The notes below the pieces were generated by a model. That model was given only the letters and a program-made list of their open reading frames with translations. It searched no databases and was not told the origin of the DNA. Made by a program: the position numbers and the translations under genes. Positions 1 to 64,000 of a stretch of DNA of 64,000 nucleotides are shown here, piece by piece; position 1 is the first letter of the stretch; each line of letters opens with the position of its first letter. The DNA lies in the NCBI GenBank assembly GCA_963783575.1, contig CAWAOD010000015.1:1-64000 (forward strand). The letters are read 5' to 3'. Origin of the DNA: an uncultured Spirochaetota bacterium. GTDB lineage: Bacteria; Spirochaetota; Brevinematia; Brevinematales; JAOACQ01.

Positions 1-529
1 TCTTTTGTGGTAGTAGTTTTTTACGGTGTTCAAATCCCTGATTCTTTCTCCGTCTAAAGAGCCTTGAACCGTACCGGTTGAATCTACCGGCGGTTTGTCG
101 TTCACTCCATCATTGGCCGGACTGGTAATAGCAAGAGTTTTAACCTCAAGCGGCAGGTCGGCGGGAACCGGTGAAAAGGAAACAAATCCTTTCCAATCCT
201 TGAAGGAACTTCAGAGACTCCTTGAAATCAAAGCCTTTCATCTTCTCCACCAGGTCGAAAGTGTCCCCGGCTTCCCCGCATCCGAAGCAGTTGTATAAAC
301 CTTTTTCTTTATCGACCGAAAGGCTGGCCGTTTTGCTGTCATTATGCCACGGACAAAGCCCCTTGAAGTTCTTCCCGACCTTCGACAGCTTCACGTTGAA
401 ATAAGCAAAGAGTTCGATAATATCAACGCTTTTCTTGATGTCGTCTTTTTCAAATTCTTCAAGGAATCCGGCGACCTGCAGGGTTTTCTTCCCGCCTAAT
501 TTGTCTTTCTTTGGAGGTATTCCAGTCAT
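1..529 (-). pseudogene. DNA primase (CHC2 zinc finger) of element copy 3; frameshifted near 200 and running off the window edge
   Basis: CPWH...CFGC zinc finger, nearly identical to the N-terminus of 8886..11699. An extra base near 200 (aagttccttcaaggattgg versus aagttcctgaaagattgg) shifts the frame. The other frame continues ...ERIRDLNTVKNYYHKR, matching the intact copy. Confidence 0.8.
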
Positions 530-530
530 T

Positions 531-1298
531 TTACACCCCCAGCCTTAAAAGCAGTTCTTCGCCGATGGCCTTTACTTCTTCCGCGGCTTTTGACGGCCTT
601 CCGTCCACTCTTGGCCGTGATATTACGCCGGTTTTTAGTGAAATCGCTTCTTCAATACGTATCGACTTGGAAAGCGAAGTATTAAAGACCTTTTCACCAA
701 AAGCCAGCCTGATTTCATCGCTTATCTGCCTGCATATCAACGGCTTTGGGTCATATCCGTTGATAAGGATTCCAAGAATTTGTAATGAAGGGTTGAAGGT
801 CTTTCTCACTTTAGTAACAGACGCCATTAAATCATTTGCCCCCTGCATACTGTAAAGGCTTGGGTTCATTGGAACAATAAGCCAGTCAGAGGCAATTAAA
901 GCATTAACAGTTAGAATTCCGAGAGACGGCGGCGAATCAATCAAGATAAAGTCATAGTTTTGAAATTGTTCCCCGGAAAGCAAGTCTTTCATGCGGGTGA
1001 GTGACTTTATTTCCCCGACTAATGATTTTTCAAGCCCGGCAAGTTTTACATCGCCGGATAGGAGATATAAGCAGGGTCTTACTTCTTCGGCCTCATAATC
1101 CGCCGAACCACTTAAAGCCTCGTAAAGCCCGAAACCGGGAATATCAACAAGGCTCTTTGAAAGATTGCCCTGCGGATCGGCATCAATAAGCAGAGTACGA
1201 TAGCCGGAACAGGCCAGATAATAAGCAATATTAAGGCTTGTGGTTGTTTTTCCGCAGCCGCCTTTTTGGTTGGCAAAGTCTATAATTATTCGTTTCAT
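531..1298 (-). CDS. parA: ParA/Soj family ATPase (copy 3)
   Basis: NQKGGCGKTT deviant Walker A, IDADPQGN, IDSPPSL. Start moved to MKRIII at 1298 by homology with the other two copies. Confidence 0.9.
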   Translation of the reverse strand: MKRIIIDFANQKGGCGKTTTSLNIAYYLACSGYRTLLIDADPQGNLSKSLVDIPGFGLYEALSGSADYEAEEVRPCLYLLSGDVKLAGLEKSLVGEIKSLTRMKDLLSGEQFQNYDFILIDSPPSLGILTVNALIASDWLIVPMNPSLYSMQGANDLMASVTKVRKTFNPSLQILGILINGYDPKPLICRQISDEIRLAFGEKVFNTSLSKSIRIEEAISLKTGVISRPRVDGRPSKAAEEVKAIGEELLLRLGV

Positions 1299-1308
1299 GA
1301 CCAGCCCC

Positions 1309-1614
1309 CTAATTGGATTCAGGGGCTTTTCTGGCCTCAAACCTTGCGTCCCTGCGAGCCGCGCCCATGATCGAGTTTAGATGAATATAAGAACGCCGGA
1401 ATTTAAGCAGATTTACGACAGCCTGGCCGTTAAAATAATCAATCTGCGCCTGCGTCAATCCTTCACCGGAAAAGGTGAATTTCCCGATGACCTTCTTTTC
1501 TTCCTTCATCACTTCGACTTTTAAGACGGGATAACCAAGACTTACATAATAGCCCGCTTCATACATGTCGCTGGTTTCAAGGGTGTTTTCAGGTGATAGG
1601 TTTCTTGTTTCCAT
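1309..1614 (-). CDS. Small conserved protein, first gene of the element operon (DUF5659-like)
   Basis: Homologous to 12474..12752 and 32191..32466 (TxDxYEAxY...GKFxxxGEG...AQ..YxNG.A.VN); GGAGG RBS. Confidence 0.7.
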   Translation of the reverse strand: METRNLSPENTLETSDMYEAGYYVSLGYPVLKVEVMKEEKKVIGKFTFSGEGLTQAQIDYFNGQAVVNLLKFRRSYIHLNSIMGAARRDARFEARKAPESN

Positions 1615-1672
1615 GAATTTCCTCCTTGAGGCAATGCCTCTGTATCCGGAGGAAAACTTCTTCTCGATAGGA

Positions 1673-1701
1673 TTGATTTATATAGCTGTTTATGCTACAA
1701 T
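1673..1701 (+). promoter_or_regulatory. Sigma70-type promoter for putative antisense RNA (copy 3)
   Basis: TTGATT-17bp-TACAAT; same position in all three copies. Confidence 0.6.
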
Positions 1702-1707
1702 ATAATC

Positions 1708-1787
1708 CACGAGGAAGCTTTCCTCGGTTGTATCTTGGCTCTGCTTTCTTAACTTTGGTGAGCGAGGAAAGCAGGGCTTGTTTTTAC
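1708..1787 (+). ncRNA. Putative ~80-nt antisense regulatory RNA (copy 3)
   Basis: Downstream of the conserved promoter. 5' hairpin GAGGAA-gct-TTCCTC, then terminator-like hairpin GGCTCTGCTTTC...GAAAGCAGGGCT and a T-rich tail. Equivalent structure in the other copies. Confidence 0.5.
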
Positions 1788-1831
1788 TTTATTCAGCTTT
1801 TCTAAAAAATCTGTCATATATCGGTATGTAT

Positions 1832-1860
1832 ATTATATCACGTGTGTTTACATTTGTCAA
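1832..1860 (-). promoter_or_regulatory. Sigma70 promoter of the element replication/recombination operon (copy 3)
   Basis: Perfect TTGACA-17bp-TATAAT on the minus strand; equivalents at 12949-12977 and 32709-32737. Confidence 0.7.
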
Positions 1861-1940
1861 TGGCATTTATGTGAAATGTTAGTTTTTTTTTTATTCTCTT
1901 GCTATACTTAATAAACATAATTTAAGAGAAGTATATTATT

Positions 1941-2300
1941 ATGCTTATAAAAGATAAGATAAAGGAATTAAGGCAAAAGAAAAGCTGGTCACAAGGTCAG
2001 CTTGCGTTGAAATTAAAGGCCAATCAAAAACAAATCTCTGCCTATGAAAGGGGAGTTCATATACCATCGTCCGAGATGCTTATTAAAATGGCCCAAATAT
2101 TTGATGTAAGCGTGGATTATCTTGTTTTTGAGACGGAAGCAAATGTTAATCCCGGAATTAAAGATCGTGAATTGTTTAAACAATTTGAACAAATTGACAA
2201 TTTAAATGATAATGATAGACAGCTGGTAAAAGAAATTTTGAATCTTGTGATATTAAAAAATAAATTTCAGAACTTACTAGAGCCGTCAAATAGCCGATAA
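1941..2300 (+). CDS. XRE-family HTH repressor (single HTH)
   Basis: IKELRQKKSWSQGQLA...ISAYERGVHIPS...IFDVSVDYLV; divergent from the element operon. Confidence 0.9.
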   Translation: MLIKDKIKELRQKKSWSQGQLALKLKANQKQISAYERGVHIPSSEMLIKMAQIFDVSVDYLVFETEANVNPGIKDRELFKQFEQIDNLNDNDRQLVKEILNLVILKNKFQNLLEPSNSR

Positions 2301-2543
2301 AATACAAACCACCCCGCAAACCTCCAATTCCCCATAATCTGTGCAGTTTATAAATCCATCTGGCAGGACTATCTTCCCTAATTAAACAAAAGCTTTGAAT
2401 TAAAGAATAGTCTTATGTCCCGACATTCGGCTCTCGTCAGCCCCTCCCAAAATCTACGGCGCGCTCGCGCGTCTCGCACCGCCTTCGATTTCGGCAGGGG
2501 CTTCCTCAAGCCGCCGATTTTTCCGGTGCGCCACTCGCCTCTC

Positions 2544-2706
2544 TCTTAACATAATTTGCCTTATCGTCAAGCAATCGAAAAAATCGCGCTTTTTATGCCG
2601 ATTTTCCTGATTCTTTTAACTGAAAACTTTTGAATTGCCCGTCTTTTCTTCATCCCGACGGCTCAATAGTGCAAACGCCTGCCGCAAAGGCTAAATTATG
2701 TTAAGT
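2544..2706. repeat. dif-like hairpin A (inverted XerC/D-like sites, 6-bp and 7-bp spacers)
   Basis: Minus: CTTGACGATAA-GGCAAA-TTATGTTAAGA. Plus: CCTGCCGCAAA-GGCTAAA-TTATGTTAAGT. TTATGTTAA matches the XerD arm of dif. Confidence 0.75.
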
Positions 2707-2945
2707 TGTCATAATAATTTAAACCCTAAAACTTATCATCACCGGTTCCTTTATCATCAGGGTCTATGCCAAGCGTTCGGCGGCGGCGCACCGGAAAAAC
2801 CGGGCTGGCGCATCTATCAAGTCTTCCGCCATGTCCCTCCCCGCCCATACGTCCGCCTCTAGTCTGCCTCGCCATCAAGCCCCTTCCGGACTCCCGACTT
2901 TCGGTTACTAAAAAGCTGGAATTTAAAGATCTTTTTTTTTCAGAT

Positions 2946-3218
2946 CCCGCCAGCCACGAAAATTATACCGCTCAATCAAGAATTATCAAGGGTTAAGTCG
3001 CTGTCTCGCTCCCGGATTCTGCGGAATCCGCCCTTGACAATTCTTGCTTTCGCTGGTTTTGCGGTTAGGCTGGGCGGGTATTAATAATGGTAACGCCCCA
3101 ACTAATAACATCAAAGCGCGAACCGGAAATTTGTCAAGGGCATACACGGACGTATGCGACGATAGGAGTTTACCCTTGACGAATTTCCGGTGAGCCTTAC
3201 AATATCCGTAGTTGGGGC
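2946..3218. repeat. Back-to-back pair of ~125-bp nested palindromes (TCAAGGG...CCCTTGA family) with outward promoter-like motifs
   Basis: 2946-3078 and 3095-3218. Homologues at 19864-20139 (inverted), 34028-34159 and 35050-35180. Confidence 0.7.
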
Positions 3219-3414
3219 TTTCCGGTATTTGGAGTCCGGGGCGTCCCGAATAGAAATATCTATACGGCACTGGATACCGGCGGGACAGATGGGTAAAATT
3301 TTACAGGCAGCTTTTACACTCAGACCGGGTGGGCAGGGCGGTACAGATTTTCTCTACGAGACCCTGTTTTTAGCACCGCGCCTTTGCCTCTCACCACCCA
3401 CTACACCCCGGCAA

Positions 3415-3499
3415 AGTTAACATAAGTGCCGCTTATGGGCAGGCGTCTACTGCGTTTAGCCGGGCTGATCGCTTGACCATAAGCGGACTTATGTTAAAG
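3415..3499. repeat. dif-like hairpin B
   Basis: Plus: CTTGACCATAA-GCGGAC-TTATGTTAAAG. Minus: CCTGCCCATAA-GCGGCAC-TTATGTTAACT. Confidence 0.75.
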
Positions 3500-3686
3500 C
3501 AAGCGGCGGGGATCAGGCTTTGCCTGGCCACGCAAAAACAGGCGGCTTGAGGAGCGGCACTTCCAAACCCGCAGGTAGTGCGAGTCGCGCGAGCCTGCCG
3601 GAGGGGTTGGAATGTGCCCGACGAAAGACGATTTAGCTTTCTCCAGCTTCATACTTTCACCTTCGCCACTGGCTATATCCAAACCA

Positions 3687-3722
3687 TAAAAAAGCCCCTC
3701 GGTTTTTACTCCAAAGGGCTTC
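3687..3722 (-). terminator. Rho-independent terminator after the immunity gene
   Basis: Minus strand AAGCCCTTTGG...CCGAGGGGCTT followed by a T tract. Confidence 0.6.
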
Positions 3723-3727
3723 TTTAT

Positions 3728-4819
3728 CTACTTTCCTTCTTCCTTCAAGTAATAATCAAACACCCACCCCTTGATTGTCTCCTCTCCGTCCTTCTTGGCA
3801 ATCCCCGTATCGATAAAAGCCCAATACCCCTTCTTGTCCCCCACCGTCAAAGCTACATCTGACCGCTTCAAAAGCGTCACCTTCGCTCCCTTGGAGAGCT
3901 TCAACAGCACCGCCCCGTTCGTCGCCGCTTCCGACCGCACGTTTACGTTGTCGCCTGTGAGGATGTAGGTTTGAGTAAGCTGGTTTTGTAATAGTTCAAA
4001 CTTACCATTGTTAAATTTATATTTCTCCACAACAAACGGTTTGCCTTCTTCCACCCTTAGATATGCTGTTAGTATACCATTATTCGTATCAAAAGTAACA
4101 TGACTGTCTAAAATATTTGTAAGAACTTTCTTAAGAAAATTATTTCTTTCAACAAAATCCAATATTCCATTCCCATTAGTCAATTTTTCCGAGTTAAATT
4201 TTGTGTTATATGAATAAAAAGAATCTCCATCATAAAGAATAATAAAGTTACCATAAAAATATATATTCTCATAAATATTTGCATCTTCAATAGCTTTATA
4301 ATATTTGCCATTATACTTTAAAAATAAATATGAACCCGGATCCCAAACTATATTCTGAGGGACTGTATATGAAATAAAAATGTATTCCCCATTTAAATAA
4401 TTAGCCAGAGTCAAGTTAATAGTTCTTTTAAACTTTCCTTCCTCATTCTTAATAACATCAGCCTCTTTCAATAACTGGTAAAATAGCTCTCCATTTTCTT
4501 TATCGGATTTAAACCGGTAAACAGTATCATCAATTTTAATCCAGACGTTTGTCAACCGGTTTTCCGATAAGATATTGAAAGGATCAGGCATAAATGCCCA
4601 CTTTGTATTTCCTACATTTGTCTCATACTCCAAATAAACCAGCCTGTTGCTGTATTTACCCATAATATCTTCGTTAAGCAATTTTAATATCTTTCCATCT
4701 GGCCTGTCATAATAATTCATAGTTTGCGGTTCCTTCAAAATAGCATATTCGCCGCCAAATGAAACGTTTATCGCAATAGTGGTTAATAATAAATAAATTA
4801 ATGTAAATTGTCTACCCAT
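3728..4819 (-). CDS. Secreted protein with C-terminal SH3b domain; probable immunity protein of the upstream orphan toxin
   Basis: Signal peptide MGRQFTLIYLLLTTIAINVSFG (likely start 4819). C-terminal GDNVNVRSEA...KGAKVTLL...W...GWVF is SH3b-like. Directly downstream of the orphan tip. Confidence 0.65.
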   Translation of the reverse strand: MGRQFTLIYLLLTTIAINVSFGGEYAILKEPQTMNYYDRPDGKILKLLNEDIMGKYSNRLVYLEYETNVGNTKWAFMPDPFNILSENRLTNVWIKIDDTVYRFKSDKENGELFYQLLKEADVIKNEEGKFKRTINLTLANYLNGEYIFISYTVPQNIVWDPGSYLFLKYNGKYYKAIEDANIYENIYFYGNFIILYDGDSFYSYNTKFNSEKLTNGNGILDFVERNNFLKKVLTNILDSHVTFDTNNGILTAYLRVEEGKPFVVEKYKFNNGKFELLQNQLTQTYILTGDNVNVRSEAATNGAVLLKLSKGAKVTLLKRSDVALTVGDKKGYWAFIDTGIAKKDGEETIKGWVFDYYLKEEGK

Positions 4820-4835
4820 AAATGCCCCCGATTCC

Positions 4836-5838
4836 TTACTTAGAGGTAATAACAAACCATATAACTTTATCCGCAGTGTAATTAGCAAATCTGGGATTTG
4901 AATACCCCATTGTCTGTGCGTTAATCTGCTGCGAATATGCCGAGCCGGGGTCGTTTAATGTATAACTCACTGGCGTGTTATTATAATCGCTTATTTCTCC
5001 TGTTAGATTTACATAGTGATATTTCCCGGCGCCATTTGAAACTTCAACTATTGAATTTTGACCGCTCTGGATGTTTCTAGAAAGGTTTCCTGAAATATCC
5101 GTTGATGGGTGCTCGTATGCAACATTATAATTTAGATTTTGTGAATCTAAATACCTTTCAACTAATCTCTTTGGATTATTGAGAACTAGCTCCTGTATAT
5201 AAAGTATTCCCTTGTGCATCTTTTTGATTAGCAAGATTATTTAATTCTTCAACCGTTACGGTCTTATTTATTCCTAAACGTTTGAACTCATCGTTCAGAT
5301 CGTTGGCTATCGCTGTAATGAAACAACCGCTTGTTCCAATTCGGTTACTGTTAATACTATCATTTATCGAGTCAATTTGCTCACTTAGATAAAATACTTT
5401 TAATCGCTTATCACTATCGGATATACTTGAATCAAGCATTGTTGAAACTATTTCGGTTTGCAATTCAGATTTTTTACTTTGCAATTGACTTTCATAATTC
5501 CTGTTCATCACTGGATCTTCATATGTATGATTTTCATCATTGTATTGTTTTAAATTACTACCTGAGTTTGTTAAAGATGTGTCTTGAAATCCTATGTAAT
5601 CTTGAGGGTTTGGTGTAAATGTCGAAACTCCTGTATCTGTACCAATACCCATATATTCTTGGGAGGTTCCATTCTCCTGTGTTGAAATGGGGGGTCTCCT
5701 CCCTGTAGACCCTTTTTCTTTTTCCCTCAATAAATTAGACGCTTTTTTCTTTTTACATTTTATGATTTCCGCTTTCGCTTTAACCATCAAAAGCATTATA
5801 GCGGCCCGCCTCCTGGTTTCAATCACGGATTGCAGCAT
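4836..5838 (-). pseudogene. Element leader fused to orphan Rhs toxin tip 2 (C39/papain-like peptidase), split by a frameshift near 5190
   Basis: ORF 5176..5838 has SGCFITAIAN (Cys); the overlapping ORF 4836..5234 has HYVNLTG and NDPG (His/Asp), together a C39-like catalytic set. Leader resembles that of 24457..25470. Confidence 0.65.
5684..5712. other. Putative recombination junction (leader/toxin tip 2)
   Basis: GAAATGGGGG-GTCT-CCTCCCTGTAGACCC aligns without gaps to 25280-25308. Core GAAATGGGGG also occurs in rhs at 37687-37696. Confidence 0.6.
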
Positions 5839-5841
5839 TTT

Positions 5842-6093
5842 CTATACGGCCAATTCATATTCTTCTACCGGTACGCTCATCAAAGATGCCGGTTTCTTCT
5901 TATCCGAATAGATTTCAAAGAAATCCTTTTCAATTTTTTCTAAAACTTCACCTTTGAAATATCGTTCTCCGCAAAACTCGCAAACCTCGCAGGGTACATT
6001 TTCAACAACCATCATCTTACCATCGTGTTTGTAAATATATTCGACTTTTGATTCTTTTAGATTCTTGTTCCCGCAAAAACTACAAATTTCCAT
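5842..6093 (-). CDS. YgiT/MqsA-type zinc finger antitoxin
   Basis: CSFCG...VENVPCEVCEFCGE. Confidence 0.85.
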   Translation of the reverse strand: MEICSFCGNKNLKESKVEYIYKHDGKMMVVENVPCEVCEFCGERYFKGEVLEKIEKDFFEIYSDKKKPASLMSVPVEEYELAV

Positions 6094-6096
6094 ATC

Positions 6097-6408
6097 TCAT
6101 TTACCTCTTTCATAAATATTCTTGAATTTCGGCGGGGATGGGATATATACCGTTATCAGAACCAGCCAGCCGTCTTTTTCTCCGCATAATCCATGAATGG
6201 GAATTCCGCTATCCGAAAAACCCGCGACAAGAACACATGACCCCCTTCCGGTATCCTCATATTCTTCAATAACCCTGCCATTAATAATAGCGCTTTTTAT
6301 GTCCGCTACAGTAAGATTATCATCGGTTCTTTCAGTATCCGCATGATTGGAAAAATAATATTCTTTCCTTATCAATTTTTCCTTTATCCAATCAATCGTT
6401 ATTTCCAT
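6097..6408 (-). CDS. DUF4258-family putative toxin
   Basis: FSNHA...I.NG.VIEEY...SCVLVAG...PIH...VLITVYIP; paired with a YgiT-type zinc finger. Confidence 0.8.
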   Translation of the reverse strand: MEITIDWIKEKLIRKEYYFSNHADTERTDDNLTVADIKSAIINGRVIEEYEDTGRGSCVLVAGFSDSGIPIHGLCGEKDGWLVLITVYIPSPPKFKNIYERGK

Positions 6409-6431
6409 GCGTTAAACCATCCTAATATATT

Positions 6432-7451
6432 TTAGCCTTCTTTTGACTTTTGAACAAATTTTCCGCTATCTTTATTCCATTCTAAAATATAGCTTTCTCT
6501 CGATATTACATCAAAATACAATTCGTTTTCCAGCGGGTGGTATTTCCGGTAAATCTCCTTCAAGTAAGCAGTCGAAAGGTTCAAATAAATCTGCGTTGAA
6601 TCAAGCGAGCTATGCCCAAGTAAAAGCTGAACTTCTCTAATATCCGCACCGGCATTTAAAAGGTGAGTAGCGAAGGAATGTCGGATGATATGAGGGTAAA
6701 CCGCCTTTGTAATTCCCTGTTCCTCCTTAATCTTACGGATGATGCCTGAAAGGCCGCCGGTTGTTAAAGCCTTGCCGAAGCTGCCTAGAAAAAGCTTCCT
6801 TGACTGGTCTTTCTTTCGGGGAAGCCGGGAATATTCCAGCCTGATCTTTTTAATGTATTGCACAAGGTACTTTATCGGCGTTTCACCAAGCGGTAAAATT
6901 CTGTCTTTCTTGCCTTTGCCGTTTCTTATGAAAAGCATTTTCTCATCAAGGAAAATATCCGTTACTTCCAGATTACAGAGTTCCCTTGCCCGGATTCCGG
7001 TTCCGTAAAGAAGTTCTAAAATTGTCCGGTTCCGGAAGTCGAGCGGGTTGTCCACCGGAACGGAATCGATAAAGTCCCGCATTTCTTTTTCTGAAAGAAC
7101 TTTGTCCCGGATGTTATGCCGCTTTCCCTTCATTTCAACATTACCGAAAGGGTTCTGAAGGATTTTATCTTCTCTTTCAAGTATTTGAAAAATCCGCTTC
7201 ATGGCCATAGCATCTTTTTGAACGCTTTCTTTTTTGATGCCTCTTTTAGAGCTTTTCTCAAGATATTCCATAAACCCGTAAATATCGCTTTCCCTCACAT
7301 CCCGGAAATCAGGAATCTTTCTGCTTTCAAGATAATCATTGAAGCGTTTCAGTATGCGATTAAGGCTTTGTATAGAGCTTTGGGAATAGTTCCGGCTGGT
7401 GAGGACTTCGGAAACGATCGTCTTGACGACTTCAAAAGTAAGTTCGTTCAT
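6432..7451 (-). CDS. Tyrosine recombinase (XerD-like), copy 2
   Basis: ELLYGTGIRAREL, GKGKKDR, HIIRHSFATHLL, LLGHSSLDSTQIY (R-H-R-H-Y catalytic residues). Confidence 0.95.
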   Translation of the reverse strand: MNELTFEVVKTIVSEVLTSRNYSQSSIQSLNRILKRFNDYLESRKIPDFRDVRESDIYGFMEYLEKSSKRGIKKESVQKDAMAMKRIFQILEREDKILQNPFGNVEMKGKRHNIRDKVLSEKEMRDFIDSVPVDNPLDFRNRTILELLYGTGIRARELCNLEVTDIFLDEKMLFIRNGKGKKDRILPLGETPIKYLVQYIKKIRLEYSRLPRKKDQSRKLFLGSFGKALTTGGLSGIIRKIKEEQGITKAVYPHIIRHSFATHLLNAGADIREVQLLLGHSSLDSTQIYLNLSTAYLKEIYRKYHPLENELYFDVISRESYILEWNKDSGKFVQKSKEG

Positions 7452-8707
7452 GCTTTTGCCTCTCGTGGATGAAACTTGAGAAGCGTCAATCTGAGATGCT
7501 CCGGCGAAAGCTTTGTATAGCGTTCCGTTGTCGCCAGCTTTTCATGGCCTAAGAGGTCGGAAACCTGTTTGATTCCGGCTCCGTTCTCAAGCAAGTGAGA
7601 CCCGTAGGAATGCCGGAAGCAATGACAGGTTATCTTTTTCTTTATCCCGGCTTTAGAGCATGCTTTTGATAAATACCTGTTTACTGTTTCATTGCATGGG
7701 ATTTTCCCTTCGTAAGCCGATGGAAAGACACGAGTGCCTTCTACAAAGCCCCGGCAAACCAGAGGGCGAACGTTATCAATAAAAAGCTTCAGGTAGGCGG
7801 TTCCGACATCGCCAAGCTGGACAATCCTTTCCTTGTTAGTCTTTGTCTCAAATATGACGGCTTCCTGATTTTCAAAATTAATATCCTCGATCTTTAAGGC
7901 CAATAACTCGCCGATCCGCACGCCGGAGGAATAAAGGACAACCTGAATCGTTTTAAGCATAAATTCAAAAGGGGTTTCAGCCTTGACGTTAAACAGCTTG
8001 ACAACCTCTTTCCTTGATAGAATATTTCTTGAAACCTTGTCTTCAGCCCTTACGCTTCCCATCTGCCCGGAGAAACCGGCGCATAAGCCTTTCTTTGAAA
8101 GAAATATAAGGAATGGTTTGACAAGGTTTGTTTTCTGCCTCAATGTAGACGGGGCGTAAAGGCGATTGCCTTTCTTGTCTGTCTGATCGGCAAGATATTT
8201 AACGTAATCTTTTACATCATCCCGGCGGAGATCGGTAAAGCTGTTTACATTCCGTTCAAAGACAAGATACTTCAAAAAGTTCCGGGCATGCTCGGCAAGC
8301 CTGCCGGTTGTGGAAGCGGGATATCCTTCATTTTTCCGCTTTACAACGTATTCAAGGCAAATGGAACGCAATTCCTCCGGCAGCCCGGCGTATAGGTCAA
8401 TCTGAGGCTTGCCGCCGCCGGTTTGTTCAATTGTAAGCCCGCAATATTTCAAGAAACAGCGGGAAACCTGTATATACGTGCGGATTGTCTCTTTTGATTT
8501 GCCATTACCGGCGAGATAAACGGAAAAGGCTTGGATATCGGCTTTTGTGAGGGCTTGCAGCTGTTCGGGATCAGTAATATTAAGACTTTCTTTGAGAAAA
8601 GACGTAAAGGCAATGAGAGCGTTCTTTTTGACAATCAAACCCTGCCTCTTGAAGTTCCGGACTTCGTAGTATGAAAGGAAGTTTTGAATTAACTTTTCTA
8701 TCGTCAT
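7448..8707 (-). CDS. Tyrosine recombinase with extended N-terminus (XerC-like), copy 2
   Basis: LYSSGVRIGEL, HCFRHSYGSHLL, LLGHEKLATTERY. Start MTIEKL at 8707 from RBS and homology to 27175..28455. Confidence 0.93.
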   Translation of the reverse strand: MTIEKLIQNFLSYYEVRNFKRQGLIVKKNALIAFTSFLKESLNITDPEQLQALTKADIQAFSVYLAGNGKSKETIRTYIQVSRCFLKYCGLTIEQTGGGKPQIDLYAGLPEELRSICLEYVVKRKNEGYPASTTGRLAEHARNFLKYLVFERNVNSFTDLRRDDVKDYVKYLADQTDKKGNRLYAPSTLRQKTNLVKPFLIFLSKKGLCAGFSGQMGSVRAEDKVSRNILSRKEVVKLFNVKAETPFEFMLKTIQVVLYSSGVRIGELLALKIEDINFENQEAVIFETKTNKERIVQLGDVGTAYLKLFIDNVRPLVCRGFVEGTRVFPSAYEGKIPCNETVNRYLSKACSKAGIKKKITCHCFRHSYGSHLLENGAGIKQVSDLLGHEKLATTERYTKLSPEHLRLTLLKFHPREAKA

Positions 8708-8751
8708 TTTGTTATCCTCTTTTTTAGGGTGTATGCCTCCCCCGGAAACGC

Positions 8752-8870
8752 TGACCCACTCCTTTTGAGGCTCACCTCTTTTTCTAATCCATTGCAATTA
8801 ATAAAAATATAAAAGAGGCTGGCCTCAAAAGTGGGTCTGACCCGGTTTGACCCGCTCTGACCCACTTTTG
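8752..8870. repeat. TGACCC iteron-like repeats, candidate replication origin (copy 2)
   Basis: AAAAGTGGGTC-TGACCCGGTT-TGACCCGCTC-TGACCCACTTTT with 10-bp periodicity, directly downstream of the primase gene. Confidence 0.55.
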
Positions 8871-8885
8871 CATTTTTACCTGTAT

Positions 8886-11699
8886 TCATAAGCCTTCCGG
8901 CTCTCTTTTTTCAACTGCCCCACTTTGAGACATGCCTCTTTCATGGATCTTTTTTCCCATTTCCTCCGGAGTGGGAATGATCGACAGGTCAAGCTTTCCC
9001 ATATCTTCATCAGCGTAAAGCGAATAAAAGGCAGTTCCGCCCCTGTGTGTGTTTCCTCTGACCCTGATATATTCATATTCCGTCAAAACCCGCAGATATC
9101 GCTTGACAAACATCTGATTTAAGTTTGTCCTTTCCCTGATCTCCCTTTGTGTCAGGCTCACTTCTTCCGGCTTTAGGTTTTCCCGGTTCGCTTTCTCCTT
9201 GAGTATCCGGCGTATTTCATTATAAAGAAAAGCGGCTTGATGGGGGATATCATCCATTGTCGCCCCTAATATTCCTTTCACCATCACATTGTAGCCGATC
9301 CTGTAATCGTCAATGTCGCATTCGATGTATTCCGTCAGCCCTTCCCACCTGACGGGCTTCTGATATTGCCTTAAAAAGCATACGCAGGCGATCAAGTCCA
9401 TAAACCGGTCGTTGTCCCGCCTTGTTCTCATTAAATGGCTGGGGAAATCGAGGAACTCACCAAAAGGATTGACGATTAAAACCTTTCGTAAAAGCCGCTG
9501 CGCTGACTGATGCTTTTTGACGATCCCCGGTACAACATGAAGTTTTTCAAGGTGTCTGTCAAGCGAATACTTCTTGCGCTGGGCGGCGTGGATGCGCTGG
9601 GTCTGGTCCTGTGATTCATCGATGTGGGTCACAAAATACCTTGAAAGGTTTTCAGGGTTCAGGTTCTGCTTGGTTGTTGAAAGTACACTGGCAACGATCA
9701 TGGGAGTTTTCACTATCTTTGACGACATTTTCCCCGTTTTCTCATCTTTTGTCGTTACCAGCCTGGACAGTTCCTTTCTCGAAAGCATTTCCCTGATCTG
9801 GTGCTCTACAATATCGGAATGTACGGACTCGCCCAGCGTGAAGAATTTATGCTTGAAATCTTCGACATAGTTTAAAGCCTGATCGGAAAGGCTGGTTATA
9901 GCTACAACGTCCCTTTGAGGCACAAGCTTTTCAACCGTTTCCACAAGGTAGGACTTTCCGGCGGCGGATTCCGACAAAATAAGAATACTGATGGGATCGT
10001 CAAGTATACGGGAGCTGGCGCAGATATATAAAAGCTGTTTGTTCAAATCCTCGCCGACATAACCAATCTTTTCCATGTCTTTTACGATCTCGTCAAACAG
10101 GTTCGGGCTTTTCAGGAACTTTAACCCGGTTTCCCGTTCTTCATCCGTAAGGGCTGGCATTTCGGCGGTCTTTTCGCTCTCTTTCGCCTTCCTGTCCCGT
10201 TCCGCCTCGAAATAGTCAACAATTACCGAAAGGTCTTTTTCAACCCGTTTCGGCTCCACGCCGAGAAGCCTTGAAACCTGCAAAGCGAAAGAAGAACGGG
10301 AACGTGCGGAATATAAATCGATATTGTCAAAATACCGTTCGGTTGATATTCCGGGACATTCCGCCCTCACATTAACCCGGAGGCTTGTAATAAATACATC
10401 CTTGATGCCTGAAACCTTGTAAAGCATGTCGGAAATATAAAAAACAGTATTGAAACCTTCCTGACTCACTTTGAAAGAAGCTTCAAGCCCTTCCGTCTCT
10501 TTCTCTTTCTCGAAAATAGCGGCCTGTTCAATAAGGGCTTTTAAGTCTTCCTTTTCCAACTTCCCGGCTGTTAATGCCTCATTCCAGTCTTTACCGCCGA
10601 AAGGAGAAACAATTTTCACCCGGAAACCTTCGTTAATAAGGATTTCTTTTAGTTTCCCGCTTGCTGTTTGTCCTGCTTCATCATTATCAAGGGCCAGAAT
10701 GACCGTTTTAATCCGGTCGGCCTTCAAAATCTCAAGATGTTCGTCAGTAAATCCGTTTGTTCCATAGATCGGCTGGACATTCTCAAATCCGGTTTCAATG
10801 AGGCTAAGACAGTCAATAATGCACTCCGTTAAAATGATTTCGTCATAGACCTTTGAGGCTTTACGGTTGAAAACGCCCTGATGCTTGCCCTTTAGATAGC
10901 GATGTTTGAAACTGGAAGCGTCATCGATGTCACGACCATAAAAGGAAACGGTGTTTCCGCTGTCATCGAAGATCGGGAATATAACGCAGTTTAAGAAATG
11001 TTCTTTTCCATACTCATTAAATATACCAGCTTCGGTTAATTCTTTTCTCTGGCTTTCTCCGGTAACAAGGTTTAAGCATCCATCAGCAAAGCCGATCTGA
11101 AAGCGTTCGTAATATTCCGTGTTTGTTAAGCCTCTTGCCTTGAGATATTCGAGGGCTTCCGGATGATCAAAAAGCCTTTTATGATAATAGTTTTTAACCG
11201 TGTTCAAGTCTTTGATTCTTTCGTCTTCTGAAGAAGATAAAACTACATTGGATGAGTTAACCGGAGGTTTTCCTCCTTTATTCGTGCTGGTATTCGTAAG
11301 CGGCAGTTCGGCGGGAATCGATGAAAATGAGACTTCGCCAGCGGTAAAGGCTGGCGCGCCTCGCCAATCTTTCAGGAACTTCAAAGCCTCTTTGAAATCA
11401 AAGCCTTTCATCTTTTCCACCAGGTCGAAGGCGTCTCCGGCTTCTCCGCATCCGAAGCAGTTATATAAACCTTTTTCTTTATCGACCGAAAGGCTGGCCG
11501 TTTTGTTGTCATTATGCCACGGGCAAAGCCCTTTAAAATTCTTGCCGACTTTTAAGAGCTTCACGTTAAAATAGGCGAATAATTCAACAATATCAATATT
11601 CTTCTTTATGTCGTCCTTCTCGAATTCTTCAAGGAATCCTCTAACTTTCAAAGTCTTTTGCCCCTTTAGAAGGTCTTTTTTCGGAGGCATACCGGTCAT
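8886..11699 (-). CDS. DNA primase: CHC2 zinc finger, Toprim and C-terminal P-loop/helicase-like domain (copy 2)
   Basis: CPWH/CFGC, ILTECIIDCLS, ALDNDEAG, KDWNE, SESAAGKS. Confidence 0.9.
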   Translation of the reverse strand: MTGMPPKKDLLKGQKTLKVRGFLEEFEKDDIKKNIDIVELFAYFNVKLLKVGKNFKGLCPWHNDNKTASLSVDKEKGLYNCFGCGEAGDAFDLVEKMKGFDFKEALKFLKDWRGAPAFTAGEVSFSSIPAELPLTNTSTNKGGKPPVNSSNVVLSSSEDERIKDLNTVKNYYHKRLFDHPEALEYLKARGLTNTEYYERFQIGFADGCLNLVTGESQRKELTEAGIFNEYGKEHFLNCVIFPIFDDSGNTVSFYGRDIDDASSFKHRYLKGKHQGVFNRKASKVYDEIILTECIIDCLSLIETGFENVQPIYGTNGFTDEHLEILKADRIKTVILALDNDEAGQTASGKLKEILINEGFRVKIVSPFGGKDWNEALTAGKLEKEDLKALIEQAAIFEKEKETEGLEASFKVSQEGFNTVFYISDMLYKVSGIKDVFITSLRVNVRAECPGISTERYFDNIDLYSARSRSSFALQVSRLLGVEPKRVEKDLSVIVDYFEAERDRKAKESEKTAEMPALTDEERETGLKFLKSPNLFDEIVKDMEKIGYVGEDLNKQLLYICASSRILDDPISILILSESAAGKSYLVETVEKLVPQRDVVAITSLSDQALNYVEDFKHKFFTLGESVHSDIVEHQIREMLSRKELSRLVTTKDEKTGKMSSKIVKTPMIVASVLSTTKQNLNPENLSRYFVTHIDESQDQTQRIHAAQRKKYSLDRHLEKLHVVPGIVKKHQSAQRLLRKVLIVNPFGEFLDFPSHLMRTRRDNDRFMDLIACVCFLRQYQKPVRWEGLTEYIECDIDDYRIGYNVMVKGILGATMDDIPHQAAFLYNEIRRILKEKANRENLKPEEVSLTQREIRERTNLNQMFVKRYLRVLTEYEYIRVRGNTHRGGTAFYSLYADEDMGKLDLSIIPTPEEMGKKIHERGMSQSGAVEKREPEGL

Positions 11700-11700
11700 G

Positions 11701-12462
11701 TTACACCTCCAGCCTTAAAAGCATTTCCTCACCGAGGGCTTTGATTTCTTCGGCGGCTTTTGACGGTCTCCCATCGACACGAGGCCGGAATATAACGCCG
11801 GATTTTGAGGCAATAGCTTCCTCAATACGGATAGATCTGGAAATTGAGGTATTAAAGACTTTTTCCCCAAAAGCTTCCCGGATCTCACCATAGATCTGTC
11901 TGGTGATTACAGGATTCGATTCATAGGCATTAATAATAACACCGAGGAGCTGCAAGCCTGGATTGAAGTTTTTTCTTACCTTCGCAACCGTGGCCATTAA
12001 ATCATTAGTTCCCTGCATACTGTAAAGGCTTGGATTCATGGGAATAACAACAAAGTTTGAAGCCGTTAATGCGTTACCGGTAAGAATGCTTAAAGACGGA
12101 GGGCTGTCGATTAAAATAAAGTCATAGGTCTGGAATAATTCGCCTTCTAAAAGGTCTTTCATTTTAGTAAAAGCATCCAGTTCACCGATTAAAGATTTCT
12201 CAAGGCTGGCCAGCTTCACGCCGCCGGATAAAAGAGACAAATTAAACTTCACTTCTTCCGGCTCATAGTCGCTGCCAGTTAAGGCTTCAAATAAGCCGAA
12301 GCCGGGAATATCGACAAGGCTTTTAGACAGATTTGCTTGAGGATCGGCGTCGATCATTAAAACACGGTAATTCTTTTCAGAAAGGTAAATTCCTAACTCT
12401 CTGGTGCAAGTCGTTTTGCCAACTCCGCCCTTCTGGTTACTGAAAACAATGATTTTCTTCAT
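11701..12462 (-). CDS. parA: ParA/Soj family ATPase (copy 2)
   Basis: NQKGGVGKTT, IDADPQAN, IDSPPSL. Confidence 0.92.
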   Translation of the reverse strand: MKKIIVFSNQKGGVGKTTCTRELGIYLSEKNYRVLMIDADPQANLSKSLVDIPGFGLFEALTGSDYEPEEVKFNLSLLSGGVKLASLEKSLIGELDAFTKMKDLLEGELFQTYDFILIDSPPSLSILTGNALTASNFVVIPMNPSLYSMQGTNDLMATVAKVRKNFNPGLQLLGVIINAYESNPVITRQIYGEIREAFGEKVFNTSISRSIRIEEAIASKSGVIFRPRVDGRPSKAAEEIKALGEEMLLRLEV

Positions 12463-12473
12463 TGCCGCCCCCC

Positions 12474-12752
12474 CTAAATTGTGCCGGGGGCTTTCATTTC
12501 CCGGAGTTCCCTTTTAGCTTGACCTACAAGCGTTGTAAGCTGGTTGTAAGTCCGCCTGAAAACCATGACATTAACTGCGGCCTCTCCGTTCAGATAAACA
12601 ACTTGCGCCTTCTGGATTCCTTCGCCTGATAAAATGAATTTTCCCATTTCCTTGCGGTTCTGGCTGACGATTTCGACCTTTTCCAGCTTGAAGCCTTCAA
12701 TCAGATAAAAGGCGGCTTCATAAAGGTCGGTGGTACTGATAAGACCTGACAT
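12474..12752 (-). CDS. Small conserved protein (DUF5659-like), copy 2
   Basis: Homology to the other two copies; GGAGG RBS. Confidence 0.7.
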   Translation of the reverse strand: MSGLISTTDLYEAAFYLIEGFKLEKVEIVSQNRKEMGKFILSGEGIQKAQVVYLNGEAAVNVMVFRRTYNQLTTLVGQAKRELREMKAPGTI

Positions 12753-12801
12753 GACGGGTCCCTCCTAAAAATAAAATTTTATGGAGGGTTACGCCTCGAT
12801 A

Positions 12802-12977
12802 TTGATTTAGTACAATGAATAATGTATAATATATTCGAGGTTAAACCCTCGGAGTTAAAAGCCCTTGTTTCTCGCTGCGACCAAACTTTGAGGAGCAAGG
12901 GCTTTCTTTTAATCGGTTAAGTTACTATATACACAACTTGTTGTGTTAATGGTAACATATTTCTTTAAGGTTGTCAA
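12802..12977. promoter_or_regulatory. Convergent promoters and putative antisense RNA (copy 2)
   Basis: Plus TTGATT-17-TATAAT at 12802-12830; minus TTGACA-17-TACCAT at 12949-12977; hairpin GCCCTTG...CAAGGGC between them. Confidence 0.6.
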
Positions 12978-12980
12978 GCA

Positions 12981-13652
12981 ATGAAAAATTTTTTTAAAGA
13001 ATTGCGTACTTTTTTTGGTCTTACTCAAGATGAACTAGCAAAAAAACTGTCTCTTGAAAGTGGTAAGTCAATTTCAATGTTTGAATCTAGTCCAGTCTAT
13101 CCACCTCTGAATAGTTTAATCAAATTATCCGTAATTTACGGCCTTTCAATTGATTACCTGATACTTAATAATAACTGTAATTACCCCAGGAATATCAAAC
13201 TACTCTCCCTCGCCAAAGAATTTGACAGTTCAGCGCAATACCAATCCAGAGGCCATGTCGAAGCATCGGCGCAAGTTTTCCTGAAAGATAAAAATAACGA
13301 GGAAATTAAACAAGACTTTTTAGAAATAGAACTCGGTAACGATTTCCGATCAAATCTCAAGACAATAAGAACATATCGACAAAAGTCTCAATTAGAGCTT
13401 GCCCAATATTTAGGAGTCGGAAGAACAGCAATTACACTCTATGAGCAAAGAAATTTTCCAGCCGTTGAAAATTTGATTAAGATTTCTGCTTTCTTTGATG
13501 TCTCTATGCATGCTCTGCTGACAGGCCAGAAACTCAATTATCAATTTACCGATGGACACTTCGGTAAGACTATGCTTTTAGCGGACAGGCTTTTACCTTT
13601 AGAGAAACAAAAGTATTTAGTAGAATTGATGGAAGGGATTTCACGAAGCTAA
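12981..13652 (+). CDS. XRE-family repressor with two HTH domains
   Basis: Two repeats of KxLR...(T/S)QxELAxxL...(I/Y)E...P..xxLIKxSxxxxxS. Confidence 0.88.
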   Translation: MKNFFKELRTFFGLTQDELAKKLSLESGKSISMFESSPVYPPLNSLIKLSVIYGLSIDYLILNNNCNYPRNIKLLSLAKEFDSSAQYQSRGHVEASAQVFLKDKNNEEIKQDFLEIELGNDFRSNLKTIRTYRQKSQLELAQYLGVGRTAITLYEQRNFPAVENLIKISAFFDVSMHALLTGQKLNYQFTDGHFGKTMLLADRLLPLEKQKYLVELMEGISRS

Positions 13653-13876
13653 GCCGTAATATCTTTCTATTCCCGCTAATAAGTGCCGTTTAGAAATATA
13701 GTGCCGTCTCTCTGCCCGCCCTCGTGGACTGCTGGGTTAGAGCCTGTCTCTGCAGTCCGTCGGGCGGGCAGCCTGCCTCTCTCCTACGCTCTTAACATAA
13801 CGCAACTTACCCGCAAGCCGGATAGAAAGAATCCTTACGTCATCAGCACGTCCGGCCCGCCGGTAAGTTGGCATTA

Positions 13877-15839
13877 GTCGAGTAGAGAAGTGAGCTTCGG
13901 CATTTAGACTCCGGCATAGTTCCGTTTCCGGGTTTCCCCTTTTGTGCCTTAGTATCCGTATATCCTGCACTTTATACTCCTTCCCCCTCACAGAACCCAT
14001 CGTGCGGATTTCCCGCAATAGGCTCTTCATCAATACTCACTTTGCTTTGCCGGTCGTATTGAATTTATGGTATATCTTCGGTTTTGGTATTCCATATTTT
14101 TCTTCATACTTCGCAAATTTTTCCCAGTTGAAACTTCCTTTCTGACTTCTGCGATTCGACCATTTGAATACCATTCTTCTTGTCAGATAGTAGAATGTGC
14201 TAATTCCCTTCCAGTTGCCGCTTATACCATAGTATTGATAGTGTCCTGTCATCTTCTCCTTAAGCAATTTCCACCATATCTTGATCTCCGATGTGCACCT
14301 TACTTCCTTCAACCATTGATTCATTTCTTTGAGCTTTGCCTTCAGCTTCCTATTGTCCGTTATCCTGCCTACTCTGAAATTCTCATCTTCAAATTCATCG
14401 CAGTAATGGGTAAATCCCAGAAAATTGAAGACCTCCGTTTTCTTTCCTTCTCTTTCGGCTTTTTCTTTAGCTTTTCTGCCGAATTCGATTACTCTGGTTT
14501 TGTCCTCAGCTATTTCCAGTCCGTAATTTTGCAGTCTTTTCTTCAGACTTTCCAGTATGGCATTGGTTTCTCTTTGATTTTCCGCACAGATTATAAAGTC
14601 ATCCGCATATCTCACCATCTCTACAAAACCTTTCGCTTTCGTTTTAACTTCGTTTTCTATCCATCTGTCTATTACGTAATGTAGATAGATATTTGCCAGC
14701 ACTGGTGATAGAATGCCTCCCTGCGGTGTTCCTTTTTCTGTTTCTTCAATTTTGCCTTCTTCCATTACTCCACCTTTCAGGAATCTCAGTATCAGCCTTA
14801 GAAACTTTTCATCAGCTATTCTTTGCTTTAGAAATGCTTCCATCCATTGATGGTTTACATTATCAAAGAACCCTTTGATGTCCGCATCGATAATGTGATT
14901 GACCCGTCTGCGCTCGATTGTTTTGACCAGCTTTTCAAGAGCGTCATGACATCCACGTTCAGGTCTGAATCCATACGAGCAGTCCAGAAAGTCTTCTTCC
15001 CATATCGCTGTCAGTATGCGGGTAATGCCCATCTGTACTATTTTGTCTTCCACAGACGGTATTCCCAGCGGTCGCATTTTACCGTTCGCCTTGGGAATGT
15101 ATACCCTTCTTACAGGTTTCGGTTTGTATGCCTGCCGCTTCATCCTTTCGACAAGGTCTTGAAGGTTCTTTTCCAGACTCTCTTCATATTCTTCCAGGCT
15201 CACTTCGTCAATTCCTGTGGCTTTCCCTTTCTTAAGCAGGTAGAAGCAGGCTCTCAGATTGTTTACGTTCATAAGGTGCGCTAAGTTGTTAAATCGACAC
15301 TCTTTGTCTTTTCCGGCTATCTCCGATCTGAGGCGCAGTTTAGTTTCCACAATTTCCTCCAATTCGGCGATTGGTTTGTGTTTCCCTCCGCCTTACGTAT
15401 TAATGCTAATCCCTTCGCTCCACGGTCATTACCCGCTTCTTCGCTACTATGAATTAGTCCGACTTCCTGACTGCCTTTTCCGCATTCTCCCATTTTCCGA
15501 TTGTTTGCAGATACCTTTTCAGGGACAGGCAGGATCTCGCAAGTTCCTGCAATTTCCTTTCAATACCATTCCGCGGACTTTGACTCCGGGAGAGCGGCGT
15601 ATCTCCAACCTCATTAAGATATGCCGTTTCGCCTTCCAGCTTAACAACACTGTCGGCCTCTCCATTTCGGTATTACGGAGCTCTATACCTTCACTTGCGT
15701 TGCGGACTGACATTTCCCTTCTGCCGGCTTCATCTATTTTGTTACCGCCATAGATGCGGCATAGGTGACAGGCTGTTGGCTCTACATTACCTGTGCCGGA
15801 CTTTAACCGGCAAGAAATTGCAAGCTTCGCTTGCCGCAC
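13877..15839 (-). mobile_element. Group II intron 1
   Basis: 5' GTGCG at 15839; 3' ...CTACTCGAC at 13877; domain V GAGCCTATTGCGGGAAATCCGCACGATGGGTTC near 13995-14027; internal RT ORF. Confidence 0.92.
14037..15362 (-). CDS. ltrA: Group II intron reverse transcriptase/maturase (no En domain)
   Basis: RRVYIPK...RPLGIP, SYGFRP, GTPQGGILSP, YADD, FNFLGF; ends after domain X. Confidence 0.95.
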   Translation of the reverse strand: MEEIVETKLRLRSEIAGKDKECRFNNLAHLMNVNNLRACFYLLKKGKATGIDEVSLEEYEESLEKNLQDLVERMKRQAYKPKPVRRVYIPKANGKMRPLGIPSVEDKIVQMGITRILTAIWEEDFLDCSYGFRPERGCHDALEKLVKTIERRRVNHIIDADIKGFFDNVNHQWMEAFLKQRIADEKFLRLILRFLKGGVMEEGKIEETEKGTPQGGILSPVLANIYLHYVIDRWIENEVKTKAKGFVEMVRYADDFIICAENQRETNAILESLKKRLQNYGLEIAEDKTRVIEFGRKAKEKAEREGKKTEVFNFLGFTHYCDEFEDENFRVGRITDNRKLKAKLKEMNQWLKEVRCTSEIKIWWKLLKEKMTGHYQYYGISGNWKGISTFYYLTRRMVFKWSNRRSQKGSFNWEKFAKYEEKYGIPKPKIYHKFNTTGKAK

Positions 15840-16096
15840 TGTTAAGTATCCCCAATTCTCTAACCTTTAGGCTCATTATTCCAGGTTCCTTCTTCTTTAG
15901 GGGCTGGGTCTACCGCTCTGTCGGTCGGCAGGGCTGGCGCATCTTTCAAACTTTGTCGCACCCTCCCGCCACACCCACCGCCCCGGCGGTAAATATTGCC
16001 GTTTAGATATCTCCTTTCGTGGCTCCTAGAATTTCAATTCATTTCAAGATATACAATTAACAAACCGATAATCTCTTAATATAAAGGGGTTAATAA

Positions 16097-17872
16097 ATGA
16101 GCGATACAAAAGAAGCTTTTTTTAGCGTGAACACTAAATTAGCCAGTATTCTTGGAGAAAATTACCGCTCAACAGAATTTGCACTCAAAGAATTAGTAGA
16201 TAACGCCTGGGATGCAGACTCAGAAAACGTAAGAATCTCATTACCAGACCCTTTAACAACCAATCCAATCGTTATAGAAGATGATGGAACAGGAATGACC
16301 GACAGAGAATTACGACTTGAATATCTTTCTATTGCTAATGACAGAACATCAAGAAAGGGTGAAACAACTGCTAAAAAAAATAGAAAAGTAAAAGGAAGAA
16401 AAGGGATTGGTAAATTCGCCGGACTTGTTGCGGCCGAAGTTATGGAAATAGAAACAAGAGCAATTGGTACAAGATCAAGATTAATAATTAATAAAAATAA
16501 TGTACTTCATGCAAAAGAAGACTTAGAAAAGATTGCACTTCCAATAATAATAGAAAATTGCAATCAAAACGAACACGGGACTAAGTTAAGTCTTATTAAC
16601 CTACATCAAAACCTTGCTTTCCCAAATCCAGAAAAATTAAAACAAATATTAATTCTTGAATATGGCCGTCAGAATGATTTCAAAATTATGGTTAATAATG
16701 AGTATCTTGGAATTGAAGATATTCCAGGACAATCATTTGAGAAAGAAGAAAGCATCGAACAAATTGGGAAAATTAAATTAAAATTTACGATTGCCGATGG
16801 AAATAAACCACTCAAACAATCTGGAATCATTGTTCGGGTCCATGGTAAAATCGTAGGAAATCCAACATTCTTTGGATTAGAAGATTCTGAAGAAATACCC
16901 AATAAATTACTTAAAAAATTATATGGTGAAATTGAAGCGGATGGACTCGCAGACGATGTAACAGCGGATTGGGGCGCAATCATTGAAAATAGTAATGCTT
17001 TTCAAGTCCTAAAAAATTATGTCTCTAAGGAATTAAATGAAGAATTGAGAAATACATTTAAAAAAGAAATTGGCCTTGTTCAAGCAAGATTGCAAAAACA
17101 AATAGATAGTGAATTATCAAAACTCCCAGAATACAAAAGAGATTACGCAAAAAAAGCTTTAGAAAAGATAATAAAAAAATTTTACTGCGAAAGCGAAGAT
17201 AAAATACTTACTGTAATATCCGTTATACTTGACGCCTTGGAAAAAGATGAATACTGGACAGTTTTGAGTAAAATTGATGCGGCTAAAGATGGTGATATCG
17301 AACTTTTTGCAGAAACACTTTCGGATTTTGGTATTTTAGACATTGCCCTGATTATCAGACAAATGCAAAAACGATTGAAATTCTTAGATGAATTAGATTC
17401 ATTAGTGAATAATCCCAAAACCTTAGAAGGTACCATTCACAAAGCTCTTGAAAATAATTTATGGGCTTTTGGTTCTCAATTTTCATTAATGTCCTCTAAC
17501 AAGACGCTTAAAAGTATTGCTGAAAATAATCTACCCACCAAACATGAAATATCTGTTGATCATGAAAGAAAGCGTCCTGATTTAATCCTTTCAAAGAATA
17601 TAAGAAACGATTATCTATTAATAGAATTTAAAGCTCCAAATATTACGATTGGTAGAGATACTGAAAGGCAGGCTCTTGAATATCGAGATGATCTGAATAC
17701 CCTTTTCCCTTCTCAAAAAATAGATATTATCATTTTGGGCGGTAAAACTAATGAAAACATATCTTCCCACAATCAAAGACCCGATGTAAAATATATGTCA
17801 TATCTCCAATTGATAAGTGATGCAAGAACTGAGCTTGAATGGTTAATCAAAGAATTAAGACAAGATATATAG
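16097..17872 (+). CDS. GHKL (Hsp90/MORC-like) ATPase fused to a C-terminal PD-(D/E)xK nuclease-like domain
   Basis: ELVDNAWDA, DDGTGM, GRKGIGK; C-terminal RPDLIL...LIEFKAP. Confidence 0.8.
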   Translation: MSDTKEAFFSVNTKLASILGENYRSTEFALKELVDNAWDADSENVRISLPDPLTTNPIVIEDDGTGMTDRELRLEYLSIANDRTSRKGETTAKKNRKVKGRKGIGKFAGLVAAEVMEIETRAIGTRSRLIINKNNVLHAKEDLEKIALPIIIENCNQNEHGTKLSLINLHQNLAFPNPEKLKQILILEYGRQNDFKIMVNNEYLGIEDIPGQSFEKEESIEQIGKIKLKFTIADGNKPLKQSGIIVRVHGKIVGNPTFFGLEDSEEIPNKLLKKLYGEIEADGLADDVTADWGAIIENSNAFQVLKNYVSKELNEELRNTFKKEIGLVQARLQKQIDSELSKLPEYKRDYAKKALEKIIKKFYCESEDKILTVISVILDALEKDEYWTVLSKIDAAKDGDIELFAETLSDFGILDIALIIRQMQKRLKFLDELDSLVNNPKTLEGTIHKALENNLWAFGSQFSLMSSNKTLKSIAENNLPTKHEISVDHERKRPDLILSKNIRNDYLLIEFKAPNITIGRDTERQALEYRDDLNTLFPSQKIDIIILGGKTNENISSHNQRPDVKYMSYLQLISDARTELEWLIKELRQDI

Positions 17873-17889
17873 TTAAGTCTTTCTATAAG

Positions 17890-19863
17890 GTCGAGTAGAG
17901 AAGTCTGTCCTGATAGTTAGATTCCGGCTTAGTTCCGTTTCCAGGTTTCCCCTTCCGTGCCTTAGTGTCCGTATATCTTTCATCCTGACCCTTCCCCCTC
18001 ACAGAACCCATCGTGCGGATTTCCCGCAATAGGCTCTTCATTGATACTCACTTCGTTGCTAAGGATATAGGTTTTGTAAAAGCTATGGTAGATTTTCGGT
18101 CTCGGTAGTTTGTACTTTTTCAGATAGTTGTAGAACTGTTTCCAGTTGAAGCTCTTACGCTGGCTTCTATGGTTCATCCATTTAAAGACCATTCCTTTTA
18201 CTTCATAGTAGTATTTGGCCATTCCGTCAAGATTCTCACTTACTCCGTAATATCTGTAGTGTCCCAGCATTTTGCTTTTAAGTATTGGCCACCATATTCG
18301 TATATCTTTCTGGACTTCCCTTTTGAGCCAGACACTCAGGTCTTTAAGCTTTTGTCTCAGCTTTTTCCCTTCGGTTATACGCCCTACCTTGAACCTTTTG
18401 CGCTTGCTTTTCGAGCAGTAATGGGTAAATCCCAGAAAGTTGAATGTTTCCGTTCTTATCCCTTTCTCTTTTGCCCGTTTTTCAGCAAGCTTCCCGAATT
18501 CTATCAGTCTGGTTTTCTCTTTCGCCAACTCTAGCTTGAATATGCCAAGCCTTGTTTTCAGAGCTTTTAGCGTTTTCTGGGCCGTTTTCTTGAACCTTGT
18601 GCAGATGATGAAATCATCCGCATATCTTACCAGTCCAAGATACCCTTTCACTGCCGCTTTGCCATATTCCACCCATTTGTCCAGAGCGTAATGCAGGTAG
18701 ATGTTTGCCAGAACCGGCGACAATATTCCTCCTTGAGGTGTTCCTCTTTCTGTTTCCTGATATTTGCCTTCTTCCATTACCCCGCCTTTTAGAAACCTTT
18801 CAATCAGTTGGAGCAATGTACTGTCAGATATTCTGTACCTGAGCAATTTGATCATAATCTCGTGGTCAACATTGTCGAAGAACCCTCTTATGTCCGCATC
18901 GATGATATATTCCACAGGTTTCTCGGTTATCATTACACTTAATGCTTTCAACGCATCATGGCATCCCCTTTTCGGCCTGAACCCATATGAGCATTCCAGA
19001 AAGTCCTGCTCATAGATCGCTTCCAGTATTCTCGTAATTCCCATTTGTACGATCTTGTCTTCTACCGCTGGTATCCCTAACGGTCTTAGCTTTCCACTTG
19101 CCTTGGGAATATACACTCTTCTCACCGGTTTCGGCTTGTATGACTTCTTCTTAAGCCTTTCCACCAGCCGGGTCAGGTTGCCTTCAAGGTCTGCCTCGTA
19201 GTCTTCCAGGTTTACTTCATCGATACCGGGCGCTCTGCCTTTCTTAAGCAGATAGAAACACTCTCTCAGATTGTCCATGTTTAATAAGTGTGCAAGACTG
19301 ATAAACTTTAGCTTTTTGTCCTCCTTTGCAATTTCCGCTATACGGCATAGTTCCTTTTCCACAGTTTCCTCCAATTCTGAGTTTGGACTATGTGTCCCTT
19401 GCCGCTACGTGTCAACGTTAATCCCTTCGCTCCACGGTCGTTACCCGCTTCCTCGCTACTATGGATTAATCCGACTCCCTGCCTGTCTTTTCCGCTTCCT
19501 TTCTTCTTCGGATTGTCAGCAGATACCGTTTCCGGAACAGGCAGGGTCTCCCAAGTTCCGCGACCGCACTTTCAATACGCGCCGTTCCTTCCTTACCCCG
19601 GAGAGTCCTGCGGCTGCTTATGCCAGTTTCTTCACCGCAGGTATCAGGTTTCGATTTTGGGGACAACTTGACCACTCCCGCTTTTCTTAATTCCCATAAC
19701 GAGGCTATCGGATTCACTTGCGTTACGGCTCGCATCTTCGCTCCCCAAGACTCCGCCCGCTTCGTTGCCTCCACGGACGCTTGGTTCGCTCCTCACCGAA
19801 CAGGCAATTAATGAGATGAGCACCTTTCAGCTCATTAGCGCAATCCAGTTTATCTTGGCGTAC
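17890..19863 (-). mobile_element. Group II intron 2
   Basis: 5' GTACG at 19863; 3' CTACTCGAC at 17890; domains V/VI nearly identical to intron 1. Confidence 0.9.
17980..19374 (-). CDS. ltrA: Group II intron reverse transcriptase/maturase (reads into domain V)
   Basis: RPLGIP, GTPQGG, YADD; the C-terminal EEPIAGNPHDGFCEG is translated domain V. Confidence 0.95.
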   Translation of the reverse strand: MEETVEKELCRIAEIAKEDKKLKFISLAHLLNMDNLRECFYLLKKGRAPGIDEVNLEDYEADLEGNLTRLVERLKKKSYKPKPVRRVYIPKASGKLRPLGIPAVEDKIVQMGITRILEAIYEQDFLECSYGFRPKRGCHDALKALSVMITEKPVEYIIDADIRGFFDNVDHEIMIKLLRYRISDSTLLQLIERFLKGGVMEEGKYQETERGTPQGGILSPVLANIYLHYALDKWVEYGKAAVKGYLGLVRYADDFIICTRFKKTAQKTLKALKTRLGIFKLELAKEKTRLIEFGKLAEKRAKEKGIRTETFNFLGFTHYCSKSKRKRFKVGRITEGKKLRQKLKDLSVWLKREVQKDIRIWWPILKSKMLGHYRYYGVSENLDGMAKYYYEVKGMVFKWMNHRSQRKSFNWKQFYNYLKKYKLPRPKIYHSFYKTYILSNEVSINEEPIAGNPHDGFCEGEGSG

Positions 19864-20139
19864 CCCCAACTACGGATATTATAAGGCTCCCCGGAAATTC
19901 ATCAAGGGTAAACTCCCGCTGGTCGCCTGCACTGCGGTGCATGCCCTTGACAAATTTCCGGCTCGCGCTTTGTAGTAATTAGTTGGAGCTTTACCATCAA
20001 TATTTTACCCAACCAGCCTAACCGCAAAACCAGTGAAGAAATGATTTGTCAAGGGCGGATTCCGCAGAATCCGGGAGCGAGTCAGCGACTTTACCCTTGA
20101 TAAATCATTTCTGAACGGTATAATTGTCCTGGCTGGTTG
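19864..20139. repeat. Inverted copy of the TCAAGGG/CCCTTGA palindrome pair
   Basis: Reverse complement aligns with 2946-3218. Confidence 0.75.
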
Positions 20140-20233
20140 CCGTTTCCATCGTTCCAATCCGGGGAGCCGTTCAGCGCTCCGCAGAACCTCATAACTTCAC
20201 TGGCACGCGTTTAGGAAAGTCAAGTATTATGGA

Positions 20234-20404
20234 TCAGCGATCAACACGATCTTCAAGACCGCAATCCTGATTACTCAAATTTATAGGTCGAGTAGTATCA
20301 TAGTCTTCACAATCAAAATCCATTTCACTTGCTACATTTTTTACAACTTCTTCAGGGGTAACCTCATTCACGTTCCAGCCCAAATTCATAACTTCAATAG
20401 TCAT
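20234..20404 (-). CDS. Unannotated 56-aa peptide, candidate RiPP precursor
   Basis: AGGAGG RBS right after the radical SAM stop. Hand translation: MTIEVMNLGWNVNEVTPEEVVKNVASEMDFDCEDYDTTRPINLSNQDCGLEDRVDR. Confidence 0.6.
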   Translation of the reverse strand: MTIEVMNLGWNVNEVTPEEVVKNVASEMDFDCEDYDTTRPINLSNQDCGLEDRVDR

Positions 20405-20414
20405 TTTGTTCCTC

Positions 20415-21728
20415 CTATTTAATTAAGAATTGTTCTGTGTATAAACGTAATCTCATATCCCATGTCTCACACAATGGACTTTTAATATCTTTGGCTAATA
20501 TCCCTCCCGGACAAACTCCGCCACAAAATCCAAAATAACGACATTCTACGCATTTATCAAGTAAAATTTTATCTAAACTTAAAAATTCTGTAAAGGTTTG
20601 AACAGTTTTCAGGTTTTTAGTTTTTTTTATATAATTTCTAACATTGGGCGCTCGTGGAAGTTTTAAGTCCGCTTGGTGCTGACACTGGAATAGTTGACCA
20701 TCTGTCGAAACCCATTTAGGAATTCGAAATGCCGCATGACAAGATAAGTAACGCCGATTAGGAATAAGAAAGGGATGAATATGTTTAAAAACTGAATAAT
20801 ACCAAGAAAAAAAGTTTTTGAGAATTACTATATAATTTTGCGGAGAGATAACAGTAAAATTAAGTGGCTTTGAAGCACGTAAATGAGACAAATAAATATC
20901 AATACCATCGCCAAAATTATTATGTAGTTGTTGCGCTAGAGGTAAAATATCGTCTTTGTTCTCTTCACATACATTTAGACGGAAAATAAGTTGCTTCGTC
21001 CTATCTTTGATTGTGGCAATATTATTCCAAAGAGAATTAAATGAAGATTGGCCTCGTATACGAGAAGGACGTAATTGATCATGGTATTTCTGCAAACCAT
21101 CAAAAGTAATTTGAACCTTCTGCAAATTATCTTTTGAAAATATATCTGAAAGCTCTTTAGACCATAAAATACCATTAGTTGTGATCTCATACAATATACT
21201 TTCCCAACCTATTTCTTTTTTTGCTCCTTCAAATTCTTCCATTACATATCGAAGCAAACTTATATTAAGCAGTGGCTCTCCGCCAAAAAGATGAATCTTT
21301 AAAATTCTTTTCTGATTATAAACAAGTTTGGCATATTTTACTGCTTTTAAAACAATCTCTTTACTAATAAACGGTGGTAAATTTTTGTTCGTTTGATAAC
21401 AATACACGCATGCACAATTGCATGATCGAGAAAGATAAATAGTTAAATTTGGAGCAACTTTCCCCTTTTGACAATTAGCCTCCGTTAAAACAATTTTTTT
21501 AAGAATATCTTTTTCATTAATAGATTCTTTAACTAATACGCCATTTTTAACCATTAACTCATATATTTTATCTGGAATTGAACTGAAATCCCTATTTATA
21601 AGACTATTGGCAATTTTTGAGGAGACCAGGCTAATAAAACCTGTTAATCCTGACCATATAAGAGATTGGCAATTTGACAGCTCTAATACTCCCACATATG
21701 AAGATATTTTCATTTCTTTGAAAACCAT
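20415..21728 (-). CDS. Radical SAM enzyme with SPASM-like C-terminal domain
   Basis: CNCACVYC (CxxxCxxC), FGGEPLL, TTNG, C-terminal CVECRYFGFCGGVC...C. Confidence 0.88.
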   Translation of the reverse strand: MVFKEMKISSYVGVLELSNCQSLIWSGLTGFISLVSSKIANSLINRDFSSIPDKIYELMVKNGVLVKESINEKDILKKIVLTEANCQKGKVAPNLTIYLSRSCNCACVYCYQTNKNLPPFISKEIVLKAVKYAKLVYNQKRILKIHLFGGEPLLNISLLRYVMEEFEGAKKEIGWESILYEITTNGILWSKELSDIFSKDNLQKVQITFDGLQKYHDQLRPSRIRGQSSFNSLWNNIATIKDRTKQLIFRLNVCEENKDDILPLAQQLHNNFGDGIDIYLSHLRASKPLNFTVISPQNYIVILKNFFSWYYSVFKHIHPFLIPNRRYLSCHAAFRIPKWVSTDGQLFQCQHQADLKLPRAPNVRNYIKKTKNLKTVQTFTEFLSLDKILLDKCVECRYFGFCGGVCPGGILAKDIKSPLCETWDMRLRLYTEQFLIK

Positions 21729-22339
21729 TTACCGAATGTGCCTTCCAATCTAATAATTTTTTCCCTAATTAAACTCTGTTTATTTAGTAGTTCAAGACAA
21801 AATTGTTTTTGCTTTTCTGCTTCTTCCGAAGGAAAAACAAGAAAACTGGATGCACTATAAGATTCTATCTCTCCATCAATTGTTGCTTCTTCAAGTGTAC
21901 GCCACATAATGTAATGAAAGAGAAGCTTTGAATAGTCTGTATTATCTTCTTGCAACTTATAATGCAATTGATTAAGAATAATACTTTCAATATCTTTATT
22001 AAGTGGTAAAAAAAAACGTCTTACAACGATATTACGCAATGCCTTTTTGTTCTTAGATTTAATTCCTGCTTTTGTATTATCATATTCGTCATTTGCATTA
22101 TTCCAATATCTGGTAATAATAAACAAGTTTTCCATCACAATCAATCTTTGGTATATTGGCAAATAAAATTTACTTATACTCTCATCTAATTCATCAAGCA
22201 TTTTTTCTAAAATGTGATGGCACATCTGCAACCTTATTGCCTTGAGTATAGACCATATTTCTTTACCGCAAAAAAATAAAATAACGATTACCAATATACC
22301 AATTGTAGAAATACCTAATTGCTTTAATATCTCAACCAT
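21710..22339 (-). CDS. Hypothetical protein with N-terminal membrane anchor
   Basis: 209-aa AT-rich ORF overlapping the radical SAM start; hydrophobic N-terminus. Confidence 0.6.
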   Translation of the reverse strand: MVEILKQLGISTIGILVIVILFFCGKEIWSILKAIRLQMCHHILEKMLDELDESISKFYLPIYQRLIVMENLFIITRYWNNANDEYDNTKAGIKSKNKKALRNIVVRRFFLPLNKDIESIILNQLHYKLQEDNTDYSKLLFHYIMWRTLEEATIDGEIESYSASSFLVFPSEEAEKQKQFCLELLNKQSLIREKIIRLEGTFGKWFSKK

Positions 22340-22588
22340 TAGGTTTCCTTCATTATTTATTACAATAAAATAATAGTATAATACATTCTAAATTACAATT
22401 AATATAATAAATTAAAAATAGTCAGGGAGCCGGAAGTCACTTGGCAGAACCGCAGACTTTCGCCGGCGCACGGGTGCTGTTCTCCCTGCTGTGCTTCGGG
22501 CGGGGCTATAATCAAAGCTTTGCACTGGCGCAAGCCCTGTTTTTATGCCGACCGGCTTCGCCTCTCACCCGCCAATCTTCTTTGGCGA

Positions 22589-22747
22589 AGTTAACATAAC
22601 TTGACCTTACCGGCAGGCGTTTACGCTTTTGAGCCGTTTAATGACTATAAAAGTTCAATTCAAAGATCTTCAGAAATATTTTAAAGAAAGGGTTAGAAAG
22701 AGTGCGATTTTTTCGCTTGCTTGCGGGTAAGGTAAGTTATGTTAAAG
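22589..22747. repeat. dif-like hairpin D
   Basis: Plus CTTGCGGGTAA-GGTAAG-TTATGTTAAAG; minus CCTGCCGGTAA-GGTCAAG-TTATGTTAACT. Confidence 0.75.
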
Positions 22748-22938
22748 GGCGGCATAAAAACAGGCAGCCCGACGAATGCCTGGGCGTCATCTCCGTCTCG
22801 CTAGCCCAGGCGTGAGGAGGGCTGAACCGGCTTTCTCCAGCCTCAGACTTCCGCTTCACCGACCAGTCTTCTACAGCTCTCACCCCCAAAAAAATCCCCT
22901 CGTTTTTTATTCCAACAGTCGATGAGGGTAGATAATAA

Positions 22939-23508
22939 CTACCGGAATTTAACTTTATCTAACCAGATAATTAATATTGTAATTATTACTGAAACCATGA
23001 TAAAAGCTGTGACATATGATGAAATAAAATATCCTACATCTAAAGCATGTACTATTTCATCAAATTGATCACTAAACTTTTGATGCCTTGGTGCTACAGG
23101 CTGAATTTGAATTAATTTCAGATACTTAAGTTGATCAAAAACCTTTTCTTTTATTTCTGGAATTAAGTCATTATTGTTTTCTTTCTCCCAATCGATAATC
23201 CTTAATAAATGATCTTTCGGCAAATGTGCCGATGCTTGTATCATTACATCCCTTAATTGACTTTCATTAATTTTTTTGTCCATAAAATCAGAAATGGTAA
23301 AATATAATCTTGATAATAATTCTATTGAAATATCAATCCTATTTGACTTATCTTTTTCTTTAGATATTCTATGAGTTCTGATTTTCTCTCCGACTTTAAG
23401 ACAAATATAAATATACAGTAACAAAAATAATATGAAAAAAAGTGTGGTTGGATTCTTTTTAAATATCTCTAGCAAATCAGTTGCAATTTTTAACATAAAA
23501 CTTTCCAT
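22939..23508 (-). CDS. Hypothetical membrane protein
   Basis: GGAGG RBS before MESFML at 23508; two hydrophobic segments. Confidence 0.6.
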   Translation of the reverse strand: MESFMLKIATDLLEIFKKNPTTLFFILFLLLYIYICLKVGEKIRTHRISKEKDKSNRIDISIELLSRLYFTISDFMDKKINESQLRDVMIQASAHLPKDHLLRIIDWEKENNNDLIPEIKEKVFDQLKYLKLIQIQPVAPRHQKFSDQFDEIVHALDVGYFISSYVTAFIMVSVIITILIIWLDKVKFR

Positions 23509-23531
23509 ATAAACCTCCGAATTAATAAAAT

Positions 23532-23558
23532 AAAAGCCCTGTAAGCTTCTTCTGTCTA
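23532..23558 (-). terminator. Terminator-like hairpin after the immunity gene
   Basis: Minus CCCTGTA...TACAGGG followed by CTTTTATTTT; related sequence at 35934-35968. Confidence 0.5.
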
Positions 23559-23573
23559 CAGGGATTGTTAAAA

Positions 23574-24446
23574 TCATTTCTCTATGCTATATCTGTATAC
23601 ATCCTTCCTTGTCATTCCAAATAACACATATGAGCTGTCCGGTTTCCAATTAAAGAAATAAGATGCTACAGAAACTTTGTTAGTTATAGTTTCCATTACC
23701 TTCTGATTTTGAAGATCCATAAAGTACAATAAAAAATTGGTATCCTGGCAGATTACTGTCCTTTCATCAGGCGAAATCGTGAAATAGTCCATAAATACGT
23801 TCATATCTACAGGTAACTTCACTTTCTCAAACTTTTTTTGACTAATAGAATAGCGGTATATTTCCGATTCTTCCGGACCGTCCAGAAGATTGTTGTTTTT
23901 AAGTAAATAAATTACATCAGGGTTTTGGACCGTTACAGGATAGAAATAATACACCTTAGTTTTGAAAATTTGTTCATTTTTACCAGTGCCAATATCAAAA
24001 CGATATAATTCATGGTATAAATTATCGTAAGGTATTTCTTGCTTTCCTTCTTCCGCATAATAATATATACTCTTAGAATCATAAGTCCATTTATAGTAAT
24101 CAAAATTTGAAGTCAAGATTGTATTTATTTGATAATTACTTGTATTAAGAATTACAAGATTTTCATTACTATATTTAGTGATATAATTACCATTCGGACT
24201 TATTGTATCATATCTATTATTATCATTTTCAAATATCACACTATTTGTGATATATAAACCTGAGGCATGATAAGTTTCTTCTCTTTCTCTAATAAATCGC
24301 TGAATTAATAGAGAATCATTTTTATTGTCAATGATTAACCCCCAAACCTCTCCTTCATCGAAATGATATAGATTTTCTAATTTATTCTTCCCATACATAC
24401 AACTAACAGTCACAATTGTTATTAGTATAATTATATGTATTTTCAT
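23574..24446 (-). CDS. Immunity protein of orphan tip 1 (secreted, beta-propeller-like)
   Basis: Signal peptide; SPNG/SPDE/WKPD repeats; paralogue of 35975..36844; downstream of the toxin tip. Confidence 0.7.
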   Translation of the reverse strand: MKIHIIILITIVTVSCMYGKNKLENLYHFDEGEVWGLIIDNKNDSLLIQRFIREREETYHASGLYITNSVIFENDNNRYDTISPNGNYITKYSNENLVILNTSNYQINTILTSNFDYYKWTYDSKSIYYYAEEGKQEIPYDNLYHELYRFDIGTGKNEQIFKTKVYYFYPVTVQNPDVIYLLKNNNLLDGPEESEIYRYSISQKKFEKVKLPVDMNVFMDYFTISPDERTVICQDTNFLLYFMDLQNQKVMETITNKVSVASYFFNWKPDSSYVLFGMTRKDVYRYSIEK

Positions 24447-24456
24447 AATTCCTCCG

Positions 24457-25470
24457 TTATTTAGGCATATAATAAATAATATTGGGTATTGATGAGGGCA
24501 TAAAACTATAATTCATAGTATCCCTTGGTGCTGTTAGATTATATAATAGATTTTCACTTCCTTGTTGAGCAATTGCTGGTTCATAATAATCTACACCTTT
24601 CCTCGTAATATTAACACCTTCCCCCGGAGATACAATAACGATATGTCCGTCATTAACTCCATAAGCTAATTGTCCATGATTTGCCATTTCCTGAACATCA
24701 TATCCTTGGGTTGCATTCATAGTATTATATGAATTGTCTGTAAAGTACTTTGTCGCATATGGTACACCCCAATGGCCAGAAGCTTCTAAATCTGAATTGC
24801 CGGTATATAGCTTTGTTACATAAGATGCGTATCGGTCGCAATAAGTCTGGGTTTTTGTTTCAATTGATGGAAAGATTCCAACCCAGACTAATTTTGAAGT
24901 AGTTGTAGGATTGAAAGCCGGGTTATCATACGCAATTCTATCAGTAAAGTAAAGCCTTTCCGCATCGGTCATATTATGATCATCAGCAAAGTCTTTAATA
25001 CCGTCATAAGTCAAACTATTGAAAGGTATTTTGCCATTTTTGTATTGATTCTTAAACTCTTGATATGCATCATTTACTTTATTAAGACTTTCTTGACCAT
25101 GCCAAGAAGTATCCCTGTAATTTGTTGGATTATCCGTATAATTCGGGTTTATCGGTGCATTATAATCATTTGCGTAATTTACTGAACCTGTAATTGGATT
25201 TATATTAGCTCCATAATCATTCGCATAATTGCCGGTATGCAAAGATGTTGCTTCTATACTTGTAGTATTCCCCCCTACTGAACTGGGGGTTATCCTCCCT
25301 GTAGACCCCATGCGAGTTGTTGTTTTTTTAGCAGCCGCTTTCCCCCGTGCCGCTTTTTTACAGCCCATGGCCAGAGCCGCTTGTTTCACTTTTATGGCCT
25401 TCGATCTGGTCACGGCGTAGAGAAGAATTAATGCGGCTTTTTGACGGTTGTCATAAATAGACTGCCGCAT
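24457..25470 (-). CDS. Element leader fused to orphan Rhs toxin tip 1 (putative Cys/His amidase, CHAP-like)
   Basis: From PSSV onward nearly identical to the last ~275 aa of the Rhs protein; YCDRYA and GHIVIV motifs. Confidence 0.8.
   Translation of the reverse strand: MRQSIYDNRQKAALILLYAVTRSKAIKVKQAALAMGCKKAARGKAAAKKTTTRMGSTGRITPSSVGGNTTSIEATSLHTGNYANDYGANINPITGSVNYANDYNAPINPNYTDNPTNYRDTSWHGQESLNKVNDAYQEFKNQYKNGKIPFNSLTYDGIKDFADDHNMTDAERLYFTDRIAYDNPAFNPTTTSKLVWVGIFPSIETKTQTYCDRYASYVTKLYTGNSDLEASGHWGVPYATKYFTDNSYNTMNATQGYDVQEMANHGQLAYGVNDGHIVIVSPGEGVNITRKGVDYYEPAIAQQGSENLLYNLTAPRDTMNYSFMPSSIPNIIYYMPK
25280..25308. other. Putative recombination junction (leader/toxin tip 1)
   Basis: GAACTGGGGG-TTAT-CCTCCCTGTAGACCC. 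Similarity to rhs stops at the G5 run; similarity to 5684-5712 continues beyond it. Confidence 0.65.
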
Positions 25471-25472
25471 AA

Positions 25473-25643
25473 TTAGCTAACTTTTTTATGCTGTGGTTTT
25501 AAATCGGCATATTTCCAGCCTTCCTTCCTATGCCTCTTTTCGCTTTCCCTTAACATTTCAAAGTATTTATGCAGGTCATTTCCGCATTCTTCCTGCATTT
25601 TGCGTCCTGCGTTCCTCATTTCTTCTACAATTGGGTCTATCAT
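25473..25643 (-). CDS. Unannotated 56-aa partner (probable antitoxin) of the PIN toxin
   Basis: Hand translation MIDPIVEEMRNAGRKMQEECGNDLHKYFEMLRESEKRHRKEGWKYADLKPQHKKVS; overlaps the PIN stop codon (ATGA). Confidence 0.7.
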   Translation of the reverse strand: MIDPIVEEMRNAGRKMQEECGNDLHKYFEMLRESEKRHRKEGWKYADLKPQHKKVS

Positions 25644-26134
25644 ATATTACTCCCTGTATCGTTTTCCATCAATTCTTCCGGTGTACAAATTTGCGGCATA
25701 TCAAAGCCCAATCTCTGGTTCAACCGGGCAAGTTGTGCCTTCATATGAAGATTTGCCAGATGCGAAAAATTCCATGTTAATAAACAATCCATTTTGTAAT
25801 GAACGGCATAAGCAATATGAGTCATATCCCTGTAAAGTTTATCCGATAAATTAAAATACTCCATATATTTCAAGGCGGTTTCTTCAACTTCAGGTGTTCC
25901 CGGAAGGTTAGTTATTCCTTTTACCAGTTCCAACCGCTTATCAACATAGACCGAATCTCCCCTTTCAATTTCATCCAGCACAACATCAGAAATATACAAA
26001 TCATATTTTTGCCTTTCATTATCCCACCAATCTATTGTGATTTTCTGACGTATAAGAACAAGAGCATTTTCGCTTAACTCAGAAACCCTGTAGCTCGGTA
26101 TGGATGAATCAAGATAAATTTTGTCTTTTTCCAT
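25640..26134 (-). CDS. PIN-domain (VapC-like) ribonuclease toxin
   Basis: IYLDSSIPS, ISDVVLDEI, D..HIAYA, LLTWNFSHLAN. Confidence 0.85.
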   Translation of the reverse strand: MEKDKIYLDSSIPSYRVSELSENALVLIRQKITIDWWDNERQKYDLYISDVVLDEIERGDSVYVDKRLELVKGITNLPGTPEVEETALKYMEYFNLSDKLYRDMTHIAYAVHYKMDCLLTWNFSHLANLHMKAQLARLNQRLGFDMPQICTPEELMENDTGSNI

Positions 26135-26158
26135 AATTACTTTACTCCGATATAAATA

Positions 26159-27178
26159 TTAGCTTTTTTCTACATTTTTATCAACTAATTTCCATTCAAA
26201 AATATGGTTTTCTCTCGATAATACATCAAAATACAATTCATTTTCAAGCGGGTGGTATTTCCGGTAGACCTCCTTCAAGTAAGCAGTCGAAAGGTTCAAA
26301 TAAATCTGTGTTGAGTCAAGACTTGTATGCCCTAAAAGAAGCTGGACTTCCCGGATATCCGCACCGGCGTTGAGTAAATGCGTGGCGAAAGAATGGCGGA
26401 TAATATGCGGGTAAATCGTCTTTGTAAAGCCCTGTTCCACCTTAATCTTGCGGATAATACCGCTTAAACCGCCGGTTGTTAAAGCCTTGCCGAAGTTACC
26501 GAGGAATAATTTACCGGTTCGATATTTCCTAATAGGCTGTATTGCTTTTTTCGGCCTGATTTTCCTGATATATTCCGCAAGATATTTTAAAGCCGTTTCA
26601 CCGAGCGGCAAAACCCGGTCTTTCTTGCCTTTACCGTTCCGTATAAAGAGCATTTTCTCGTCAATGAAAACGTCCGTTACTTCAAGATTGCATAATTCGC
26701 GCGCGCGTATGCCCGTGCCGTATAGGACTTCAAGGATCGTCCGGTTACGGAAGTCAAGGGGGTGCGTCCCCGGGTTGTCTACCGGTACGGCGTCAATAAA
26801 GTCCCGCATTTCTTTTTCTGAAAGTACCTTATCCCGGATGTTATGCCGCTTTCCTTTCATTTCAATATCACCAAAAGGGTTTTGCAAGATTTTATCTTCT
26901 CTTTCAAGTAATTGAAAAACACGTTTCATGGCCATTGCGCTTTTCTGGACGGTCTCTTTTTTGATGCCTTTTTTAGAGTTTGTCTCAAGGTATTCCATAA
27001 ATCCGTAAATATCGCTTTCCCTCACTTCCCGGAAATCGATCATCTTCCTGCTCTCAAGATAATCATTGAATCGTTTCAGGATGCGAAGCATGCTTTCTAT
27101 CGAGCTTGGGGAATAGTTCCGGCTTGTCAATACTTCGGTAACTATGGTTTTGACGGCTTCAAAAGTAAGTTCGTTCAT
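26159..27178 (-). CDS. Tyrosine recombinase (XerD-like), copy 1
   Basis: Same catalytic motifs as 6432..7451. Confidence 0.95.
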   Translation of the reverse strand: MNELTFEAVKTIVTEVLTSRNYSPSSIESMLRILKRFNDYLESRKMIDFREVRESDIYGFMEYLETNSKKGIKKETVQKSAMAMKRVFQLLEREDKILQNPFGDIEMKGKRHNIRDKVLSEKEMRDFIDAVPVDNPGTHPLDFRNRTILEVLYGTGIRARELCNLEVTDVFIDEKMLFIRNGKGKKDRVLPLGETALKYLAEYIRKIRPKKAIQPIRKYRTGKLFLGNFGKALTTGGLSGIIRKIKVEQGFTKTIYPHIIRHSFATHLLNAGADIREVQLLLGHTSLDSTQIYLNLSTAYLKEVYRKYHPLENELYFDVLSRENHIFEWKLVDKNVEKS

Positions 27179-28455
27179 GCTTTTGCCTCTCGTGGATGAA
27201 ACTTGAGAAGCGTCAATCTGAGATGTTCCGGCGATAGCTTTGTATATCTTTCCGTTGTCGCCAGCTTTTCATGGCCTAACAGGTCGGAAACCTGTTTGAT
27301 TCCGGCTCCATTCTCTAATAAATGCGAGCCATAGGAATGCCGGAAGCAGTGACAGGTAATTTTTTTCTTTATTCCGGCTTTTGTACATGCTTTCGATAAG
27401 TACCGGTTTACGGTTTCATTGCAGGGTATTTTACCTTCATAAGCGGAGGGAAAGGCACGAGTGCCTTCTAAAAAGCCCCGGCAGACAAGCGGACGAATAT
27501 TATCAATAAAGAGTTTCAAATATTGAGTTCCAACATCGCCAAGCTGGACAATACGCTCTTTGTTCGTCTTGGTCTCAAATATTGTCGCTTCCTGATCATC
27601 AAAGTTAATGTCCTCAATCTTCAATGCCAGCAACTCGCCGATACGCACGCCGGAAGAATATAAAACGACCTGCAAGGTCTTAAGCATAAATTCAAGCGGG
27701 TTTTCAGCCTTCACATTGAATAATTTAACAACTTCTTTCCTTGAAAGGATATTTCTTGAAACCTTGTCTTCAGCCCTGACGCTTCCCATCTGTCCGGAGA
27801 ATCCGCCGCAAAGCCCTTTCTTCGATAGAAAAACAAGGAAGGGTTTAACAAGGTTGGTTTTCTGCCGTAAGGTAGACGGAGCGTAAAGGCGATTTCCCTT
27901 ACCGTCCGTCTGATCGGCAAGGTATTTAACGTAATCCTTTACGTCATCCCGGCGGAGATCGGAAAAGATGTTTACATTCCGTTCAAAGACAAGATATTTT
28001 AAAAAGTTCCGGGCATGCTCCGCGAGCCTGCCGGTTGTGGAAGCCGGGTATCCTTCATTCTTCCGCTTTTCAACGTATTCAAGGCAAACGGAACGCAGTT
28101 CCTCCGGAAGACCGGCGTAAAGGTCAAGGCTGGCCTTGCCCCAACCGGTACCGGGCGGCAGAAGATCGTTACTCATCAGAAAACATTTAGCGACCTGGCC
28201 ATAAGTGCGGATTGTGTCATTGCTATACCCAACATTGGTGTTGGGTAGGGATTTAGCTTGAAGATAGCTGTTAAAGTTTTCAAGATCGGCTTTTGTAAGG
28301 CTTTTCAAACCTTCCGGTTCGGCAATAGTCAGCTTTTCCCGGAGATAAGCCATAAACGAAAGCAGGGCGTTCTTTTTAACGATTAAGCCTTGACGTTTGA
28401 AGTGTCGGACTTCGTAGTATGAAAGGAAATCTTTGATTAAGTTTTCTATAGTCAT
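27175..28455 (-). CDS. Tyrosine recombinase with extended N-terminus (XerC-like), copy 1
   Basis: Same motifs as 7448..8707. Confidence 0.93.
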   Translation of the reverse strand: MTIENLIKDFLSYYEVRHFKRQGLIVKKNALLSFMAYLREKLTIAEPEGLKSLTKADLENFNSYLQAKSLPNTNVGYSNDTIRTYGQVAKCFLMSNDLLPPGTGWGKASLDLYAGLPEELRSVCLEYVEKRKNEGYPASTTGRLAEHARNFLKYLVFERNVNIFSDLRRDDVKDYVKYLADQTDGKGNRLYAPSTLRQKTNLVKPFLVFLSKKGLCGGFSGQMGSVRAEDKVSRNILSRKEVVKLFNVKAENPLEFMLKTLQVVLYSSGVRIGELLALKIEDINFDDQEATIFETKTNKERIVQLGDVGTQYLKLFIDNIRPLVCRGFLEGTRAFPSAYEGKIPCNETVNRYLSKACTKAGIKKKITCHCFRHSYGSHLLENGAGIKQVSDLLGHEKLATTERYTKLSPEHLRLTLLKFHPREAKA

Positions 28456-28484
28456 TTCAGGGGTATACCTCTCTCCAAAAACTA

Positions 28485-28627
28485 TGACCCAGTTTAGTAA
28501 ATCCCTTGTTAATAAAGGGTTCTCTACTCGAAATCTGGGTCAGACCCAGTTTTACCCAGTTGACCCAGTTTACTTTAATCTATTGAAATATATGAAAATA
28601 TATTACTATTACCATGTTGACCCAGTT
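28485..28627. repeat. GACCCAGTT iteron-like repeats, candidate origin (copy 1)
   Basis: About five copies of (G/T)ACCCAGTT, an inverted CTGGGTC and an AT-rich tract. Confidence 0.55.
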
Positions 28628-31406
28628 AGCTTTCTAATTCCTTATCCTTACTGCTTTTTTCACTTTTTACCATGGGAATGTCCGGATTTTCTATCGGACG
28701 GCCGTCTTTCAGCCGGTAAAATCCTTTCGACCTTTCCCTGCCGCCCCTCACAAGCTCGATATATTCCAGATCGACAAGTTCCCGCAGGTTCCGCTTTATC
28801 CAGCAATGCTCGAATCCTGTCTTTTCCCTGATGTCCCTCTGCGTAAACCGGATTTCATGGACTTTTAACCCGTTCTTTTCCGATATCTCCCTTGCCATAT
28901 CAAGCAGGGCGTGATGCAGTTCAGCCGCGCTTTTCGATATTTCCAGCAAAGATGATGACATTGCAGCGTTTTTCATAATATTACAGGCTATTTCAATGTC
29001 CTTATCATCGCATTCTATGTATTCCAGTCCTTCAGAGGTTTTTATCTCTTTCTGGTACTGCCGCAGGAAGCATACGCAGGCGATCAGGTCCATAAACCTG
29101 TCGTTATCCCTGCGCGTCCGCATAAAATTGTCCGGGAAATCAAGCTTTCCAGCTTCAGGATTCACGATGACAAGTTTCCTGAGCATCCGCTGCGCCGCAT
29201 GGTGCTTTTTAATGACAGGCGGGATCTGTTCCGACTTCTCCATATACCTTTCAAGCGAATATTTCCGCCTCTGCGCCTCGTGGATTCTACGGGTCTGTTC
29301 CCGGCTCTCGTCCGTATTGACAACAAAACACCGTGAGGCATTTTCAGGATTGATGTCATGCCTTGTCGAACTCATCACGCTGGCCACAATGGTCGGTTTC
29401 CGGATATGTACGGTATCCATCTTCCCAGTTTTCTCATCCTTAACCGTTACAAGCCTTGAGAGTTCATGGCCTGAAAGCATTTCCCTGATTGAATGCTCGA
29501 TTTCGTCAGAGTGAACGGCTTCGCCAAGTATAAGAAACTTGTGCATAAGGTCTTTGATATAATTTAAAGCCTGATCTGAAAGAGAGGTAACGGCGATGAC
29601 ATCCTCCGGCGGTATAAGCTTCCTTACCGTATCGACAAGCATGGACTTTCCGGAAGCGGATTCCGAAAGAATCAAAACCGATATCGGGTCGTCAAGTATG
29701 CGGGAACTGGCGCAAAGATAAAGAAGCTGTTTGTTCAAGTCCTCGCCGACATAGCCTAATGTTTCCATATCCCTGACAATCTCCTGAAACAGATCGGGAT
29801 TTTTCAGGAATCGAAGCCCCGCTTCCCGTTCTTCTTCCGTAAGCCTTGGCTTTTCCTCCGACTTCCTTGCTTCAAGGGCTTTTCTGTCCCGTTCCGATTC
29901 AAAATAGTCAACTATATCGGTAAGATCGTTCTCAATCCGCTTTGGCTCCAGACCGAAAGCGCGCGAAAGCGACCCGGCGAATGAAGCCCTTGACCTGGCC
30001 AGGTACAAATCCAGATTGTCAAAGTACCGGTTTCCATCATATTCAGCCTTTATGTTCACTTTTATACTTGTAACAAAAGCTTCTTTCAGACCGGCAACTT
30101 TGTAAACCACCGGCGCGCCTTCTGAATTGCCGAAGGTAAAGGCTGTGAAATACTCATCTTTTGACACCTTGAACAAAGCTTCGGTTCCGTTTTCTTCAAT
30201 CTCGAATATCGCCGCTTGCTCAATAAGAACAGTCAAATCCTCTTTTTTGAGCGTGCCGGCCGTAAGCATCTGATTCCAGTCTTTAGTGGCCCCCGAGTAT
30301 ACCGCTCCCTGCTTTGCAGCACTATCGAGGGGCCACGGAGCGACAATCTTAACCCGAAAGCCTTCGGAAATAAGCTTTTCTTTCAATTTATCGCTGGCCA
30401 GACTCCCGGCTTCATCCGCGTCCAGAGCCAGAACTATAGTTTTAACCCGGTCGGCTTTCAAAGTTTGTAAATGTTCTTCGGTAAAGCCATTCGTTCCATA
30501 AATAGCCTGGACATTCTCAAAACCTATTTCAATTAAAGAAAGAGCGTCAATAATGCTTTCGGTCAGAATGATTTCATTATAAACCTTTGATACTTTGCGA
30601 TTGAATACGCCTTTATGGGAACCTTTCAAATATCGATGCTTAAAGCTGGAATTATAATCAATATCACGACCGTAAAAACCTACAGTCTGGCCGCTATCAT
30701 CAAAAATGGGAAAAACAAGGCAGTTTAAGAAATGTTCAGAGCCTTTGTCATTGAATATTCCCGCTTCGGTTAATTCTTTCCTCTGGCTTTCACCAATGAC
30801 AAGGTTTAAGCCGCCATCCGCAAAACCGATCTGAAAGCGTTCATAATTTGAGGTGTTCGTCAAGCCCCGTTTCTTGAGATAATCAAGAGCTTCCGGATGG
30901 TCAAAAAGTCTTTTGTGGTAATAGTTCTTTACTGTATTAAGGTTGTGAATGACCGGTTGGTGAGCCTGTCGAACCACGGTCTCTGTGGACGTTTGTTTTT
31001 CTTCGGGTTTGACTTCCATCTTTCGAACCGTTAAAGGAAGCTCTTTTACAGGGTTTCCCGACCATTCTTTTAAGAATTTTAATGCTTCTTTGAACCCGAA
31101 CCCTTTCACCTTCTCCACAAGTGTAAAAGCGTCTCCGTCCTCTCCGCATCCGAAACAGTTGTATAAGCCTTTTTCACGGCTCACCGAAAGGCTGGGCGTC
31201 TTGCTGTCTTTATGAAACGGGCAAAGCCCCATATAATTTTTACCGACTTTTGAAAGTTTCACATTAAAAGATTCAAACAACTCAACAATATCAATATTCT
31301 TCTTGATGTCGTCCTTTTCAAATTCTTCAAGGAACCCGGTGACTTTCAGGGTTTTCTGGCCTTGTAGCTTGTCATTCTTTGTATTCAAAGGATTTTTCAT
31401 AAGCAT
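28626..31406 (-). CDS. DNA primase: CHC2, Toprim and P-loop domain (copy 1)
   Basis: CPFH/CFGC, LTESIIDALS, ALDADEAG, SESASGKS. Confidence 0.9.
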   Translation of the reverse strand: MLMKNPLNTKNDKLQGQKTLKVTGFLEEFEKDDIKKNIDIVELFESFNVKLSKVGKNYMGLCPFHKDSKTPSLSVSREKGLYNCFGCGEDGDAFTLVEKVKGFGFKEALKFLKEWSGNPVKELPLTVRKMEVKPEEKQTSTETVVRQAHQPVIHNLNTVKNYYHKRLFDHPEALDYLKKRGLTNTSNYERFQIGFADGGLNLVIGESQRKELTEAGIFNDKGSEHFLNCLVFPIFDDSGQTVGFYGRDIDYNSSFKHRYLKGSHKGVFNRKVSKVYNEIILTESIIDALSLIEIGFENVQAIYGTNGFTEEHLQTLKADRVKTIVLALDADEAGSLASDKLKEKLISEGFRVKIVAPWPLDSAAKQGAVYSGATKDWNQMLTAGTLKKEDLTVLIEQAAIFEIEENGTEALFKVSKDEYFTAFTFGNSEGAPVVYKVAGLKEAFVTSIKVNIKAEYDGNRYFDNLDLYLARSRASFAGSLSRAFGLEPKRIENDLTDIVDYFESERDRKALEARKSEEKPRLTEEEREAGLRFLKNPDLFQEIVRDMETLGYVGEDLNKQLLYLCASSRILDDPISVLILSESASGKSMLVDTVRKLIPPEDVIAVTSLSDQALNYIKDLMHKFLILGEAVHSDEIEHSIREMLSGHELSRLVTVKDEKTGKMDTVHIRKPTIVASVMSSTRHDINPENASRCFVVNTDESREQTRRIHEAQRRKYSLERYMEKSEQIPPVIKKHHAAQRMLRKLVIVNPEAGKLDFPDNFMRTRRDNDRFMDLIACVCFLRQYQKEIKTSEGLEYIECDDKDIEIACNIMKNAAMSSSLLEISKSAAELHHALLDMAREISEKNGLKVHEIRFTQRDIREKTGFEHCWIKRNLRELVDLEYIELVRGGRERSKGFYRLKDGRPIENPDIPMVKSEKSSKDKELES

Positions 31407-31415
31407 TGCAACCCC

Positions 31416-32180
31416 CTAAACCAGATTCAAACGGTTTAAGAGTTCTTCGCCTATGGCCTTTACTTCTTCGGCGGCTTTTGACGGCCTTCCGTCTATTCTT
31501 GGCCTCGATATAACGCCGGTTTTTAAGGATATCGCTTCTTCTATGCGAATCGACTTTGATAAAGCGGTATTAAATACCTTTTCCCCAAAAGCAGTGCGGA
31601 TTTCTTCCACGATCTGCCTGGTAATCACCGGGTTTGAATCAAAGGCGTTTATGATAACCCCGAGGAGCTGCAAGCCCGGATTAAAATTCTTTCGAACTTT
31701 CGCCACCGTAGCCATGAGGTCATTAGTTCCCTGCATTGAATATAGACTTGGGTTCATCGGAATAATAAGCCAGTCGGAAACCGTTAAAGCGTTGCCGGTA
31801 AGAATACTTAAAGACGGCGGGCTGTCGATTAAAATGAAGTCGTAGGCTTGAAAGCCTTCACCAGAAAGCAGGTCTTTCAATTTTGTGAAAGCATCCAGTT
31901 CACCAATAAGTGATTTTTCAAGGCTGGCCAGCTTGACATCGCCTGAGAGAAGCCATAAGTTTTCTTTTACCTGTTCCGGCTCGAAGTCGGTACCGGTCAA
32001 AGCTTCATATAGGCCAAAGCCAGGAATATCGACAAGGGATTTTGAAAGGTTGCCCTGCGGATCGGCGTCAATAACCAGCGTTTTGTGCCCCATTGCCGCC
32101 AGCCAGATCGAAAGGTTGAAGGTTAAAGTTGTTTTACCAACGCCGCCCTTTTGGTTGGATAATACGATTGTTTTTGACAT
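31416..32180 (-). CDS. parA: ParA/Soj family ATPase (copy 1)
   Basis: NQKGGVGKTT, IDADPQGN, IDSPPSL. Confidence 0.92.
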   Translation of the reverse strand: MSKTIVLSNQKGGVGKTTLTFNLSIWLAAMGHKTLVIDADPQGNLSKSLVDIPGFGLYEALTGTDFEPEQVKENLWLLSGDVKLASLEKSLIGELDAFTKLKDLLSGEGFQAYDFILIDSPPSLSILTGNALTVSDWLIIPMNPSLYSMQGTNDLMATVAKVRKNFNPGLQLLGVIINAFDSNPVITRQIVEEIRTAFGEKVFNTALSKSIRIEEAISLKTGVISRPRIDGRPSKAAEEVKAIGEELLNRLNLV

Positions 32181-32190
32181 AGCCAGCCCC

Positions 32191-32466
32191 CTAATTGGAT
32201 TCGGGGGCTTTGAGACGCATTTCTTTCTTCACATTTCCCAACAATGCGTTTAAATGAACGTAAGCCCGGCGGAAATCCAGAAGATTAACCGTAGCCTGGC
32301 CGTTGAAGTATTCAATCTGCGCCTGAGTTAGACCTTCGCCTGTGAAGGTAAATTTTCCGGCTGGCTTTTTGGCTTCTCTGGCAAGTTCGACTTTTTCAAC
32401 CGAATAGCCGAGGCAGATATAATACCCGGCCTCGTAATAATCCGAAGTGATTAAGGTTTGCAACAT
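32191..32466 (-). CDS. Small conserved protein (DUF5659-like), copy 1
   Basis: Homology to the other copies; GGAGG RBS. Confidence 0.7.
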   Translation of the reverse strand: MLQTLITSDYYEAGYYICLGYSVEKVELAREAKKPAGKFTFTGEGLTQAQIEYFNGQATVNLLDFRRAYVHLNALLGNVKKEMRLKAPESN

Positions 32467-32508
32467 GTTCTCCTCCTTAATATTTCGGAGGAAAACGCCT
32501 CGAATGGA

Positions 32509-32737
32509 TTGATTAAAGCTTCAGCTTATGCTATAATAACTTAGGTAAGTTTCGAGGAGTTTTCCTCACTTATGGCTCTGCTTTCAACTTGTCTAGGGCG
32601 GAAAGCAGGGCTTTTCTTTATCTCTAAAGATTTTAAAAACAGGCTTTTTAAGCTTGTTTTTTTAAGCAAAATACATTCATATATACACTTATTATGTTTG
32701 TTACATTAATTATATATTATGGGTAAATTTTTGTCAA
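32509..32737. promoter_or_regulatory. Convergent promoters and putative antisense RNA (copy 1)
   Basis: Plus TTGATT-17-TATAAT at 32509-32537; minus TTGACA-17-TATAAT at 32709-32737; hairpin GGCTCTGCTTTC...GAAAGCAGGGCT. Confidence 0.6.
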
Positions 32738-33447
32738 GCACAATTTTAAAAAGAAGAAAAAGAAATACTTACTTGATTGGTAAAAACTTTAAAGAACTTA
32801 GAAAAAATGAAGGATTTACACTTGAAGTCTTGTCCAATAAGACCAAAATTCATATTGAACCATTAAAGCAATATGAAAGTAATCTATACTCACCAAACCT
32901 AAATAATCTTAATAAGCTCTCTAATTTCTATGGTGTTTCTATCGATTTTCTTATCCTATGGGACAAAACTAATTACATCAGAAGTACCAGGTTAATTGAA
33001 CTGTCGAAAATTATTGACAAACTCGACCAGGTGAAACGGTTTCAAGTTGAATCCACAGCCATGACCCTTATAGGAGATAAGATTTCCAACGTTTTCGTTA
33101 AAGAAGATTCTTTTGATTTGACCAATGATATACATTTAAACCTGAAACAGCTTCGGGAGAGCAGTAAAGTTTCACAAAATAATATTGCTGATTATCTAAA
33201 CATTTCTCAAGGCTTGGTAGCAAACTATGAACGAATAACTATCCCTCCACTGGATAATTTAATCAAGCTTGCAGAGTTCTTCAGTGTGTCCATTCATTCT
33301 TTGGTTACAGGAGAAAATCTGACTTTTCAGTTAGCTAACAATGGATTGAAAGATTCCGTCTTGAAAGCAGACCAGTTGCTTAGTATCAAAGATAAAAGTT
33401 TTCTCATTCTTTTGATGGATAAAATTATCATGGAAACAAAAACCTGA
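32719..33447 (+). CDS. XRE-family repressor with two HTH domains (true start probably near 32773)
   Basis: Two HTH repeats; related to 12981..13652. Confidence 0.85.
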   Translation: MGKFLSSTILKRRKRNTYLIGKNFKELRKNEGFTLEVLSNKTKIHIEPLKQYESNLYSPNLNNLNKLSNFYGVSIDFLILWDKTNYIRSTRLIELSKIIDKLDQVKRFQVESTAMTLIGDKISNVFVKEDSFDLTNDIHLNLKQLRESSKVSQNNIADYLNISQGLVANYERITIPPLDNLIKLAEFFSVSIHSLVTGENLTFQLANNGLKDSVLKADQLLSIKDKSFLILLMDKIIMETKT

Positions 33448-33629
33448 TAACTTTATCGTCCCCAAATAAACAAAAGCATTGAAATTAAAGAATAGCTTCT
33501 TGTCCCGACATTCGGCTCTCGTCGGGCACCCTTGAAATCTCCGGCGCGTTCACCGTCCTCACACTGCCTGCGCTTTCAACGGTGCCACTCCTCAAGCCGC
33601 CGGTTTTTCCGGTGCGCCACTCGCCTCTC

Positions 33630-33790
33630 TCTTAACATAATTTGCCTTATCGTCAAGCAAGCGACACAATCGCACTGAATATACCGATTTTGATTTTTTA
33701 AACAATAAGCTTCTGAATTTCCTGTCTTTCCTTCATCCCGAAGGCTCAATGGCTGCAAACGCCTGCCGCTAAGGCTAAATTATGTTAAGT
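33630..33790. repeat. dif-like hairpin E
   Basis: Arms almost identical to hairpin A (GGCAAA and GGCTAAA spacers). Confidence 0.75.
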
Positions 33791-34027
33791 TGTCTCAGTT
33801 CTACTTTTTTAAAGCTTTATCCTTTCCGGTTCTTTCATCATTAGGTTCTGAGCCAAACGTTCGGCGGCGCCACACCGGAAAAACCGGGCTGGCGCTTCGG
33901 CGACAGACTGCGCCATGTCCCACCCGCCCATACGTCCGCCTTTAGCCTGTGCCATCATCAAGCCCCTTTCGGACTCCCATCTTCGGTTATCAAAAAACTG
34001 GAATTTAAAGATCTTTCTTTTTCAGAT

Positions 34028-34159
34028 CCACCCAGCCATGAATATTATACCATTCAATCAAGAATTATCAAGGGTAAAGTCGCTGGCCCGCTCCCGGATT
34101 CTGCGGAATCCGCCCTTGACAATTCTTGCTTTCGCTGGTTTTGCGGTTAGGCTGGGCGG
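34028..34159. repeat. TCAAGGG/CCCTTGA palindrome
   Basis: Homologous to 2946-3078. Confidence 0.7.
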
Positions 34160-34229
34160 ATATTAATTAATAAAACTAAAGTAATTTTTATATTATTCGA
34201 CATATATTATAAAAAAAGAGGTTAACTCT

Positions 34230-35048
34230 ATGAATCACAAGAGAATTCAAATTCTGAATATCTACTCCAGACAAAAAAAATCTTCAAATAATATTTTATC
34301 TGATGTAATAACTATAACATTAATTACTTTGATATTCTCTATCGTATTTTATTCATATGAAATAGGTTATGCCGACTATTTTGGTTACAATTATTCATTA
34401 ATAAAAGTAACACTTTTTGGAAGAATACTTTCAATTTTTTCTTTGTCATTGTATTCTAATTTTACCGTTATTATTGTTCTCATTTTTACCATTATTATAT
34501 TATTATATGCACGTATGCTATCACCAAAAAAGGTTATTCCGTATAAGACAAAAGTTAAAATATTAATTCCAATTTTACTATTGTCAATTAAATACTTAAT
34601 TATACCCCCCGTTATGTTTCTGCTCATTAAATATCTCGTATCTGATAAACATCTTGTCTCTTTTAATTACATAATTGTTCCAATATATGTGATTCTTCTC
34701 TTAATTAATATCCAAAAATATTTTAAAGTATTAGACAGATTTAAAAATATAAGTTCTTTTTTTATAGATACATTAAATGATTATGGAAGTATATTCACCA
34801 ATTATATTTATATCTCAATATTTTTGATTTGTATGTCCTATTCTGCAGGTTATAATTACGCTAAAAACAAGAAAATTTTTGAATCTTACGATAATGGAAC
34901 GAACCTAATAATTAATCATTACAATGATTATTCTATTGTTAATTCCAGAATAAATGTATTAAATACTAATAAGGTATATTTTTTCCTTAAAAATGAAGAT
35001 TTAACGAATAAGTATATAACAAATGTTTCTATTACGAATACCAATTAA
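34230..35048 (+). CDS. Very AT-rich multi-pass membrane protein (cargo)
   Basis: GAGG RBS; several hydrophobic helices; lies between two palindromes. Confidence 0.65.
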   Translation: MNHKRIQILNIYSRQKKSSNNILSDVITITLITLIFSIVFYSYEIGYADYFGYNYSLIKVTLFGRILSIFSLSLYSNFTVIIVLIFTIIILLYARMLSPKKVIPYKTKVKILIPILLLSIKYLIIPPVMFLLIKYLVSDKHLVSFNYIIVPIYVILLLINIQKYFKVLDRFKNISSFFIDTLNDYGSIFTNYIYISIFLICMSYSAGYNYAKNKKIFESYDNGTNLIINHYNDYSIVNSRINVLNTNKVYFFLKNEDLTNKYITNVSITNTN

Positions 35049-35049
35049 C

Positions 35050-35180
35050 AAACCCCCAGTAATCAACAACACCAGCGACAGGCAGAAAAATCAAGGATGA
35101 GCGCATCAGCGCGAACGACGACAGGAGCTTGTCCTTGATTTTTCTGAATGGAGCGGTATAATTCTTTTTACTGGGGGTTT
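35050..35180. repeat. TCAAGGA/TCCTTGA nested palindrome
   Basis: AAACCCCCAGTAA...GAAAAATCAAGGA...TCCTTGATTTTTC...GAGCGGTATAAT...TTACTGGGGGTTT. Confidence 0.65.
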
Positions 35181-35359
35181 TTAAATGATCGGTGCTTTAT
35201 CTTGATTTGATTTCCCGGGAGCCGAACGGCACTTGATAGAATAAAAAAAACCTCGCCGGCGCACGGGCGGGTCGGGGCCAGCGACAAAACTTGATGACGG
35301 CGCCAGCCCTGTTTTTAGCGCCGCGCCTTTGCCTCTACCCCGCTTTTACACCCCGGCAA

Positions 35360-35518
35360 AGTTAACATAAGTTCCGCTTATGGGCTGTAATTCCTTCCAC
35401 TGAGCCGTTTTAATAACCGTAAAAGCTGATTTAAGTTTAATAAGAATTGAAAATATATGGCTTCAGAATCGACGCGATTTACTCCCCTGCACAGACCATA
35501 AGCGGACTTATGTTAAAG
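35360..35518. repeat. dif-like hairpin F
   Basis: Plus ACAGACCATAA-GCGGAC-TTATGTTAAAG; minus ACAGCCCATAA-GCGGAAC-TTATGTTAACT. Confidence 0.75.
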
Positions 35519-35974
35519 CAAGCGGCGGGGATCAGGCTTTGCCTGTCCACGCAAAAACAGGCGGTTTGACGAACCCGCTGTAGCGAACGTAGGCGGTGCT
35601 GACAGCCGGAAGCGCGCCGCAGTGAACGGAAGCGGGTGAGGAAAGCCGAGCTGGCTTTCTACAGCCTCCATGCCCCCGACTCCGCGACAATACTGCATAT
35701 AGCGGCTCTTATTCCGCTTTGCATATATACCCAAACCCGCTCAAAAAACACATGAGATGTTTTGGATATATACTCAAAGCATTCATTTCCTTTTCAGGTT
35801 AGAAAATATTAAATATATACTTAATGTTTTAAACTCTTTACATATATAGCTAAAACTGTTATCTGCCGAGGGGAAAATAACTTCTCTCGGATATATCTAA
35901 AGAAGACACACCTTCTACAGCTCCACCCAACAAAAAAAGCCTCAAGCTTCTTCTGCCTACAGGGCTTGTTAAAA

Positions 35975-36844
35975 TCATTTCTCTATGCTATATCTGTATA
36001 CATCCTTCCTTGTCATTCCAAATACCACATAGGAACTGTCCGACTTCCAGTTAAAAAAATACGATGCCAGAGAAGCATTGTTTGTCAATGTCCTTAAAAC
36101 CTTCTGCTTTTGAAGGTCTATGAAATATAAGAGATTTTGTTTATCTTGGCAGATCACTGTCCTTTCATCAGGCGAAATCGTGAAATAGTCCATAAACACG
36201 GTCACATCTACAGGCAATTTCACTTTCTCAAACTTTTTCTGACTGATGGAATAGCGGTAAATTTTCGATTCTTCCGGACCGTCCAGAAAATTCTGATTAT
36301 TCAACAAGTAAATTAAGTCCGGATTCTTTACTGCTATAGGTAGAAAATACCATTCTTTTGAACTATATAGCTGTTCATTGCTTCCCGTGGTAATATCAAA
36401 TTGATATAGCTTATGGACTTCTTTATCCCCTTTACCTTCCATTGCATCATAATATATTCTTTTTGAATCATAAGACCAGCAATAATAATTATGTTTTGTG
36501 GCTATAACGGAAATTATTTGATAATTGCTACTATTAATAATTTCAAGGCGTTTATTGCTATATTTTGTAAGATATAAACCATCTGGACTCATTTCATTAT
36601 ACCTATTGCTATCATTTTCAAATACAACTACATTTGTTATATAATAACCAGCATTATGATAAATCACATCATCTTTTGTTAATAATTGTTTAATAAGTAA
36701 GCTATCATTTTTACTGTCAATAATTAGCCCCCATAATTCACCTTCATCAAATTTGTAGATTCTTTCAAGTTTGTCTAATCCAAATAAATATGAAAAATTA
36801 AAAATGCTCATAACCAAAATGATGATATAAATTTTTCTTTTCAT
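35975..36844 (-). CDS. Cognate immunity protein of the Rhs toxin (secreted, beta-propeller-like)
   Basis: Immediately downstream of rhs; signal peptide; paralogue at 23574..24446. Confidence 0.75.
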   Translation of the reverse strand: MKRKIYIIILVMSIFNFSYLFGLDKLERIYKFDEGELWGLIIDSKNDSLLIKQLLTKDDVIYHNAGYYITNVVVFENDSNRYNEMSPDGLYLTKYSNKRLEIINSSNYQIISVIATKHNYYCWSYDSKRIYYDAMEGKGDKEVHKLYQFDITTGSNEQLYSSKEWYFLPIAVKNPDLIYLLNNQNFLDGPEESKIYRYSISQKKFEKVKLPVDVTVFMDYFTISPDERTVICQDKQNLLYFIDLQKQKVLRTLTNNASLASYFFNWKSDSSYVVFGMTRKDVYRYSIEK

Positions 36845-36854
36845 AAATTCTCCA

Positions 36855-39800
36855 TTATTTAGAAAAATAATAAGTTAAGTCCGGTATTACCGAAGTTCTA
36901 AATCCGTAGTTTAATGTACCGTTAGGAGTTAAATTATTTAGTATATTGTCTCTCCCTTGCTGAGCTATTGCCGGTGCATAATAATCTTCTTCTTGGTAAG
37001 TAACATAAACACCTTTTCCTGGAGCTAATAAAGCCATATGATTATCATTTGCTACATAGACCAGTTGTCCATGATTTGCCATTTCCTGAACATCATATCC
37101 TTGGTTTGCATCCATAGTTCCATATGAATTATCTGTAAAATACTTTGTCGCATACGGTACACCCCAATGACCTACGGTTTCCAAATCTGAATTTCCGGTA
37201 TATAGCTTGGTTACATAAGATGCGTAACGATCGCAATAAGTCTGGGTTTTTGTTTCAATTGATGGAAAGATTCCAACCCAGACTAATTTTGAAGTAGTGG
37301 TAGGATTGAAAGCCGGGTTATCATACGCAATTCTTTCTGTGAAGTAAAGTCTTTCCGCATCAGTCATGTTATGATCGTCAGCAAAATCTTTAATACTATC
37401 ATAAGTCAAGCTATTAAAAGGTATTTTGCCATTTTTGTATTGATTCTTAAACTCTTGAAATGCATCATTTACTTTATTAAGACTTTCCTGACCATGCCAA
37501 GAAGTATCCCTATAATTTGTTGGATTATCTGTATAATTCGGGTTTATCGGAGCATTATAATCATTTGCGTAATTTACTGAACCTGTAATTGGATTTATAT
37601 TAGCTCCATAATCATTCGCATAATTGCCGGTATGCAAAGATGTTGCTTCTATACTTGGAGTATTCCCCGCTACTGAACTGGGGGGAGAAATGGGGGTTTG
37701 ATTATTAAATTCCGCTGCTACTTCCGGTGTTGCCGGTACAGGATTGGATAAATTATATTCCATAGCATCCATAAGGTTCTTATAATACTCCAACTCTCGT
37801 TCCAGATTAACATCATCTCCTAGTTTGTTCATAATAATTTTAGCCGGGTCAAAATAAAAATTGCTGTTCAATGAACCGACCCGCTGTCCGTCAAGATACC
37901 CAGAGGTTGCACTGGCCTGCAATCCCGCGTAATCGGTAAATCCATACCCTATATTAGCGTTTTCGGTTCTGCCGCGGTAGTTTCCATTTTTGTCGTAATA
38001 CCAGTCCATGCCGGCACCGATATCAAACCCCTGGTTATACCCGGTCTGCTGGTTATAGCCGTAGCTTAATCCAAAACCGTAATTCATTCCCTCGTATTCT
38101 CCATACTCTCCATAATTCCACTGAGCGTGCAATCCGATATTGGCTCCGTTTGACGTTATCCCTGCGTTTGTCCCGATATATTCACTCTGAGATTTCCACA
38201 TTCTGTCATATTCATCGCCGTTCAGGCTGCGTTCCATTGTTCCGCCGAAACTTAAACCTGCTCCTACCTGTAGATATTTAGGGTCTCCTATTCCTATCCC
38301 GGCATTGACATTCCAGTTGAAAGTTTCCGTACGGTATGTATAAGAATGCTTAAAATCAACTCCGCCGCCGAAATAAACAGGAGCTCCGATAGGAGCAAGG
38401 TTCACTTCTAAAGACGAGCCTTCTTCTATATAATATCCTTCATTCTTAGACTTCCCGTATCCATATTTTACAAACCCTAAGTCTATACCGATGAATTCTT
38501 CATAATTAGGATTAACCTGTTCATTTACATAGTTATAACAATCTAGAGAAACTCCTTGATAGCTTGAATCCTTTGCTTCGAACATCGCTCCCACAGCATT
38601 TGACATCACATCATCGCCGAGAGCTGTGGATGATACCTGTCCCATTGATGCGCCCATGAAAAGGCTGCTTATTATATCTTCGCCGTAAGGGTCCCAGAAA
38701 GTCATTGGATTGTTAAGCCCATAAACATACCAGTTCAACCCCGCCGGCCCATATCGTTTATCCGGGTCTTGAATGGGGTCCTGGGTGATAAACCGGCCTG
38801 TGGAAGGGTCAAGGAATCTTGCCCTTGCATAATACAATTTGGATTCACTGTCAAAATAATGCCCGGTGTAACTTATCCCTTCTTTCACTGAGGAGGAGGA
38901 GGAGTTCGTCTCCCCCTCTCCAGACTTGGATAGGGGGCCGGGGTTTGAGGCTATTTGTTCCCCGAAAGCTGTATAGTCGTATGTCTGATAAGAAAATGAA
39001 TGCGTGTTAATAGTGATAGGCGAGTCATAGAGTTCGCCTCTGACTGATCCCTGGGCATCTTTCAGGTAGACAGACGTCTTAACCGAAATCTCCGCCTCAT
39101 AGCTGTTGATCATTATGTTATTCAAATAGAATGTCGAATCATCAAAGAGAATATTCTGCCCGTCATATACAAACCTTATTGCGGGTTGATCAATGCTTCC
39201 TGCCGCGTCCGATGTTTCGTTCTTGGATATCCGCAGGTTATTGACATCGTAAACATTCTTTGTTATTGTAGTATTCCCGTTTTCTAAAAGGTTATACTCC
39301 GTCATCAAATCCCTGGAGTCATACTTGAACCTCTCCGTCTTCCCGGAGCCGTCCTTCTTAACCAGCCTCCCCGCCCGGTCGTATGTATACGAAACACTCC
39401 CCTTAGTGGATTGTTCGAGCATAAGCCTGTTATCGTTGTCATAGGTATAATGGGTAATGTTATTGCAAGCCGAAGGCGTAGCAATCTGATTGGTCGGTGT
39501 GGAATAAAAGCTGGTTGTCTTAACCAATCTGTTCCCGCATGCATCGTAAGAAAAAACCTCGCTGTTGCTCAGACCGTAATTCGCAGAAACCAGCCTGTAT
39601 GTCTTATCATATTGGAATGTGGAGACACACAATTGTGCGCCTGCCTCACTTACCGTCTCCTTAGTCCTATTGCCTACCTTATCGTAGGTGTAGCCATAGC
39701 TCGATAAAAACTGAACCTGTGCTGAGCTGGTATACTGAGCCTGTCGAAGTGCTGACGAAGCATTTGTGGTATTTGATATTGAAGTAAGCCTATATATATT

Positions 39801-42800
39801 ATCATATCCATAATTGACTGTCAAGCCTGTTGAATACTGTTTGTTTGTTATCCTCCCCATAGAACTGTAGGAATAGCTAATTTGAAGGTTGGTTGTGTTT
39901 GTGGATACGGCTGTTTCAAGACTTATCTGGTTCAATCCATCATACTTATAAACTACCGTTTTCCCTCCGGTCCCCGAGTGATTTTCCGCGCCAGCGGAAA
40001 ATTGTATCGAGGGGATCGTCACCATCCTGGTTCTATTCCCGTTCCCGTCATATTCATACGCCAGCGTCTCCCCGTTCTTCTCGTCATACCTGTTTGTCAG
40101 ATTCCCCGCGCTGTCATATTTATACCTGTACGCGCTGAAATTGTCGCCGGCCCATGTCAGTCTCCCCAGCCCGTCATACTGAAAGTGCTTTACATTATTA
40201 TCCGAATATGTCTTTGAAACCGGCTGGTTATTTCTGTTATAACTAGTGCTGATCGATCCCTCGCCGTTCTTTTCCAGAATAATGTTTCCGTTATTGTCAT
40301 ACTGGTATTCCGTGGTAAACCCTAAAGCCGTGGTCTCCTTAACCTTGTTTCCGCGTATATCATATTCCAGCGTTGTCCTGTTCCCCTTCGCATCAATCGC
40401 CGCAGTCATGTTCCCGAAGGTGTCATAATTATACGATGTCGTATTGTTAAGGGCGTCTTTCACCGCGATTGTCTGCTTCCCGTACCGATAGGTCGTTGTT
40501 TGGTTCGATTCCGCATCGGTAAAAACTTCAACCTCGCACTTTAAACCGCTCCCCGAGTGATTTTGCGTCAGCAAAATTGTATCGAGGGGAGCAATGCTGT
40601 ATTGGAACGATGCCCTGTTAGTCATCGCGTCCGTCGACCTTACCATTCTTCCTGCCCAGTCGAATTCCCTTGCAAGTTGATTGTTCTCCTTATCAACGGT
40701 CGTAACCGCGTTGCCGAATGAGTCGTAGATATTAGAATTGGTCCCACCGTAGGGATCAATAGATGCGGTTAGCCTGCCCAGTGAATCATATCTGAAATAG
40801 TTTGTAAAACCGTTTTTATCGGTTGCGGTCAGAACCTTCCCCATTAAATTATAAATATAATTTTCTGTATTATGATTTGCATCGGTAATTTGTATTTTAT
40901 TCCCGAATCCGTCATAGGTAATTGAGGAAGATATTGCCGCCTGATAATTCATATCGTTTTGAGAGGTTGTCACTATGTATGATCCATCCGCCGCATAAGT
41001 ATATGAGATATTAACTAAATTACCCTCCCTGTCGATCTGGCGGACGGGCCTGTTCAGATCATCGTAATAAGTATAAGCCGTATTTCCGTTATAATCTATT
41101 TCTGATGTTTTATTCCCGTAAACATCGTATCCGAAATATTTTTCGATATTATTCACATTTCTGTTGAAAAGAATCTGCCTGATAATATTACCACTGTTAT
41201 CGTATATATTGGTAGAATTAATATACTTTGTTGATCCGTCATTTCTTGATTCAAAAGTGATCCTTCCCGCAAAATCATAAGTATTGCTTATATTCAGTGC
41301 CCCGAAAGGCGTTTCCTCCGTCCTTCCGGTTTCTCTTCCGTAATAATCGTATAAATAAGATGTTGTATACCCGAATCTGTCAGTTTCCGAAATTTTCCTG
41401 CCCCAGGTATCATAAGCCGAAGACTCTCTCGAACTGTCCGGATAAATCGTATTTGTAATATTTCCCCAACAATCATACATATTGGATGTAGCGTACTGAA
41501 CCGCTGCCAATTGCCCATTGCTGAGCGTGCTCCCGCTCTCGCTTTTCCCGGTAAGGTTCCCCATCGCGTCATAAACATAGTTGTTAGTCAATGCCAACCC
41601 CGCCCCGCCATTGAGAGCCGAAGGCGCGGCAATCTCATTCGTTTTTTCTCCCAGCATGTCATACCGGTAAACAACCGTTCCCCCAAGTTCATTAGTCGCC
41701 GACACCACCCTTCCCATTTGATCGTAAACCCAATTCCTGCCGCTGACGGTGCCATTATAAATTATGCACTCGGCTGTTTTATTCCCATAGATATCAAAAT
41801 ATGTCAGGTTGGATGTATGCGATAAATTATTGATTTTATTGGTAACATTCCCCCTGAAATCATACTCGTATTTTTCGTCCCGTAAAGAATTGCCGGTAAT
41901 GATCCTCATGAGGTTCCCGTTATTATAGTATTGATATCCTGTAATCCTACCACCCTCGTTCTTCTGCAAAACCCTGCCTGCGTTATCGTAGGAAAATGTT
42001 GTCGTAAGCCCCGAAGGATCTATCTTTTGCTGCAGCATTCCGCCGCTATTGTATGAATTTGTTGTCTCACCGGAAATATCCGGGTCCGGGGTAAAATACC
42101 TCTTTTCATCGGTGATTTTTCCCGATTTGTTATAAGAATTATTGATGACCTTTACAGGATTTCCAGCGTTGAGGTTTTTCCATACCTCAACAGTATTCCC
42201 CCGAAAGTCCCTGACTTCCTGCGTCCACTCGGCCTGTCCGGCCCCATTCCCATTCACAGTTTTCCATGTCGTAATTTGTGTAAAATTTTCACTACTATAG
42301 GTTATTATTGAATAATTATAATTTACTGCCCTGCTGCTTCCAATCCCAGCCGACTCCGAAGCGTTCGTTACCCTTCCCAGCGCGTCATATTTAAATGAAT
42401 TCGTTATTCCCTTGAAATTCCAGGTAACCGCGGGCTTCCCGTTATAATAAGCCCCGCTGTCATCCGTATACTTATAAAACGTTTCCCTGCACTTTGTTGT
42501 GTTTGTAATGAAATATTTATTGGTCAGAAGCCCGCCCTGCGAATATAAATTTGTTTCAACCATGCCATTCGGATATATAACCGAGGACAGGTAACCCTCC
42601 GCAGTGTAAGAATAATTATAAACCGTTAACCCGTTCGTCACCAAAGGAGCCTGCGCTGAGCCTGCCGAAGTGACGAAGGGCCCCGCTGCTTTCCAGATCA
42701 TCCTTCCAAGATTATCATACCCGAATATGGTAGCCCCATTGTCCGGGTTGTTTACCAGGTTTGTTTCCCCAAAAGCATCAACATTGAATGTCGTAATAAA

Positions 42801-45800
42801 GTCATGCCCGCTGTCATTCCCGCTCCTGTGTATTTCCTGCAAAACACCATTATTATAGTAAAAAGCAGTCAGGTTCCCGCCGGGCGCATTTATATTTGTG
42901 ACCTGTCCAAGAGCGTTATAACCGTACGCGGTAACTCCGCTTAAAGGATTTGTCTCCCTGGCAACCCGGTTTTTTAAACTGTATTCATAACTGTATGTTT
43001 CATTCTCAGGTAAAACCTTGCGAGCGATATTACCAAACGCGTCATAATTATATGCCGTCGTACCGTTGTCGGGATTAATTTCCTGTATGATTTTTCCCGA
43101 GCCGTCATAAACATAATTATATTTATTCCCGTCAAAATCTGTCATATTTGTCATCAAACCGTTTTTATCGTAAGCAGTAGTTTTTACCTGCATAAGCGGA
43201 TTCGTTTCCGAAGTTACTTTCCCTTCAGCCGAATACGCGTATAAATTTGTGCCGCCGTCCGGCTGTATTTCCTCTTCCGGAAGACCGGCCGTATTGAATA
43301 TTGTCCCGGATATTATACCTCTGCTATGATAATAATTATATCCTGTATTATTTAATATTGTCGGGTCTGTAATTACGGTCTTAATGACCCTGTCCATCTG
43401 GTCGTAATAATACATTTCAACTCTTGATCCCCATGATTTTGTCTTCACCGGAACATTATTATAAGTCAAAGTATAGCCGTAGCTTATCGATGTATTGTCC
43501 GGCTGCTCCTCGTTTGTGATTCTTCCGCATTCATCATATTGATATGTCCAGCTTCTGGATATACCGGTATTTGTATCGATTATTGTTTTTGTTTCAAGCC
43601 CGCCCATTGCGTTGTATGTCAACACTGTTTTCAACCCATTAGGGTCTATCTCTAAAATCTGCCTGCCTTCCGCGTCAAAAGCCTTTAAAGTAATAAAGCT
43701 TCCATTACCGCCCGGTGCTATTAAACCCGGGTTGCCAAGTGCGTCATAATATACAAGGTTTGTTGTTTGATTTGCCCCGTCATCGTTAATCTCAGAAATT
43801 GGTTTATTCAAAAGGTTGTATTCGACATTTTTTGTCCTGGACCCCTGCCTGACAACCATAGGGTTGCCGAAAATATCGTATTCATAACTGGCGCTTCTCC
43901 CCGCCGGATCAGTTTCGCCGGAAACAAAACCCATTGAATTGTATGTTTTTATCCAGTTGTTAGTTTCAAAATCCTTCATATTTGTGATGTGTCCCGCAAG
44001 GTCATAGCTGTATGTTTTATAAGCAGGACTTCCGCCGGGTATTCTGTACCTCGCGCTTTCCCTGTAAAGCCTGTTTCCATATTTATATTCCCAATCCTGT
44101 TTGGTCCCATCCGGGTAAATTTCATTTATCTTATTTCCAAGGTTATCGTAATTATAGCTATGGCTATAAATAACCATGCCGTTCGAAGCCGGGTTGAATA
44201 CCGAATATATAAGGTTTGTCACATTATTTCTGAAATCGCTGTAATTGGTCGAACGATTGGTATACCGGTCTATTTTTTCCATACCGTGATTTGTGAAATA
44301 AGTGTTTGAAGAAAATAATGTCGATGCTGTAATATTTCCGCTTCCATACCCGACCGACAATGAAGTGTTCCGGCCGAGTCCGTCATATGTATAGACTTTT
44401 ACATACGATTCATTGCTTAGAATTGCCGTTTCACTTGTCATCCTGCCCATAAGATCATATACATAACTTACGGATTTACCGCTGTTCGTGTCGGTTTGAT
44501 TTGTTAACAGTCCGATACCGTTGTAAGCATAGCTTATATCCGCAACATTGCTGGAAATGATAACAGCCGGACTGTTAAACCCCCTGCCTGTCATCTTCTG
44601 GTTTGTCAGGTTGCCTGCCACATCATAAGAATAACTGTAAGCATAACTGTGATTTTCCTGATCCAGGTCTTTTTCTGTCTGCCTATCATTAACGTCATAC
44701 TTATAAACTATCTTCTTTTTCCCGTCCTTGTCATAGCTTTCCTGTGTTTTATTCCCGTTAGTATCATACCAGTAATTGACTTCATTATTGTTCGGGAAAC
44801 TCACTTTTGAAAGCCTTCCGCAATAATCGTAATAAAACCTTGTCGTATTGCCGTTAGGATCAGTTACAGCGGTCTTTTCCCCCCAGGCGTCGTACGCCGC
44901 TCTGTTTGTCGAGCATCCCTGGATGCCCTGGCTTATTACATTACCCCTAGCGTCGTATTGATAAAAATTTGTAACCAGATCCGCTCGGTTCTCTGTCAGG
45001 ACTTTTCCGTAAATATCGTTTTGGTATAAATAAACCCCGTTATCCGGATTGATGATCTTAGCTAAGTTATGATCTTTATCACAAACATAAGTGGTTTGAC
45101 AACCGTACATATCGGTACTTGTTTTTGTATAACCTCCGCCTTCTTGGTAGTTAAATATAATAGTCGCCAGGTTATAAAGGAGCTTACCGCCCGATCTGTA
45201 GAAACCCTGGCTTGTCAATTCCCCGTTTGTATCGTAGCTCATATGGAATTCGGTTTTATCGGGCTGGACGATTTTTGTCGGCCTGCCGAGATATTTGGCT
45301 GTTGTATCGGAGTATTCATATTTCCATCGCAAACCGGGCACAGTTTTATTTGTTACGTTTCCGAACTCGTCATAAATATAACTGTATGCGTTTGTAAGTT
45401 CATTCGTAAAATATGTCATGTTCCCTTTTTCATCATAAGAAATACTTACTTCGGATAAATTTGGATATCGAATATATGTAACCCTCCTGTCATCATAATT
45501 TGTGAGGGTATTATCATATCTAAATTTAAAGCCATTACCGTTCAGATTTGTGAAAAATGTATTGCCGGGGGTATAGTCGAATGTTCCTACCCAATAAGGC
45601 GTATGAACCGACACAGCCCTATACCGGCTCTCAATGTTAGTGACATTGAATTCATTCGTGTTTGTATTTGTATAATCAAAGTAAGTATAAGATGAATTTC
45701 TGTATACATTACCATCGAATTCGCTGCTGGAATTTAAAAGAGCAATCCAGCTGAACATCCTCCCCGCGTTGTAATCCATTATTTGTAAGTCTATTTCCTT

Positions 45801-48116
45801 TAAGCTGTTCTGCATATCCTGGATCTGCTGATTCAGGTATTCCACCTGAAGGTTGTAATAATCTTCAGAATAATTATACGTCTTTGAATATTGATAATTT
45901 GCTGACTGTAAAATAGTTAGCCAGTTTATTATACTATTTGTCATTTGCTGGTATTCGGCAAGAGTGTTTATTTGATTTGTTTGATTATTAATAAGATTGG
46001 AATTATATTGATCCCAGGATAGTATACCTTTATCATATTCGAATTTTAAATAATACTGCCTTACTTGATTGTATATGGAAAGAGCATAGGGGTAGCCTGC
46101 AGGAGTATTATTTGTCGCCAAAAAACCATAAACCGCGTTTGAGATATCGCTTAAATTTAATTTTAAATTCGTTGATTGCCCTGAGAGTTCGCTTTTGTAT
46201 TTATTAATATTTGAAATATTTATATTTATATTAGATATACCTTTTAACAGTTCATTTTTATTGCTTATCATCGTATTAGTCATAGCGACCAGGTTTGATG
46301 AATTTGGGTCGCAGGCAAGAACATTGCTGTAATTAAATGTGTATTTAAGAGAGCTGCCGTCAATTGTAAGGTTCAGGCGTTCCAGATTCCGGTTTTCACC
46401 GGTAAATGTAAGGTCAGCCCTATTCGATTTATCTATTGCAATGCTATTGATCAGGTTTCTCTCCGAATCACTTTCATTCTGCTCTTCATTCCTCTGAAAA
46501 TCCACTTCATCCACCTGGGTGCCGCCGGGGGAAAATGTTTTGACGGTTATAAGTTTCTGGAATGAGTTATAATCATAGGTTTTGTAAGCCCCGAAACGGT
46601 TGTAATTTGTCTGAAGCGCATATCCCGCATAAATATCAGGCGTACCCGGGGTGCTTCTTCTGAAAGAATGTATCTTTCCGTCCGCTGTATAGTAGCTGAC
46701 GCTCCACCCAAAGGTAGTATTGTCCGAAAGCCATTTACGGATATCCGAAATAAAATCGTTTGTATTGATAAGCAATGTATTCCTGTTTATTGAATTTGTC
46801 AGGAAAGCTGTATTTACCAATGATGCGGCGGCGTCCCCGAACAGCCCTTTGGTTATATTGGTTCCATTGTTTGTTTCAAAAATGTTTGTTATATAACCTT
46901 CCTGTTTAAAACCATATGTAACATTTGTATAAGGTCCGCCTTGATTTGTAAGAATACTGGTTGTTGATTCCCATACTTCATTTGGACTATAATTTGTAAC
47001 AGTATGCTTTGCTAAATCCGGGCAGATGGTATATCCGTAAATATTGTTAGTAGAACTTGCAATATTGGTAATCACTTCATTTACAGAATTTTCCCCGCTG
47101 TTCAGAAATCCTCCGAATTTCAGAATATCCCCCGCGGAGGTTACAACTACTATCACGCTGTCCTGTGTTCCGAACGCCCCGAAAATCCTGATATCACTGA
47201 AATATCCGCCGTCCGTCGTATCGCCCTTCCTGATAAACTGGTTGCTTGAATTCGCGATCATTTTGTAATAATCATACATTCTGGGAGGACCCCCGAATAA
47301 ATGCATAAATGCCGCCATAGTGGCCGCTGAATCAGCTTCGCTTTGCCCGATATACTGGAACTTCTGCGAAACCCCGCTTCCGTCCTGAATGATCACCTCG
47401 TTCTTCTCAAAACTGTACCAGAAGGAATAGTTTTCAGTTAAAAACCATCCAGGCCCCATACCAACATTGCCTGAATATTGTGAACCGTACCTCGCGGAAA
47501 GCTGTATCGGTATCAGGTGGTCATTCCCCACAGGAGTCCGGTAGATCAGAATATTTTTAGACAATTCGCCTGTTACCGGATCGACAAAATCCCCATAAAA
47601 CCCTTTTTCTATCCTGTGCAGTTCGTCCTGGCAGGAATTCCCATAATACTTCGCCGGGTCGCCGAGCTTAAGTTTTATTCCTTCCTGCGATTCCTTCTGA
47701 AAATTCGCAGGATTGGGTACTTCATTGTCCAGAATCCCTTCAATAGCCGTAGGATCTGCATCCTGGCCGGCGCTGAATGCGTAATACCTCTGCAGATGGT
47801 ATTTTTTATAATACATATCCTGGAATGTATTAAGCGCCTTTTCCGTCTCATTATTCCAGAAACCGCTTTCATCTATAGGATTATAATTTGTCAGATTAAA
47901 TGAAAGGACCTTATTCAGTTTTTTCTGAATCCCTTTCAAGCTCTCACTGTATAAATAAGGATTTTTATCATCGTTTTTCTGAACAATATCAATTTTATTC
48001 CGCGTTACGACAAGGCAGAGATTGCTTCCCGCCCATATAAGCGCCAATAATGTAAAAAATAAAAACAAGGTTATTACAACTTTCCTCATCATCTCTGATT
48101 CCTCCGGCAGCCTCAT
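36855..48116 (-). CDS. rhs: Rhs/YD-repeat polymorphic toxin with signal peptide, peptidoglycan-binding-like and DUF6531-like N-terminal domains, and a putative amidase tip
   Basis: Extensive YD repeats; core end YTGHYFDSESKLYYARARFLDPSTGRFITQDP...NPMTFWDPYG; DFVDPVTGEL...MGPGW; tip has YCDRYA and NHMALL. Confidence 0.93.
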   Translation of the reverse strand: MRLPEESEMMRKVVITLFLFFTLLALIWAGSNLCLVVTRNKIDIVQKNDDKNPYLYSESLKGIQKKLNKVLSFNLTNYNPIDESGFWNNETEKALNTFQDMYYKKYHLQRYYAFSAGQDADPTAIEGILDNEVPNPANFQKESQEGIKLKLGDPAKYYGNSCQDELHRIEKGFYGDFVDPVTGELSKNILIYRTPVGNDHLIPIQLSARYGSQYSGNVGMGPGWFLTENYSFWYSFEKNEVIIQDGSGVSQKFQYIGQSEADSAATMAAFMHLFGGPPRMYDYYKMIANSSNQFIRKGDTTDGGYFSDIRIFGAFGTQDSVIVVVTSAGDILKFGGFLNSGENSVNEVITNIASSTNNIYGYTICPDLAKHTVTNYSPNEVWESTTSILTNQGGPYTNVTYGFKQEGYITNIFETNNGTNITKGLFGDAAASLVNTAFLTNSINRNTLLINTNDFISDIRKWLSDNTTFGWSVSYYTADGKIHSFRRSTPGTPDIYAGYALQTNYNRFGAYKTYDYNSFQKLITVKTFSPGGTQVDEVDFQRNEEQNESDSERNLINSIAIDKSNRADLTFTGENRNLERLNLTIDGSSLKYTFNYSNVLACDPNSSNLVAMTNTMISNKNELLKGISNININISNINKYKSELSGQSTNLKLNLSDISNAVYGFLATNNTPAGYPYALSIYNQVRQYYLKFEYDKGILSWDQYNSNLINNQTNQINTLAEYQQMTNSIINWLTILQSANYQYSKTYNYSEDYYNLQVEYLNQQIQDMQNSLKEIDLQIMDYNAGRMFSWIALLNSSSEFDGNVYRNSSYTYFDYTNTNTNEFNVTNIESRYRAVSVHTPYWVGTFDYTPGNTFFTNLNGNGFKFRYDNTLTNYDDRRVTYIRYPNLSEVSISYDEKGNMTYFTNELTNAYSYIYDEFGNVTNKTVPGLRWKYEYSDTTAKYLGRPTKIVQPDKTEFHMSYDTNGELTSQGFYRSGGKLLYNLATIIFNYQEGGGYTKTSTDMYGCQTTYVCDKDHNLAKIINPDNGVYLYQNDIYGKVLTENRADLVTNFYQYDARGNVISQGIQGCSTNRAAYDAWGEKTAVTDPNGNTTRFYYDYCGRLSKVSFPNNNEVNYWYDTNGNKTQESYDKDGKKKIVYKYDVNDRQTEKDLDQENHSYAYSYSYDVAGNLTNQKMTGRGFNSPAVIISSNVADISYAYNGIGLLTNQTDTNSGKSVSYVYDLMGRMTSETAILSNESYVKVYTYDGLGRNTSLSVGYGSGNITASTLFSSNTYFTNHGMEKIDRYTNRSTNYSDFRNNVTNLIYSVFNPASNGMVIYSHSYNYDNLGNKINEIYPDGTKQDWEYKYGNRLYRESARYRIPGGSPAYKTYSYDLAGHITNMKDFETNNWIKTYNSMGFVSGETDPAGRSASYEYDIFGNPMVVRQGSRTKNVEYNLLNKPISEINDDGANQTTNLVYYDALGNPGLIAPGGNGSFITLKAFDAEGRQILEIDPNGLKTVLTYNAMGGLETKTIIDTNTGISRSWTYQYDECGRITNEEQPDNTSISYGYTLTYNNVPVKTKSWGSRVEMYYYDQMDRVIKTVITDPTILNNTGYNYYHSRGIISGTIFNTAGLPEEEIQPDGGTNLYAYSAEGKVTSETNPLMQVKTTAYDKNGLMTNMTDFDGNKYNYVYDGSGKIIQEINPDNGTTAYNYDAFGNIARKVLPENETYSYEYSLKNRVARETNPLSGVTAYGYNALGQVTNINAPGGNLTAFYYNNGVLQEIHRSGNDSGHDFITTFNVDAFGETNLVNNPDNGATIFGYDNLGRMIWKAAGPFVTSAGSAQAPLVTNGLTVYNYSYTAEGYLSSVIYPNGMVETNLYSQGGLLTNKYFITNTTKCRETFYKYTDDSGAYYNGKPAVTWNFKGITNSFKYDALGRVTNASESAGIGSSRAVNYNYSIITYSSENFTQITTWKTVNGNGAGQAEWTQEVRDFRGNTVEVWKNLNAGNPVKVINNSYNKSGKITDEKRYFTPDPDISGETTNSYNSGGMLQQKIDPSGLTTTFSYDNAGRVLQKNEGGRITGYQYYNNGNLMRIITGNSLRDEKYEYDFRGNVTNKINNLSHTSNLTYFDIYGNKTAECIIYNGTVSGRNWVYDQMGRVVSATNELGGTVVYRYDMLGEKTNEIAAPSALNGGAGLALTNNYVYDAMGNLTGKSESGSTLSNGQLAAVQYATSNMYDCWGNITNTIYPDSSRESSAYDTWGRKISETDRFGYTTSYLYDYYGRETGRTEETPFGALNISNTYDFAGRITFESRNDGSTKYINSTNIYDNSGNIIRQILFNRNVNNIEKYFGYDVYGNKTSEIDYNGNTAYTYYDDLNRPVRQIDREGNLVNISYTYAADGSYIVTTSQNDMNYQAAISSSITYDGFGNKIQITDANHNTENYIYNLMGKVLTATDKNGFTNYFRYDSLGRLTASIDPYGGTNSNIYDSFGNAVTTVDKENNQLAREFDWAGRMVRSTDAMTNRASFQYSIAPLDTILLTQNHSGSGLKCEVEVFTDAESNQTTTYRYGKQTIAVKDALNNTTSYNYDTFGNMTAAIDAKGNRTTLEYDIRGNKVKETTALGFTTEYQYDNNGNIILEKNGEGSISTSYNRNNQPVSKTYSDNNVKHFQYDGLGRLTWAGDNFSAYRYKYDSAGNLTNRYDEKNGETLAYEYDGNGNRTRMVTIPSIQFSAGAENHSGTGGKTVVYKYDGLNQISLETAVSTNTTNLQISYSYSSMGRITNKQYSTGLTVNYGYDNIYRLTSISNTTNASSALRQAQYTSSAQVQFLSSYGYTYDKVGNRTKETVSEAGAQLCVSTFQYDKTYRLVSANYGLSNSEVFSYDACGNRLVKTTSFYSTPTNQIATPSACNNITHYTYDNDNRLMLEQSTKGSVSYTYDRAGRLVKKDGSGKTERFKYDSRDLMTEYNLLENGNTTITKNVYDVNNLRISKNETSDAAGSIDQPAIRFVYDGQNILFDDSTFYLNNIMINSYEAEISVKTSVYLKDAQGSVRGELYDSPITINTHSFSYQTYDYTAFGEQIASNPGPLSKSGEGETNSSSSSVKEGISYTGHYFDSESKLYYARARFLDPSTGRFITQDPIQDPDKRYGPAGLNWYVYGLNNPMTFWDPYGEDIISSLFMGASMGQVSSTALGDDVMSNAVGAMFEAKDSSYQGVSLDCYNYVNEQVNPNYEEFIGIDLGFVKYGYGKSKNEGYYIEEGSSLEVNLAPIGAPVYFGGGVDFKHSYTYRTETFNWNVNAGIGIGDPKYLQVGAGLSFGGTMERSLNGDEYDRMWKSQSEYIGTNAGITSNGANIGLHAQWNYGEYGEYEGMNYGFGLSYGYNQQTGYNQGFDIGAGMDWYYDKNGNYRGRTENANIGYGFTDYAGLQASATSGYLDGQRVGSLNSNFYFDPAKIIMNKLGDDVNLERELEYYKNLMDAMEYNLSNPVPATPEVAAEFNNQTPISPPSSVAGNTPSIEATSLHTGNYANDYGANINPITGSVNYANDYNAPINPNYTDNPTNYRDTSWHGQESLNKVNDAFQEFKNQYKNGKIPFNSLTYDSIKDFADDHNMTDAERLYFTERIAYDNPAFNPTTTSKLVWVGIFPSIETKTQTYCDRYASYVTKLYTGNSDLETVGHWGVPYATKYFTDNSYGTMDANQGYDVQEMANHGQLVYVANDNHMALLAPGKGVYVTYQEEDYYAPAIAQQGRDNILNNLTPNGTLNYGFRTSVIPDLTYYFSK

Positions 48117-48159
48117 CCTCCTGCCCCCTTCTCCACTCGCGAAGAAGGAGGTTGAAGAT

Positions 48160-48453
48160 TAAATATTTTTGATTTTATTAATAACAGCTTTAATATTATC
48201 CATAATCTCTTCATTTTTTATGCGAACAACTTTTACACCCATGTTTTTCATAATATAATCCCTGAATTCATCATATAGTCTAATATTTTCTATCATATAA
48301 TTTGATAACTTAATACTAGTTATCCAAGTAGAATCTGCTCTATAACCTCCCCTCCTGCGGAGGGGAAAATACTACCCATAACTTCTTCCCACAATTTTGA
48401 TTCCGCTTTTGTTTGGTTTATTCTCAATCTCTCGCTTATTCTGTATAATTCAT
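48160..48453 (-). pseudogene. Degenerate DUF559 endonuclease copy
   Basis: Begins ATGAATTATACAGAATAA (cf. MNYTAK at 49997) with an early stop; 48180-48275 aligns with the 3' part of 49653..49997; flanked by the same palindromes. Confidence 0.7.
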
Positions 48454-48555
48454 ATACTTTCCTTCCCTCCCGCTCCCCTCTCCGCACTTTGGAGAGAGAG
48501 CCTGTCCTGAGTACCCCAGCTCGGCTGGGGATGTCGAAGGAGGCCGGGGGTGAGG

Positions 48556-49611
48556 TTAAAAATCCACGCTCATAACACTGCTTATCCCTTCGAGGTCAGT
48601 TCCGTTAAAAGACATAAAACCGTCTTCTTTTTTCCAAACTCCATTGCCTGCTTTAATCCAGAGACAACCGTTTTCATCCAGCTTCCATTCCCCGAGTTTA
48701 ACATAGTCCTCAAAATGGTAATACTTATGCCTGTTATATTTATTCATTTTCCACACAATCCGACCTTTCTGTTTGCCGGCTAATATATTTCCGTCATATT
48801 TGCCGTTGGTTGTAAATTCCAGGTTAACCGTAAGATTGGATTCCTTTACTATCATCTCAATATTCTTGACATCCACACCAAGCAAGTCCCAGCGTCTTGC
48901 GTATATTTCCGCCCCCCCTCTATAAGTAACTTCACGAACAAAGTAATACATATTGGCAATCCATCCAAGCTGTTCATCCCGGTATCCCTGTATAAACTTC
49001 TTTTTTACATCATCAATATTCGTTATTGAGTATTTCTTTCCCCCGTTCCAGAACTCAATCCCGCTTAAAGCCGCCAGGCCATCATTATACCCCGAATAAA
49101 CTGAAAGCACTTCAAATCTCCATTTTAAAGCCTCGACAGGCCTGTCCGTATTAAAAACCTGATTTTCAGCCGTATCGTTCAAAATTATGCTGCCGTTGGT
49201 AATTTCGTTTGTGACATCTATTCCATTCGAAATTTTCTTTTCGGATGTAATAACCCTGATTTCCTTAATATAAAGATAATTTGTATTGGAAATATTCCCA
49301 TTTTTAATAACTATCTCATCCACCGGGTATGTATCTTTAAAATAAACATCAAAAGCCGGATATTCATTTGTGTTTTTTGCCGAAAAATAAATTAAAGACG
49401 GTGTATCATCATTTTCATCCAGTAAATTTAATGCCGTGCTTTTAAACAGGTCATTTGTATCATAAATGGACCAAATTTTACCTCTCCACAGCCCATAATT
49501 ATCCTCAATATTCAGCTCGAGGCTATGAGAAAGGCCCGATGTAATTATCATAATCACAAAAACAATAACTTTTTTCTTCATAGTAATCTTCCTTTTGTTC
49601 TTCAGCCTCAT
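48556..49611 (-). CDS. Secreted hypothetical protein with discoidin-like N-terminal domain
   Basis: Signal peptide MKKKVIVFVIMII; LLDEN...VDEIVIKNG...IKEIRV...LNDTAENQ...FEVLSVY pattern. Confidence 0.6.
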   Translation of the reverse strand: MRLKNKRKITMKKKVIVFVIMIITSGLSHSLELNIEDNYGLWRGKIWSIYDTNDLFKSTALNLLDENDDTPSLIYFSAKNTNEYPAFDVYFKDTYPVDEIVIKNGNISNTNYLYIKEIRVITSEKKISNGIDVTNEITNGSIILNDTAENQVFNTDRPVEALKWRFEVLSVYSGYNDGLAALSGIEFWNGGKKYSITNIDDVKKKFIQGYRDEQLGWIANMYYFVREVTYRGGAEIYARRWDLLGVDVKNIEMIVKESNLTVNLEFTTNGKYDGNILAGKQKGRIVWKMNKYNRHKYYHFEDYVKLGEWKLDENGCLWIKAGNGVWKKEDGFMSFNGTDLEGISSVMSVDF

Positions 49612-50067
49612 CCCCCGGCCCCCTTCTCCGCTTGCGGAGAAGGGGGTATAGATTAGATGTTTTTAATTTTATTTACAACTGCATCAATATTCTTCATAAT
49701 TTCTTCATTTTTTATGCGGATAACTTTCAAACCGAGGTTGTTCATCATATAATTCCTGAATGTATCATATTCTTTTTGATCCTCATGAATCTTTCCATCT
49801 ATTTCTATAACCAGATTTTTTTCATGACAATAAAAATCAGCATAAAATGCATGTGTATTCCCTGAATAATTAAATATTATAGGTTTTTGTCTTACAATTT
49901 TTAAGCCAGTCTTCCGGTTTCTGACTTCTTCCCACAATTTAGCTTCAGCTTTTGTAAGATTTCTTCTTAATTCCCTTGCTTTCGCAGTATAATTCATATA
50001 TTATCTTCTCCGTCTCCCAATTCCAATCTCCCCCCTCTCCGCAAGCGGAGAGGGGTCGGGGGTGAGG
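49606..50067. repeat. REP-like palindromes (CCCTCTCC...GGAGAGGGG..GGGGGTGAGG) flanking DUF559 in inverted orientation
   Basis: 49606-49645 and 50031-50067; further copies near 48112-48152, 48475-48555 and 38912-38950. Confidence 0.75.
49653..49997 (-). CDS. DUF559 / Vsr-like endonuclease
   Basis: ARELRRNLTKAEAKLW...RQKPI...YADFYC...LVIEIDG..H...D..R...GLKVIRIKNEEI. Confidence 0.9.
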   Translation of the reverse strand: MNYTAKARELRRNLTKAEAKLWEEVRNRKTGLKIVRQKPIIFNYSGNTHAFYADFYCHEKNLVIEIDGKIHEDQKEYDTFRNYMMNNLGLKVIRIKNEEIMKNIDAVVNKIKNI

Positions 50068-50381
50068 CTATGGATAAACAATCCGCTCGCTTTTTCTAAC
50101 CCCACTCTCACAAGCATTTTCCTCATCATCAGTCGGTTCCTGTTATCAGTTTGTATCGCCTAATATACCGGAACCACCAGGTAAAGAATTATAACTACTT
50201 AAGTTACCAAATCCATCAGATAACTCTATTTTAAAGGAATAACTTTTAGTAATTGTGCCAGGACATTCAGCAATAATATGATAATAACTATTTGTACTCA
50301 TATCATAATTTCTACTAATTGCATCACAATTGTTAATAGGAATTGTATCATATAATGAAGTACCATAACCATCACTATAAA

Positions 50382-53300
50382 TTACCCCCCCCCCTCAGGA
50401 GACACATAATTAGAAGTAAGAGTTTGGAAAACATGTAAAGTGCCGGTAACATTATTGAGAGGTGTATCTCCTGGAGTAATGCTTATAGAGCCACCGCTGC
50501 ATGAATACAAGCACCACGGTGCCTTCCTATCCACAATATACATCTGGCTGTTTGTAGCCGCGACTCCGAAATTATTTGTAGCAACAACTATGACATTATT
50601 GCTCATCCAGCTTCCGGCAGCACAGCTCAAATTAATGATATATCTGCCGACTGCTGGAGTTGTTCCCCAATCAGGACTGGCATTAATTCCATACAAATAA
50701 CTAATATTTGTTCCATAACCACGAATACTTTTAATCCCGGCCGGATCACTAACATTTACAAAGATTTGATAATTGTTACTGCTCCCAAGCCATCCATCAC
50801 CACAGGGTACAAGCGAAGATAGATTATTGAAAGTGATATTTGGCTGTTGTGAGTCGTAATAACAATAACCAAGTTTATAAGGAATGCTGTTGATATTTTC
50901 TAAAGAATCTTCTGCTATTACTTCTAAATATCTGGTATTCGTGTCATTAAAAGTTGAAAGTGGGAATTCAAAGTCATTACTTGTAGGATTTGAATCTATA
51001 TAAAGTTGAGCTTGATTATTTGTAATACAAATGTACTTAATTCCAGCATCATCGCTGATATGAATTTTAACTTTTCTATTATCATTATTAGGCGATAAAT
51101 ATTTATTACCCCCATATAACCAATAAGAACTTGCAAAATCCAGTTGAACAGGATTATTAATGTTTGATGCTCCCGAAACATCAACGCTATCTTTATTAAA
51201 CGTCACCACCGGCCCTGTATTATCAAAATAGAACTGGAAATTATTATTACTAGTATTTCCGGCAACATCAACGGCCGTAACGTATGCAGTATATTGCCCG
51301 TCGCCATTAGTGCATTCTGATTTAATAGCCAGTTGAATAGAATTCCCGGAATCTGCATACGTGTTGCTTGTATTATTGGATAGAACCCAGAAGACGCTGC
51401 GCATACCGCTTAAAGCATCATTCGCTATTATGTTGAGATTACCCGAATTGACGCGTTCACCGTATGTCATATTGCTGAAAGTTATTGATGGAGGGGTTTT
51501 ATCGATCACAAAACTATTTGTAACATTGCTGATGTTTCCGGCCATATCTATAGCATTGACTATAAGCATATTTGTCGCTTCATTAGTAAGATAAAATGAG
51601 GCTGTGCCCGAACCATTTATGCTCTGGATACGGATTCCATTTGTATAAATTTCATTCGAGCATCCTGAAATGTAAAGGTATGGATCGGTTATCGAGATGC
51701 TAACCGTAATATTTGTATTAACCGGGACACTCGGTACGCCGCTGATGCTTATATCAGGTGTGTTTGTATCAATGATAATAATAAAATTGGTACTGTTCGT
51801 ATTACAAGCCTTATTCCAGGCGGTTATCGTGACAGCATTTGTCCCTAAATTTGAAATATGAATTGGATTCAAAGTCACAGTACCCGATGCTAAATTTCCG
51901 TTACTCAATAAAATGTTATTATTTGATAATATAAAATGTATTTCATTGTTATTATTTTGAATAGAATTTGTTATTTTTATACCTATATCAACAGGACAGA
52001 AATTATAATAATTTAAAATGCTTTGTAATGTTGTTATGAATGGCGCGGTTTTATCGATATAATTTGTAATAATCATAAAGTTTGTATTACCGGCTTTATC
52101 CTGAGCGTAAATGGACAGAACATGCATTCCACTATTTGTATATGAGATTGTTATCAAGTTCGACGCGCTTGTATTCGACGAAATTGCTATATTTTCATTA
52201 GTATTTGTAATAGCATAATATAACATATTAACATCGGTTAAAGCTATAGTGACGGTTATATTTGTATTAATCCACTGATCATTCATGATTCCGCTAACAT
52301 TTATAACCGGCGGTATCGTATCAATCGTAAAACTTGAGTTGGTATTAGTACTATTTCCGGCCCTGTCCATCGATCTGACATTAATATGATATATTCCGTC
52401 CGCTAAAGCAGTCATCGATATATTTGTAAAGTTAGTTCCATAATTGGTAATTCCAGATAAAAGAGCGGATTGATTGCTTAAGAGAATTATTTGATTGCTT
52501 GGATGCAGATCATAATTAGAAACTGTTATGTTACCGATTGATTTTGCCGTAGCATTGTAATAACCACCCGTACTTATATACAAAGGATTATAAACTATAA
52601 AATTTGTCGGCGCCGTGCGGTCGATGGAGAAATAAATATATACATTCGTGTTAGTATTGGTGTTCATAGCATAATCGATTGCCACGGTCTTTATTGAATA
52701 GTCCCCTTCATTTGATAAAAAACTAAAGGAATTAGTTGATGAAACTGTTTGTCCGACATTGCCGTTCGAATATTGTATATTAGTATTTGTTATATTATTG
52801 CTGAGAATGGTAATTTGATAGAATTTCAAATTATCGTCGGTAATAATAATGGAGGAAGTAATGTTTGTTACACACATATTATTTGTAAAATTCAGCATAT
52901 TGACAACCGGAGGTGTTCCGTCAATAATGATCATATTGCTCATGTTAGTATTAGTTGAGATGTCAGCCTGGTTTCCAGCGAGGTCTTTCGCCGAAATAAA
53001 GATCGGGTACTTGCCGTCGCCGGCCGCGGTCCCCGCGAAGTAAATATTGGTCTGGTTGGTCGAACTGTTTGTTATCTTCAGGGTGTTAGAAATCGACACC
53101 TTGCTGATGTCCAGGTTCAAGTCTTCTATATAGCCGAAAAAGTCCACCCTATTATTACCGAAAAAATATGAAATCCCATTATTTTTAAAATAGTAACTCC
53201 GGTTTGTGGCGTTAAATTGAATATCCGGCTGTGTGTAGTCCATGGTAAATTGAATGTTGCTATTAACTTTCCTGTTCAGTACATCGACAGCGCTGACGGA

Positions 53301-56300
53301 TAGATAATAAATGCCGTCATCGCGAGTGTTCGAAATAAGAAAATTGGTCGATTCGAAGAAGTTATATCCTGACATCACGGAATTCGTAAAAATAATACTG
53401 CCGTTATCCCTGGAAAGATTGACACTGTAATTGCTTAGATGATCGGAAATATTCACATAAACATCTTTACGGGTATTGTAGTATTGGCCGTTCGTAACTT
53501 TACTGACAGCGATGGCAGGAGGTACGCTGTCAATTGTAAAATCAAAGGCGTTAGTTAATAAATACATCTCGCTTTGTGCCCTCGCCTGGGCGTTTATATC
53601 CACATGATAATCCCCGTCATTGGCAATGCTGCAAGCCAGCCCGTTCGTAATATTGAAGGTTTCTCCCGTTCCGCCGTTACTGATAGTTATGATAAGGAAT
53701 TCTTGCGTTCCGTTCGTAACAAAAGCATTGAAATGCATGGTTTCGTTTGTGTAATACACACCCTTCGACAATACGCAACCGTCCATCCCGAAGTAAGCCA
53801 GGCCGGGAAGAGTATCGGAAATCCAGAAGATTATATTGGTAGACGCCGTATTTCCCGCCATATCCGTGGCAAACGCTTGAAAATTATGCTTCCCGGTATT
53901 GGTGATGGGCGTATTGTAATAGTTAACACCGTCCAGTTTCATTTCAAAGTTGCTTGTATGACTGTCGGACATTGCCGCTATATTCTCAATATTTGTAAAA
54001 TAGGTTTCGTTGTTTTCCACATTCAATGTAATCACCGGGGGAGTCCTGTCGATACTGAAAAGGTTGGTAGCCGCCGAGGTATTCCCGGCCATATCGGCGG
54101 CAGAAACGGCAAGCTGGTAATCCCCTTCGTTTGTTATGAGAGTATTTGTGTCGAAAGCCGCGCCGTTAAGGTAAAACGTATAGTTTGACAGCGCCATATC
54201 GCTGACGGTGATTGCCGGTTTAACCTGGTAATACACCCCGCCGGACGCATTAAAGCCGATCTGCGGAGGAGTCCGGTCATAATAAAAGTTCGCGCTGTAA
54301 AGATTGGTATTCCCGGCTTTGTCCGCGGCCATTATGCTGAGAGTGTGGCTTCCGTCGGACAGGGCCTGGTTATTCCATGGAATTCCATCTATAGTGATAA
54401 TGTTTGTATCGGGATAAATCTCGCTCACGCTGATATCCGGAATATTCGAATAATAACCGCCGTTGGTTATTCCGCAAGAAATCCGGGGCGGCGTGAAATC
54501 GAACACAAAAAGTATATTTGTGGAATTTGTATTCCCGGCCTTATCAGCCGCGATTACGCCGATGACGTTGCTTCCGGAACCGGTAACCGTTCCCGTAAGC
54601 GATACAGGATTACCGTTGAGGATTGCCGATGCACTCAAGATATTATCATCAGCGGCCTGGATCGTATACTGAATAGCCTGGTTATAAAAGGCGCCGTTCC
54701 GCAATCCGCTGACCGTGATTACAGGCTTTACAGTATCAATGGTAAATTGCAGAGCCCGGTTTGCTGTCCTCCCAAGTATATCGGTACAGCTTACTGTCAG
54801 GGTATAATGCCCGTCCGGGGCCAGTGGGAACGAATCCTGCATGGCGTTTCCGTTTAATACGGCCGATTTATTTTTTATCATTCCCTGGTAAATAATGGAA
54901 ATGTTCCTGGGTGTGTTATAGAAAGAGCCGTCGGAAACATCATTAATAGTAAATGACGGCTGGGTCCTGTCTATTTTTAATGTAACGCTTTTTGAAATGT
55001 TATATGCCATACTGTTAAGCTGTGCCGTCGCGTACACATCAATCCTGTAATTCCCGTCATCGGTAATGTTGACGGAGTTGCCGGAATCTTTCCCATTGAC
55101 ATAAATGCTCATGGACTCTAATGTCCCGTTCGAGACGGCAGGGCTTACCTGTAAGGAGTTTGATGTGTAGTAAGTGTTGTCATCAGGATTGTAAACACAG
55201 TTCTTTAGGTTATCCATAGATATTAACGGCGTATTGTCCGCGATCTGGAAGGTTATATCCGTCGACGATGTATTGTTTGCCCGGTCGGCTGCAGTAACGC
55301 TTAAAACATGCTGGCCGTCTGTCATTATTCCCCTTCCGTTATAAGGCGAATGGTCCAGGTAAACCGATAAAGTGTTTGTATGCGCGTCTTCCGCGGATAC
55401 ATAAATCACCATATTGGTAAGATAGGTATTCCCTGTACCGACATTCGCCAGTATCTGCGGCGGAGTCCGGTCGATCGAAAACATATCCGTAACCGCGGTT
55501 TGATTTCCGGCTCTATCCATTGCCTCAACCGAAAGGCTGTAATCGCCTTCTTTAATCATAGCCGTATTGGTATCATATGAATATCCGTTCAGATAAAACG
55601 CGCAGTTGGACAGAGACATGTCTGTCACTGTGATCCCTGGTTTTAACTCGTAATAAACTCCGCTACCGGGTGTAATCGTAACAACAGGGGGATTTTTGTC
55701 AAAATAAAAGTCCGAGGAATAATAATTGGTATTTCCCGCTTTATCCCTTGCCGTTATGGTAATGTTATGCGGCCCGTCGGATAATTCCTGATAAGACCAG
55801 TCGGTATTGTCGATCTTCACGGAGCTTGAATCAAGGTATGTATCATTGACCTGGATTCCCGGTATGGAAGAATAATACTGCCCCTGTAAAAGATTACAGG
55901 TAATTGACGGCGGGGTAAAATCAAAGATGAAGGAAATATTGGTATCGGTTCTATTCCCCGCCTTATCCACCGCGGTTACTGAAATTGTATTGCTCCCGGG
56001 GTTTGAAAGATTACCGCTTAAAGAAACCGCCTGCCCGTTCAGATAAGCCTGTATGCTCTGAAGCGCCGGGTCATCTGCCGTAATGGAATATGAGATAGCT
56101 TTATTATAAAAGGCGCCGTCTGATAATCCGCCGAATGTCACAACCGGCCTCGCGGTATCGATTGTAAAATGAACGGTGTTACTCGCCTGCCTGCCTAAAA
56201 TATCCATGCAGTCAGCCTGAATGGTATAATCTCCTGAATTCACAAGGGTAAGAACATCGGGCGCATTCGTTCCGTTCAGAAGAATTTCTTTACTTTTAAT

Positions 56301-59300
56301 CAGGCCCTGCATTCGGATCATAACAACCCTGCCGGTATTATAATAAACCCCATCCTGGACATTGCTTATCAAAATTACCGGCGGAGTCCTGTCAATCGCG
56401 ACAGTAAAATTACTTGACAGGTTATAAATTTTTCCCTGAAGTTTCGCCAGCGAGTAGATTTCAAACTTATAATTCCCGGCGTTGGTCAGGCATGCTTTTC
56501 CCGGGCATTCGGCGCCGTTTAAATAAATCAGGAGTGATTCCTGAGTCCCGTTCGCCACAAATGCGCTTATTTCCAGAACGGCGTTGGTGTAATATTTGTT
56601 GTCGGACGGGTTGTATACGCAGCCTTCCATTCCCTTTACCATAAGGCTCGGATCAGAACCGCTGATGTAAAAGGAAATATTCGTGGAATTGATATTGCCC
56701 GCCAAATCCGCGGCGTTAACGGCCAGCGAATGTATTCCGGTTGCCGTTATACCGCCGCCGTAATAAGGGCTGTTGTCAAGCAACGCGGTCAGGGTATTGG
56801 TATGCGGGTCAACCGCGGTTATCTGGATCGCCATATTGGCTCTGTAAGTCTCCCCGTTATTCGCGTTTAAAACAATCTGCGGTGGAGTACGGTCGATATT
56901 GAATTTCACGCTTTTGTACGACCAGTTACCCGCAAGATCGCTCGCTTCTACAGTAAGGGTATGATCCCCTTCGTTTGTAATGAAAGTATTGATATCATAC
57001 GGCACCCCATCCAGGTAATACGCGGCCCCTGAAAGCGCGTCATCCGCGACTGTAACCACAGGTTTAAGCGAATAATAGACTCCGTTATCCGGCTTTATAT
57101 CTATACTCGGTGCAGTAGTGTCATAATGAAAGTTCGCGGAATAATCATTCGTATTACCTGCTTTACCGTAAGCCTTTATTTCAATATGATGCGGTCCTTC
57201 GGCCAGCATCTGGTTCATCGCATCCTGTTTCTTCCATTCTACACCGTCCATCAGGACGGCCAGTGTATTATCACCGGCGCTGTCAAAGATACTGAGTGGA
57301 ATATAATTGTAATACCCACCTTCCTCTATACCGCAGTCAATGGCAGGGGTAGTATAGTCGAAAACAAAGAATATGTTAGTCTGTGTAAAGTTTCCTGCCC
57401 TGTCCGCCGCTTCGACTCTCAGGATATTTGTCCCGTCGCCGCTGAAAGAATTCGAAAGGGGAATTTTATTTCCGTTTAAATAAGCCGTAACGCTTTGTAG
57501 ATTATCATCATTCGCGGTAATCGAATATCCTGTCTTCTTATTGTAAAAGGCCCCATTCTGAAGGCCGTTGATTACTATCTCCGGACTTTTCCTGTCAATG
57601 GAAAACGCGATCGTTTGACTGTTTGTCCTTCCTAAGATATCGCGGCAGCTTAATTCCAGTGTATAATTTCCTTCTTCTTCCACGTTAAACGTATCCATCT
57701 GGCGAACACCGTTGAGTTTGATTATTTTCGAATTAATTCCTTTCGATGGGATATGGTCCCCCATTGATATTGAAATCTGGTGCGAATTATTATAACATCC
57801 GCCGTTGGTTACGTTATCCGCCTGGATTACAGGCCCGGTGCTGTCAATTGCTAGGTTCAACTGCCTGGATACGGTGCAAAGCTGCCCGCCCGTTTCCGCT
57901 TCCGCATTAATCTCAACCCGGTGGGCCCCTTCTTCGGTAACATTAGCGCTGTCCGCGTATTCTCTTCCGTCAACGTATATTTTCAGCTTTTTCACTGTTC
58001 CGTTTGTTACAAAAGCCTGAAGCGATAAAGGAGCACTGGAATAATAATAACTGTCGTCATTATTCAAAATGCAGCCCTCCATCCCGTTAACCAGGATAAC
58101 CGGACAGGAATCGCTGATATAAAAAGAAAGGTTTTTCATATTCATATTTCCGGCCGCGTCAATAGCTTTAACGGATAAATCATGCGCGCCTAAAGCAGTG
58201 ACTCCTTTATTATCATATTCTTCTCCGTCAAGCAGTATTTCAAGCAAATTGGTATTCAAATCGAATACGGAAGCCGTTATCCCTGTATTTACGGGATATG
58301 TTTCCCCATCCTTTAAATTAACCGAAATTACCGGAGGTGTACGGTCAATGATATATCTTCCGGATTTTATCTGGAAATTCCCTGCCTGATCACTCGCCTC
58401 AATTTTAATATTATACTCCCCCTCCTGATTCAATAACAGGCTTGTATTTGTTACCTGATCATTCAAAAATACCAGGAAATTCGTAATCCCTGGCTTTGAG
58501 AAAGAAAATGCGGGGCTTGCCTCATAATATACCCCTTCGCCCGGCGTAAAAGTTATCACCGGCGGGATTGTATCGATGTTAAAATTCGCGGAAAAACCGC
58601 TGGAGTTTTTCGCTTTATCGACAGCCGTTATACTGATATTATGCTTACCATCGCTTAATTTTTGACCGGCCCACCCTGCCCCGTCAATTTGAATATTTGT
58701 CGTATCCAGGTTCGCATCATCAATATAGATATTCGGAAGCGCCGAGTATACCCCGCCTTCATGAATACCGGAATATATGCCCGGAGGTGTAAAATCAAGT
58801 GTTAGATGTACAGAACCGGTGTAGATTGTGTTTGTAATATCAACGCTTTCCCCCCTGGCCGAAACATCAAAACTGCCTTCATTGGATAAAACATCACCGG
58901 TTTCTACCCCGTTGACATAATACCGGATAAAAGGAATATTTTCAATTGTTTTTAACGAAAGAGGCTTATTGTAATATCCGCCGTTCGAAATCATAATATT
59001 TGTGAAATGCAGAGCCATATAATTGGTATAGCAAGAAAGGATTTTGACATTATTTGAAGCCGCCGAACTATTACCAGCCATATCAGAGCTTTCAACAGTT
59101 ATGGAATGACTGCCGCTTGCCAGAATAAAATTACTGTCCGCCGATACTCCATCAACCCATATCCTGGTAACGGCCGGGTTTTGTTCGTTAACTTTCACGG
59201 CATTATTAACCGGACTCGCTCCGGTAAGGCTTGATGCCACTTCAATTTCGGGAGGCGTTGTATCAACGGTAAAGATTTTATCTTTCGATAGTCCCCCTCC

Positions 59301-60620
59301 GCTTATTCTGACCGTATAATTCCCGTCATCCAGACCGCTGAAAAGATAATTACCGCAGTCTATCTCCCCGGATGAAATAAGCGGTGAGCTTTCGGTATCG
59401 GTAAATACAGAAACCTGGATCGGCCCCTGTATTTGGCCGGTATAGGAAATATCCAGTAAGGAAGTATTAAAATAACGGTTGGTAGAGCTGTTGATCGTTA
59501 TTGAATCTAAACTGCTCTGCAAATTTGTCAGGGTATTTACGTTAGTTATAAATGTCTTAATGTGGCCGGCCTGGTCATATGCCTCAATTTTCAGGCTTCC
59601 ATTCATCGGGGGCAGAGAACAGATAATCCCGTCAGCCTCAAATTCGGAATTATAATAATTTCCGCTGTTTGTCCAGATTGTGAAATTTTTAAAATTCTCA
59701 TCTTTTATTCTTCCAAATATGTAATTGCTGATCGCGTAAACAGTTATTTCAGGATCTTCCGGGTCATAAACGATTGTTACATTTTTCGTAAAATCATTAC
59801 CCGCTTTATCCAGGGCATAAATTTCAATAAATTGATTCCCTGATAAAGGAAGAATCACAAAATTCGTATTCCAGGTAAAATTTTGATAACTGTTAAGTTG
59901 AATCGTCATTTTCTCAAAATTATCTTCCCGGGTTAAAATTCCGATATTTGTGTTTGAAGTGATGTAATACGTCCCCTTATTTGTAATATTCCCATCCAGT
60001 AATACGATCTCGGGTTTTGTTTTATCAACAATAATATTGGTCTTATATGCCATTTCCCAGAGTACAGGCACATTATTATAAACCGGAATAACCTGGAGCG
60101 TATAAAGGCCGTCGGTTATATTACTCTGGGTAAAATCACTTGTGAACGCCTGGCTTCTGCCGGTTACCCATTTAAAATTTTTGTTGCCGTTGCTTAAAAT
60201 AAACCACAGGCCGTCGTAATTATTTGTGGATATTTTCACGTCCCCTGTTAATATCAGATTGCTGCCGAAGTATATATTGCTCAGGTTAAGATTGACGCCG
60301 GTTTCCGTATTGACCGGTTTGTAAGGTCTGGCGCTTTCATTGCCGAGATCGTCAAACGCGCTGACGGCAACCTGGTAATTTCCGTAATCTCCGGTTGTTA
60401 TTCTGTAATTAGTACCGGTAGTGGAAAAATTGGTTCCCCAATTATCATTTGTAACAAATATATTGTATCCGCATTCCATGGAGCCTTTCATTACTTTATC
60501 CCAGTGGAGAAGTATATCCATATTGTCCGGGGTCCAGGCAACATTGCCCGGGGAAGCCGGGGCATCCCTGTCGATGACAAATGAGACTGAATTTGTCACC
60601 ATATTACTGTCATCATCCAT
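50382..60620 (-). CDS. Giant Ig-like (Big) repeat surface protein; probably the C-terminal part of 60613..63999
   Basis: Dozens of DxTPPxI...GxYxLxVxAxDxAGN repeats; no signal peptide of its own; the same frame is open upstream of the annotated Met. Confidence 0.85.
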   Translation of the reverse strand: MDDDSNMVTNSVSFVIDRDAPASPGNVAWTPDNMDILLHWDKVMKGSMECGYNIFVTNDNWGTNFSTTGTNYRITTGDYGNYQVAVSAFDDLGNESARPYKPVNTETGVNLNLSNIYFGSNLILTGDVKISTNNYDGLWFILSNGNKNFKWVTGRSQAFTSDFTQSNITDGLYTLQVIPVYNNVPVLWEMAYKTNIIVDKTKPEIVLLDGNITNKGTYYITSNTNIGILTREDNFEKMTIQLNSYQNFTWNTNFVILPLSGNQFIEIYALDKAGNDFTKNVTIVYDPEDPEITVYAISNYIFGRIKDENFKNFTIWTNSGNYYNSEFEADGIICSLPPMNGSLKIEAYDQAGHIKTFITNVNTLTNLQSSLDSITINSSTNRYFNTSLLDISYTGQIQGPIQVSVFTDTESSPLISSGEIDCGNYLFSGLDDGNYTVRISGGGLSKDKIFTVDTTPPEIEVASSLTGASPVNNAVKVNEQNPAVTRIWVDGVSADSNFILASGSHSITVESSDMAGNSSAASNNVKILSCYTNYMALHFTNIMISNGGYYNKPLSLKTIENIPFIRYYVNGVETGDVLSNEGSFDVSARGESVDITNTIYTGSVHLTLDFTPPGIYSGIHEGGVYSALPNIYIDDANLDTTNIQIDGAGWAGQKLSDGKHNISITAVDKAKNSSGFSANFNIDTIPPVITFTPGEGVYYEASPAFSFSKPGITNFLVFLNDQVTNTSLLLNQEGEYNIKIEASDQAGNFQIKSGRYIIDRTPPVISVNLKDGETYPVNTGITASVFDLNTNLLEILLDGEEYDNKGVTALGAHDLSVKAIDAAGNMNMKNLSFYISDSCPVILVNGMEGCILNNDDSYYYSSAPLSLQAFVTNGTVKKLKIYVDGREYADSANVTEEGAHRVEINAEAETGGQLCTVSRQLNLAIDSTGPVIQADNVTNGGCYNNSHQISISMGDHIPSKGINSKIIKLNGVRQMDTFNVEEEGNYTLELSCRDILGRTNSQTIAFSIDRKSPEIVINGLQNGAFYNKKTGYSITANDDNLQSVTAYLNGNKIPLSNSFSGDGTNILRVEAADRAGNFTQTNIFFVFDYTTPAIDCGIEEGGYYNYIPLSIFDSAGDNTLAVLMDGVEWKKQDAMNQMLAEGPHHIEIKAYGKAGNTNDYSANFHYDTTAPSIDIKPDNGVYYSLKPVVTVADDALSGAAYYLDGVPYDINTFITNEGDHTLTVEASDLAGNWSYKSVKFNIDRTPPQIVLNANNGETYRANMAIQITAVDPHTNTLTALLDNSPYYGGGITATGIHSLAVNAADLAGNINSTNISFYISGSDPSLMVKGMEGCVYNPSDNKYYTNAVLEISAFVANGTQESLLIYLNGAECPGKACLTNAGNYKFEIYSLAKLQGKIYNLSSNFTVAIDRTPPVILISNVQDGVYYNTGRVVMIRMQGLIKSKEILLNGTNAPDVLTLVNSGDYTIQADCMDILGRQASNTVHFTIDTARPVVTFGGLSDGAFYNKAISYSITADDPALQSIQAYLNGQAVSLSGNLSNPGSNTISVTAVDKAGNRTDTNISFIFDFTPPSITCNLLQGQYYSSIPGIQVNDTYLDSSSVKIDNTDWSYQELSDGPHNITITARDKAGNTNYYSSDFYFDKNPPVVTITPGSGVYYELKPGITVTDMSLSNCAFYLNGYSYDTNTAMIKEGDYSLSVEAMDRAGNQTAVTDMFSIDRTPPQILANVGTGNTYLTNMVIYVSAEDAHTNTLSVYLDHSPYNGRGIMTDGQHVLSVTAADRANNTSSTDITFQIADNTPLISMDNLKNCVYNPDDNTYYTSNSLQVSPAVSNGTLESMSIYVNGKDSGNSVNITDDGNYRIDVYATAQLNSMAYNISKSVTLKIDRTQPSFTINDVSDGSFYNTPRNISIIYQGMIKNKSAVLNGNAMQDSFPLAPDGHYTLTVSCTDILGRTANRALQFTIDTVKPVITVSGLRNGAFYNQAIQYTIQAADDNILSASAILNGNPVSLTGTVTGSGSNVIGVIAADKAGNTNSTNILFVFDFTPPRISCGITNGGYYSNIPDISVSEIYPDTNIITIDGIPWNNQALSDGSHTLSIMAADKAGNTNLYSANFYYDRTPPQIGFNASGGVYYQVKPAITVSDMALSNYTFYLNGAAFDTNTLITNEGDYQLAVSAADMAGNTSAATNLFSIDRTPPVITLNVENNETYFTNIENIAAMSDSHTSNFEMKLDGVNYYNTPITNTGKHNFQAFATDMAGNTASTNIIFWISDTLPGLAYFGMDGCVLSKGVYYTNETMHFNAFVTNGTQEFLIITISNGGTGETFNITNGLACSIANDGDYHVDINAQARAQSEMYLLTNAFDFTIDSVPPAIAVSKVTNGQYYNTRKDVYVNISDHLSNYSVNLSRDNGSIIFTNSVMSGYNFFESTNFLISNTRDDGIYYLSVSAVDVLNRKVNSNIQFTMDYTQPDIQFNATNRSYYFKNNGISYFFGNNRVDFFGYIEDLNLDISKVSISNTLKITNSSTNQTNIYFAGTAAGDGKYPIFISAKDLAGNQADISTNTNMSNMIIIDGTPPVVNMLNFTNNMCVTNITSSIIITDDNLKFYQITILSNNITNTNIQYSNGNVGQTVSSTNSFSFLSNEGDYSIKTVAIDYAMNTNTNTNVYIYFSIDRTAPTNFIVYNPLYISTGGYYNATAKSIGNITVSNYDLHPSNQIILLSNQSALLSGITNYGTNFTNISMTALADGIYHINVRSMDRAGNSTNTNSSFTIDTIPPVINVSGIMNDQWINTNITVTIALTDVNMLYYAITNTNENIAISSNTSASNLITISYTNSGMHVLSIYAQDKAGNTNFMIITNYIDKTAPFITTLQSILNYYNFCPVDIGIKITNSIQNNNNEIHFILSNNNILLSNGNLASGTVTLNPIHISNLGTNAVTITAWNKACNTNSTNFIIIIDTNTPDISISGVPSVPVNTNITVSISITDPYLYISGCSNEIYTNGIRIQSINGSGTASFYLTNEATNMLIVNAIDMAGNISNVTNSFVIDKTPPSITFSNMTYGERVNSGNLNIIANDALSGMRSVFWVLSNNTSNTYADSGNSIQLAIKSECTNGDGQYTAYVTAVDVAGNTSNNNFQFYFDNTGPVVTFNKDSVDVSGASNINNPVQLDFASSYWLYGGNKYLSPNNDNRKVKIHISDDAGIKYICITNNQAQLYIDSNPTSNDFEFPLSTFNDTNTRYLEVIAEDSLENINSIPYKLGYCYYDSQQPNITFNNLSSLVPCGDGWLGSSNNYQIFVNVSDPAGIKSIRGYGTNISYLYGINASPDWGTTPAVGRYIINLSCAAGSWMSNNVIVVATNNFGVAATNSQMYIVDRKAPWCLYSCSGGSISITPGDTPLNNVTGTLHVFQTLTSNYVSPEGGG

Positions 60621-63600
60621 AACGCTGGCTTCCAGAATATAGCAGCCTGTGTTTGAAATTAAAAATACCCCGCCGTTGCTGTCCCATAAATATTTCCAAA
60701 GGTAATTTTGTAAAATTGGTATTCATACTATTGCTCAGAAATGTATTCGTTGAAATACTTACAGCCGACAATGATGTATTTGTTGATACCAGCCATCCGT
60801 CGTCTTTTAAGAAAATAATTCCCGTCACCGTTCCGTTTGTTCTTTCCGGAATGCCCTGGATTGTGATCTCGGGAGGATAGTTCTGAGCCTGGTAGTTGAC
60901 ATTCAGAATAGCCGGGACGCTCTCGTTTGAAGATGTGTCCACAGCGGTCAGGCCTATCTTAGACAGGTTCTTTGAAGTAAATGTATAAACATTTGTTAAA
61001 ATAAGACCGTTTGTCAGAAGAACTTTCGCGCTGAAATCCTGGCTGATCTGGTAAAGATAATAACCGGCAAGGTCTTTATCCGTATTTGTATCCCAGCTTA
61101 CCCGGATGATTTTATTTGTTATATCAACAGCCAATCCACTGGGCTTGTCGGGCGGGGTTGTATCATTGCTGTTATCATATTTGAAGACCCAGTTAGTCTG
61201 ATCAGCTATGTTACCGACCATATCGGCCACTTTCAGGAATTTAACCAGGACATCACGCTTTATTTTTGGAGGGTAAATCCTGCTGAAATCAATCGACAGG
61301 CGGTTATTTCCAAAATTATATTCAGCTTCGCCGTTGGTAATGATTACTCCGTTCACGCTGATAACAAAATTTGTATCCACGCCGCTTTTATCATCCTGAA
61401 TATCAATCCAGGCTGTTGAATCTGTGAGAGTCCCATTATTAGTAGGATAACAATCGCCGAAAGCCGGAGCCGTTTTGTCCAGCATTATCTCAACCGGGAC
61501 ATGATTTGTTTCATCGCCGTTCATGCTCTTAACAGATAGATCGCCATTTATAATGTCCTGTGAATCTTCCAGATTCATTTGAAACTGCCGGTAATTATCG
61601 CTCATAATATTAGTGCTGTCTTCAACCGGGATCAATGTTTCCCCGGCATTGATACCTGTACCGCTTAAATTGACGCCGACGTACCTGCTTCCGTCTATTC
61701 CGAGTGCGCGTATGGAATAAATGTTGCTTCCCGGCCTGCCGTAAATAACAGGCGTGGTGACAGTATTGGTATTATTGCTGCTGAGCTGGCTTAAAAGATT
61801 ATCCGCCGGTTCTTCAGCAGTTTGTGAGGCAACGCTTGCCGGAACTGAATTATTAACGGCAGGTACCGCGGGGACGGACGGTGAATTGATCGTACTGCCT
61901 GCGGTGACATTCACTGTCTGCTGCTGCTGTCCGGCTGAAATACCTTGATTAACGCCGCTTCCGGAAGCGCTGAATTGAGACTGGCCTGATTGTGAAGAAT
62001 CGACAGGCTTTTCATCGGTATTCGATAAATTAAAATTTTGAGAAACACTTTGCGCGGTTTGAAATCCCAGCTGGCTCTTGATAATTAAAGAAATGTCATT
62101 AACTTTAAGAGGAACAAATTTAGAAATAATCCGAACCCTGTAATTTCCTTCCTCCGTAGCCGGGAGCACAACTTTTTCCACATTATTGATATAATCGCCG
62201 GAGCTGATTATTTTCCCCGATGGAGCCGCCACTTCCAGATCAAAGTCATCAATAAGGTTCATAAGCGAGGATTCGAACGCCGGCGGATCAGTCCAGCTCA
62301 GGACTATTGTTATTTTATCATTCTGTTTGACCGTAAAATCAATATTTCTAAATTCATCGCTATCCGTAAAATGCTTGATTGTTATATGATTCGTATCAAT
62401 CGGAGAATTCAGCATAAGCCTTCCGTATCCCGACTGCAGTGAAGGATTGTCTTCCATTGTATTGGCTATCAGTAAAGATTTAACTATGCTGTGAGTCGGC
62501 GTTAAGTTAAAAATGTTTTTTATTACCCCGGTTAATCTGGATACAAGCCCGCTCACAACAGCCGCAGCCTGGCTTGTGCCGCTTAAAACAGCATATGAAT
62601 TATTCAAACCCAGTGAGTTTACACCGCTCCCCTGAACGGATATCTCCGGTTTAAACCTGCCGTCGTAGCATGGCCCTCTTCCCGAATAAAGCGCCGTATC
62701 ATTACCGTCCAGGGCACCGACCGATATTACGTTCTTTGCGGTTGCCGGCGAAGCGATGCTGTTCCCGTTATTCCCAACAGCGGCTATAATAATCATTTCA
62801 GGGTGGTCATAAACAAACTGGTCAATATCCCTGCTGATCGACAAATAAGTACCGGCCAGGTTATCGTCATAAGTGCCCCAGCTTAAATTCGCTATATAAG
62901 AATTATTCAGGATCGACAGGTTAAAAAGATTCCTCATTGACGGCGGGATTGTCAGGCCGGTAAGGCTGTCTCCCATTGCAAAAAACTGGATTTTCGCTTC
63001 CGGATTAATGCCGCTGATCTGGCCGCCCGAATTATTGCCCCGGCCGGCTATAATTCCGGCGACATGCGTTCCATGCGGTACAAATTCACCTGTGTCGTTA
63101 TCGCCGGCTGTTTCATATATATTAGCAAGAACACCGGATAAATCGGCATGTTTATCGTCAATACCCACATCATAAACGGAAACATTGGCAGGACAGGATT
63201 GGAGAATATTTGCGTTGACTCCGCCAAATGCGACAACTTTTCCAATAGTTCCCGGATCAACTGAAAAAACAGAAAGATCCCTGTATTTTTCAACTCTTAA
63301 TACTTTTTCTTCAAACAGGATGGCTTTAACATTTGCGGAATCGACAATAAACTCCTTTCCAGTATTTCCAGTTATTTTAATATGATTCCCGGCGCAGAAT
63401 GAATAAAACCAATTTGTGTCATTTATATCCCATAGGCTGACTTTTGCCTTTTTTATATTCTCAATATCCCCGTCGCTTTTTGATATTTTCATGAAAGGCT
63501 GGTAAGGAACGTCGGATACAAAACCTTCAAGGTTCTTTATAATCTGGCCGGTATTGCTTAAACGGACAATAACCGTATTATCGGGAATATAATAACCGAA

Positions 63601-63999
63601 AATAACGCCTTTTTTTACCAGGTAATTCTGGTAATCGGCATCGAATCTTTTTACTTTTAAAAGATAGCTTTCAATTTTTCTTTCGTCTTTAATCAATTTT
63701 TGATCGGGATTTATATTAACAAGTTTTGTTCCATCGAATGAAATAACTTCTTTACCATTTTCATTACCGGCTGATATTTTATATTTTTTATTGAAATCGG
63801 TTATTTCCAATTCTTTAGCGGGTTTAACTTTCATTTCTTTCTGCTTCGGCTGATTATCTTTTAAATAAACCGGCGATTCATTGCTTATTATTAATGATTC
63901 AACCCTATTGATTTCATTCTGTTTTATATTTTTCTGGCAGGAAACTGCTAAACCTAATAAGAACAGAAAACTGAATAAAAAAATGTATAATTTATTCAT
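60613..63999 (-). CDS. Lipoprotein S8 (subtilisin-family) serine protease with FN3/Ig domains
   Basis: Lipobox LAVSC; VYDVGID, HGTHVAG, GTSQAA catalytic motifs. Confidence 0.9.
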   Translation of the reverse strand: MNKLYIFLFSFLFLLGLAVSCQKNIKQNEINRVESLIISNESPVYLKDNQPKQKEMKVKPAKELEITDFNKKYKISAGNENGKEVISFDGTKLVNINPDQKLIKDERKIESYLLKVKRFDADYQNYLVKKGVIFGYYIPDNTVIVRLSNTGQIIKNLEGFVSDVPYQPFMKISKSDGDIENIKKAKVSLWDINDTNWFYSFCAGNHIKITGNTGKEFIVDSANVKAILFEEKVLRVEKYRDLSVFSVDPGTIGKVVAFGGVNANILQSCPANVSVYDVGIDDKHADLSGVLANIYETAGDNDTGEFVPHGTHVAGIIAGRGNNSGGQISGINPEAKIQFFAMGDSLTGLTIPPSMRNLFNLSILNNSYIANLSWGTYDDNLAGTYLSISRDIDQFVYDHPEMIIIAAVGNNGNSIASPATAKNVISVGALDGNDTALYSGRGPCYDGRFKPEISVQGSGVNSLGLNNSYAVLSGTSQAAAVVSGLVSRLTGVIKNIFNLTPTHSIVKSLLIANTMEDNPSLQSGYGRLMLNSPIDTNHITIKHFTDSDEFRNIDFTVKQNDKITIVLSWTDPPAFESSLMNLIDDFDLEVAAPSGKIISSGDYINNVEKVVLPATEEGNYRVRIISKFVPLKVNDISLIIKSQLGFQTAQSVSQNFNLSNTDEKPVDSSQSGQSQFSASGSGVNQGISAGQQQQTVNVTAGSTINSPSVPAVPAVNNSVPASVASQTAEEPADNLLSQLSSNNTNTVTTPVIYGRPGSNIYSIRALGIDGSRYVGVNLSGTGINAGETLIPVEDSTNIMSDNYRQFQMNLEDSQDIINGDLSVKSMNGDETNHVPVEIMLDKTAPAFGDCYPTNNGTLTDSTAWIDIQDDKSGVDTNFVISVNGVIITNGEAEYNFGNNRLSIDFSRIYPPKIKRDVLVKFLKVADMVGNIADQTNWVFKYDNSNDTTPPDKPSGLAVDITNKIIRVSWDTNTDKDLAGYYLYQISQDFSAKVLLTNGLILTNVYTFTSKNLSKIGLTAVDTSSNESVPAILNVNYQAQNYPPEITIQGIPERTNGTVTGIIFLKDDGWLVSTNTSLSAVSISTNTFLSNSMNTNFTKLPLEIFMGQQRRGIFNFKHRLLYSGSQRYG

Positions 64000-64000
64000 C

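Follow-up and report, generated by a model that had tools for sequence, protein, structure and literature searches.

Tandem repeats that pair a primase gene with an integrase gene are known from Photorhabdus as PhRepA (phage-related repeat A), in which a Cro/C1 HTH gene accompanies the pair, the array adjoins a long haemagglutinin-repeat gene, other copies retain only remnants of that gene, and copy number depends on the strain (PMC6267812). In the accessible part of that description, the long gene counts as a component of the repeat, and neither an attachment core nor a replacement of tips is mentioned. In SymE/cHTH/Prim-Hel neighbourhoods, a DnaG-type primase is fused to an MCM-like AAA+ helicase, a cHTH gene lies alongside, and the whole is drawn near RHS and haemagglutinin genes; the available text interprets these neighbourhoods as toxin-antitoxin (TA) modules in mobile islands and describes no recombinase, core, or tip exchange (PMC1891008). 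Repeat units of this kind have thus been noted before. The Rhs C-terminal displacement model (PMC2935791) and, for CDI orphans, the "fossil record" model (PMC4927057) propose that a circle-borne tip displaces the old tip downstream and that arrays form, and polyimmunity loci carry a Xer-like recombinase (XerC/D) beside immunity gene arrays (PMC3482391).

The window analysed here is a stretch of 64,000 nucleotides (G000:C15:1-64000) from the 4.9-Mb genome G000 of an uncultured Spirochaetota bacterium. It contains tandem units behind a full-length rhs gene of 3,753 aa (36855..48116, minus strand), each with an XRE regulator, parA, a primase-helicase, iteron-like repeats, two tyrosine recombinases, and a TA pair, the third unit (unit C) being cut at the contig start. 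ORF calls and Pfam agree with the gene order given in the first-pass annotation for the rhs-immunity pair and the three module copies. Pfam was run on 43 ORFs (40 of these at or below 48116, up to five families per protein). Among the matches listed for those 40 ORFs there are no capsid, terminase, relaxase, T4SS, or transposase families, in agreement with the earlier statement that capsid, conjugation, and transposase genes are absent; among the matches listed for the window ORFs there are no relaxase or conjugation genes (the hallmark of ICE and IME) and no SymE.

The likeness to PhRepA comprises the tandem primase/integrase pair and the HTH gene and is one of architecture only, with no Photorhabdus sequence compared. 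PhRepA as described in the accessible text follows a haemagglutinin gene and has SymE and a single recombinase, whereas the window has two recombinases, a PIN or DUF4258 TA pair, and rhs. The number of tyrosine recombinases, two per unit, also differs from that in RIT (recombinase in trio) elements, which have three adjacent ones. PICI and P4-like satellites, like other integrative islands, are small elements with a divergent regulator, a primase-helicase, origin repeats, a tyrosine integrase, direct-repeat ends, and tandem accretion. The window shares with them the integrase, divergent regulator, primase-helicase, and origin-like repeats (putative in function), but has no packaging or helper-interference gene among the Pfam matches listed, its small genes carrying no assignment; further, the window element would target a toxin codon and supply a different 3' end, whereas PICI/P4-like islands restore the gene. 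Bacteroidales rAID loci place a Xer-like recombinase beside immunity gene arrays. Polyimmunity and rAID arrays, as far as the available descriptions go, are immunity-only with one recombinase, whereas the window holds tips too and has recombinases and a primase in every unit. In contrast to the displacement models, in the parts of them accessible, each tip in the window and its homologous systems is accompanied by recombinase and replication genes of its own, and the breakpoint is fixed to 13-23 bp.

The rhs gene (YD repeats, with the end of the Rhs core near residue 3068-3145) continues through a glycine-rich linker into a 23-bp core (37662..37684, minus strand; codons PPSSVAGN), the left junction of unit A, and ends in the current tip, tip 0 (36855..37661, minus strand). 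Structure prediction gives tip 0 a Tse1/Tae1-like NlpC/P60 peptidoglycan-amidase fold with a Cys-His pair. In particular, the model (pLDDT 92.6 with a deeper alignment; 43 for a single-sequence fold) matches 3vpi_A with Z 14.9 and rmsd 2.0 (129 aligned), and Cys92 and His157, in the numbering of the modelled part, are unchanged in all four close homologues. The adjoining gene (35975..36844, minus strand; 289 aa, hydrophobic N-terminus, weak beta-propeller match) is, from its position, the putative immunity gene of tip 0. No second rhs was found in G000.

Unit A measures 12,395 bp from core to core. Its cargo slot (33630..35518) holds one gene (34230-35048, plus strand) between two fold-back sites (33630-33790 and 35360-35518; z -3.5 and -4.8). 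The hairpins described in the first-pass annotation as bounding the cargo are present, but take the form of fold-back sites, in which two TTATGTTAA arms lie inverted to each other. An integron reading of the hairpins was rejected, with no TIGR02249 (IntI) match over cut-off in G000 (89.85% complete). The backbone comprises a divergent XRE regulator with two HTH domains by Pfam (32719..33447, plus strand) and, on the minus strand, a small gene (32466-32191), parA (32180-31416), a primase-helicase with a CHC2 zinc finger, Toprim, and a P-loop-like ESASGKS (28626..31406), iteron-like repeats (28485..28629; direct copies, one inverted, the last copy spaced) that probably form an origin, two tyrosine recombinases (28455-27175 and 27178-26159), and a PIN TA pair by Pfam (25471..26134). 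All four window recombinases carry the R, HxxR, H, and Y catalytic motifs and match PF00589. At the element end, a leader with no relation to rhs (25290..25470, minus strand) precedes the core between units A and B (25267..25289, minus strand), followed by tip A and an immunity-like gene (23574..25266, minus strand; immunity-like gene 24446-23574). The leader searched for homologues matched only the window's own protein. Leader and tip A form one ORF (25470-24457, minus strand), as claimed, but the leader is not a conserved ORF: two of five G000 junctions have no in-frame ATG upstream. Tip A does not represent a new class of warhead, since it is homologous to the current tip (81% over 217 C-terminal residues). 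Because tips 0 and A share 91-98% identity over their first 490 bases, unit A may have entered by RecA crossover in the common tip.

Unit B is longer (19,596 bp from core to core), with a cargo (13790..23577) that includes membrane-type genes, a fold-back site (22589-22747), a radical SAM gene (21728-20415), two group II introns (about 20186-17890 and 15839-13877), and a GHKL/restriction-like gene (16097-17872). Its backbone (6432..13652, including a small gene and parA) has an XRE gene (12981-13652, plus strand), a primase (11699-8886, minus strand), iteron-like repeats (8751-8868), and two tyrosine recombinases (8797-7448 and 7451-6432, minus strand), followed by a DUF4258/MqsA-like TA pair with a leader (5694..6408, minus strand), the core between units B and C (5671..5693, minus strand), and tip B with an SH3-containing immunity-like gene (3728..5670, minus strand; immunity-like gene 4888-3728). 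Tip B has no relation to tip 0 and is split over two overlapping ORFs (5838-5176 and 5234-4836). Unit C retains a cargo slot (2544..3499) with fold-back sites at 2544-2706 and 3415-3499, and an XRE gene (1941-2300, plus strand), small gene, parA, and primase start (1..2300) cut by the contig end. The frame change near codon 112 of its primase, like the split of tip B, reflects either decay or assembly error. A second contig, C5, also ends inside a primase copy, frameshifts lie close to the break, and the two contigs probably hold one array. The C5 array terminates in a core, tip, and immunity gene with no module beyond. Pfam on the tips identifies that of unit C5u0 as M23 (E 3e-16) and gives one weak CHAP match (E 0.006); most other tips have no match.

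A short direct-repeat core flanks the units, at 37684, 25289, 5693, and three C5 sites. The 23-bp core, CCCCCA[G/T]TTC-N7-G[A/G]GAAT, has six exact matches in G000, all at junctions (one in rhs, five at unit/tip junctions, of which two are on C15 and three on C5), compared with none for the reversed control. A junction matrix whose training set left out rhs and the two rhs-like G000 tips places the G000 junctions at ranks 1-6 among 9.8 million positions; three of these six are training sites. Across 401 Spirochaetota genomes, the core pattern gives nine matches (six in G000, two in G001, one in G171) versus two for the control, so that the core is genus-level and yields no empty site. All nine cores of G000 and G001 lie in the rhs frame, and eight of the nine are followed by 172-277 open codons in that frame versus 2-53 in the other frames.

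Sequence identity switches at the core. Thus, rhs and unit A are alike at 5/30 bases upstream and 29/30 downstream; the converse holds for C5u0 and C5u1 (30/30 and 7/30), unit B and G001:C17 (28/30 and 9/30), and unit A and G001:C11 (27/30 and 8/30). Over 5,778 bp up to the core, C5u0 and C5u1 are 98.6% identical, and their tips are unrelated from the core on. Identity over 150 bp upstream, between rhs and all eight other sites, is 0.43-0.51, against a shuffled mean of 0.49. Neither of the refuting conditions given in the first-pass annotation held. The ends of the elements map to the core, and the tip varies at this codon among rhs homologues: the database protein P0125 matches rhs residues 3411-3485 (87%) and has a different tip directly after the core. 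Some observations count against recombination at the core. The N7 spacer is variable, whereas a recombinase strictly dependent on homology would need it to match, and the G001 rhs homologue, whose tip differs from roughly this position onward, lacks the core at the DNA level despite the unit that follows it. Two element-end remnants elsewhere in G000 stop at a degenerate core or within one; rhs is not the only place where the elements occur.

In Enterobacter, E. coli, and Aureispira, too, primase/XerC units follow cdiA or rhs, and their primases are homologous to those of the window (30-33% over about 900-960 aa, E < 1e-114). Empty and filled alleles can be paired for Enterobacter cdiA and E. 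coli rhs; in the empty alleles, the toxin gene is fused to the last tip, with the breakpoint at VENN (13 bp) or DPIGL (15 bp), which is the predicted integration product. Specifically, the empty pJBIWA005_1 aligns with the three-unit pJBIWA003_1 at 528-8751/1-8224 (99.93%) and 8739-16000/32685-39946 (100%), defining a 24,473-bp insert in pJBIWA003_1 with a 13-bp overlap at VENN. In pJBIWA002_1, a different unit adjoins cdiA at VENN in a fusion, and colinearity extends for 7,486 bp, from the tip and immunity gene by way of XRE, primase, xerC, and TA as far as the leader. In E. coli, the empty Ec-U10 and JNE151685 differ from the five-unit EC77 by a 30,081-bp insert breaking at GACCCGATAGGGCTG, and their rhs carries EC77's last tip and immunity gene. 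In four of seven inspected Enterobacter plasmids, the tip differs at VENN without any element; p152_2 has the tip of the first element and lacks the module. Matching DNA was found in 122 of 5,426 complete E. coli genomes. Among the relatives, SymE accompanies the units of E. coli rhs and of Lonsdalea, and haemagglutinin those of Enterobacter. A point against the reading for the window is that the proof from empty sites comes from distant relatives, whose units have one recombinase where the window units have two.

One conserved in-frame breakpoint, tips exchanged there, and last-tip empty alleles in homologous systems are shown by these comparisons. Together with P0125, they support the earlier proposal of integration at a short rhs site with displacement of the previous tip, and we consider it likely that the units are core-to-core integrative elements that re-tip rhs by site-specific recombination. 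Each element would run from core through tip, immunity, cargo, XRE, (small gene, parA), primase-helicase, origin-like repeats, recombinase(s), TA, and leader to core, and its circular form would carry one core with its own tip behind. The element's recombinases would join this core to the matching core in the host rhs. The rhs frame would then run on into the tip of the element, beside its cognate immunity gene, and the previous tip and immunity gene would come to lie behind the element's leader. The stack would grow by repeated entry or duplication, and excision between any two cores would return a stored tip to rhs. Circles may arise and be replicated by means of the primase and repeats, and the TA pairs may stabilise the element. 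A stack of tips does lie behind rhs; the word "chronological" in the first-pass annotation is too strict, because tandem duplication and reshuffling occur.

The best-surviving alternative, which we nevertheless regard as unlikely, is that RecA-type C-terminal displacement (the route of Jackson et al., PMC2935791, as far as its accessible text goes) and tandem duplication make the array, with primase and recombinases as passengers that aid circle persistence. Homologous displacement does occur: P0121 and P0125, probably on one contig, keep ~60 residues of rhs upstream of the core. The alternative is also favoured by the near-identical 5' parts of tip 0 and tip A, by C5u0 and C5u1 as near-identical duplicates, and by relatives that retain 70-650 bp or more of Rhs core. 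Yet rhs and units with unrelated tips are alike at 16-17/23 bp within random flanks, and cores of 13-15 bp are too short for efficient RecA crossover. Displacement predicts variable lengths, but breakpoints are fixed to the base within each lineage. Its hallmark, rhs core of variable length on orphans, is seen in P0125, which comes from a different data set, but absent at all five G000 unit junctions, where, as first noted, the orphans retain no upstream homology to rhs.

Less probable again is a scheme in which the fold-back hairpins are the ends of the elements, insertion takes place behind the immunity gene, and each element brings a leader::tip of its own at the far end, the core marking occasional tip capture. 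The hairpins fold strongly and resemble tyrosine-recombinase sites, and a tandem array by itself cannot separate the two registers. One leader type precedes amidase-type tips in 3/3 cases, which would follow if the far end of the element included the tip. In the empty alleles of Enterobacter and E. coli, however, the last tip is present and the break lies at the toxin codon, tip and immunity co-segregate there with the downstream XRE and primase alleles, the two G000 leaders without an in-frame ATG cannot be translated into a tip, and the TAA-N6-TTATGTTAA site occurs in 2 of 26 other loci scanned, and at none of the unit ends listed there.

We give still less weight to the reading that the units are no longer mobile and that the recombinases shuffle stored tips in place at the cores, integron- or shufflon-like. 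Tips stored in frame without start codons, the lack of transfer genes among the Pfam matches listed, and bare VENN-core orphans without modules would fit, but a long primase-helicase, parA, and iteron-like repeats particular to the unit are retained throughout, E. coli chromosomes and several distinct plasmids carry near-identical units, and a circular 11.3-kb two-unit record exists in Lonsdalea (perhaps a circle, perhaps a collapsed repeat). That the array is an assembly artefact, as the breaks in primase copies and nearby frameshifts might suggest, is hardly credible, since the window units differ by 16-37% in protein sequence and the same layout recurs in G001 and in complete genomes.

Searches for intermediates within this genus gave no empty site, and three Logan contig sets over 24400-44300, of low depth and with the cores poorly covered, contained no excised-circle joint at either core and one joint unrelated to the cores. 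The second recombinase, searched across genomes, returned G001 alone; metagenome and viral loci gave mostly generic XerC, with a primase homologue in 1 of 160 loci.

For the core-to-core elements, target motifs would be VENN in cdiA, DPIG, YExSNHLG, or RARxYDP in rhs, and PPSSxxGN in the window rhs. We lean towards the view that the units belong to a cross-phylum class of selfish elements that use toxin boundary codons as attachment site, re-arming the host toxin, making their immunity gene necessary, and leaving tips restorable by excision. The class as claimed would span Spirochaetota, Enterobacterales, Bacteroidota, and Burkholderiales. The literature searched, which included few subscription papers and no bioRxiv supplements, yielded no account of an element of this sort that swaps tips site-specifically.

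How Rhs and CdiA gain tips and how orphan arrays originate has been open since the 2009 displacement model, with its hypothetical circles and homologous recombination. In the present proposal, the circle gains an identity (primase-helicase, origin-like repeats, recombinases, TA) and the crossover is mapped to 13-23 bp; with named strains that hold empty and filled alleles, the question is thus directly testable. If the proposal is true, it would constitute a dedicated mechanism, so far not described in these terms, by which recombinases drive the exchange of Rhs and CdiA tips, in which recombinases target protein-coding motifs and fuse domains in frame, and in which the element's immunity gene becomes necessary and thereby protects the element.

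Open reading frames and Pfam matches bear out the gene order proposed in the first-pass annotation: rhs, encoding 3,753 amino acids, is followed by an immunity-like gene, units A and B, and a unit C that is cut. Each unit comprises a divergent XRE gene, a small gene, parA, a CHC2/Toprim primase gene, two tyrosine recombinase genes, a TA pair, a toxin tip, and an immunity-like gene. Catalytic motifs are intact in all four tyrosine recombinases of the window, and a P-loop-like motif is present in its primases. Short repeats between the primase and first recombinase genes, a putative origin, have a conserved layout (judged by eye in 14 regions) and a unit-specific sequence; the window's own 5-mer is present in 4–6 copies in five of the 14 regions, versus 0.57 per kb genome-wide. 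The genome (G000) is assembled to 4.9 Mb in 18 contigs, the window being the beginning of contig C15, and genome-wide BLAST reveals three further units at the extreme start of contig C5. C15 and C5 each end within a primase gene, and no further rhs turned up in G000. The C5 array terminates in a core (the 23-bp site present in rhs and at unit/tip junctions), a tip, and an immunity gene, beyond which lie an insertion sequence and ordinary genes. The simplest reading is a single array with at least six cores. Upstream of rhs (window 50382-63999) lie genes for a 3,412-residue Ig-repeat protein and an S8 peptidase, which may be parts of a delivery system; a similar Ig-rich gene lies upstream of rhs in G001, a relative in the same genus.

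Alignment of rhs with five leader/tip junctions (the leader being the unit end before the core) yields the core consensus CCCCCA[G/T]TTC-N7-G[A/G]GAAT. This pattern has six exact matches in G000, all at rhs or unit/tip junctions, and a reversed control pattern has none. The G001 assembly, 57% complete, contains two exact matches; one of them follows a complete unit, the other a TA remnant. At a further junction the pattern fits with two mismatches. Since the pattern was itself derived from the six junctions, sites were held out. Trained on three sites each from G000 and G001, with rhs and the two rhs-like G000 tips excluded, a matrix ranks the six G000 junctions 1–6 among 9.8 million positions, three of the six being training sites.

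Sequence identity switches at the core in both directions, as scored over 30 bases on each side. Specifically, the first two C5 units match at 30/30 positions upstream and 7/30 downstream (98.6% identity across 5,778 bp ending at the core), unit B and its G001 counterpart on C17 at 28/30 and 9/30, and unit A and its G001 counterpart on C11 at 27/30 and 8/30, while rhs and unit A match at 5/30 upstream and 29/30 downstream. All nine cores of G000 and G001 encode a P-P-[SI]-x-x-x-[GE]-N-like peptide in the rhs frame. Because 172–277 codons are open behind eight of the nine, and two of five G000 leaders lack an in-frame ATG, the tips behind cores look to be stored for fusion. A further copy of the core's left half (CCCCCATTTC) lies at window 37686-37696, 12 bases upstream of the core in rhs. 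The window core carries GAGAAT or GGGAAT in its right half; one or other hexamer is also present in the core at the VENN codons of Enterobacter cdiA (locus L226) and near an Aureispira breakpoint (L229:9582), and may be a common recombinase arm or chance. A distant genome has a single exact core match (L246, G171:C1:157851).

The first-pass model predicted tip variation at the core codon, and such variation occurs: P0125, a 311-residue database protein from a separate data set, aligns with rhs residues 3411-3485, core codons included, at 87%, and beyond these codons carries a tip not present in G000. P0121, encoded on a contig of equal length and probably the same one, shares 90% identity with the C-terminal region of the rhs product and diverges ~60 residues before the core, indicating, as judged from sequence, that ordinary homologous displacement also operates here. 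The G001 rhs product has a lipase-like tip (motif by eye) from residue ~3469, with a unit behind it; its DNA lacks the core, an observation that speaks against a simple history. Two tips of the array, tip A (81%) and the last one on C5 (67%), are homologous to tip 0, the current rhs tip. A model of tip 0 (pLDDT 92.6; alignment of 25 sequences) matches Tse1/Tae1 (Foldseek E 8e-4; Z 14.9, rmsd 2.0, 129 residues; next-best Z 8.2), and tip 0 homologues are the C-terminal ends of Rhs-like, PAAR-like, and peptidoglycan-binding proteins. The tip of the first C5 unit is an M23 peptidase.

Primase matches (E ≤ 1e-60) occur in 17 of 401 Spirochaetota genomes, a label assigned to the relatives by database tools. 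Loci were retrieved for 13 of the 15 matching genomes outside this genus, several being truncated by contig breaks; six of the 13 have a piece of rhs plus a small gene behind the recombinase genes (four by BLAST, two by motif), and the distant loci of G070, G160, G161, and G072 show no rhs. One relative (G344) has tandem units with differing tips; the relatives' orphans retain some Rhs core, and three in G008 begin at most 6 bases apart. At L047/L048 (G011:C4), two inversely oriented units lie behind rhs, with tip and immunity gene duplicated; at L042/L043 (G219:C5), a unit immediately follows a respiratory-complex-like gene and is bracketed by 196-bp Rhs-core-end repeats, and full-length rhs is absent within the fetched stretch. 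Matches occur in 33 of 72,556 plasmids, and seven of eight inspected link the module to cdiA or rhs, the exception being a Leptospira plasmid on which an annotated rhs was not seen; primase-xerC DNA is matched in 122 of 5,426 E. coli genomes. Primases of the plasmid and E. coli systems are 30–33% identical to the window primase over ~900–960 residues, and their XerC proteins 28–35% identical to the second window recombinase, values that mark these systems as distant homologues of the window units.

These homologous systems include toxin genes with and without units. One Enterobacter cdiA is common to nine plasmids, of which seven were inspected (three with units, four without). Element-free pJBIWA005_1 corresponds to pJBIWA003_1 lacking 24,473 bp; the two aligned segments overlap by 13 bp at the VENN codons, and cdiA of pJBIWA005_1 is joined to the last tip of the pJBIWA003_1 array; in pJBIWA002_1, cdiA is joined at VENN to another unit. 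Upstream of VENN, the Enterobacter leaders are unrelated to cdiA, as the window leaders are to rhs. Where the Enterobacter leader is joined to the CdiA tip (L226 15694-16557, and copies), it resembles by eye a lipoprotein signal peptide, and displaced tips may be exported independently. E. coli EC77 has five units behind rhs, an insert of 30,081 bp with its breakpoint at GACCCGATAGGGCTG; among the 40 matches listed for its last tip, two start exactly at the junction, and both are element-free E. coli in which rhs bears that tip and its immunity gene. Aureispira carries two units, with the breakpoint fixed, and a circular 11.3-kb Lonsdalea record with two units could be a free circle or a collapsed repeat.

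In this genus, neither a circle nor an empty allele was found with the core pattern in the 401 Spirochaetota genomes and a poorly covering read-contig overlay. Unit A could have entered through a crossover within the shared tip, tip 0 and tip A being 91–98% identical over 490 bases. Also counting against entry at the core, a single leader type stands ahead of the amidase tips (three of three cases), Enterobacter tips vary at VENN without an element as well, and bare VENN orphans occur. Element ends off rhs, listed on the same side, comprise one remnant in G001 and two in G000 (C13:136114-136773 and C9:242414-243196), the latter each retaining a recombinase 3′ end, TA, leader, and degenerate or half core; both G000 remnants terminate at or within a degenerate core, which fits off-target integration. 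Identities as an ICE, IME, RIT, or integron were set aside by feature tests.

Cargo is bounded by fold-back sites, each with a pair of inverted TTATGTTAA arms, the spacer being 6 bases in one and 7 in the other (window 33630-33790, 35360-35518, 22589-22747, 2544-2706, 3415-3499, and 13790-13817). We take these to resemble folded dif-derived or dif-like (IMEX) or attC-type single-strand sites; no IntI scored above cut-off in G000, and the sites probably serve cargo exchange rather than as element termini. A probable chromosomal dif site lies at G000:C14:285666-285693. Unit B cargo contains two group II introns: that at window 13877-15839 lies within a fold-back arm, and that at about 17890-20186 recurs in the C5 array at 98% identity. 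Other cargo includes a radical SAM gene and, behind it from 20404, a short acidic ORF that may encode its precursor peptide (20270-21728 for the two), as well as one gene combining a GHKL ATPase with a nuclease-like part (16097-17872; weak BbrUII/HgiDII match), a possible defence gene.

The available portions of earlier reports describe PhRepA tandem repeats, with neither integration site nor tip swap (PMC6267812), RHS and haemagglutinin genes neighbouring Prim-Hel/cHTH/SymE (PMC1891008), proposed circle-mediated homologous displacement (PMC2935791), suggested integration into cdiA, with integrase genes remarked (PMC4927057), and polyimmunity loci adjoined by XerC/D (PMC3482391); those of PMC11278526, PMC13183296, and PMC8285248 contain nothing on a primase/XerC element of this kind. 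We found no published account of site-specific tip swapping by such an element in a search that covered subscription literature thinly, and an earlier description is possible.

The first-pass model, integration at a short site in rhs with tip exchange, is upheld: we consider it likely that the units are an integrative element that enters at the toxin codon and exchanges the tip. The element acts as integrative islands do and yields the same outcome as C-terminal displacement. Its cargo is likely to be predicted cell-wall toxins with exported immunity proteins, and upon integration at the toxin codon the host toxin would receive the element's tip.

Follow-up and report, generated by a model that had tools for sequence, protein, structure and literature searches.

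Six hairpins, each composed of two inverted dif-like sites with spacers of 6 and 7 nt, were confirmed at the positions proposed in an earlier note within the window, the whole 64,000-nt stretch of spirochaete DNA that was analysed. They belong to 16 related hairpins at which, to judge from covariation and strand bias, a single-strand fold is under selection. Such a hairpin is very probably a folded DNA site for an Xer-type recombinase, and participation of the host XerC/XerD seems somewhat favoured, while a role in resolution or circularisation stands at about even chances; among capture, inversion and resolution, all proposed by the note, element resolution is the likeliest. Our best reading as a whole, held tentatively, is that the hairpins may be strand-specific fold-back Xer recombination sites on a self-replicating toxin-tip element.

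The hairpins sit within a tandem array of Rhs-toxin-tip elements, whose gene set consists of HTH, ParA, primase-helicase, two tyrosine recombinases, toxin tip and immunity genes. One full core contains Int2 (6432..7451, minus strand), an XerC/D-like tyrosine recombinase with its catalytic residues present, Int1 (7448..8797, minus; start probably 8707), a tyrosine recombinase with a second N-terminal helical core-binding-like domain, and a CHC2/Toprim DnaG-type primase (8886..11699, minus), in which the C-terminal P-loop motif SESAAGKS at residue 588 suggests a helicase role. ParA (11701-12462, minus), a 92-aa ORF (12474-12752, minus) and an HTH regulator (12981-13652, plus) follow. A second full core (26159..33447) includes Int2 (26159-27178), Int1 (27175-28455), primase (28626-31406), ParA (31416-32180) and a 91-aa ORF (32191-32466), all on the minus strand, and HTH (32719-33447, plus). 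A third core (1..2300), truncated by the contig end, keeps the primase start, ParA (531-1340), a 101-aa ORF and HTH (1941-2300).

The block at 3728..6408 contains a putative toxin tip in two overlapping ORFs (5176-5838 and 4836-5234, minus), a putative immunity gene with SH3 (3728-4888, minus) and a DUF4258 gene (6097-6408, minus). The block at 22939..26134 contains a PIN gene (25640-26134), an orphan Rhs tip (24457-25470) with 84% identity to the Rhs C-terminus, a putative immunity gene (23574-24446) and a 212-aa ORF, all minus. At the array head lie the full-length Rhs gene (36855-48116, minus) and its neighbouring putative immunity gene (35975-36844, minus). The passengers between hairpins are variable, and the inter-hairpin segment is found in both orientations: between hairpins C and D there are a GHKL-ATPase/restriction-like gene (16097-17872, plus), a radical SAM gene (20415-21728, minus) and a 209-aa ORF (minus, within 16097..22339), and between E and F a 272-aa ORF (34230..35048, plus) with no family match. 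A conserved non-coding block (2950..3220), with four CCCTTGA/TCAAGGG repeats in both orientations, is a candidate replication origin; it has a second, inverted copy (19864..20136) and a third, partial one (33982..34167).

In hairpin A (2544..2706, minus), the 6-nt site (2544-2571, GGCAAA) and the 7-nt site (2678-2706, GGCTAAA) place their XerD-like arms outside and XerC-like arms loopward, the better fold is on the minus strand, and a 15-bp outer stem, S2, pairs 2518-2532 with 2785-2799. Hairpin B (3415..3499, plus) has spacers GCGGCAC (7 nt) and GCGGAC (6 nt), and its S2 pairs 3363-3371 with 3534-3542. Hairpin D (22589..22747, plus; GGTCAAG/GGTAAG) and hairpin E (33630..33790, minus; GGCAAA/GGCTAAA) both have a 15-bp S2 (22536-22550 with 22750-22764, and 33600-33614 with 33873-33887), and in hairpin F (35360..35518, plus; GCGGAAC/GCGGAC; S2 35308-35316 with 35553-35561) both arms show the outer XerC-arm bases ACAG, a compensatory change. 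Hairpin C (13790-13876 plus 15840-15847, minus; GTTGCG/GTTGGCA for 6 and 7 nt) spans 2 kb, or 95 nt minus the intron, because a group II intron (intron 1; 13877..15839, minus; RT 14037-15362) splits the XerD-like arm of its 7-nt site as TTA|TGTTAA. The EBS1 candidate of this intron (15637-15652) is complementary to the 5' exon CTTAACA. Intron 1 was considered as a group IIC-attC intron and rejected, with a domain V beginning GAGCC (AGC triad) and the XerD arm as target; class C introns have a CGC triad and are inserted in attC. A further group II intron, intron 2 (17890..19863, minus; RT 17980-19374), lies at the edge of the non-coding block and has a near-identical copy on contig C5.

Exact matches to TTATGTTAA number 12 in the window, namely 11 hairpin arms and one (23490) inside an ORF, the twelfth arm being the interrupted one of C. 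A strict paired pattern recovered 5 hairpins in the window, missing C because it is split, as well as 3 more on C5 and 1 match on C6; in the shuffled window it occurred in 0 of 200 approximate dinucleotide shuffles, which can end early. The 7-nt site is oriented toward the inter-hairpin segment in all six window cases, as the note had described for inverted pairs facing cargo, and site orientation alternates 6-7/7-6 along the array. Pairing itself is not universal, since single hairpins without partner exist (G on C5, L020, L064, and about one per element in E. coli), and the 7-nt site facing the conserved non-coding block is the better rule. One equal-spacer 6/6 pair was found (L064:428-506).

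The strand reaching the 7-nt site first is predicted to fold into one complete dif-like duplex, with the XerD arm at the base, then six paired spacer bases and one bulge, and then the XerC arm with one fixed mismatch under a variable loop; the second, outer stem closes the fold. Among 15 hairpins, 8 of the 25 stem pairs are altered on both sides and 90.6% of cells are paired (33-43% in slid controls), a covariation score attained by 0 of 500 shuffles. The spacers of the 6- and 7-nt sites match at 6/6 positions in 12 of 16 hairpins and at 5/6 in the other 4, and only 1 of 720 permutations of the six spacer classes matches equally well. The 1-nt spacer bulge occurs in 15 of 16 hairpins and the XerC-arm mismatch in 15 of 15 aligned ones. 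Wobble mismatches favour one strand (19 vs 0), most of them being one recurring column (G-T at column 28 in 12 of 15), and fold energy is lower on that strand in 14 of 16 cores; in the proteobacterial pairs (n=6) the bias tends to be opposite (7 vs 3). S2, which the note had not mentioned, also covaries (9 of 40,320 permutations as good; 8 representatives), and is weak or absent in C, E20, K18a and K18b. The spacer covariation, kept mismatch, wobble bias and covarying outer stem thus point to a selected single-strand fold, in agreement with the note. In hairpin G the parent switches exactly at the border of XerC arm and 7-nt spacer, and the partner spacer matches the new spacer; this chimera is a single case, which gene conversion could also explain.

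The Xer-type character of the arms, likewise proposed before, is supported as well; the invariant columns are exactly the Xer-binding core TAA-spacer-TTATGT. The host dif, ATTTCCTATAA-GATATA-TTATGTTAAGT (C14:285668; 11-6-11, single copy), recurs with at most 2 mismatches in all 11 same-family genomes and, as fits a place near the terminus, lies 16 kb from the cumulative GC-skew peak of its contig. The hairpin arms and the first spacer base appear to resemble it. As first spacer base, all 32 spirochaete-type sites have G, while 11 of the 12 proteobacterial ones have T, matching the respective difs, a tracking confounded with lineage. Spirochaete arms agree with their own host dif at 15-18 of 22 positions and likewise with E. 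coli dif at 15-18 of 22, a weak likeness, while the Shigella/E. coli-type long site has the E. coli dif arms at 20 of 22.

Integration probably uses a separate junction in the toxin gene; cargo capture in the manner of integrons, which the note had suggested, is not supported. A conserved, att-like 45-nt motif precedes the orphan toxin tip (5668..5712, minus) and recurs at 25264..25308 (minus), where homology to the full Rhs gene begins within the motif; the corresponding target stretch in the full Rhs gene is 37659..37703 (minus), with orphan-tip homology beginning at 37684. In all 7 spirochaete units examined, this motif lies ahead of the tip. A sharp junction, CCC(G/T)AT|GA(C/T)CCGATAGG, is seen in enterobacteria at 8 orphan tips from 5 loci.

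According to our best reading, the element primase-helicase would replicate the element from the non-coding block and so expose single strands, on which host XerC/XerD could bind the folded site and swap one strand pair at TAA|G with a same-spacer copy. As for CTXphi attP(+), only one strand pair would be exchanged, and replication would complete the reaction. The exchange might cut unit circles from multimers or tandem arrays, or add a unit, and different spacers might serve as specificity tags that keep neighbouring units from deleting each other; this tag idea rests on the spirochaete arrays, because all surveyed E. coli copies share an identical 6-nt spacer. The element recombinases would integrate and excise the element at the Rhs-gene junction, exchanging the toxin tip.

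It is rather unlikely, though conceivable, that the folded hairpins are substrates of the element's own recombinases (Int1/Int2, or a single XerC-like Int with host XerD), which might capture, excise or invert passengers much as integrons do. Both Ints are intact, Xer-like and adjoin the sites, the passengers are variable and occur both ways, the invariant first spacer base could supply an attC-like micro-homology, and an Arg occupies the XerD helix-J position in the Int of the E. coli element. However, the separate att-like junction itself requires an enzyme, and the recombinases score 114-117 on the integron integrase model TIGR02249 (cut-off 265) and have no IntI I2-helix insertion (about 25 aa; PMC2095811). 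Inversion at the spacers, another suggestion of the note, does not fit either: the flanks stay similar for 70-100 nt past the 6-nt site, so the orientation breakpoints are not at the spacers. Besides, where an element has just one hairpin, as many do, there is no segment to invert, and no mismatched spacers, expected from exchange between unlike hairpins, were seen.

Another, improbable outcome is that Xer carries out both strand exchanges when a folded site meets a duplex site with the same spacer, so that linear ends capped by a loop arise, as with a protelomerase, or that its binding merely marks a replication stop or a single-strand origin for the primase, without recombination. When attP(+) recombines with dif, homology is lacking on the XerD side, which prevents the second exchange and with it a covalently closed linear product (PMC3442271), while here both spacer ends are paired; the long site is turned toward the candidate origin, and the flanks are rich in structure. 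Against this, no linear form was seen, the small circular records L102 and L117 correspond to about one unit each (they may be assembly artefacts), and XerD catalysis normally requires an activator (10.64898/2026.06.12.731946).

We regard as quite improbable that the hairpins are two independent duplex sites (pdif- or cer-like) kept alike by gene conversion or template switching, with the fold as by-product. The 6-nt site has the canonical 11-6-11 layout of a dif-like site, Acinetobacter plasmid modules are flanked by inverted pdif sites (PMC7315799), and hairpin G together with the loop-less D-9-D site of L103/L113 shows that local repair or slippage happens. But conversion should remove the 6/7 difference and the XerC-arm mismatch, both of which are kept, and it predicts neither the one-strand wobble bias nor the covarying outer stem; loop orientation is also constant relative to the two sites wherever loops are comparable. 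That the fold works in RNA, as a regulatory or processing structure with incidental or ancestral dif likeness, is very improbable: G-T wobbles are equally G-U wobbles, and the intron in C would splice out of favoured-strand RNA, but the invariant columns are the Xer-binding core, Rfam gave no match at the hairpins, and the favoured strand runs both ways relative to element genes.

Related elements in E. coli and other Proteobacteria have the same design with spacers of 6 vs 9-10 nt, and conservation at homologous loci is thereby supported. In E. coli, the hairpin was found in 194 places and the element integrase in 196, each in 56 of 5,426 genomes, and the array lies about 60 kb from dif. Lonsdalea and Enterobacter show a poor spacer match. 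No hairpin pair turned up at L107, at 8 of the 15 plasmid loci from the wider family, or, in L057, within the 9 kb downstream of Int2, so an element can evidently survive where no such site is recognisable. In Proteobacteria and Bacteroidota, too, the genes come in this order and stand in tandem after a full toxin gene, and a primase and two recombinases of the same kind occur on Leptospira plasmids; comparison of the element primase with 50,697 phage records gave no match at E 1e-30.

Most known examples of recombination sites that act as folded single strands are integron attC sites and those of CTX-type phages. In the present case the fold-back design recurs with opposite polarity, away from dif, in Rhs/CdiA-diversifying elements from spirochaete to E. 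coli, and folded hairpins mimicking the host Xer cut site would apparently be an undescribed way of borrowing chromosome-separating enzymes; our literature search found no account of these hairpins or of how the element works. Should Xer act on the hairpins, this would be an additional use of a core chromosome-segregation enzyme and would bear on how orphan toxin-immunity arrays arise and spread, and the natural spacer variants would reveal Xer tolerance on folded DNA. With the site present about once per element in 56 complete E. coli genomes, the matter is open to standard XerCD assays. A doubtful but possible extension is that cross-phylum toxin-swapping elements use host XerCD beyond dif integration, plasmid dimer resolution and pdif modules, through a reversed-polarity fold-back site by the origin; Xer might then terminate primase-helicase replication and circularise its product (or even cap it like a protelomerase), and the bulged spacer might be a programmable barcode choosing the units that recombine.

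The closest model for the hairpins is CTXphi attP(+) and not attC, which the note had taken as the nearest architecture and which the recombinase scores and missing insertion disfavour. Both designs have two inverted XerC/XerD sites with unequal spacers (12 and 7 nt in CTXphi NC_015209) foldable into one stem. In attP(+) the sites are about 100 nt apart, and one strand folds with unpaired bases in spacer and arms (PMC3442271), comparable to the bulge and XerC-arm mismatch here. However, the polarity is reversed, with XerD arms toward the loop and XerC outside in CTXphi, and CTXphi integrates at dif, whereas these arrays (C15/C5) sit in Rhs/CdiA genes and dif stays intact on C14. The XerC-side spacer homology of CTXphi to dif is also unmatched, since spirochaete spacers have only the first base in common with dif. 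Unlike CTXphi, the element has a primase-helicase, its own recombinases and its own junction, and no filamentous-phage or HUH Rep gene was present among the ORFs scanned.

Like attC, the hairpins fold as single strands, leave a base extrahelical, vary in their terminal loop, favour one strand and keep a base constant where crossover putatively occurs (PMC5027507). But attC has RYYYAAC/GTTRRRY boxes and an unpaired central spacer, while here Xer-type TAA-spacer-TTATGT arms enclose a paired spacer that holds the bulge; attC sites are directly oriented and separate cassettes, while here orientation alternates and single cassettes are not flanked. Acinetobacter pdif modules also have inverted XerC/D sites, variable spacers and surrounded passenger genes (PMC7315799). 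Each pdif is a single 28-bp 11-6-11 duplex site, whereas each end here is a folding, covarying 6/7 pair, whose passenger-facing site has a 7-bp spacer and a second site as partner. Finally, the gene order is that of Rhs/CdiA orphan arrays with PRK01287-type 'XerC' and CHC2/Toprim primase (PMC3482391 mentions XerC/D-like genes close to immunity loci), from which the spirochaete form differs by two Ints, ParA and often two hairpins per unit.

All six fold-back hairpins that the earlier note had placed at 2544-2706, 3415-3499, 13790-15847, 22589-22747, 33630-33790 and 35360-35518 (A to F) are present in the window, and each consists of two 11-n-11 sites in inverted orientation, whose TTATGTTAA arms lie outside and whose TAA-ending arms point toward the loop. 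As the earlier note had described, the spacers of a pair, 6 nt in one site and 7 nt in the other, are alike except for one base. In hairpin C, the TTA|TGTTAA arm is interrupted by a group II intron (intron 1, 13877-15839). The strict paired pattern matches 5 times within the window, 3 times on contig C5 and once on contig C6 of the same genome (C6:78033, outside the arrays), and never in 200 approximate shuffles. C6 also holds two inverted pairs of identical TTATGTTAA contexts (552/30673 and 13986/17221). The half hairpin J at C5:35536 (L002:15536; spacer GAACAA) is followed by a rve-type transposase gene, and its partner site was looked for and not found. The 7-nt site points to a non-coding block wherever that block is visible. 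Lone hairpins exist (G on C5, those of loci L020 and L064, and E. coli). In all five complete inverted hairpin pairs (4 own, 1 in genome G001) the spacers differ between the two partners, so the paired hairpins would be kept from recombining with each other.

The spirochaete-type set comprises 16 hairpins: 9 from the own genome, 4 from G001, 1 from an Elusimicrobiales-titled record whose Int1 (one of the two element tyrosine recombinases) shares 36% identity, and 2 from a single metagenome contig. The two spacers agree at 6/6 positions in 12 hairpins and at 5/6 in 4, with a single exception in length (a pair of 6/6 nt), and when the six spacer classes are permuted, only 1 of the 720 arrangements matches equally well. 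For 15 of the 16 hairpins (C was left out of the alignment), 8 of 25 stem pairs are altered on both sides; the covariation score was reached by 0 of 500 shuffles and slid pairings drop to 33-43%, counts that overstate significance because the hairpin sequences are related. A single XerC-arm mismatch is retained in 15 of 15. Transition mismatches appear as G-T 19 times on the strand that reaches the 7-nt site first and never on the other, with 12 of the 19 in one column, and there are 36 transversion mismatches in the same set. The strand meeting the 7-nt site first gives the better fold in 14 of 16 cores. Besides, a second stem (S2) of 9-17 bp outside the XerD arms closes the structure; its sequence varies yet complementarity is kept (9 of 40,320 permutations as good among 8 representatives). 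In 4 of 16 hairpins this stem is weak. Judged from these sequences, the hairpin fold is under selection, and the earlier proposal of selection for single-strand folding is thus borne out by the covariation, the one-strand wobble bias and the second covarying stem.

The hairpins belong to repeated units in toxin arrays. Along the minus strand, after a full Rhs gene and its neighbouring putative immunity gene, come units in the order hairpin, passengers with the conserved non-coding block, hairpin, HTH, small ORF, ParA, CHC2/Toprim primase (P-loop motif present), Int1, Int2, toxin-antitoxin-type gene, orphan toxin tip and putative immunity gene. Three further cores, with hairpins G, H and I and the half site J, are on C5. 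The window is the start of its contig, C15. The contig ends (window 146-529; C5:1-2600) fall in different primase copies, which are 76% identical and both read in two frames, and since both ends break within primase copies the array probably continues across the assembly gap. Upstream of the Rhs gene, 50382-63999 encodes a very large protein of 3412 aa with Ig-like/Y_Y_Y repeats and also a subtilase, which might serve as partners in delivery or processing. Copies of the non-coding block (2950-3220, 19864-20136 and 33982-34167) carry CCCTTGA/TCAAGGG repeats, 4 per full copy against a genome average of 0.12 per kb. That these repeats run in both orientations suggests, by analogy with P4, that the block is a candidate origin. 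At its N-terminus, Int1 (7448-8707) bears a second helical domain of the core-binding type, and its homologue P in L064 (574 aa) apparently has a third; the predicted structure of Int1, of low pTM, matched XerA, IntI4 and XerD alike.

Primase homologues of about 30% identity occur in the same gene order behind cdiA or rhs in Proteobacteria and Bacteroidota, and in Leptospira plasmids with two recombinases. In 5 of 15 fetched plasmid loci, a 6-nt site clearly stands opposite one of 9-10 nt: Providencia (TCAGCA / TC[CCCG]AGCA), Shigella (TCCGCA / TCC[CCC]GCA), Caballeronia (TTTGCG / TTT[CCAA]GCG), and Lonsdalea and Enterobacter, in which the spacers match poorly. Another locus has a degenerate pair, one has a loop-less fused site alone, and in 8 of the 15 no hairpin pair was found. 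The fused sites (L103:10135-10165; L113:8501 and 16186), where a 9-nt spacer links the two XerD-like arms, look as if the loop and XerC arms had been lost. Two small circular 'plasmid' records, L102 (11.3 kb) and L117 (8.8 kb), each equal about one element unit and are either free circles or collapsed tandem repeats. Among 5,426 E. coli genomes, the hairpin was found in 194 places and the element integrase in 196, each in 56 genomes and counted separately. All three arrays inspected are at the vgrG-rhs locus; a location at dif was rejected, one array lying about 60 kb from it. Int1 is present in 3 of 401 genomes of the phylum, the own genome included. The strict-pair scan of 79 loci gave 4 positives (L018, L019, L020 and L061, the last two of the same sequence) and L064/L048 came in addition from a profile scan covering 19 loci, most true relatives in these scans being short contigs without the hairpin region. 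IMG/VR gave just five weak zinc-finger matches, and phage records gave none. Sequencing run X1 holds a relative's contigs alone, with no joint at a hairpin among them.

The earlier note had also proposed inversion at the spacers, which does not fit the breakpoints. The non-coding block and both hairpin-module types are found in both orders, and similarity at the rearranged modules runs 70-100 nt beyond the 6-nt site, so the order changed without crossover at the spacers. Hairpin G, a single case, is the exception: the outer flank, loop and XerC arm are of I type, the change to A type falls exactly at TAA|G in the 7-nt site, and the 6-nt spacer agrees with the new partner spacer. The EBS1 candidate of intron 1 is complementary to CTTAACA, and the 11-nt arm holding the intron is also present in the host dif, so intron 1 may target XerD boxes. 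Introns 2 and 3 also have EBS1 candidates that fit their respective exons, which lie in conserved motifs of the element. Among intron relatives of 49-60% identity no exon is dif-like, which says little either way.

The host encodes XerC (C9:589.2k) and XerD (C6:150.6k), and its dif is at C14:285668-285695 (ATTTCCTATAA-GATATA-TTATGTTAAGT), at a distance of 16 kb from that contig's skew peak. All 11 same-family genomes (11 of 11) have this dif with at most 2 mismatches; the spacer is GAAATA in three kin and TATATA in family f4. The first spacer base is G in 32 of 32 spirochaete-type sites, as in the host dif, and T in 11 of 12 proteobacterial sites, as in E. coli dif, an agreement that is confounded by lineage. 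Of the 22 arm positions of E. coli dif, the long site of the Shigella/E. coli type matches 20, and the spirochaete hairpin arms are no nearer to their own dif than to that of E. coli. All 7 units that were examined have a 45-nt motif ahead of the toxin tip, and it is within this motif that homology to the full Rhs gene begins. The toxin-tip swap junction (5668-5712, 25264-25308 and 37684) is about 280 codons from the Rhs gene end, which places it well within the C-terminal region rather than where the core usually ends. Enterobacterial units have a sharp junction with a palindromic core at DPIG codons (8 places).

The hairpins are very probably folded DNA sites for a Xer-type enzyme. By analogy with CTXphi, replication by the primase-helicase would expose single strands, the favoured strand would fold, and XerC would exchange strands at TAA|G with a copy that has the same spacer, which would release or resolve unit circles; the element recombinases would then insert a circle into a toxin gene. 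We rate this whole chain as a serious possibility rather than as probable. That the element recombinases themselves act on the hairpins we think unlikely: the toxin junction would be their natural job, and we infer that the hairpins are left to host Xer. Capped linear ends produced by a double exchange, or a replication signal without catalysis, are distinctly unlikely. Duplex sites kept alike by conversion are very improbable, since gene conversion would remove the bulge and the fixed mismatch, yet both persist. An RNA structure is barely credible.

In conclusion, comparison of sequences indicates that the hairpin is real and conserved, a fold-back site of Xer type with strand bias that is carried by a widespread toxin-swapping element, and its presumed enzyme and role are testable in E. 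coli. A search that covered few subscription papers and theses found no published description of the hairpins or the element mechanism. The enterobacterial element may already be covered by a thesis that reportedly deals with 'toxin-carrying DNA elements' having an integrase and XerD. As a description of the family PMC8138268 was rejected, its accessible passages making no mention of the primase or 'TDE'. XerC/D-like genes are described near immunity loci (PMC3482391) and single dif sites near Neisseria vgrG clusters (PMC10210955), in passages that contain no fold-back pairs. The elements are also set apart from pdif modules of the Acinetobacter type, as outlined in part of PMC7315799. The attC-like architecture suggested earlier is not supported as the closest model: unlike in integrons, as excerpts of PMC2095811 and PMC5027507 present them, the element recombinases miss the IntI insertion, the spacer is paired and the site orientation alternates. 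The CTXphi record differs in its 12/7 spacers, loop-facing XerD arms and integration at dif, and the element is not a CTX-class IMEX. On the folded attP(+) of CTXphi, according to passages of PMC3442271 and 10.64898/2026.06.12.731946, XerC exchanges one strand pair and replication resolves the junction, and by analogy the hairpins may work like attP(+).

Follow-up and report, generated by a model that had tools for sequence, protein, structure and literature searches.

At which base, and by what means, does an Rhs gene give up one C-terminal tip and take on another? The window analysed here, a stretch of 64,000 nucleotides that forms the first 64 kb of contig C15 of a 4.9-Mb genome, raises this question because its single rhs gene is trailed by orphan tips, and the short motifs with which two of these tips begin stand in tandem inside the gene itself. 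We believe, with a probability of about 0.75, that the CCCCCA in the downstream copy of the motif (copy 2) is the insertion point of two-recombinase elements, each of which would bring an in-frame predicted tip together with a putative immunity gene and displace the old tip, and that the upstream copy (copy 1) came about by a duplication of 12 bp and remains with the gene body. With equal confidence we regard the locus as an instance of Rhs tip displacement in which site-specific integrative elements are likely the driving force. The tandem is a minor and secondary feature of the locus.

An rhs gene with a doubled motif

The gene is recognised by its YD/RHS repeats (PF05593, E 2.8e-107, with TIGR01643 also matched) and by an Rhs-associated core at aa 3068-3145 (TIGR03696, 62.4 bits against a cut-off of 32.5), which is the single Rhs core match in the whole source genome. 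The original prediction had drawn attention to the minus-strand text at 37675-37699, and this text proved to be exactly as given, reading T-P-I-S-P-P-S-S inside the 3753-aa ORF; both of its 10-mers lie in the rhs frame and match the starts of orphan tips, one as PPIS (tip 2) and the other as TPSS (tip 1). The distance of about 335 codons to the DPxG motif also holds, with PIS at aa 3475 lying 333 codons past DPYG and the second copy 336-337 codons after its aspartate.

The pattern covering both 10-mers, CCCCCAKTTC, occurs four times in the window, always on the minus strand (5684-5693, 25280-25289, 37675-37684 and 37687-37696). In 100 shuffled windows this pattern, which was picked post hoc, was found 0.43 times on average, three times at most and in no case four times. 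It is not specific by itself, with 20 occurrences in the 4.9-Mb genome, and near-tandem 10-mers at 12-bp spacing are found three times in rhs and 543 times genome-wide. Since near-tandems and the 10-mer are this common, the significance of the motif comes from its position and not from the words alone. The tandem as such is common and notable solely by falling on the junction (Table 1).

Table 1. Features of the rhs locus, with positions counted along the whole window
Feature	Position	Strand	Remarks
rhs gene	36855..48116	-	3753 aa; YD repeats, Rhs-associated core ending in DPYG at aa 3142-3145, then 608 residues
DPYG, classical end of the Rhs core	38682..38693	-	aa 3142
Post-DPxG constant segment	37700..38681	-	two N-terminal helices, about 13 Gly-rich beta strands up to YFDP, then helices; Gly 16%; candidate membrane-crossing domain
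Copy 1	37685..37696	-	12-bp in-frame duplication, as we read it, of the junction start, on the constant side; without outer arm
Working junction core CCCCCA in copy 2	37679..37684	-	attL-type, inferred; 29.5 bits
Tip-side arm (G/T)TTC...GG(A/G)GAAT	37662..37678	-	conserved at tip starts
Current tip, ~276 aa	36855..37684	-	Cys/His/Gln conserved; CHAP-like peptidase predicted
Putative immunity gene	35975..36844	-	10 bp past the rhs stop; a paralogue follows orphan tip 1
Double HTH regulator, element 1	32719..33447	+
Small conserved ORF and ParA ATPase, element 1	31416..32466	-
CHC2 zinc finger/DnaG-Toprim primase, element 1	28626..31406	-	long C-terminal extension
Two tandem tyrosine recombinases, element 1	26159..28455	-	426 and 339 aa; catalytic motifs
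PIN-domain TA-type gene, element 1	25640..26134	-
Element 1 end	25290..25470	-	ATG leader in frame with displaced tip, closing in arm GGGTCTACAGGGAGGA
Far-end junction core 1	25284..25289	-	attR-type, inferred
Orphan tip 1 and its putative immunity gene	23574..25289	-	paralogue of the current tip
Element 2, 19.6 kb	5694..25289	-	cargo, two group II intron RTs, HTH, ParA, primase, two recombinases, DUF4258 gene
Far-end junction core 2	5688..5693	-	attR-type, inferred
Orphan tip 2 and SH3-bearing putative immunity gene	3728..5693	-	tip split over two frames near 5176-5234
Element 3	1..1614	-	small ORF, ParA, start of primase; cut by contig end

Repeated units with two recombinases

Downstream of rhs the window is built of repeated units with the order tip, putative immunity gene, cargo, divergent HTH gene, small ORF, ParA, CHC2/DnaG primase, two tyrosine recombinases and TA-type gene. 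Two units are complete, at 12,395 and 19,596 bp, and the contig stops within the third. The source genome has five recombinase pairs, and the catalytic R, H-x-x-R and H...Y motifs were present in all eight recombinases examined, which represent four of the five pairs. Three more junctions lie on another contig, C5, whose first bases fall within a primase; given that the genome has one Rhs core match, we infer that C5 continues the same array. Two C5 elements (318-6093 and 11925-17700) are 98.6% identical and are followed by different tips, which suggests repeated recent integration of one element.

The best recombinase scores stay below the equivalog cut-offs of the housekeeping enzymes (231.7 against 329.6 for XerD, 220.6 against 335 for XerC) and below that of the integron integrase (114-117 bits against 265 for IntI), and every unit has its own recombinases, unlike an integron. 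A homologue with 50% identity carries the label Brevinematales at its source, a hint of a spirochaete lineage. Conjugation and virion genes, which would point to an ICE or a prophage, are absent among the Pfam matches obtained for ORFs of the window's two complete units, several of the scanned ORFs being without a family. A viral scan with the recombinase alignment returned generic relatives only, with 24-37% identity among 80 viral loci, and the close recombinase family is confined to the source genome and a genome of the same genus (G001) among 43 genomes of the class and 401 of the phylum.

The elements also carry additional genes and repeats. Element 2 has group II intron RT genes at 13737-15566 and 17890-20186, the second of which recurs at C5 21518-23814 with 98% identity, and its cargo at 16097-17872 and 20415-21728 comprises an ATPase-nuclease similar to the restriction enzymes BbrUII/HgiDII (below the cut-off) and a radical SAM/SPASM maturase. 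Repeat families of 50-700 bp occur in both orientations at 2370-3631, 19864-20139, 22527-22745 and 33454-35649; they sit between immunity and HTH genes, flanking the cargo, and are possible cargo-exchange sites or MITEs.

A six-base core at the element ends

Seven far-end junctions were compared, five in the source genome (two in the window and three on C5) and two beside G001 elements. Each opens with an element-side arm resembling GGGTCTACAGGGAGGA, passes through CCCCCA and continues into a tip-side arm that closes with GG(A/G)GAAT, and in all seven the element end meets the tip at the same base and in the same frame. The core recurs at both ends of the elements, at 37679-37684, 25284-25289 and 5688-5693 as well as at the three C5 sites. 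A scan with the core and its flanks, proposed along with the original prediction, found the junction again at every other orphan junction checked (three on C5, two in G001), and CCCCCA is still invariant when an eighth, degraded G001 site is added. A short shared core thus exists as predicted, but the 10 bp given for it were too long, only CCCCCA being invariant; base +6 (G/T) and the bases after it travel with the tip.

A third G001 site, on contig C10 (L188 10103-10125, 10409-11040), has a junction-like core and tip arm with a degraded tip. It lies about 300 bp behind an element-end remnant, at another chromosomal place beside host genes; it lacks an element arm immediately upstream and is not counted among the seven.

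The point of exchange is bounded from both sides. On the left, the match between rhs and orphan tip 1 begins only at the C run of copy 2; on the right, the twin C5 elements match base for base across the 2548 bp that lead to the core, show a different base at +6 and have unrelated tips after +22. From these alignments we infer a crossover in or next to CCCCCA, a slightly longer overlap that tolerates a mismatch being possible.

An extended motif, derived from these same junction sites, occurs six times in 4.9 Mb, all at junctions, with copy 2 of rhs included and copy 1 not. With a matrix of the seven far-end sites, copy 2 ranked sixth in the genome, after the five training sites of the source genome, at 29.5 bits, a score inflated by the presence in the training set of orphan tip 1, the paralogue of the current tip; the next best score was 23.9 bits, and copy 1 reached 4.4 bits. 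Copy 2, the only copy followed by the full tip-side arm, is likely the working junction.

A dyad scan over 182 settings placed its best inverted repeats in the element arm, at a mean match of 0.70 where the median of all settings was 0.29, and in the tip arm, at 0.60; a dyad with a 7-bp spacer centred on the core was absent from the 10 best of the 182 settings. At junction 1 no promoter signal rose above shuffles. No joint expected of an excised circle or an empty site was found in the contigs of three runs, which hold other strains at thin cover (X1 has a relative at a small share, X2 and X3 are almost empty of matches). When metagenomes were scanned with the junction pattern, 59 loci came up; since 0/59 matched any of 11 window proteins, these loci are taken as chance.

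Tips, putative immunity genes and leaders

The ORF after the rhs stop co-varies with the tip and is a putative immunity gene. Most tips are without a Pfam match; one C5 tip matches Peptidase_M23 (E 2e-16), and a G001 paralogue of the current tip matches CHAP below the cut-off (E 0.006). Cys151, His216 and Gln242 are invariant in six of six aligned members, the top Atlas match for the tip (0.90) is a cluster with 16% CHAP, and the genes downstream of tips start, as judged by eye, with hydrophobic stretches. The tips are predicted to be periplasm-acting antibacterial effectors, with M23 and CHAP-like types among them. The structural model of the current tip was unusable (pLDDT 38.6) and gave no fold match, and a PDB sequence search returned no matches. 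The frame split of orphan tip 2 (within 4836-5838) reflects either decay or a sequencing error.

ATG leaders of 48-61 codons, in frame with the displaced tip that follows, are present at four of the seven far-end junctions. At a fifth the ATG stands 8 codons upstream, and the twin C5 elements have none. Lys/Ala-rich leaders lie at 25290-25470 and 5694-5838 of the window, near 33240-33416 of C5 and at L024 8600-8747. Such leaders may keep the displaced immunity genes translated.

The segment behind DPxG and a second swap point

The Gly-rich stretch between DPxG and the junction had been regarded as a constant delivery domain. Constant it is in a close relative (P0001), where 257 of 275 residues are identical to rhs over aa 3151-3425 (93%), followed by 10/25, 16/25 and then at most 8/25 per block; support for a delivery role comes from a low-confidence model. 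Related segments at 18-32% identity are present in P0003, G001 and G011, and among 60 relatives 11 matched the query, several of them, e.g. G017 and G006, only up to DPxG. Judged from these alignments, the segment is constant within the lineage and not across all relatives. The original prediction, by which homologues should lose identity at the P-x-S position, is partly refuted by these alignments: P0001 diverges earlier, after YFDPAK (~aa 3425), and the distant relatives G017 and G006 match no farther than DPxG.

The region of YFDPAK recurs as a boundary: P0001 diverges after it, P0002 begins just before it and the match of P0003 ends nearby. On this comparison there is a second swap point, about 55 codons upstream of the junction (window ~37830-37860, aa ~3420-3430), which is probably homology-driven.

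An AlphaFold model from five sequences starts with two helices, runs on through 13 beta strands as far as YFDP and closes with helices; its mean pLDDT is 44.8, and its top Foldseek matches are outer-membrane beta-barrels (E 7.6e-5, TM 0.30-0.39). This weak resemblance of the model is a lead only, because any long beta-meander would match such barrels. Scans with the Gly-rich segment gave no usable loci in genome contigs or metagenome contigs, and in an Atlas search with it all scores were below 0.9.

A proposed tip exchange by insertion at the core

In the mechanism that we propose, a circular element would join its right end (arm and core) to its left end (core, tip arm and tip), and a crossover within the CCCCCA of rhs would produce the present layout. 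Each insertion would push the old tip behind the element, and repeated insertion would build the stack. The 12-bp duplication would have arisen once, earlier, at the rhs site, and later swaps would have used the downstream copy. The Gly-rich beta segment would help periplasm-acting tips (M23, CHAP-like) to cross the outer membrane of the target, and this predicted aid would explain why the swap point lies behind the segment and not at DPxG. The displaced tips in the repeated units contain no Rhs core fragment, and their homology to rhs begins at the 6-bp core. What weighs against this mechanism is that neither a circle nor an empty site turned up in the contigs of the three runs, that the dyad scan put no 7-bp spacer on the core, that the rhs of G001 has a degenerate junction, and that the tip change of P0001 near YFDPAK shows a second route at work.

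The alternative that survives best, improbable as we hold it to be, is that tip exchange is the work of RecA-type homologous recombination, or of recombination aided by microhomology, as in the model of Jackson et al., with the elements as passengers that integrate beside tips. Such swapping would suit the swap point of P0001 and P0002 at the conserved end of the beta segment, the junction in the G001 rhs, which is degenerate (PISPEEE, third positions changed) though an element follows, and the mosaic nature of the two closest tips, whose likeness falls from 94-98% at the start to about 60-70% farther on. It is difficult to reconcile with the five orphans of the source genome, which are without rhs body sequence and share homology from the core onwards, and with the meeting of element and tip at the same base and frame at 7/7 far-end sites. 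Furthermore, six shared bases are too few for RecA.

Origin of the doubled motif

The original prediction had explained the tandem as a scar of successive insertions through a 10-bp core, with copy 1 coming from tip 2 and copy 2 from tip 1, which we consider even less probable than homologous swapping. Both 10-mers do match the two orphan starts exactly, and a chance tandem on the junction is unlikely (0.11-0.27 per kb, or ~0.3-0.7% for a 25-bp target). However, the match of copy 2 is one of simple paralogy: the current tip has paralogues, over its entire length in the case of orphan 1, in orphan 1 and the C5 tip at 33417, and its identity to both starts at copy 2 (98, 96 and 94 matches per 100 nt to orphan 1; 94, 94 and 89 to the C5 tip), which is why copy 2 equals the start of orphan 1. 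Copy 1 is closer to the start of the C5 tip at 17675 (13 nt) than to that of orphan 2 (10 nt), which speaks against its being a trace of tip 2. Base +6 differs between the twin elements, and a duplicate motif was found at none of the seven far-end junctions, so that normal insertion leaves none.

The tandem has also been kept in a relative, P0002, whose tip is another one. Over some 55 residues, as far as NNQ, P0002 does not differ from rhs; P-PISP-PISL-GGN follows, with both copies of the P-I-S type, and after it an unrelated tip. A contig of X1, counted with P0002 as one lineage, aligns across the tandem with 6 differences in 127 nt (two listed on the body side and four more near its tip-side end) and departs from the window after GAAT. 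The duplicate was therefore already present when at least one of the swaps took place, and it moves together with the body of the gene.

The best reading of copy 1, from its sequence, is that a T-type site was duplicated once, in frame, over 12 bp. For how this would have happened, at an earlier time and at this site, we lean slightly towards an out-of-register crossover over replication slippage; the two routes yield the same product, and the preference comes from the duplicate falling on the junction, whereas the C run favours slippage instead. The weaker form of the scar explanation, one old aberrant crossover, is thereby part of the best explanation.

It is very unlikely that the motif is instead a protein signal for tip release (a P-x-S-x-x-x-N linker or a protease site) with its DNA conservation as a by-product. 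In favour of such a signal, every site is in one frame, the G001 rhs keeps P-I-S-P-E despite altered third positions, and a subtilisin-like gene lies upstream; against it, the residues at the site vary (I/S, T/P/L/V/G, A/G/Q), and in the twin C5 elements the arm and CCCCCA are conserved as DNA without a leader translated into the tip.

Relation to known systems and to other target points

Earlier models, as far as the available portions of these papers go, proposed homologous recombination via a hypothetical circle, with tips defined from DPxG (Jackson et al. 2009, PMC2935791), or noted nearby integrases without a mapped site. The Rhs C-terminal displacement described in the accessible text of PMC2935791 is like the present locus in that an intact rhs is followed by lower-GC displaced tips and a single circle crossover shunts the old tip downstream; here, in contrast, each tip lies in its own recombinase-bearing element, the orphans are coreless, and the 6-bp core junction lies 336-337 codons past DPxG. 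In a classical displacement array the tip comes directly after DPxG and the orphans carry core fragments of variable length, whereas here the 257 of 275 residues identical in P0001 are post-DPxG residues and the array has no core matches.

Integrase/Xer genes near Rhs or immunity arrays, with a suggested role as an acquisition aid, have been noted in Snodgrassella (PMC5727410) and by Zhang et al. 2012 (PMC3482391), and tyrosine-recombinase-type genes by Rhs arrays in Xenorhabdus/Photorhabdus by Martinkus et al. 2026 (as cited in bioRxiv 10.64898/2026.07.13.738213), all according to partial texts. The parts available of PMC5727410 and PMC3482391 give no attachment site, element boundaries or primase-ParA module. 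Islander islands, as the excerpted description has them (PMC4383910), likewise involve a tyrosine-recombinase element that restores its target, a displaced fragment that marks the far end, and tandem arrays, but here the restored part is a different effector domain, there are two recombinases, and the target is a toxin gene.

A RIT element has three tandem recombinases, and each unit here has two. Tn554 is said to have two recombinases. Compared by description, from partial texts, with RIT elements and Tn554, the units here have a primase, ParA and HTH module and an in-frame toxin tip as their left end; what they share with the RIT trio (PMC8138268) is the presence of several simple tyrosine recombinases in tandem on a mobile element.

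Two other genomes appear, from their sequences, to have more distant elements of the same type at other target points. G011 has twin elements that are 97% identical over 6.7 kb, with a primase 38-41% identical to that of the source genome; these elements (L026 16771-17480) abut rhs fragments starting about 326 codons before DPxG, and the two copies are inverted relative to each other, which may partly reflect assembly. In G002 (L032 7647-7900) a recombinase pair precedes an rhs fragment starting about 60 codons before DPxG.

Blocks of a recombinase pair and a CHC2 primase are often annotated beside rhs in other phyla, so that the element type may be common and has possibly already appeared in print; a description of it was not found in the literature searched, which covered few subscription journals. 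We see an even chance that these elements form a widespread, undescribed class of tip-swapping integrative elements, i.e. small primase-bearing replicons whose attachment site is codon-aligned inside rhs. Each integration would rearm the host Rhs with the element's own toxin, the far end would supply a start codon for the displaced tip and immunity gene, and clades would differ in their target points (~326 and 60 codons before and 337 after DPxG). If this is true, Rhs polymorphism would have a dedicated enzymatic mechanism, rebuildable from two genes and a 45-bp site. As this locus also shows, an Rhs may keep a domain past DPxG and become variable only behind it. Recombinase-driven tip swapping becomes directly testable here, since the core is defined and flanked by two arms, two enzymes stand as candidates, and nature provides seven far-end junctions.

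Upstream of rhs lies a cluster (48556-63999), partly common to G001, that encodes discoidin-like, 3412-aa Ig-repeat and subtilisin-like proteins and may serve the display or export of Rhs.
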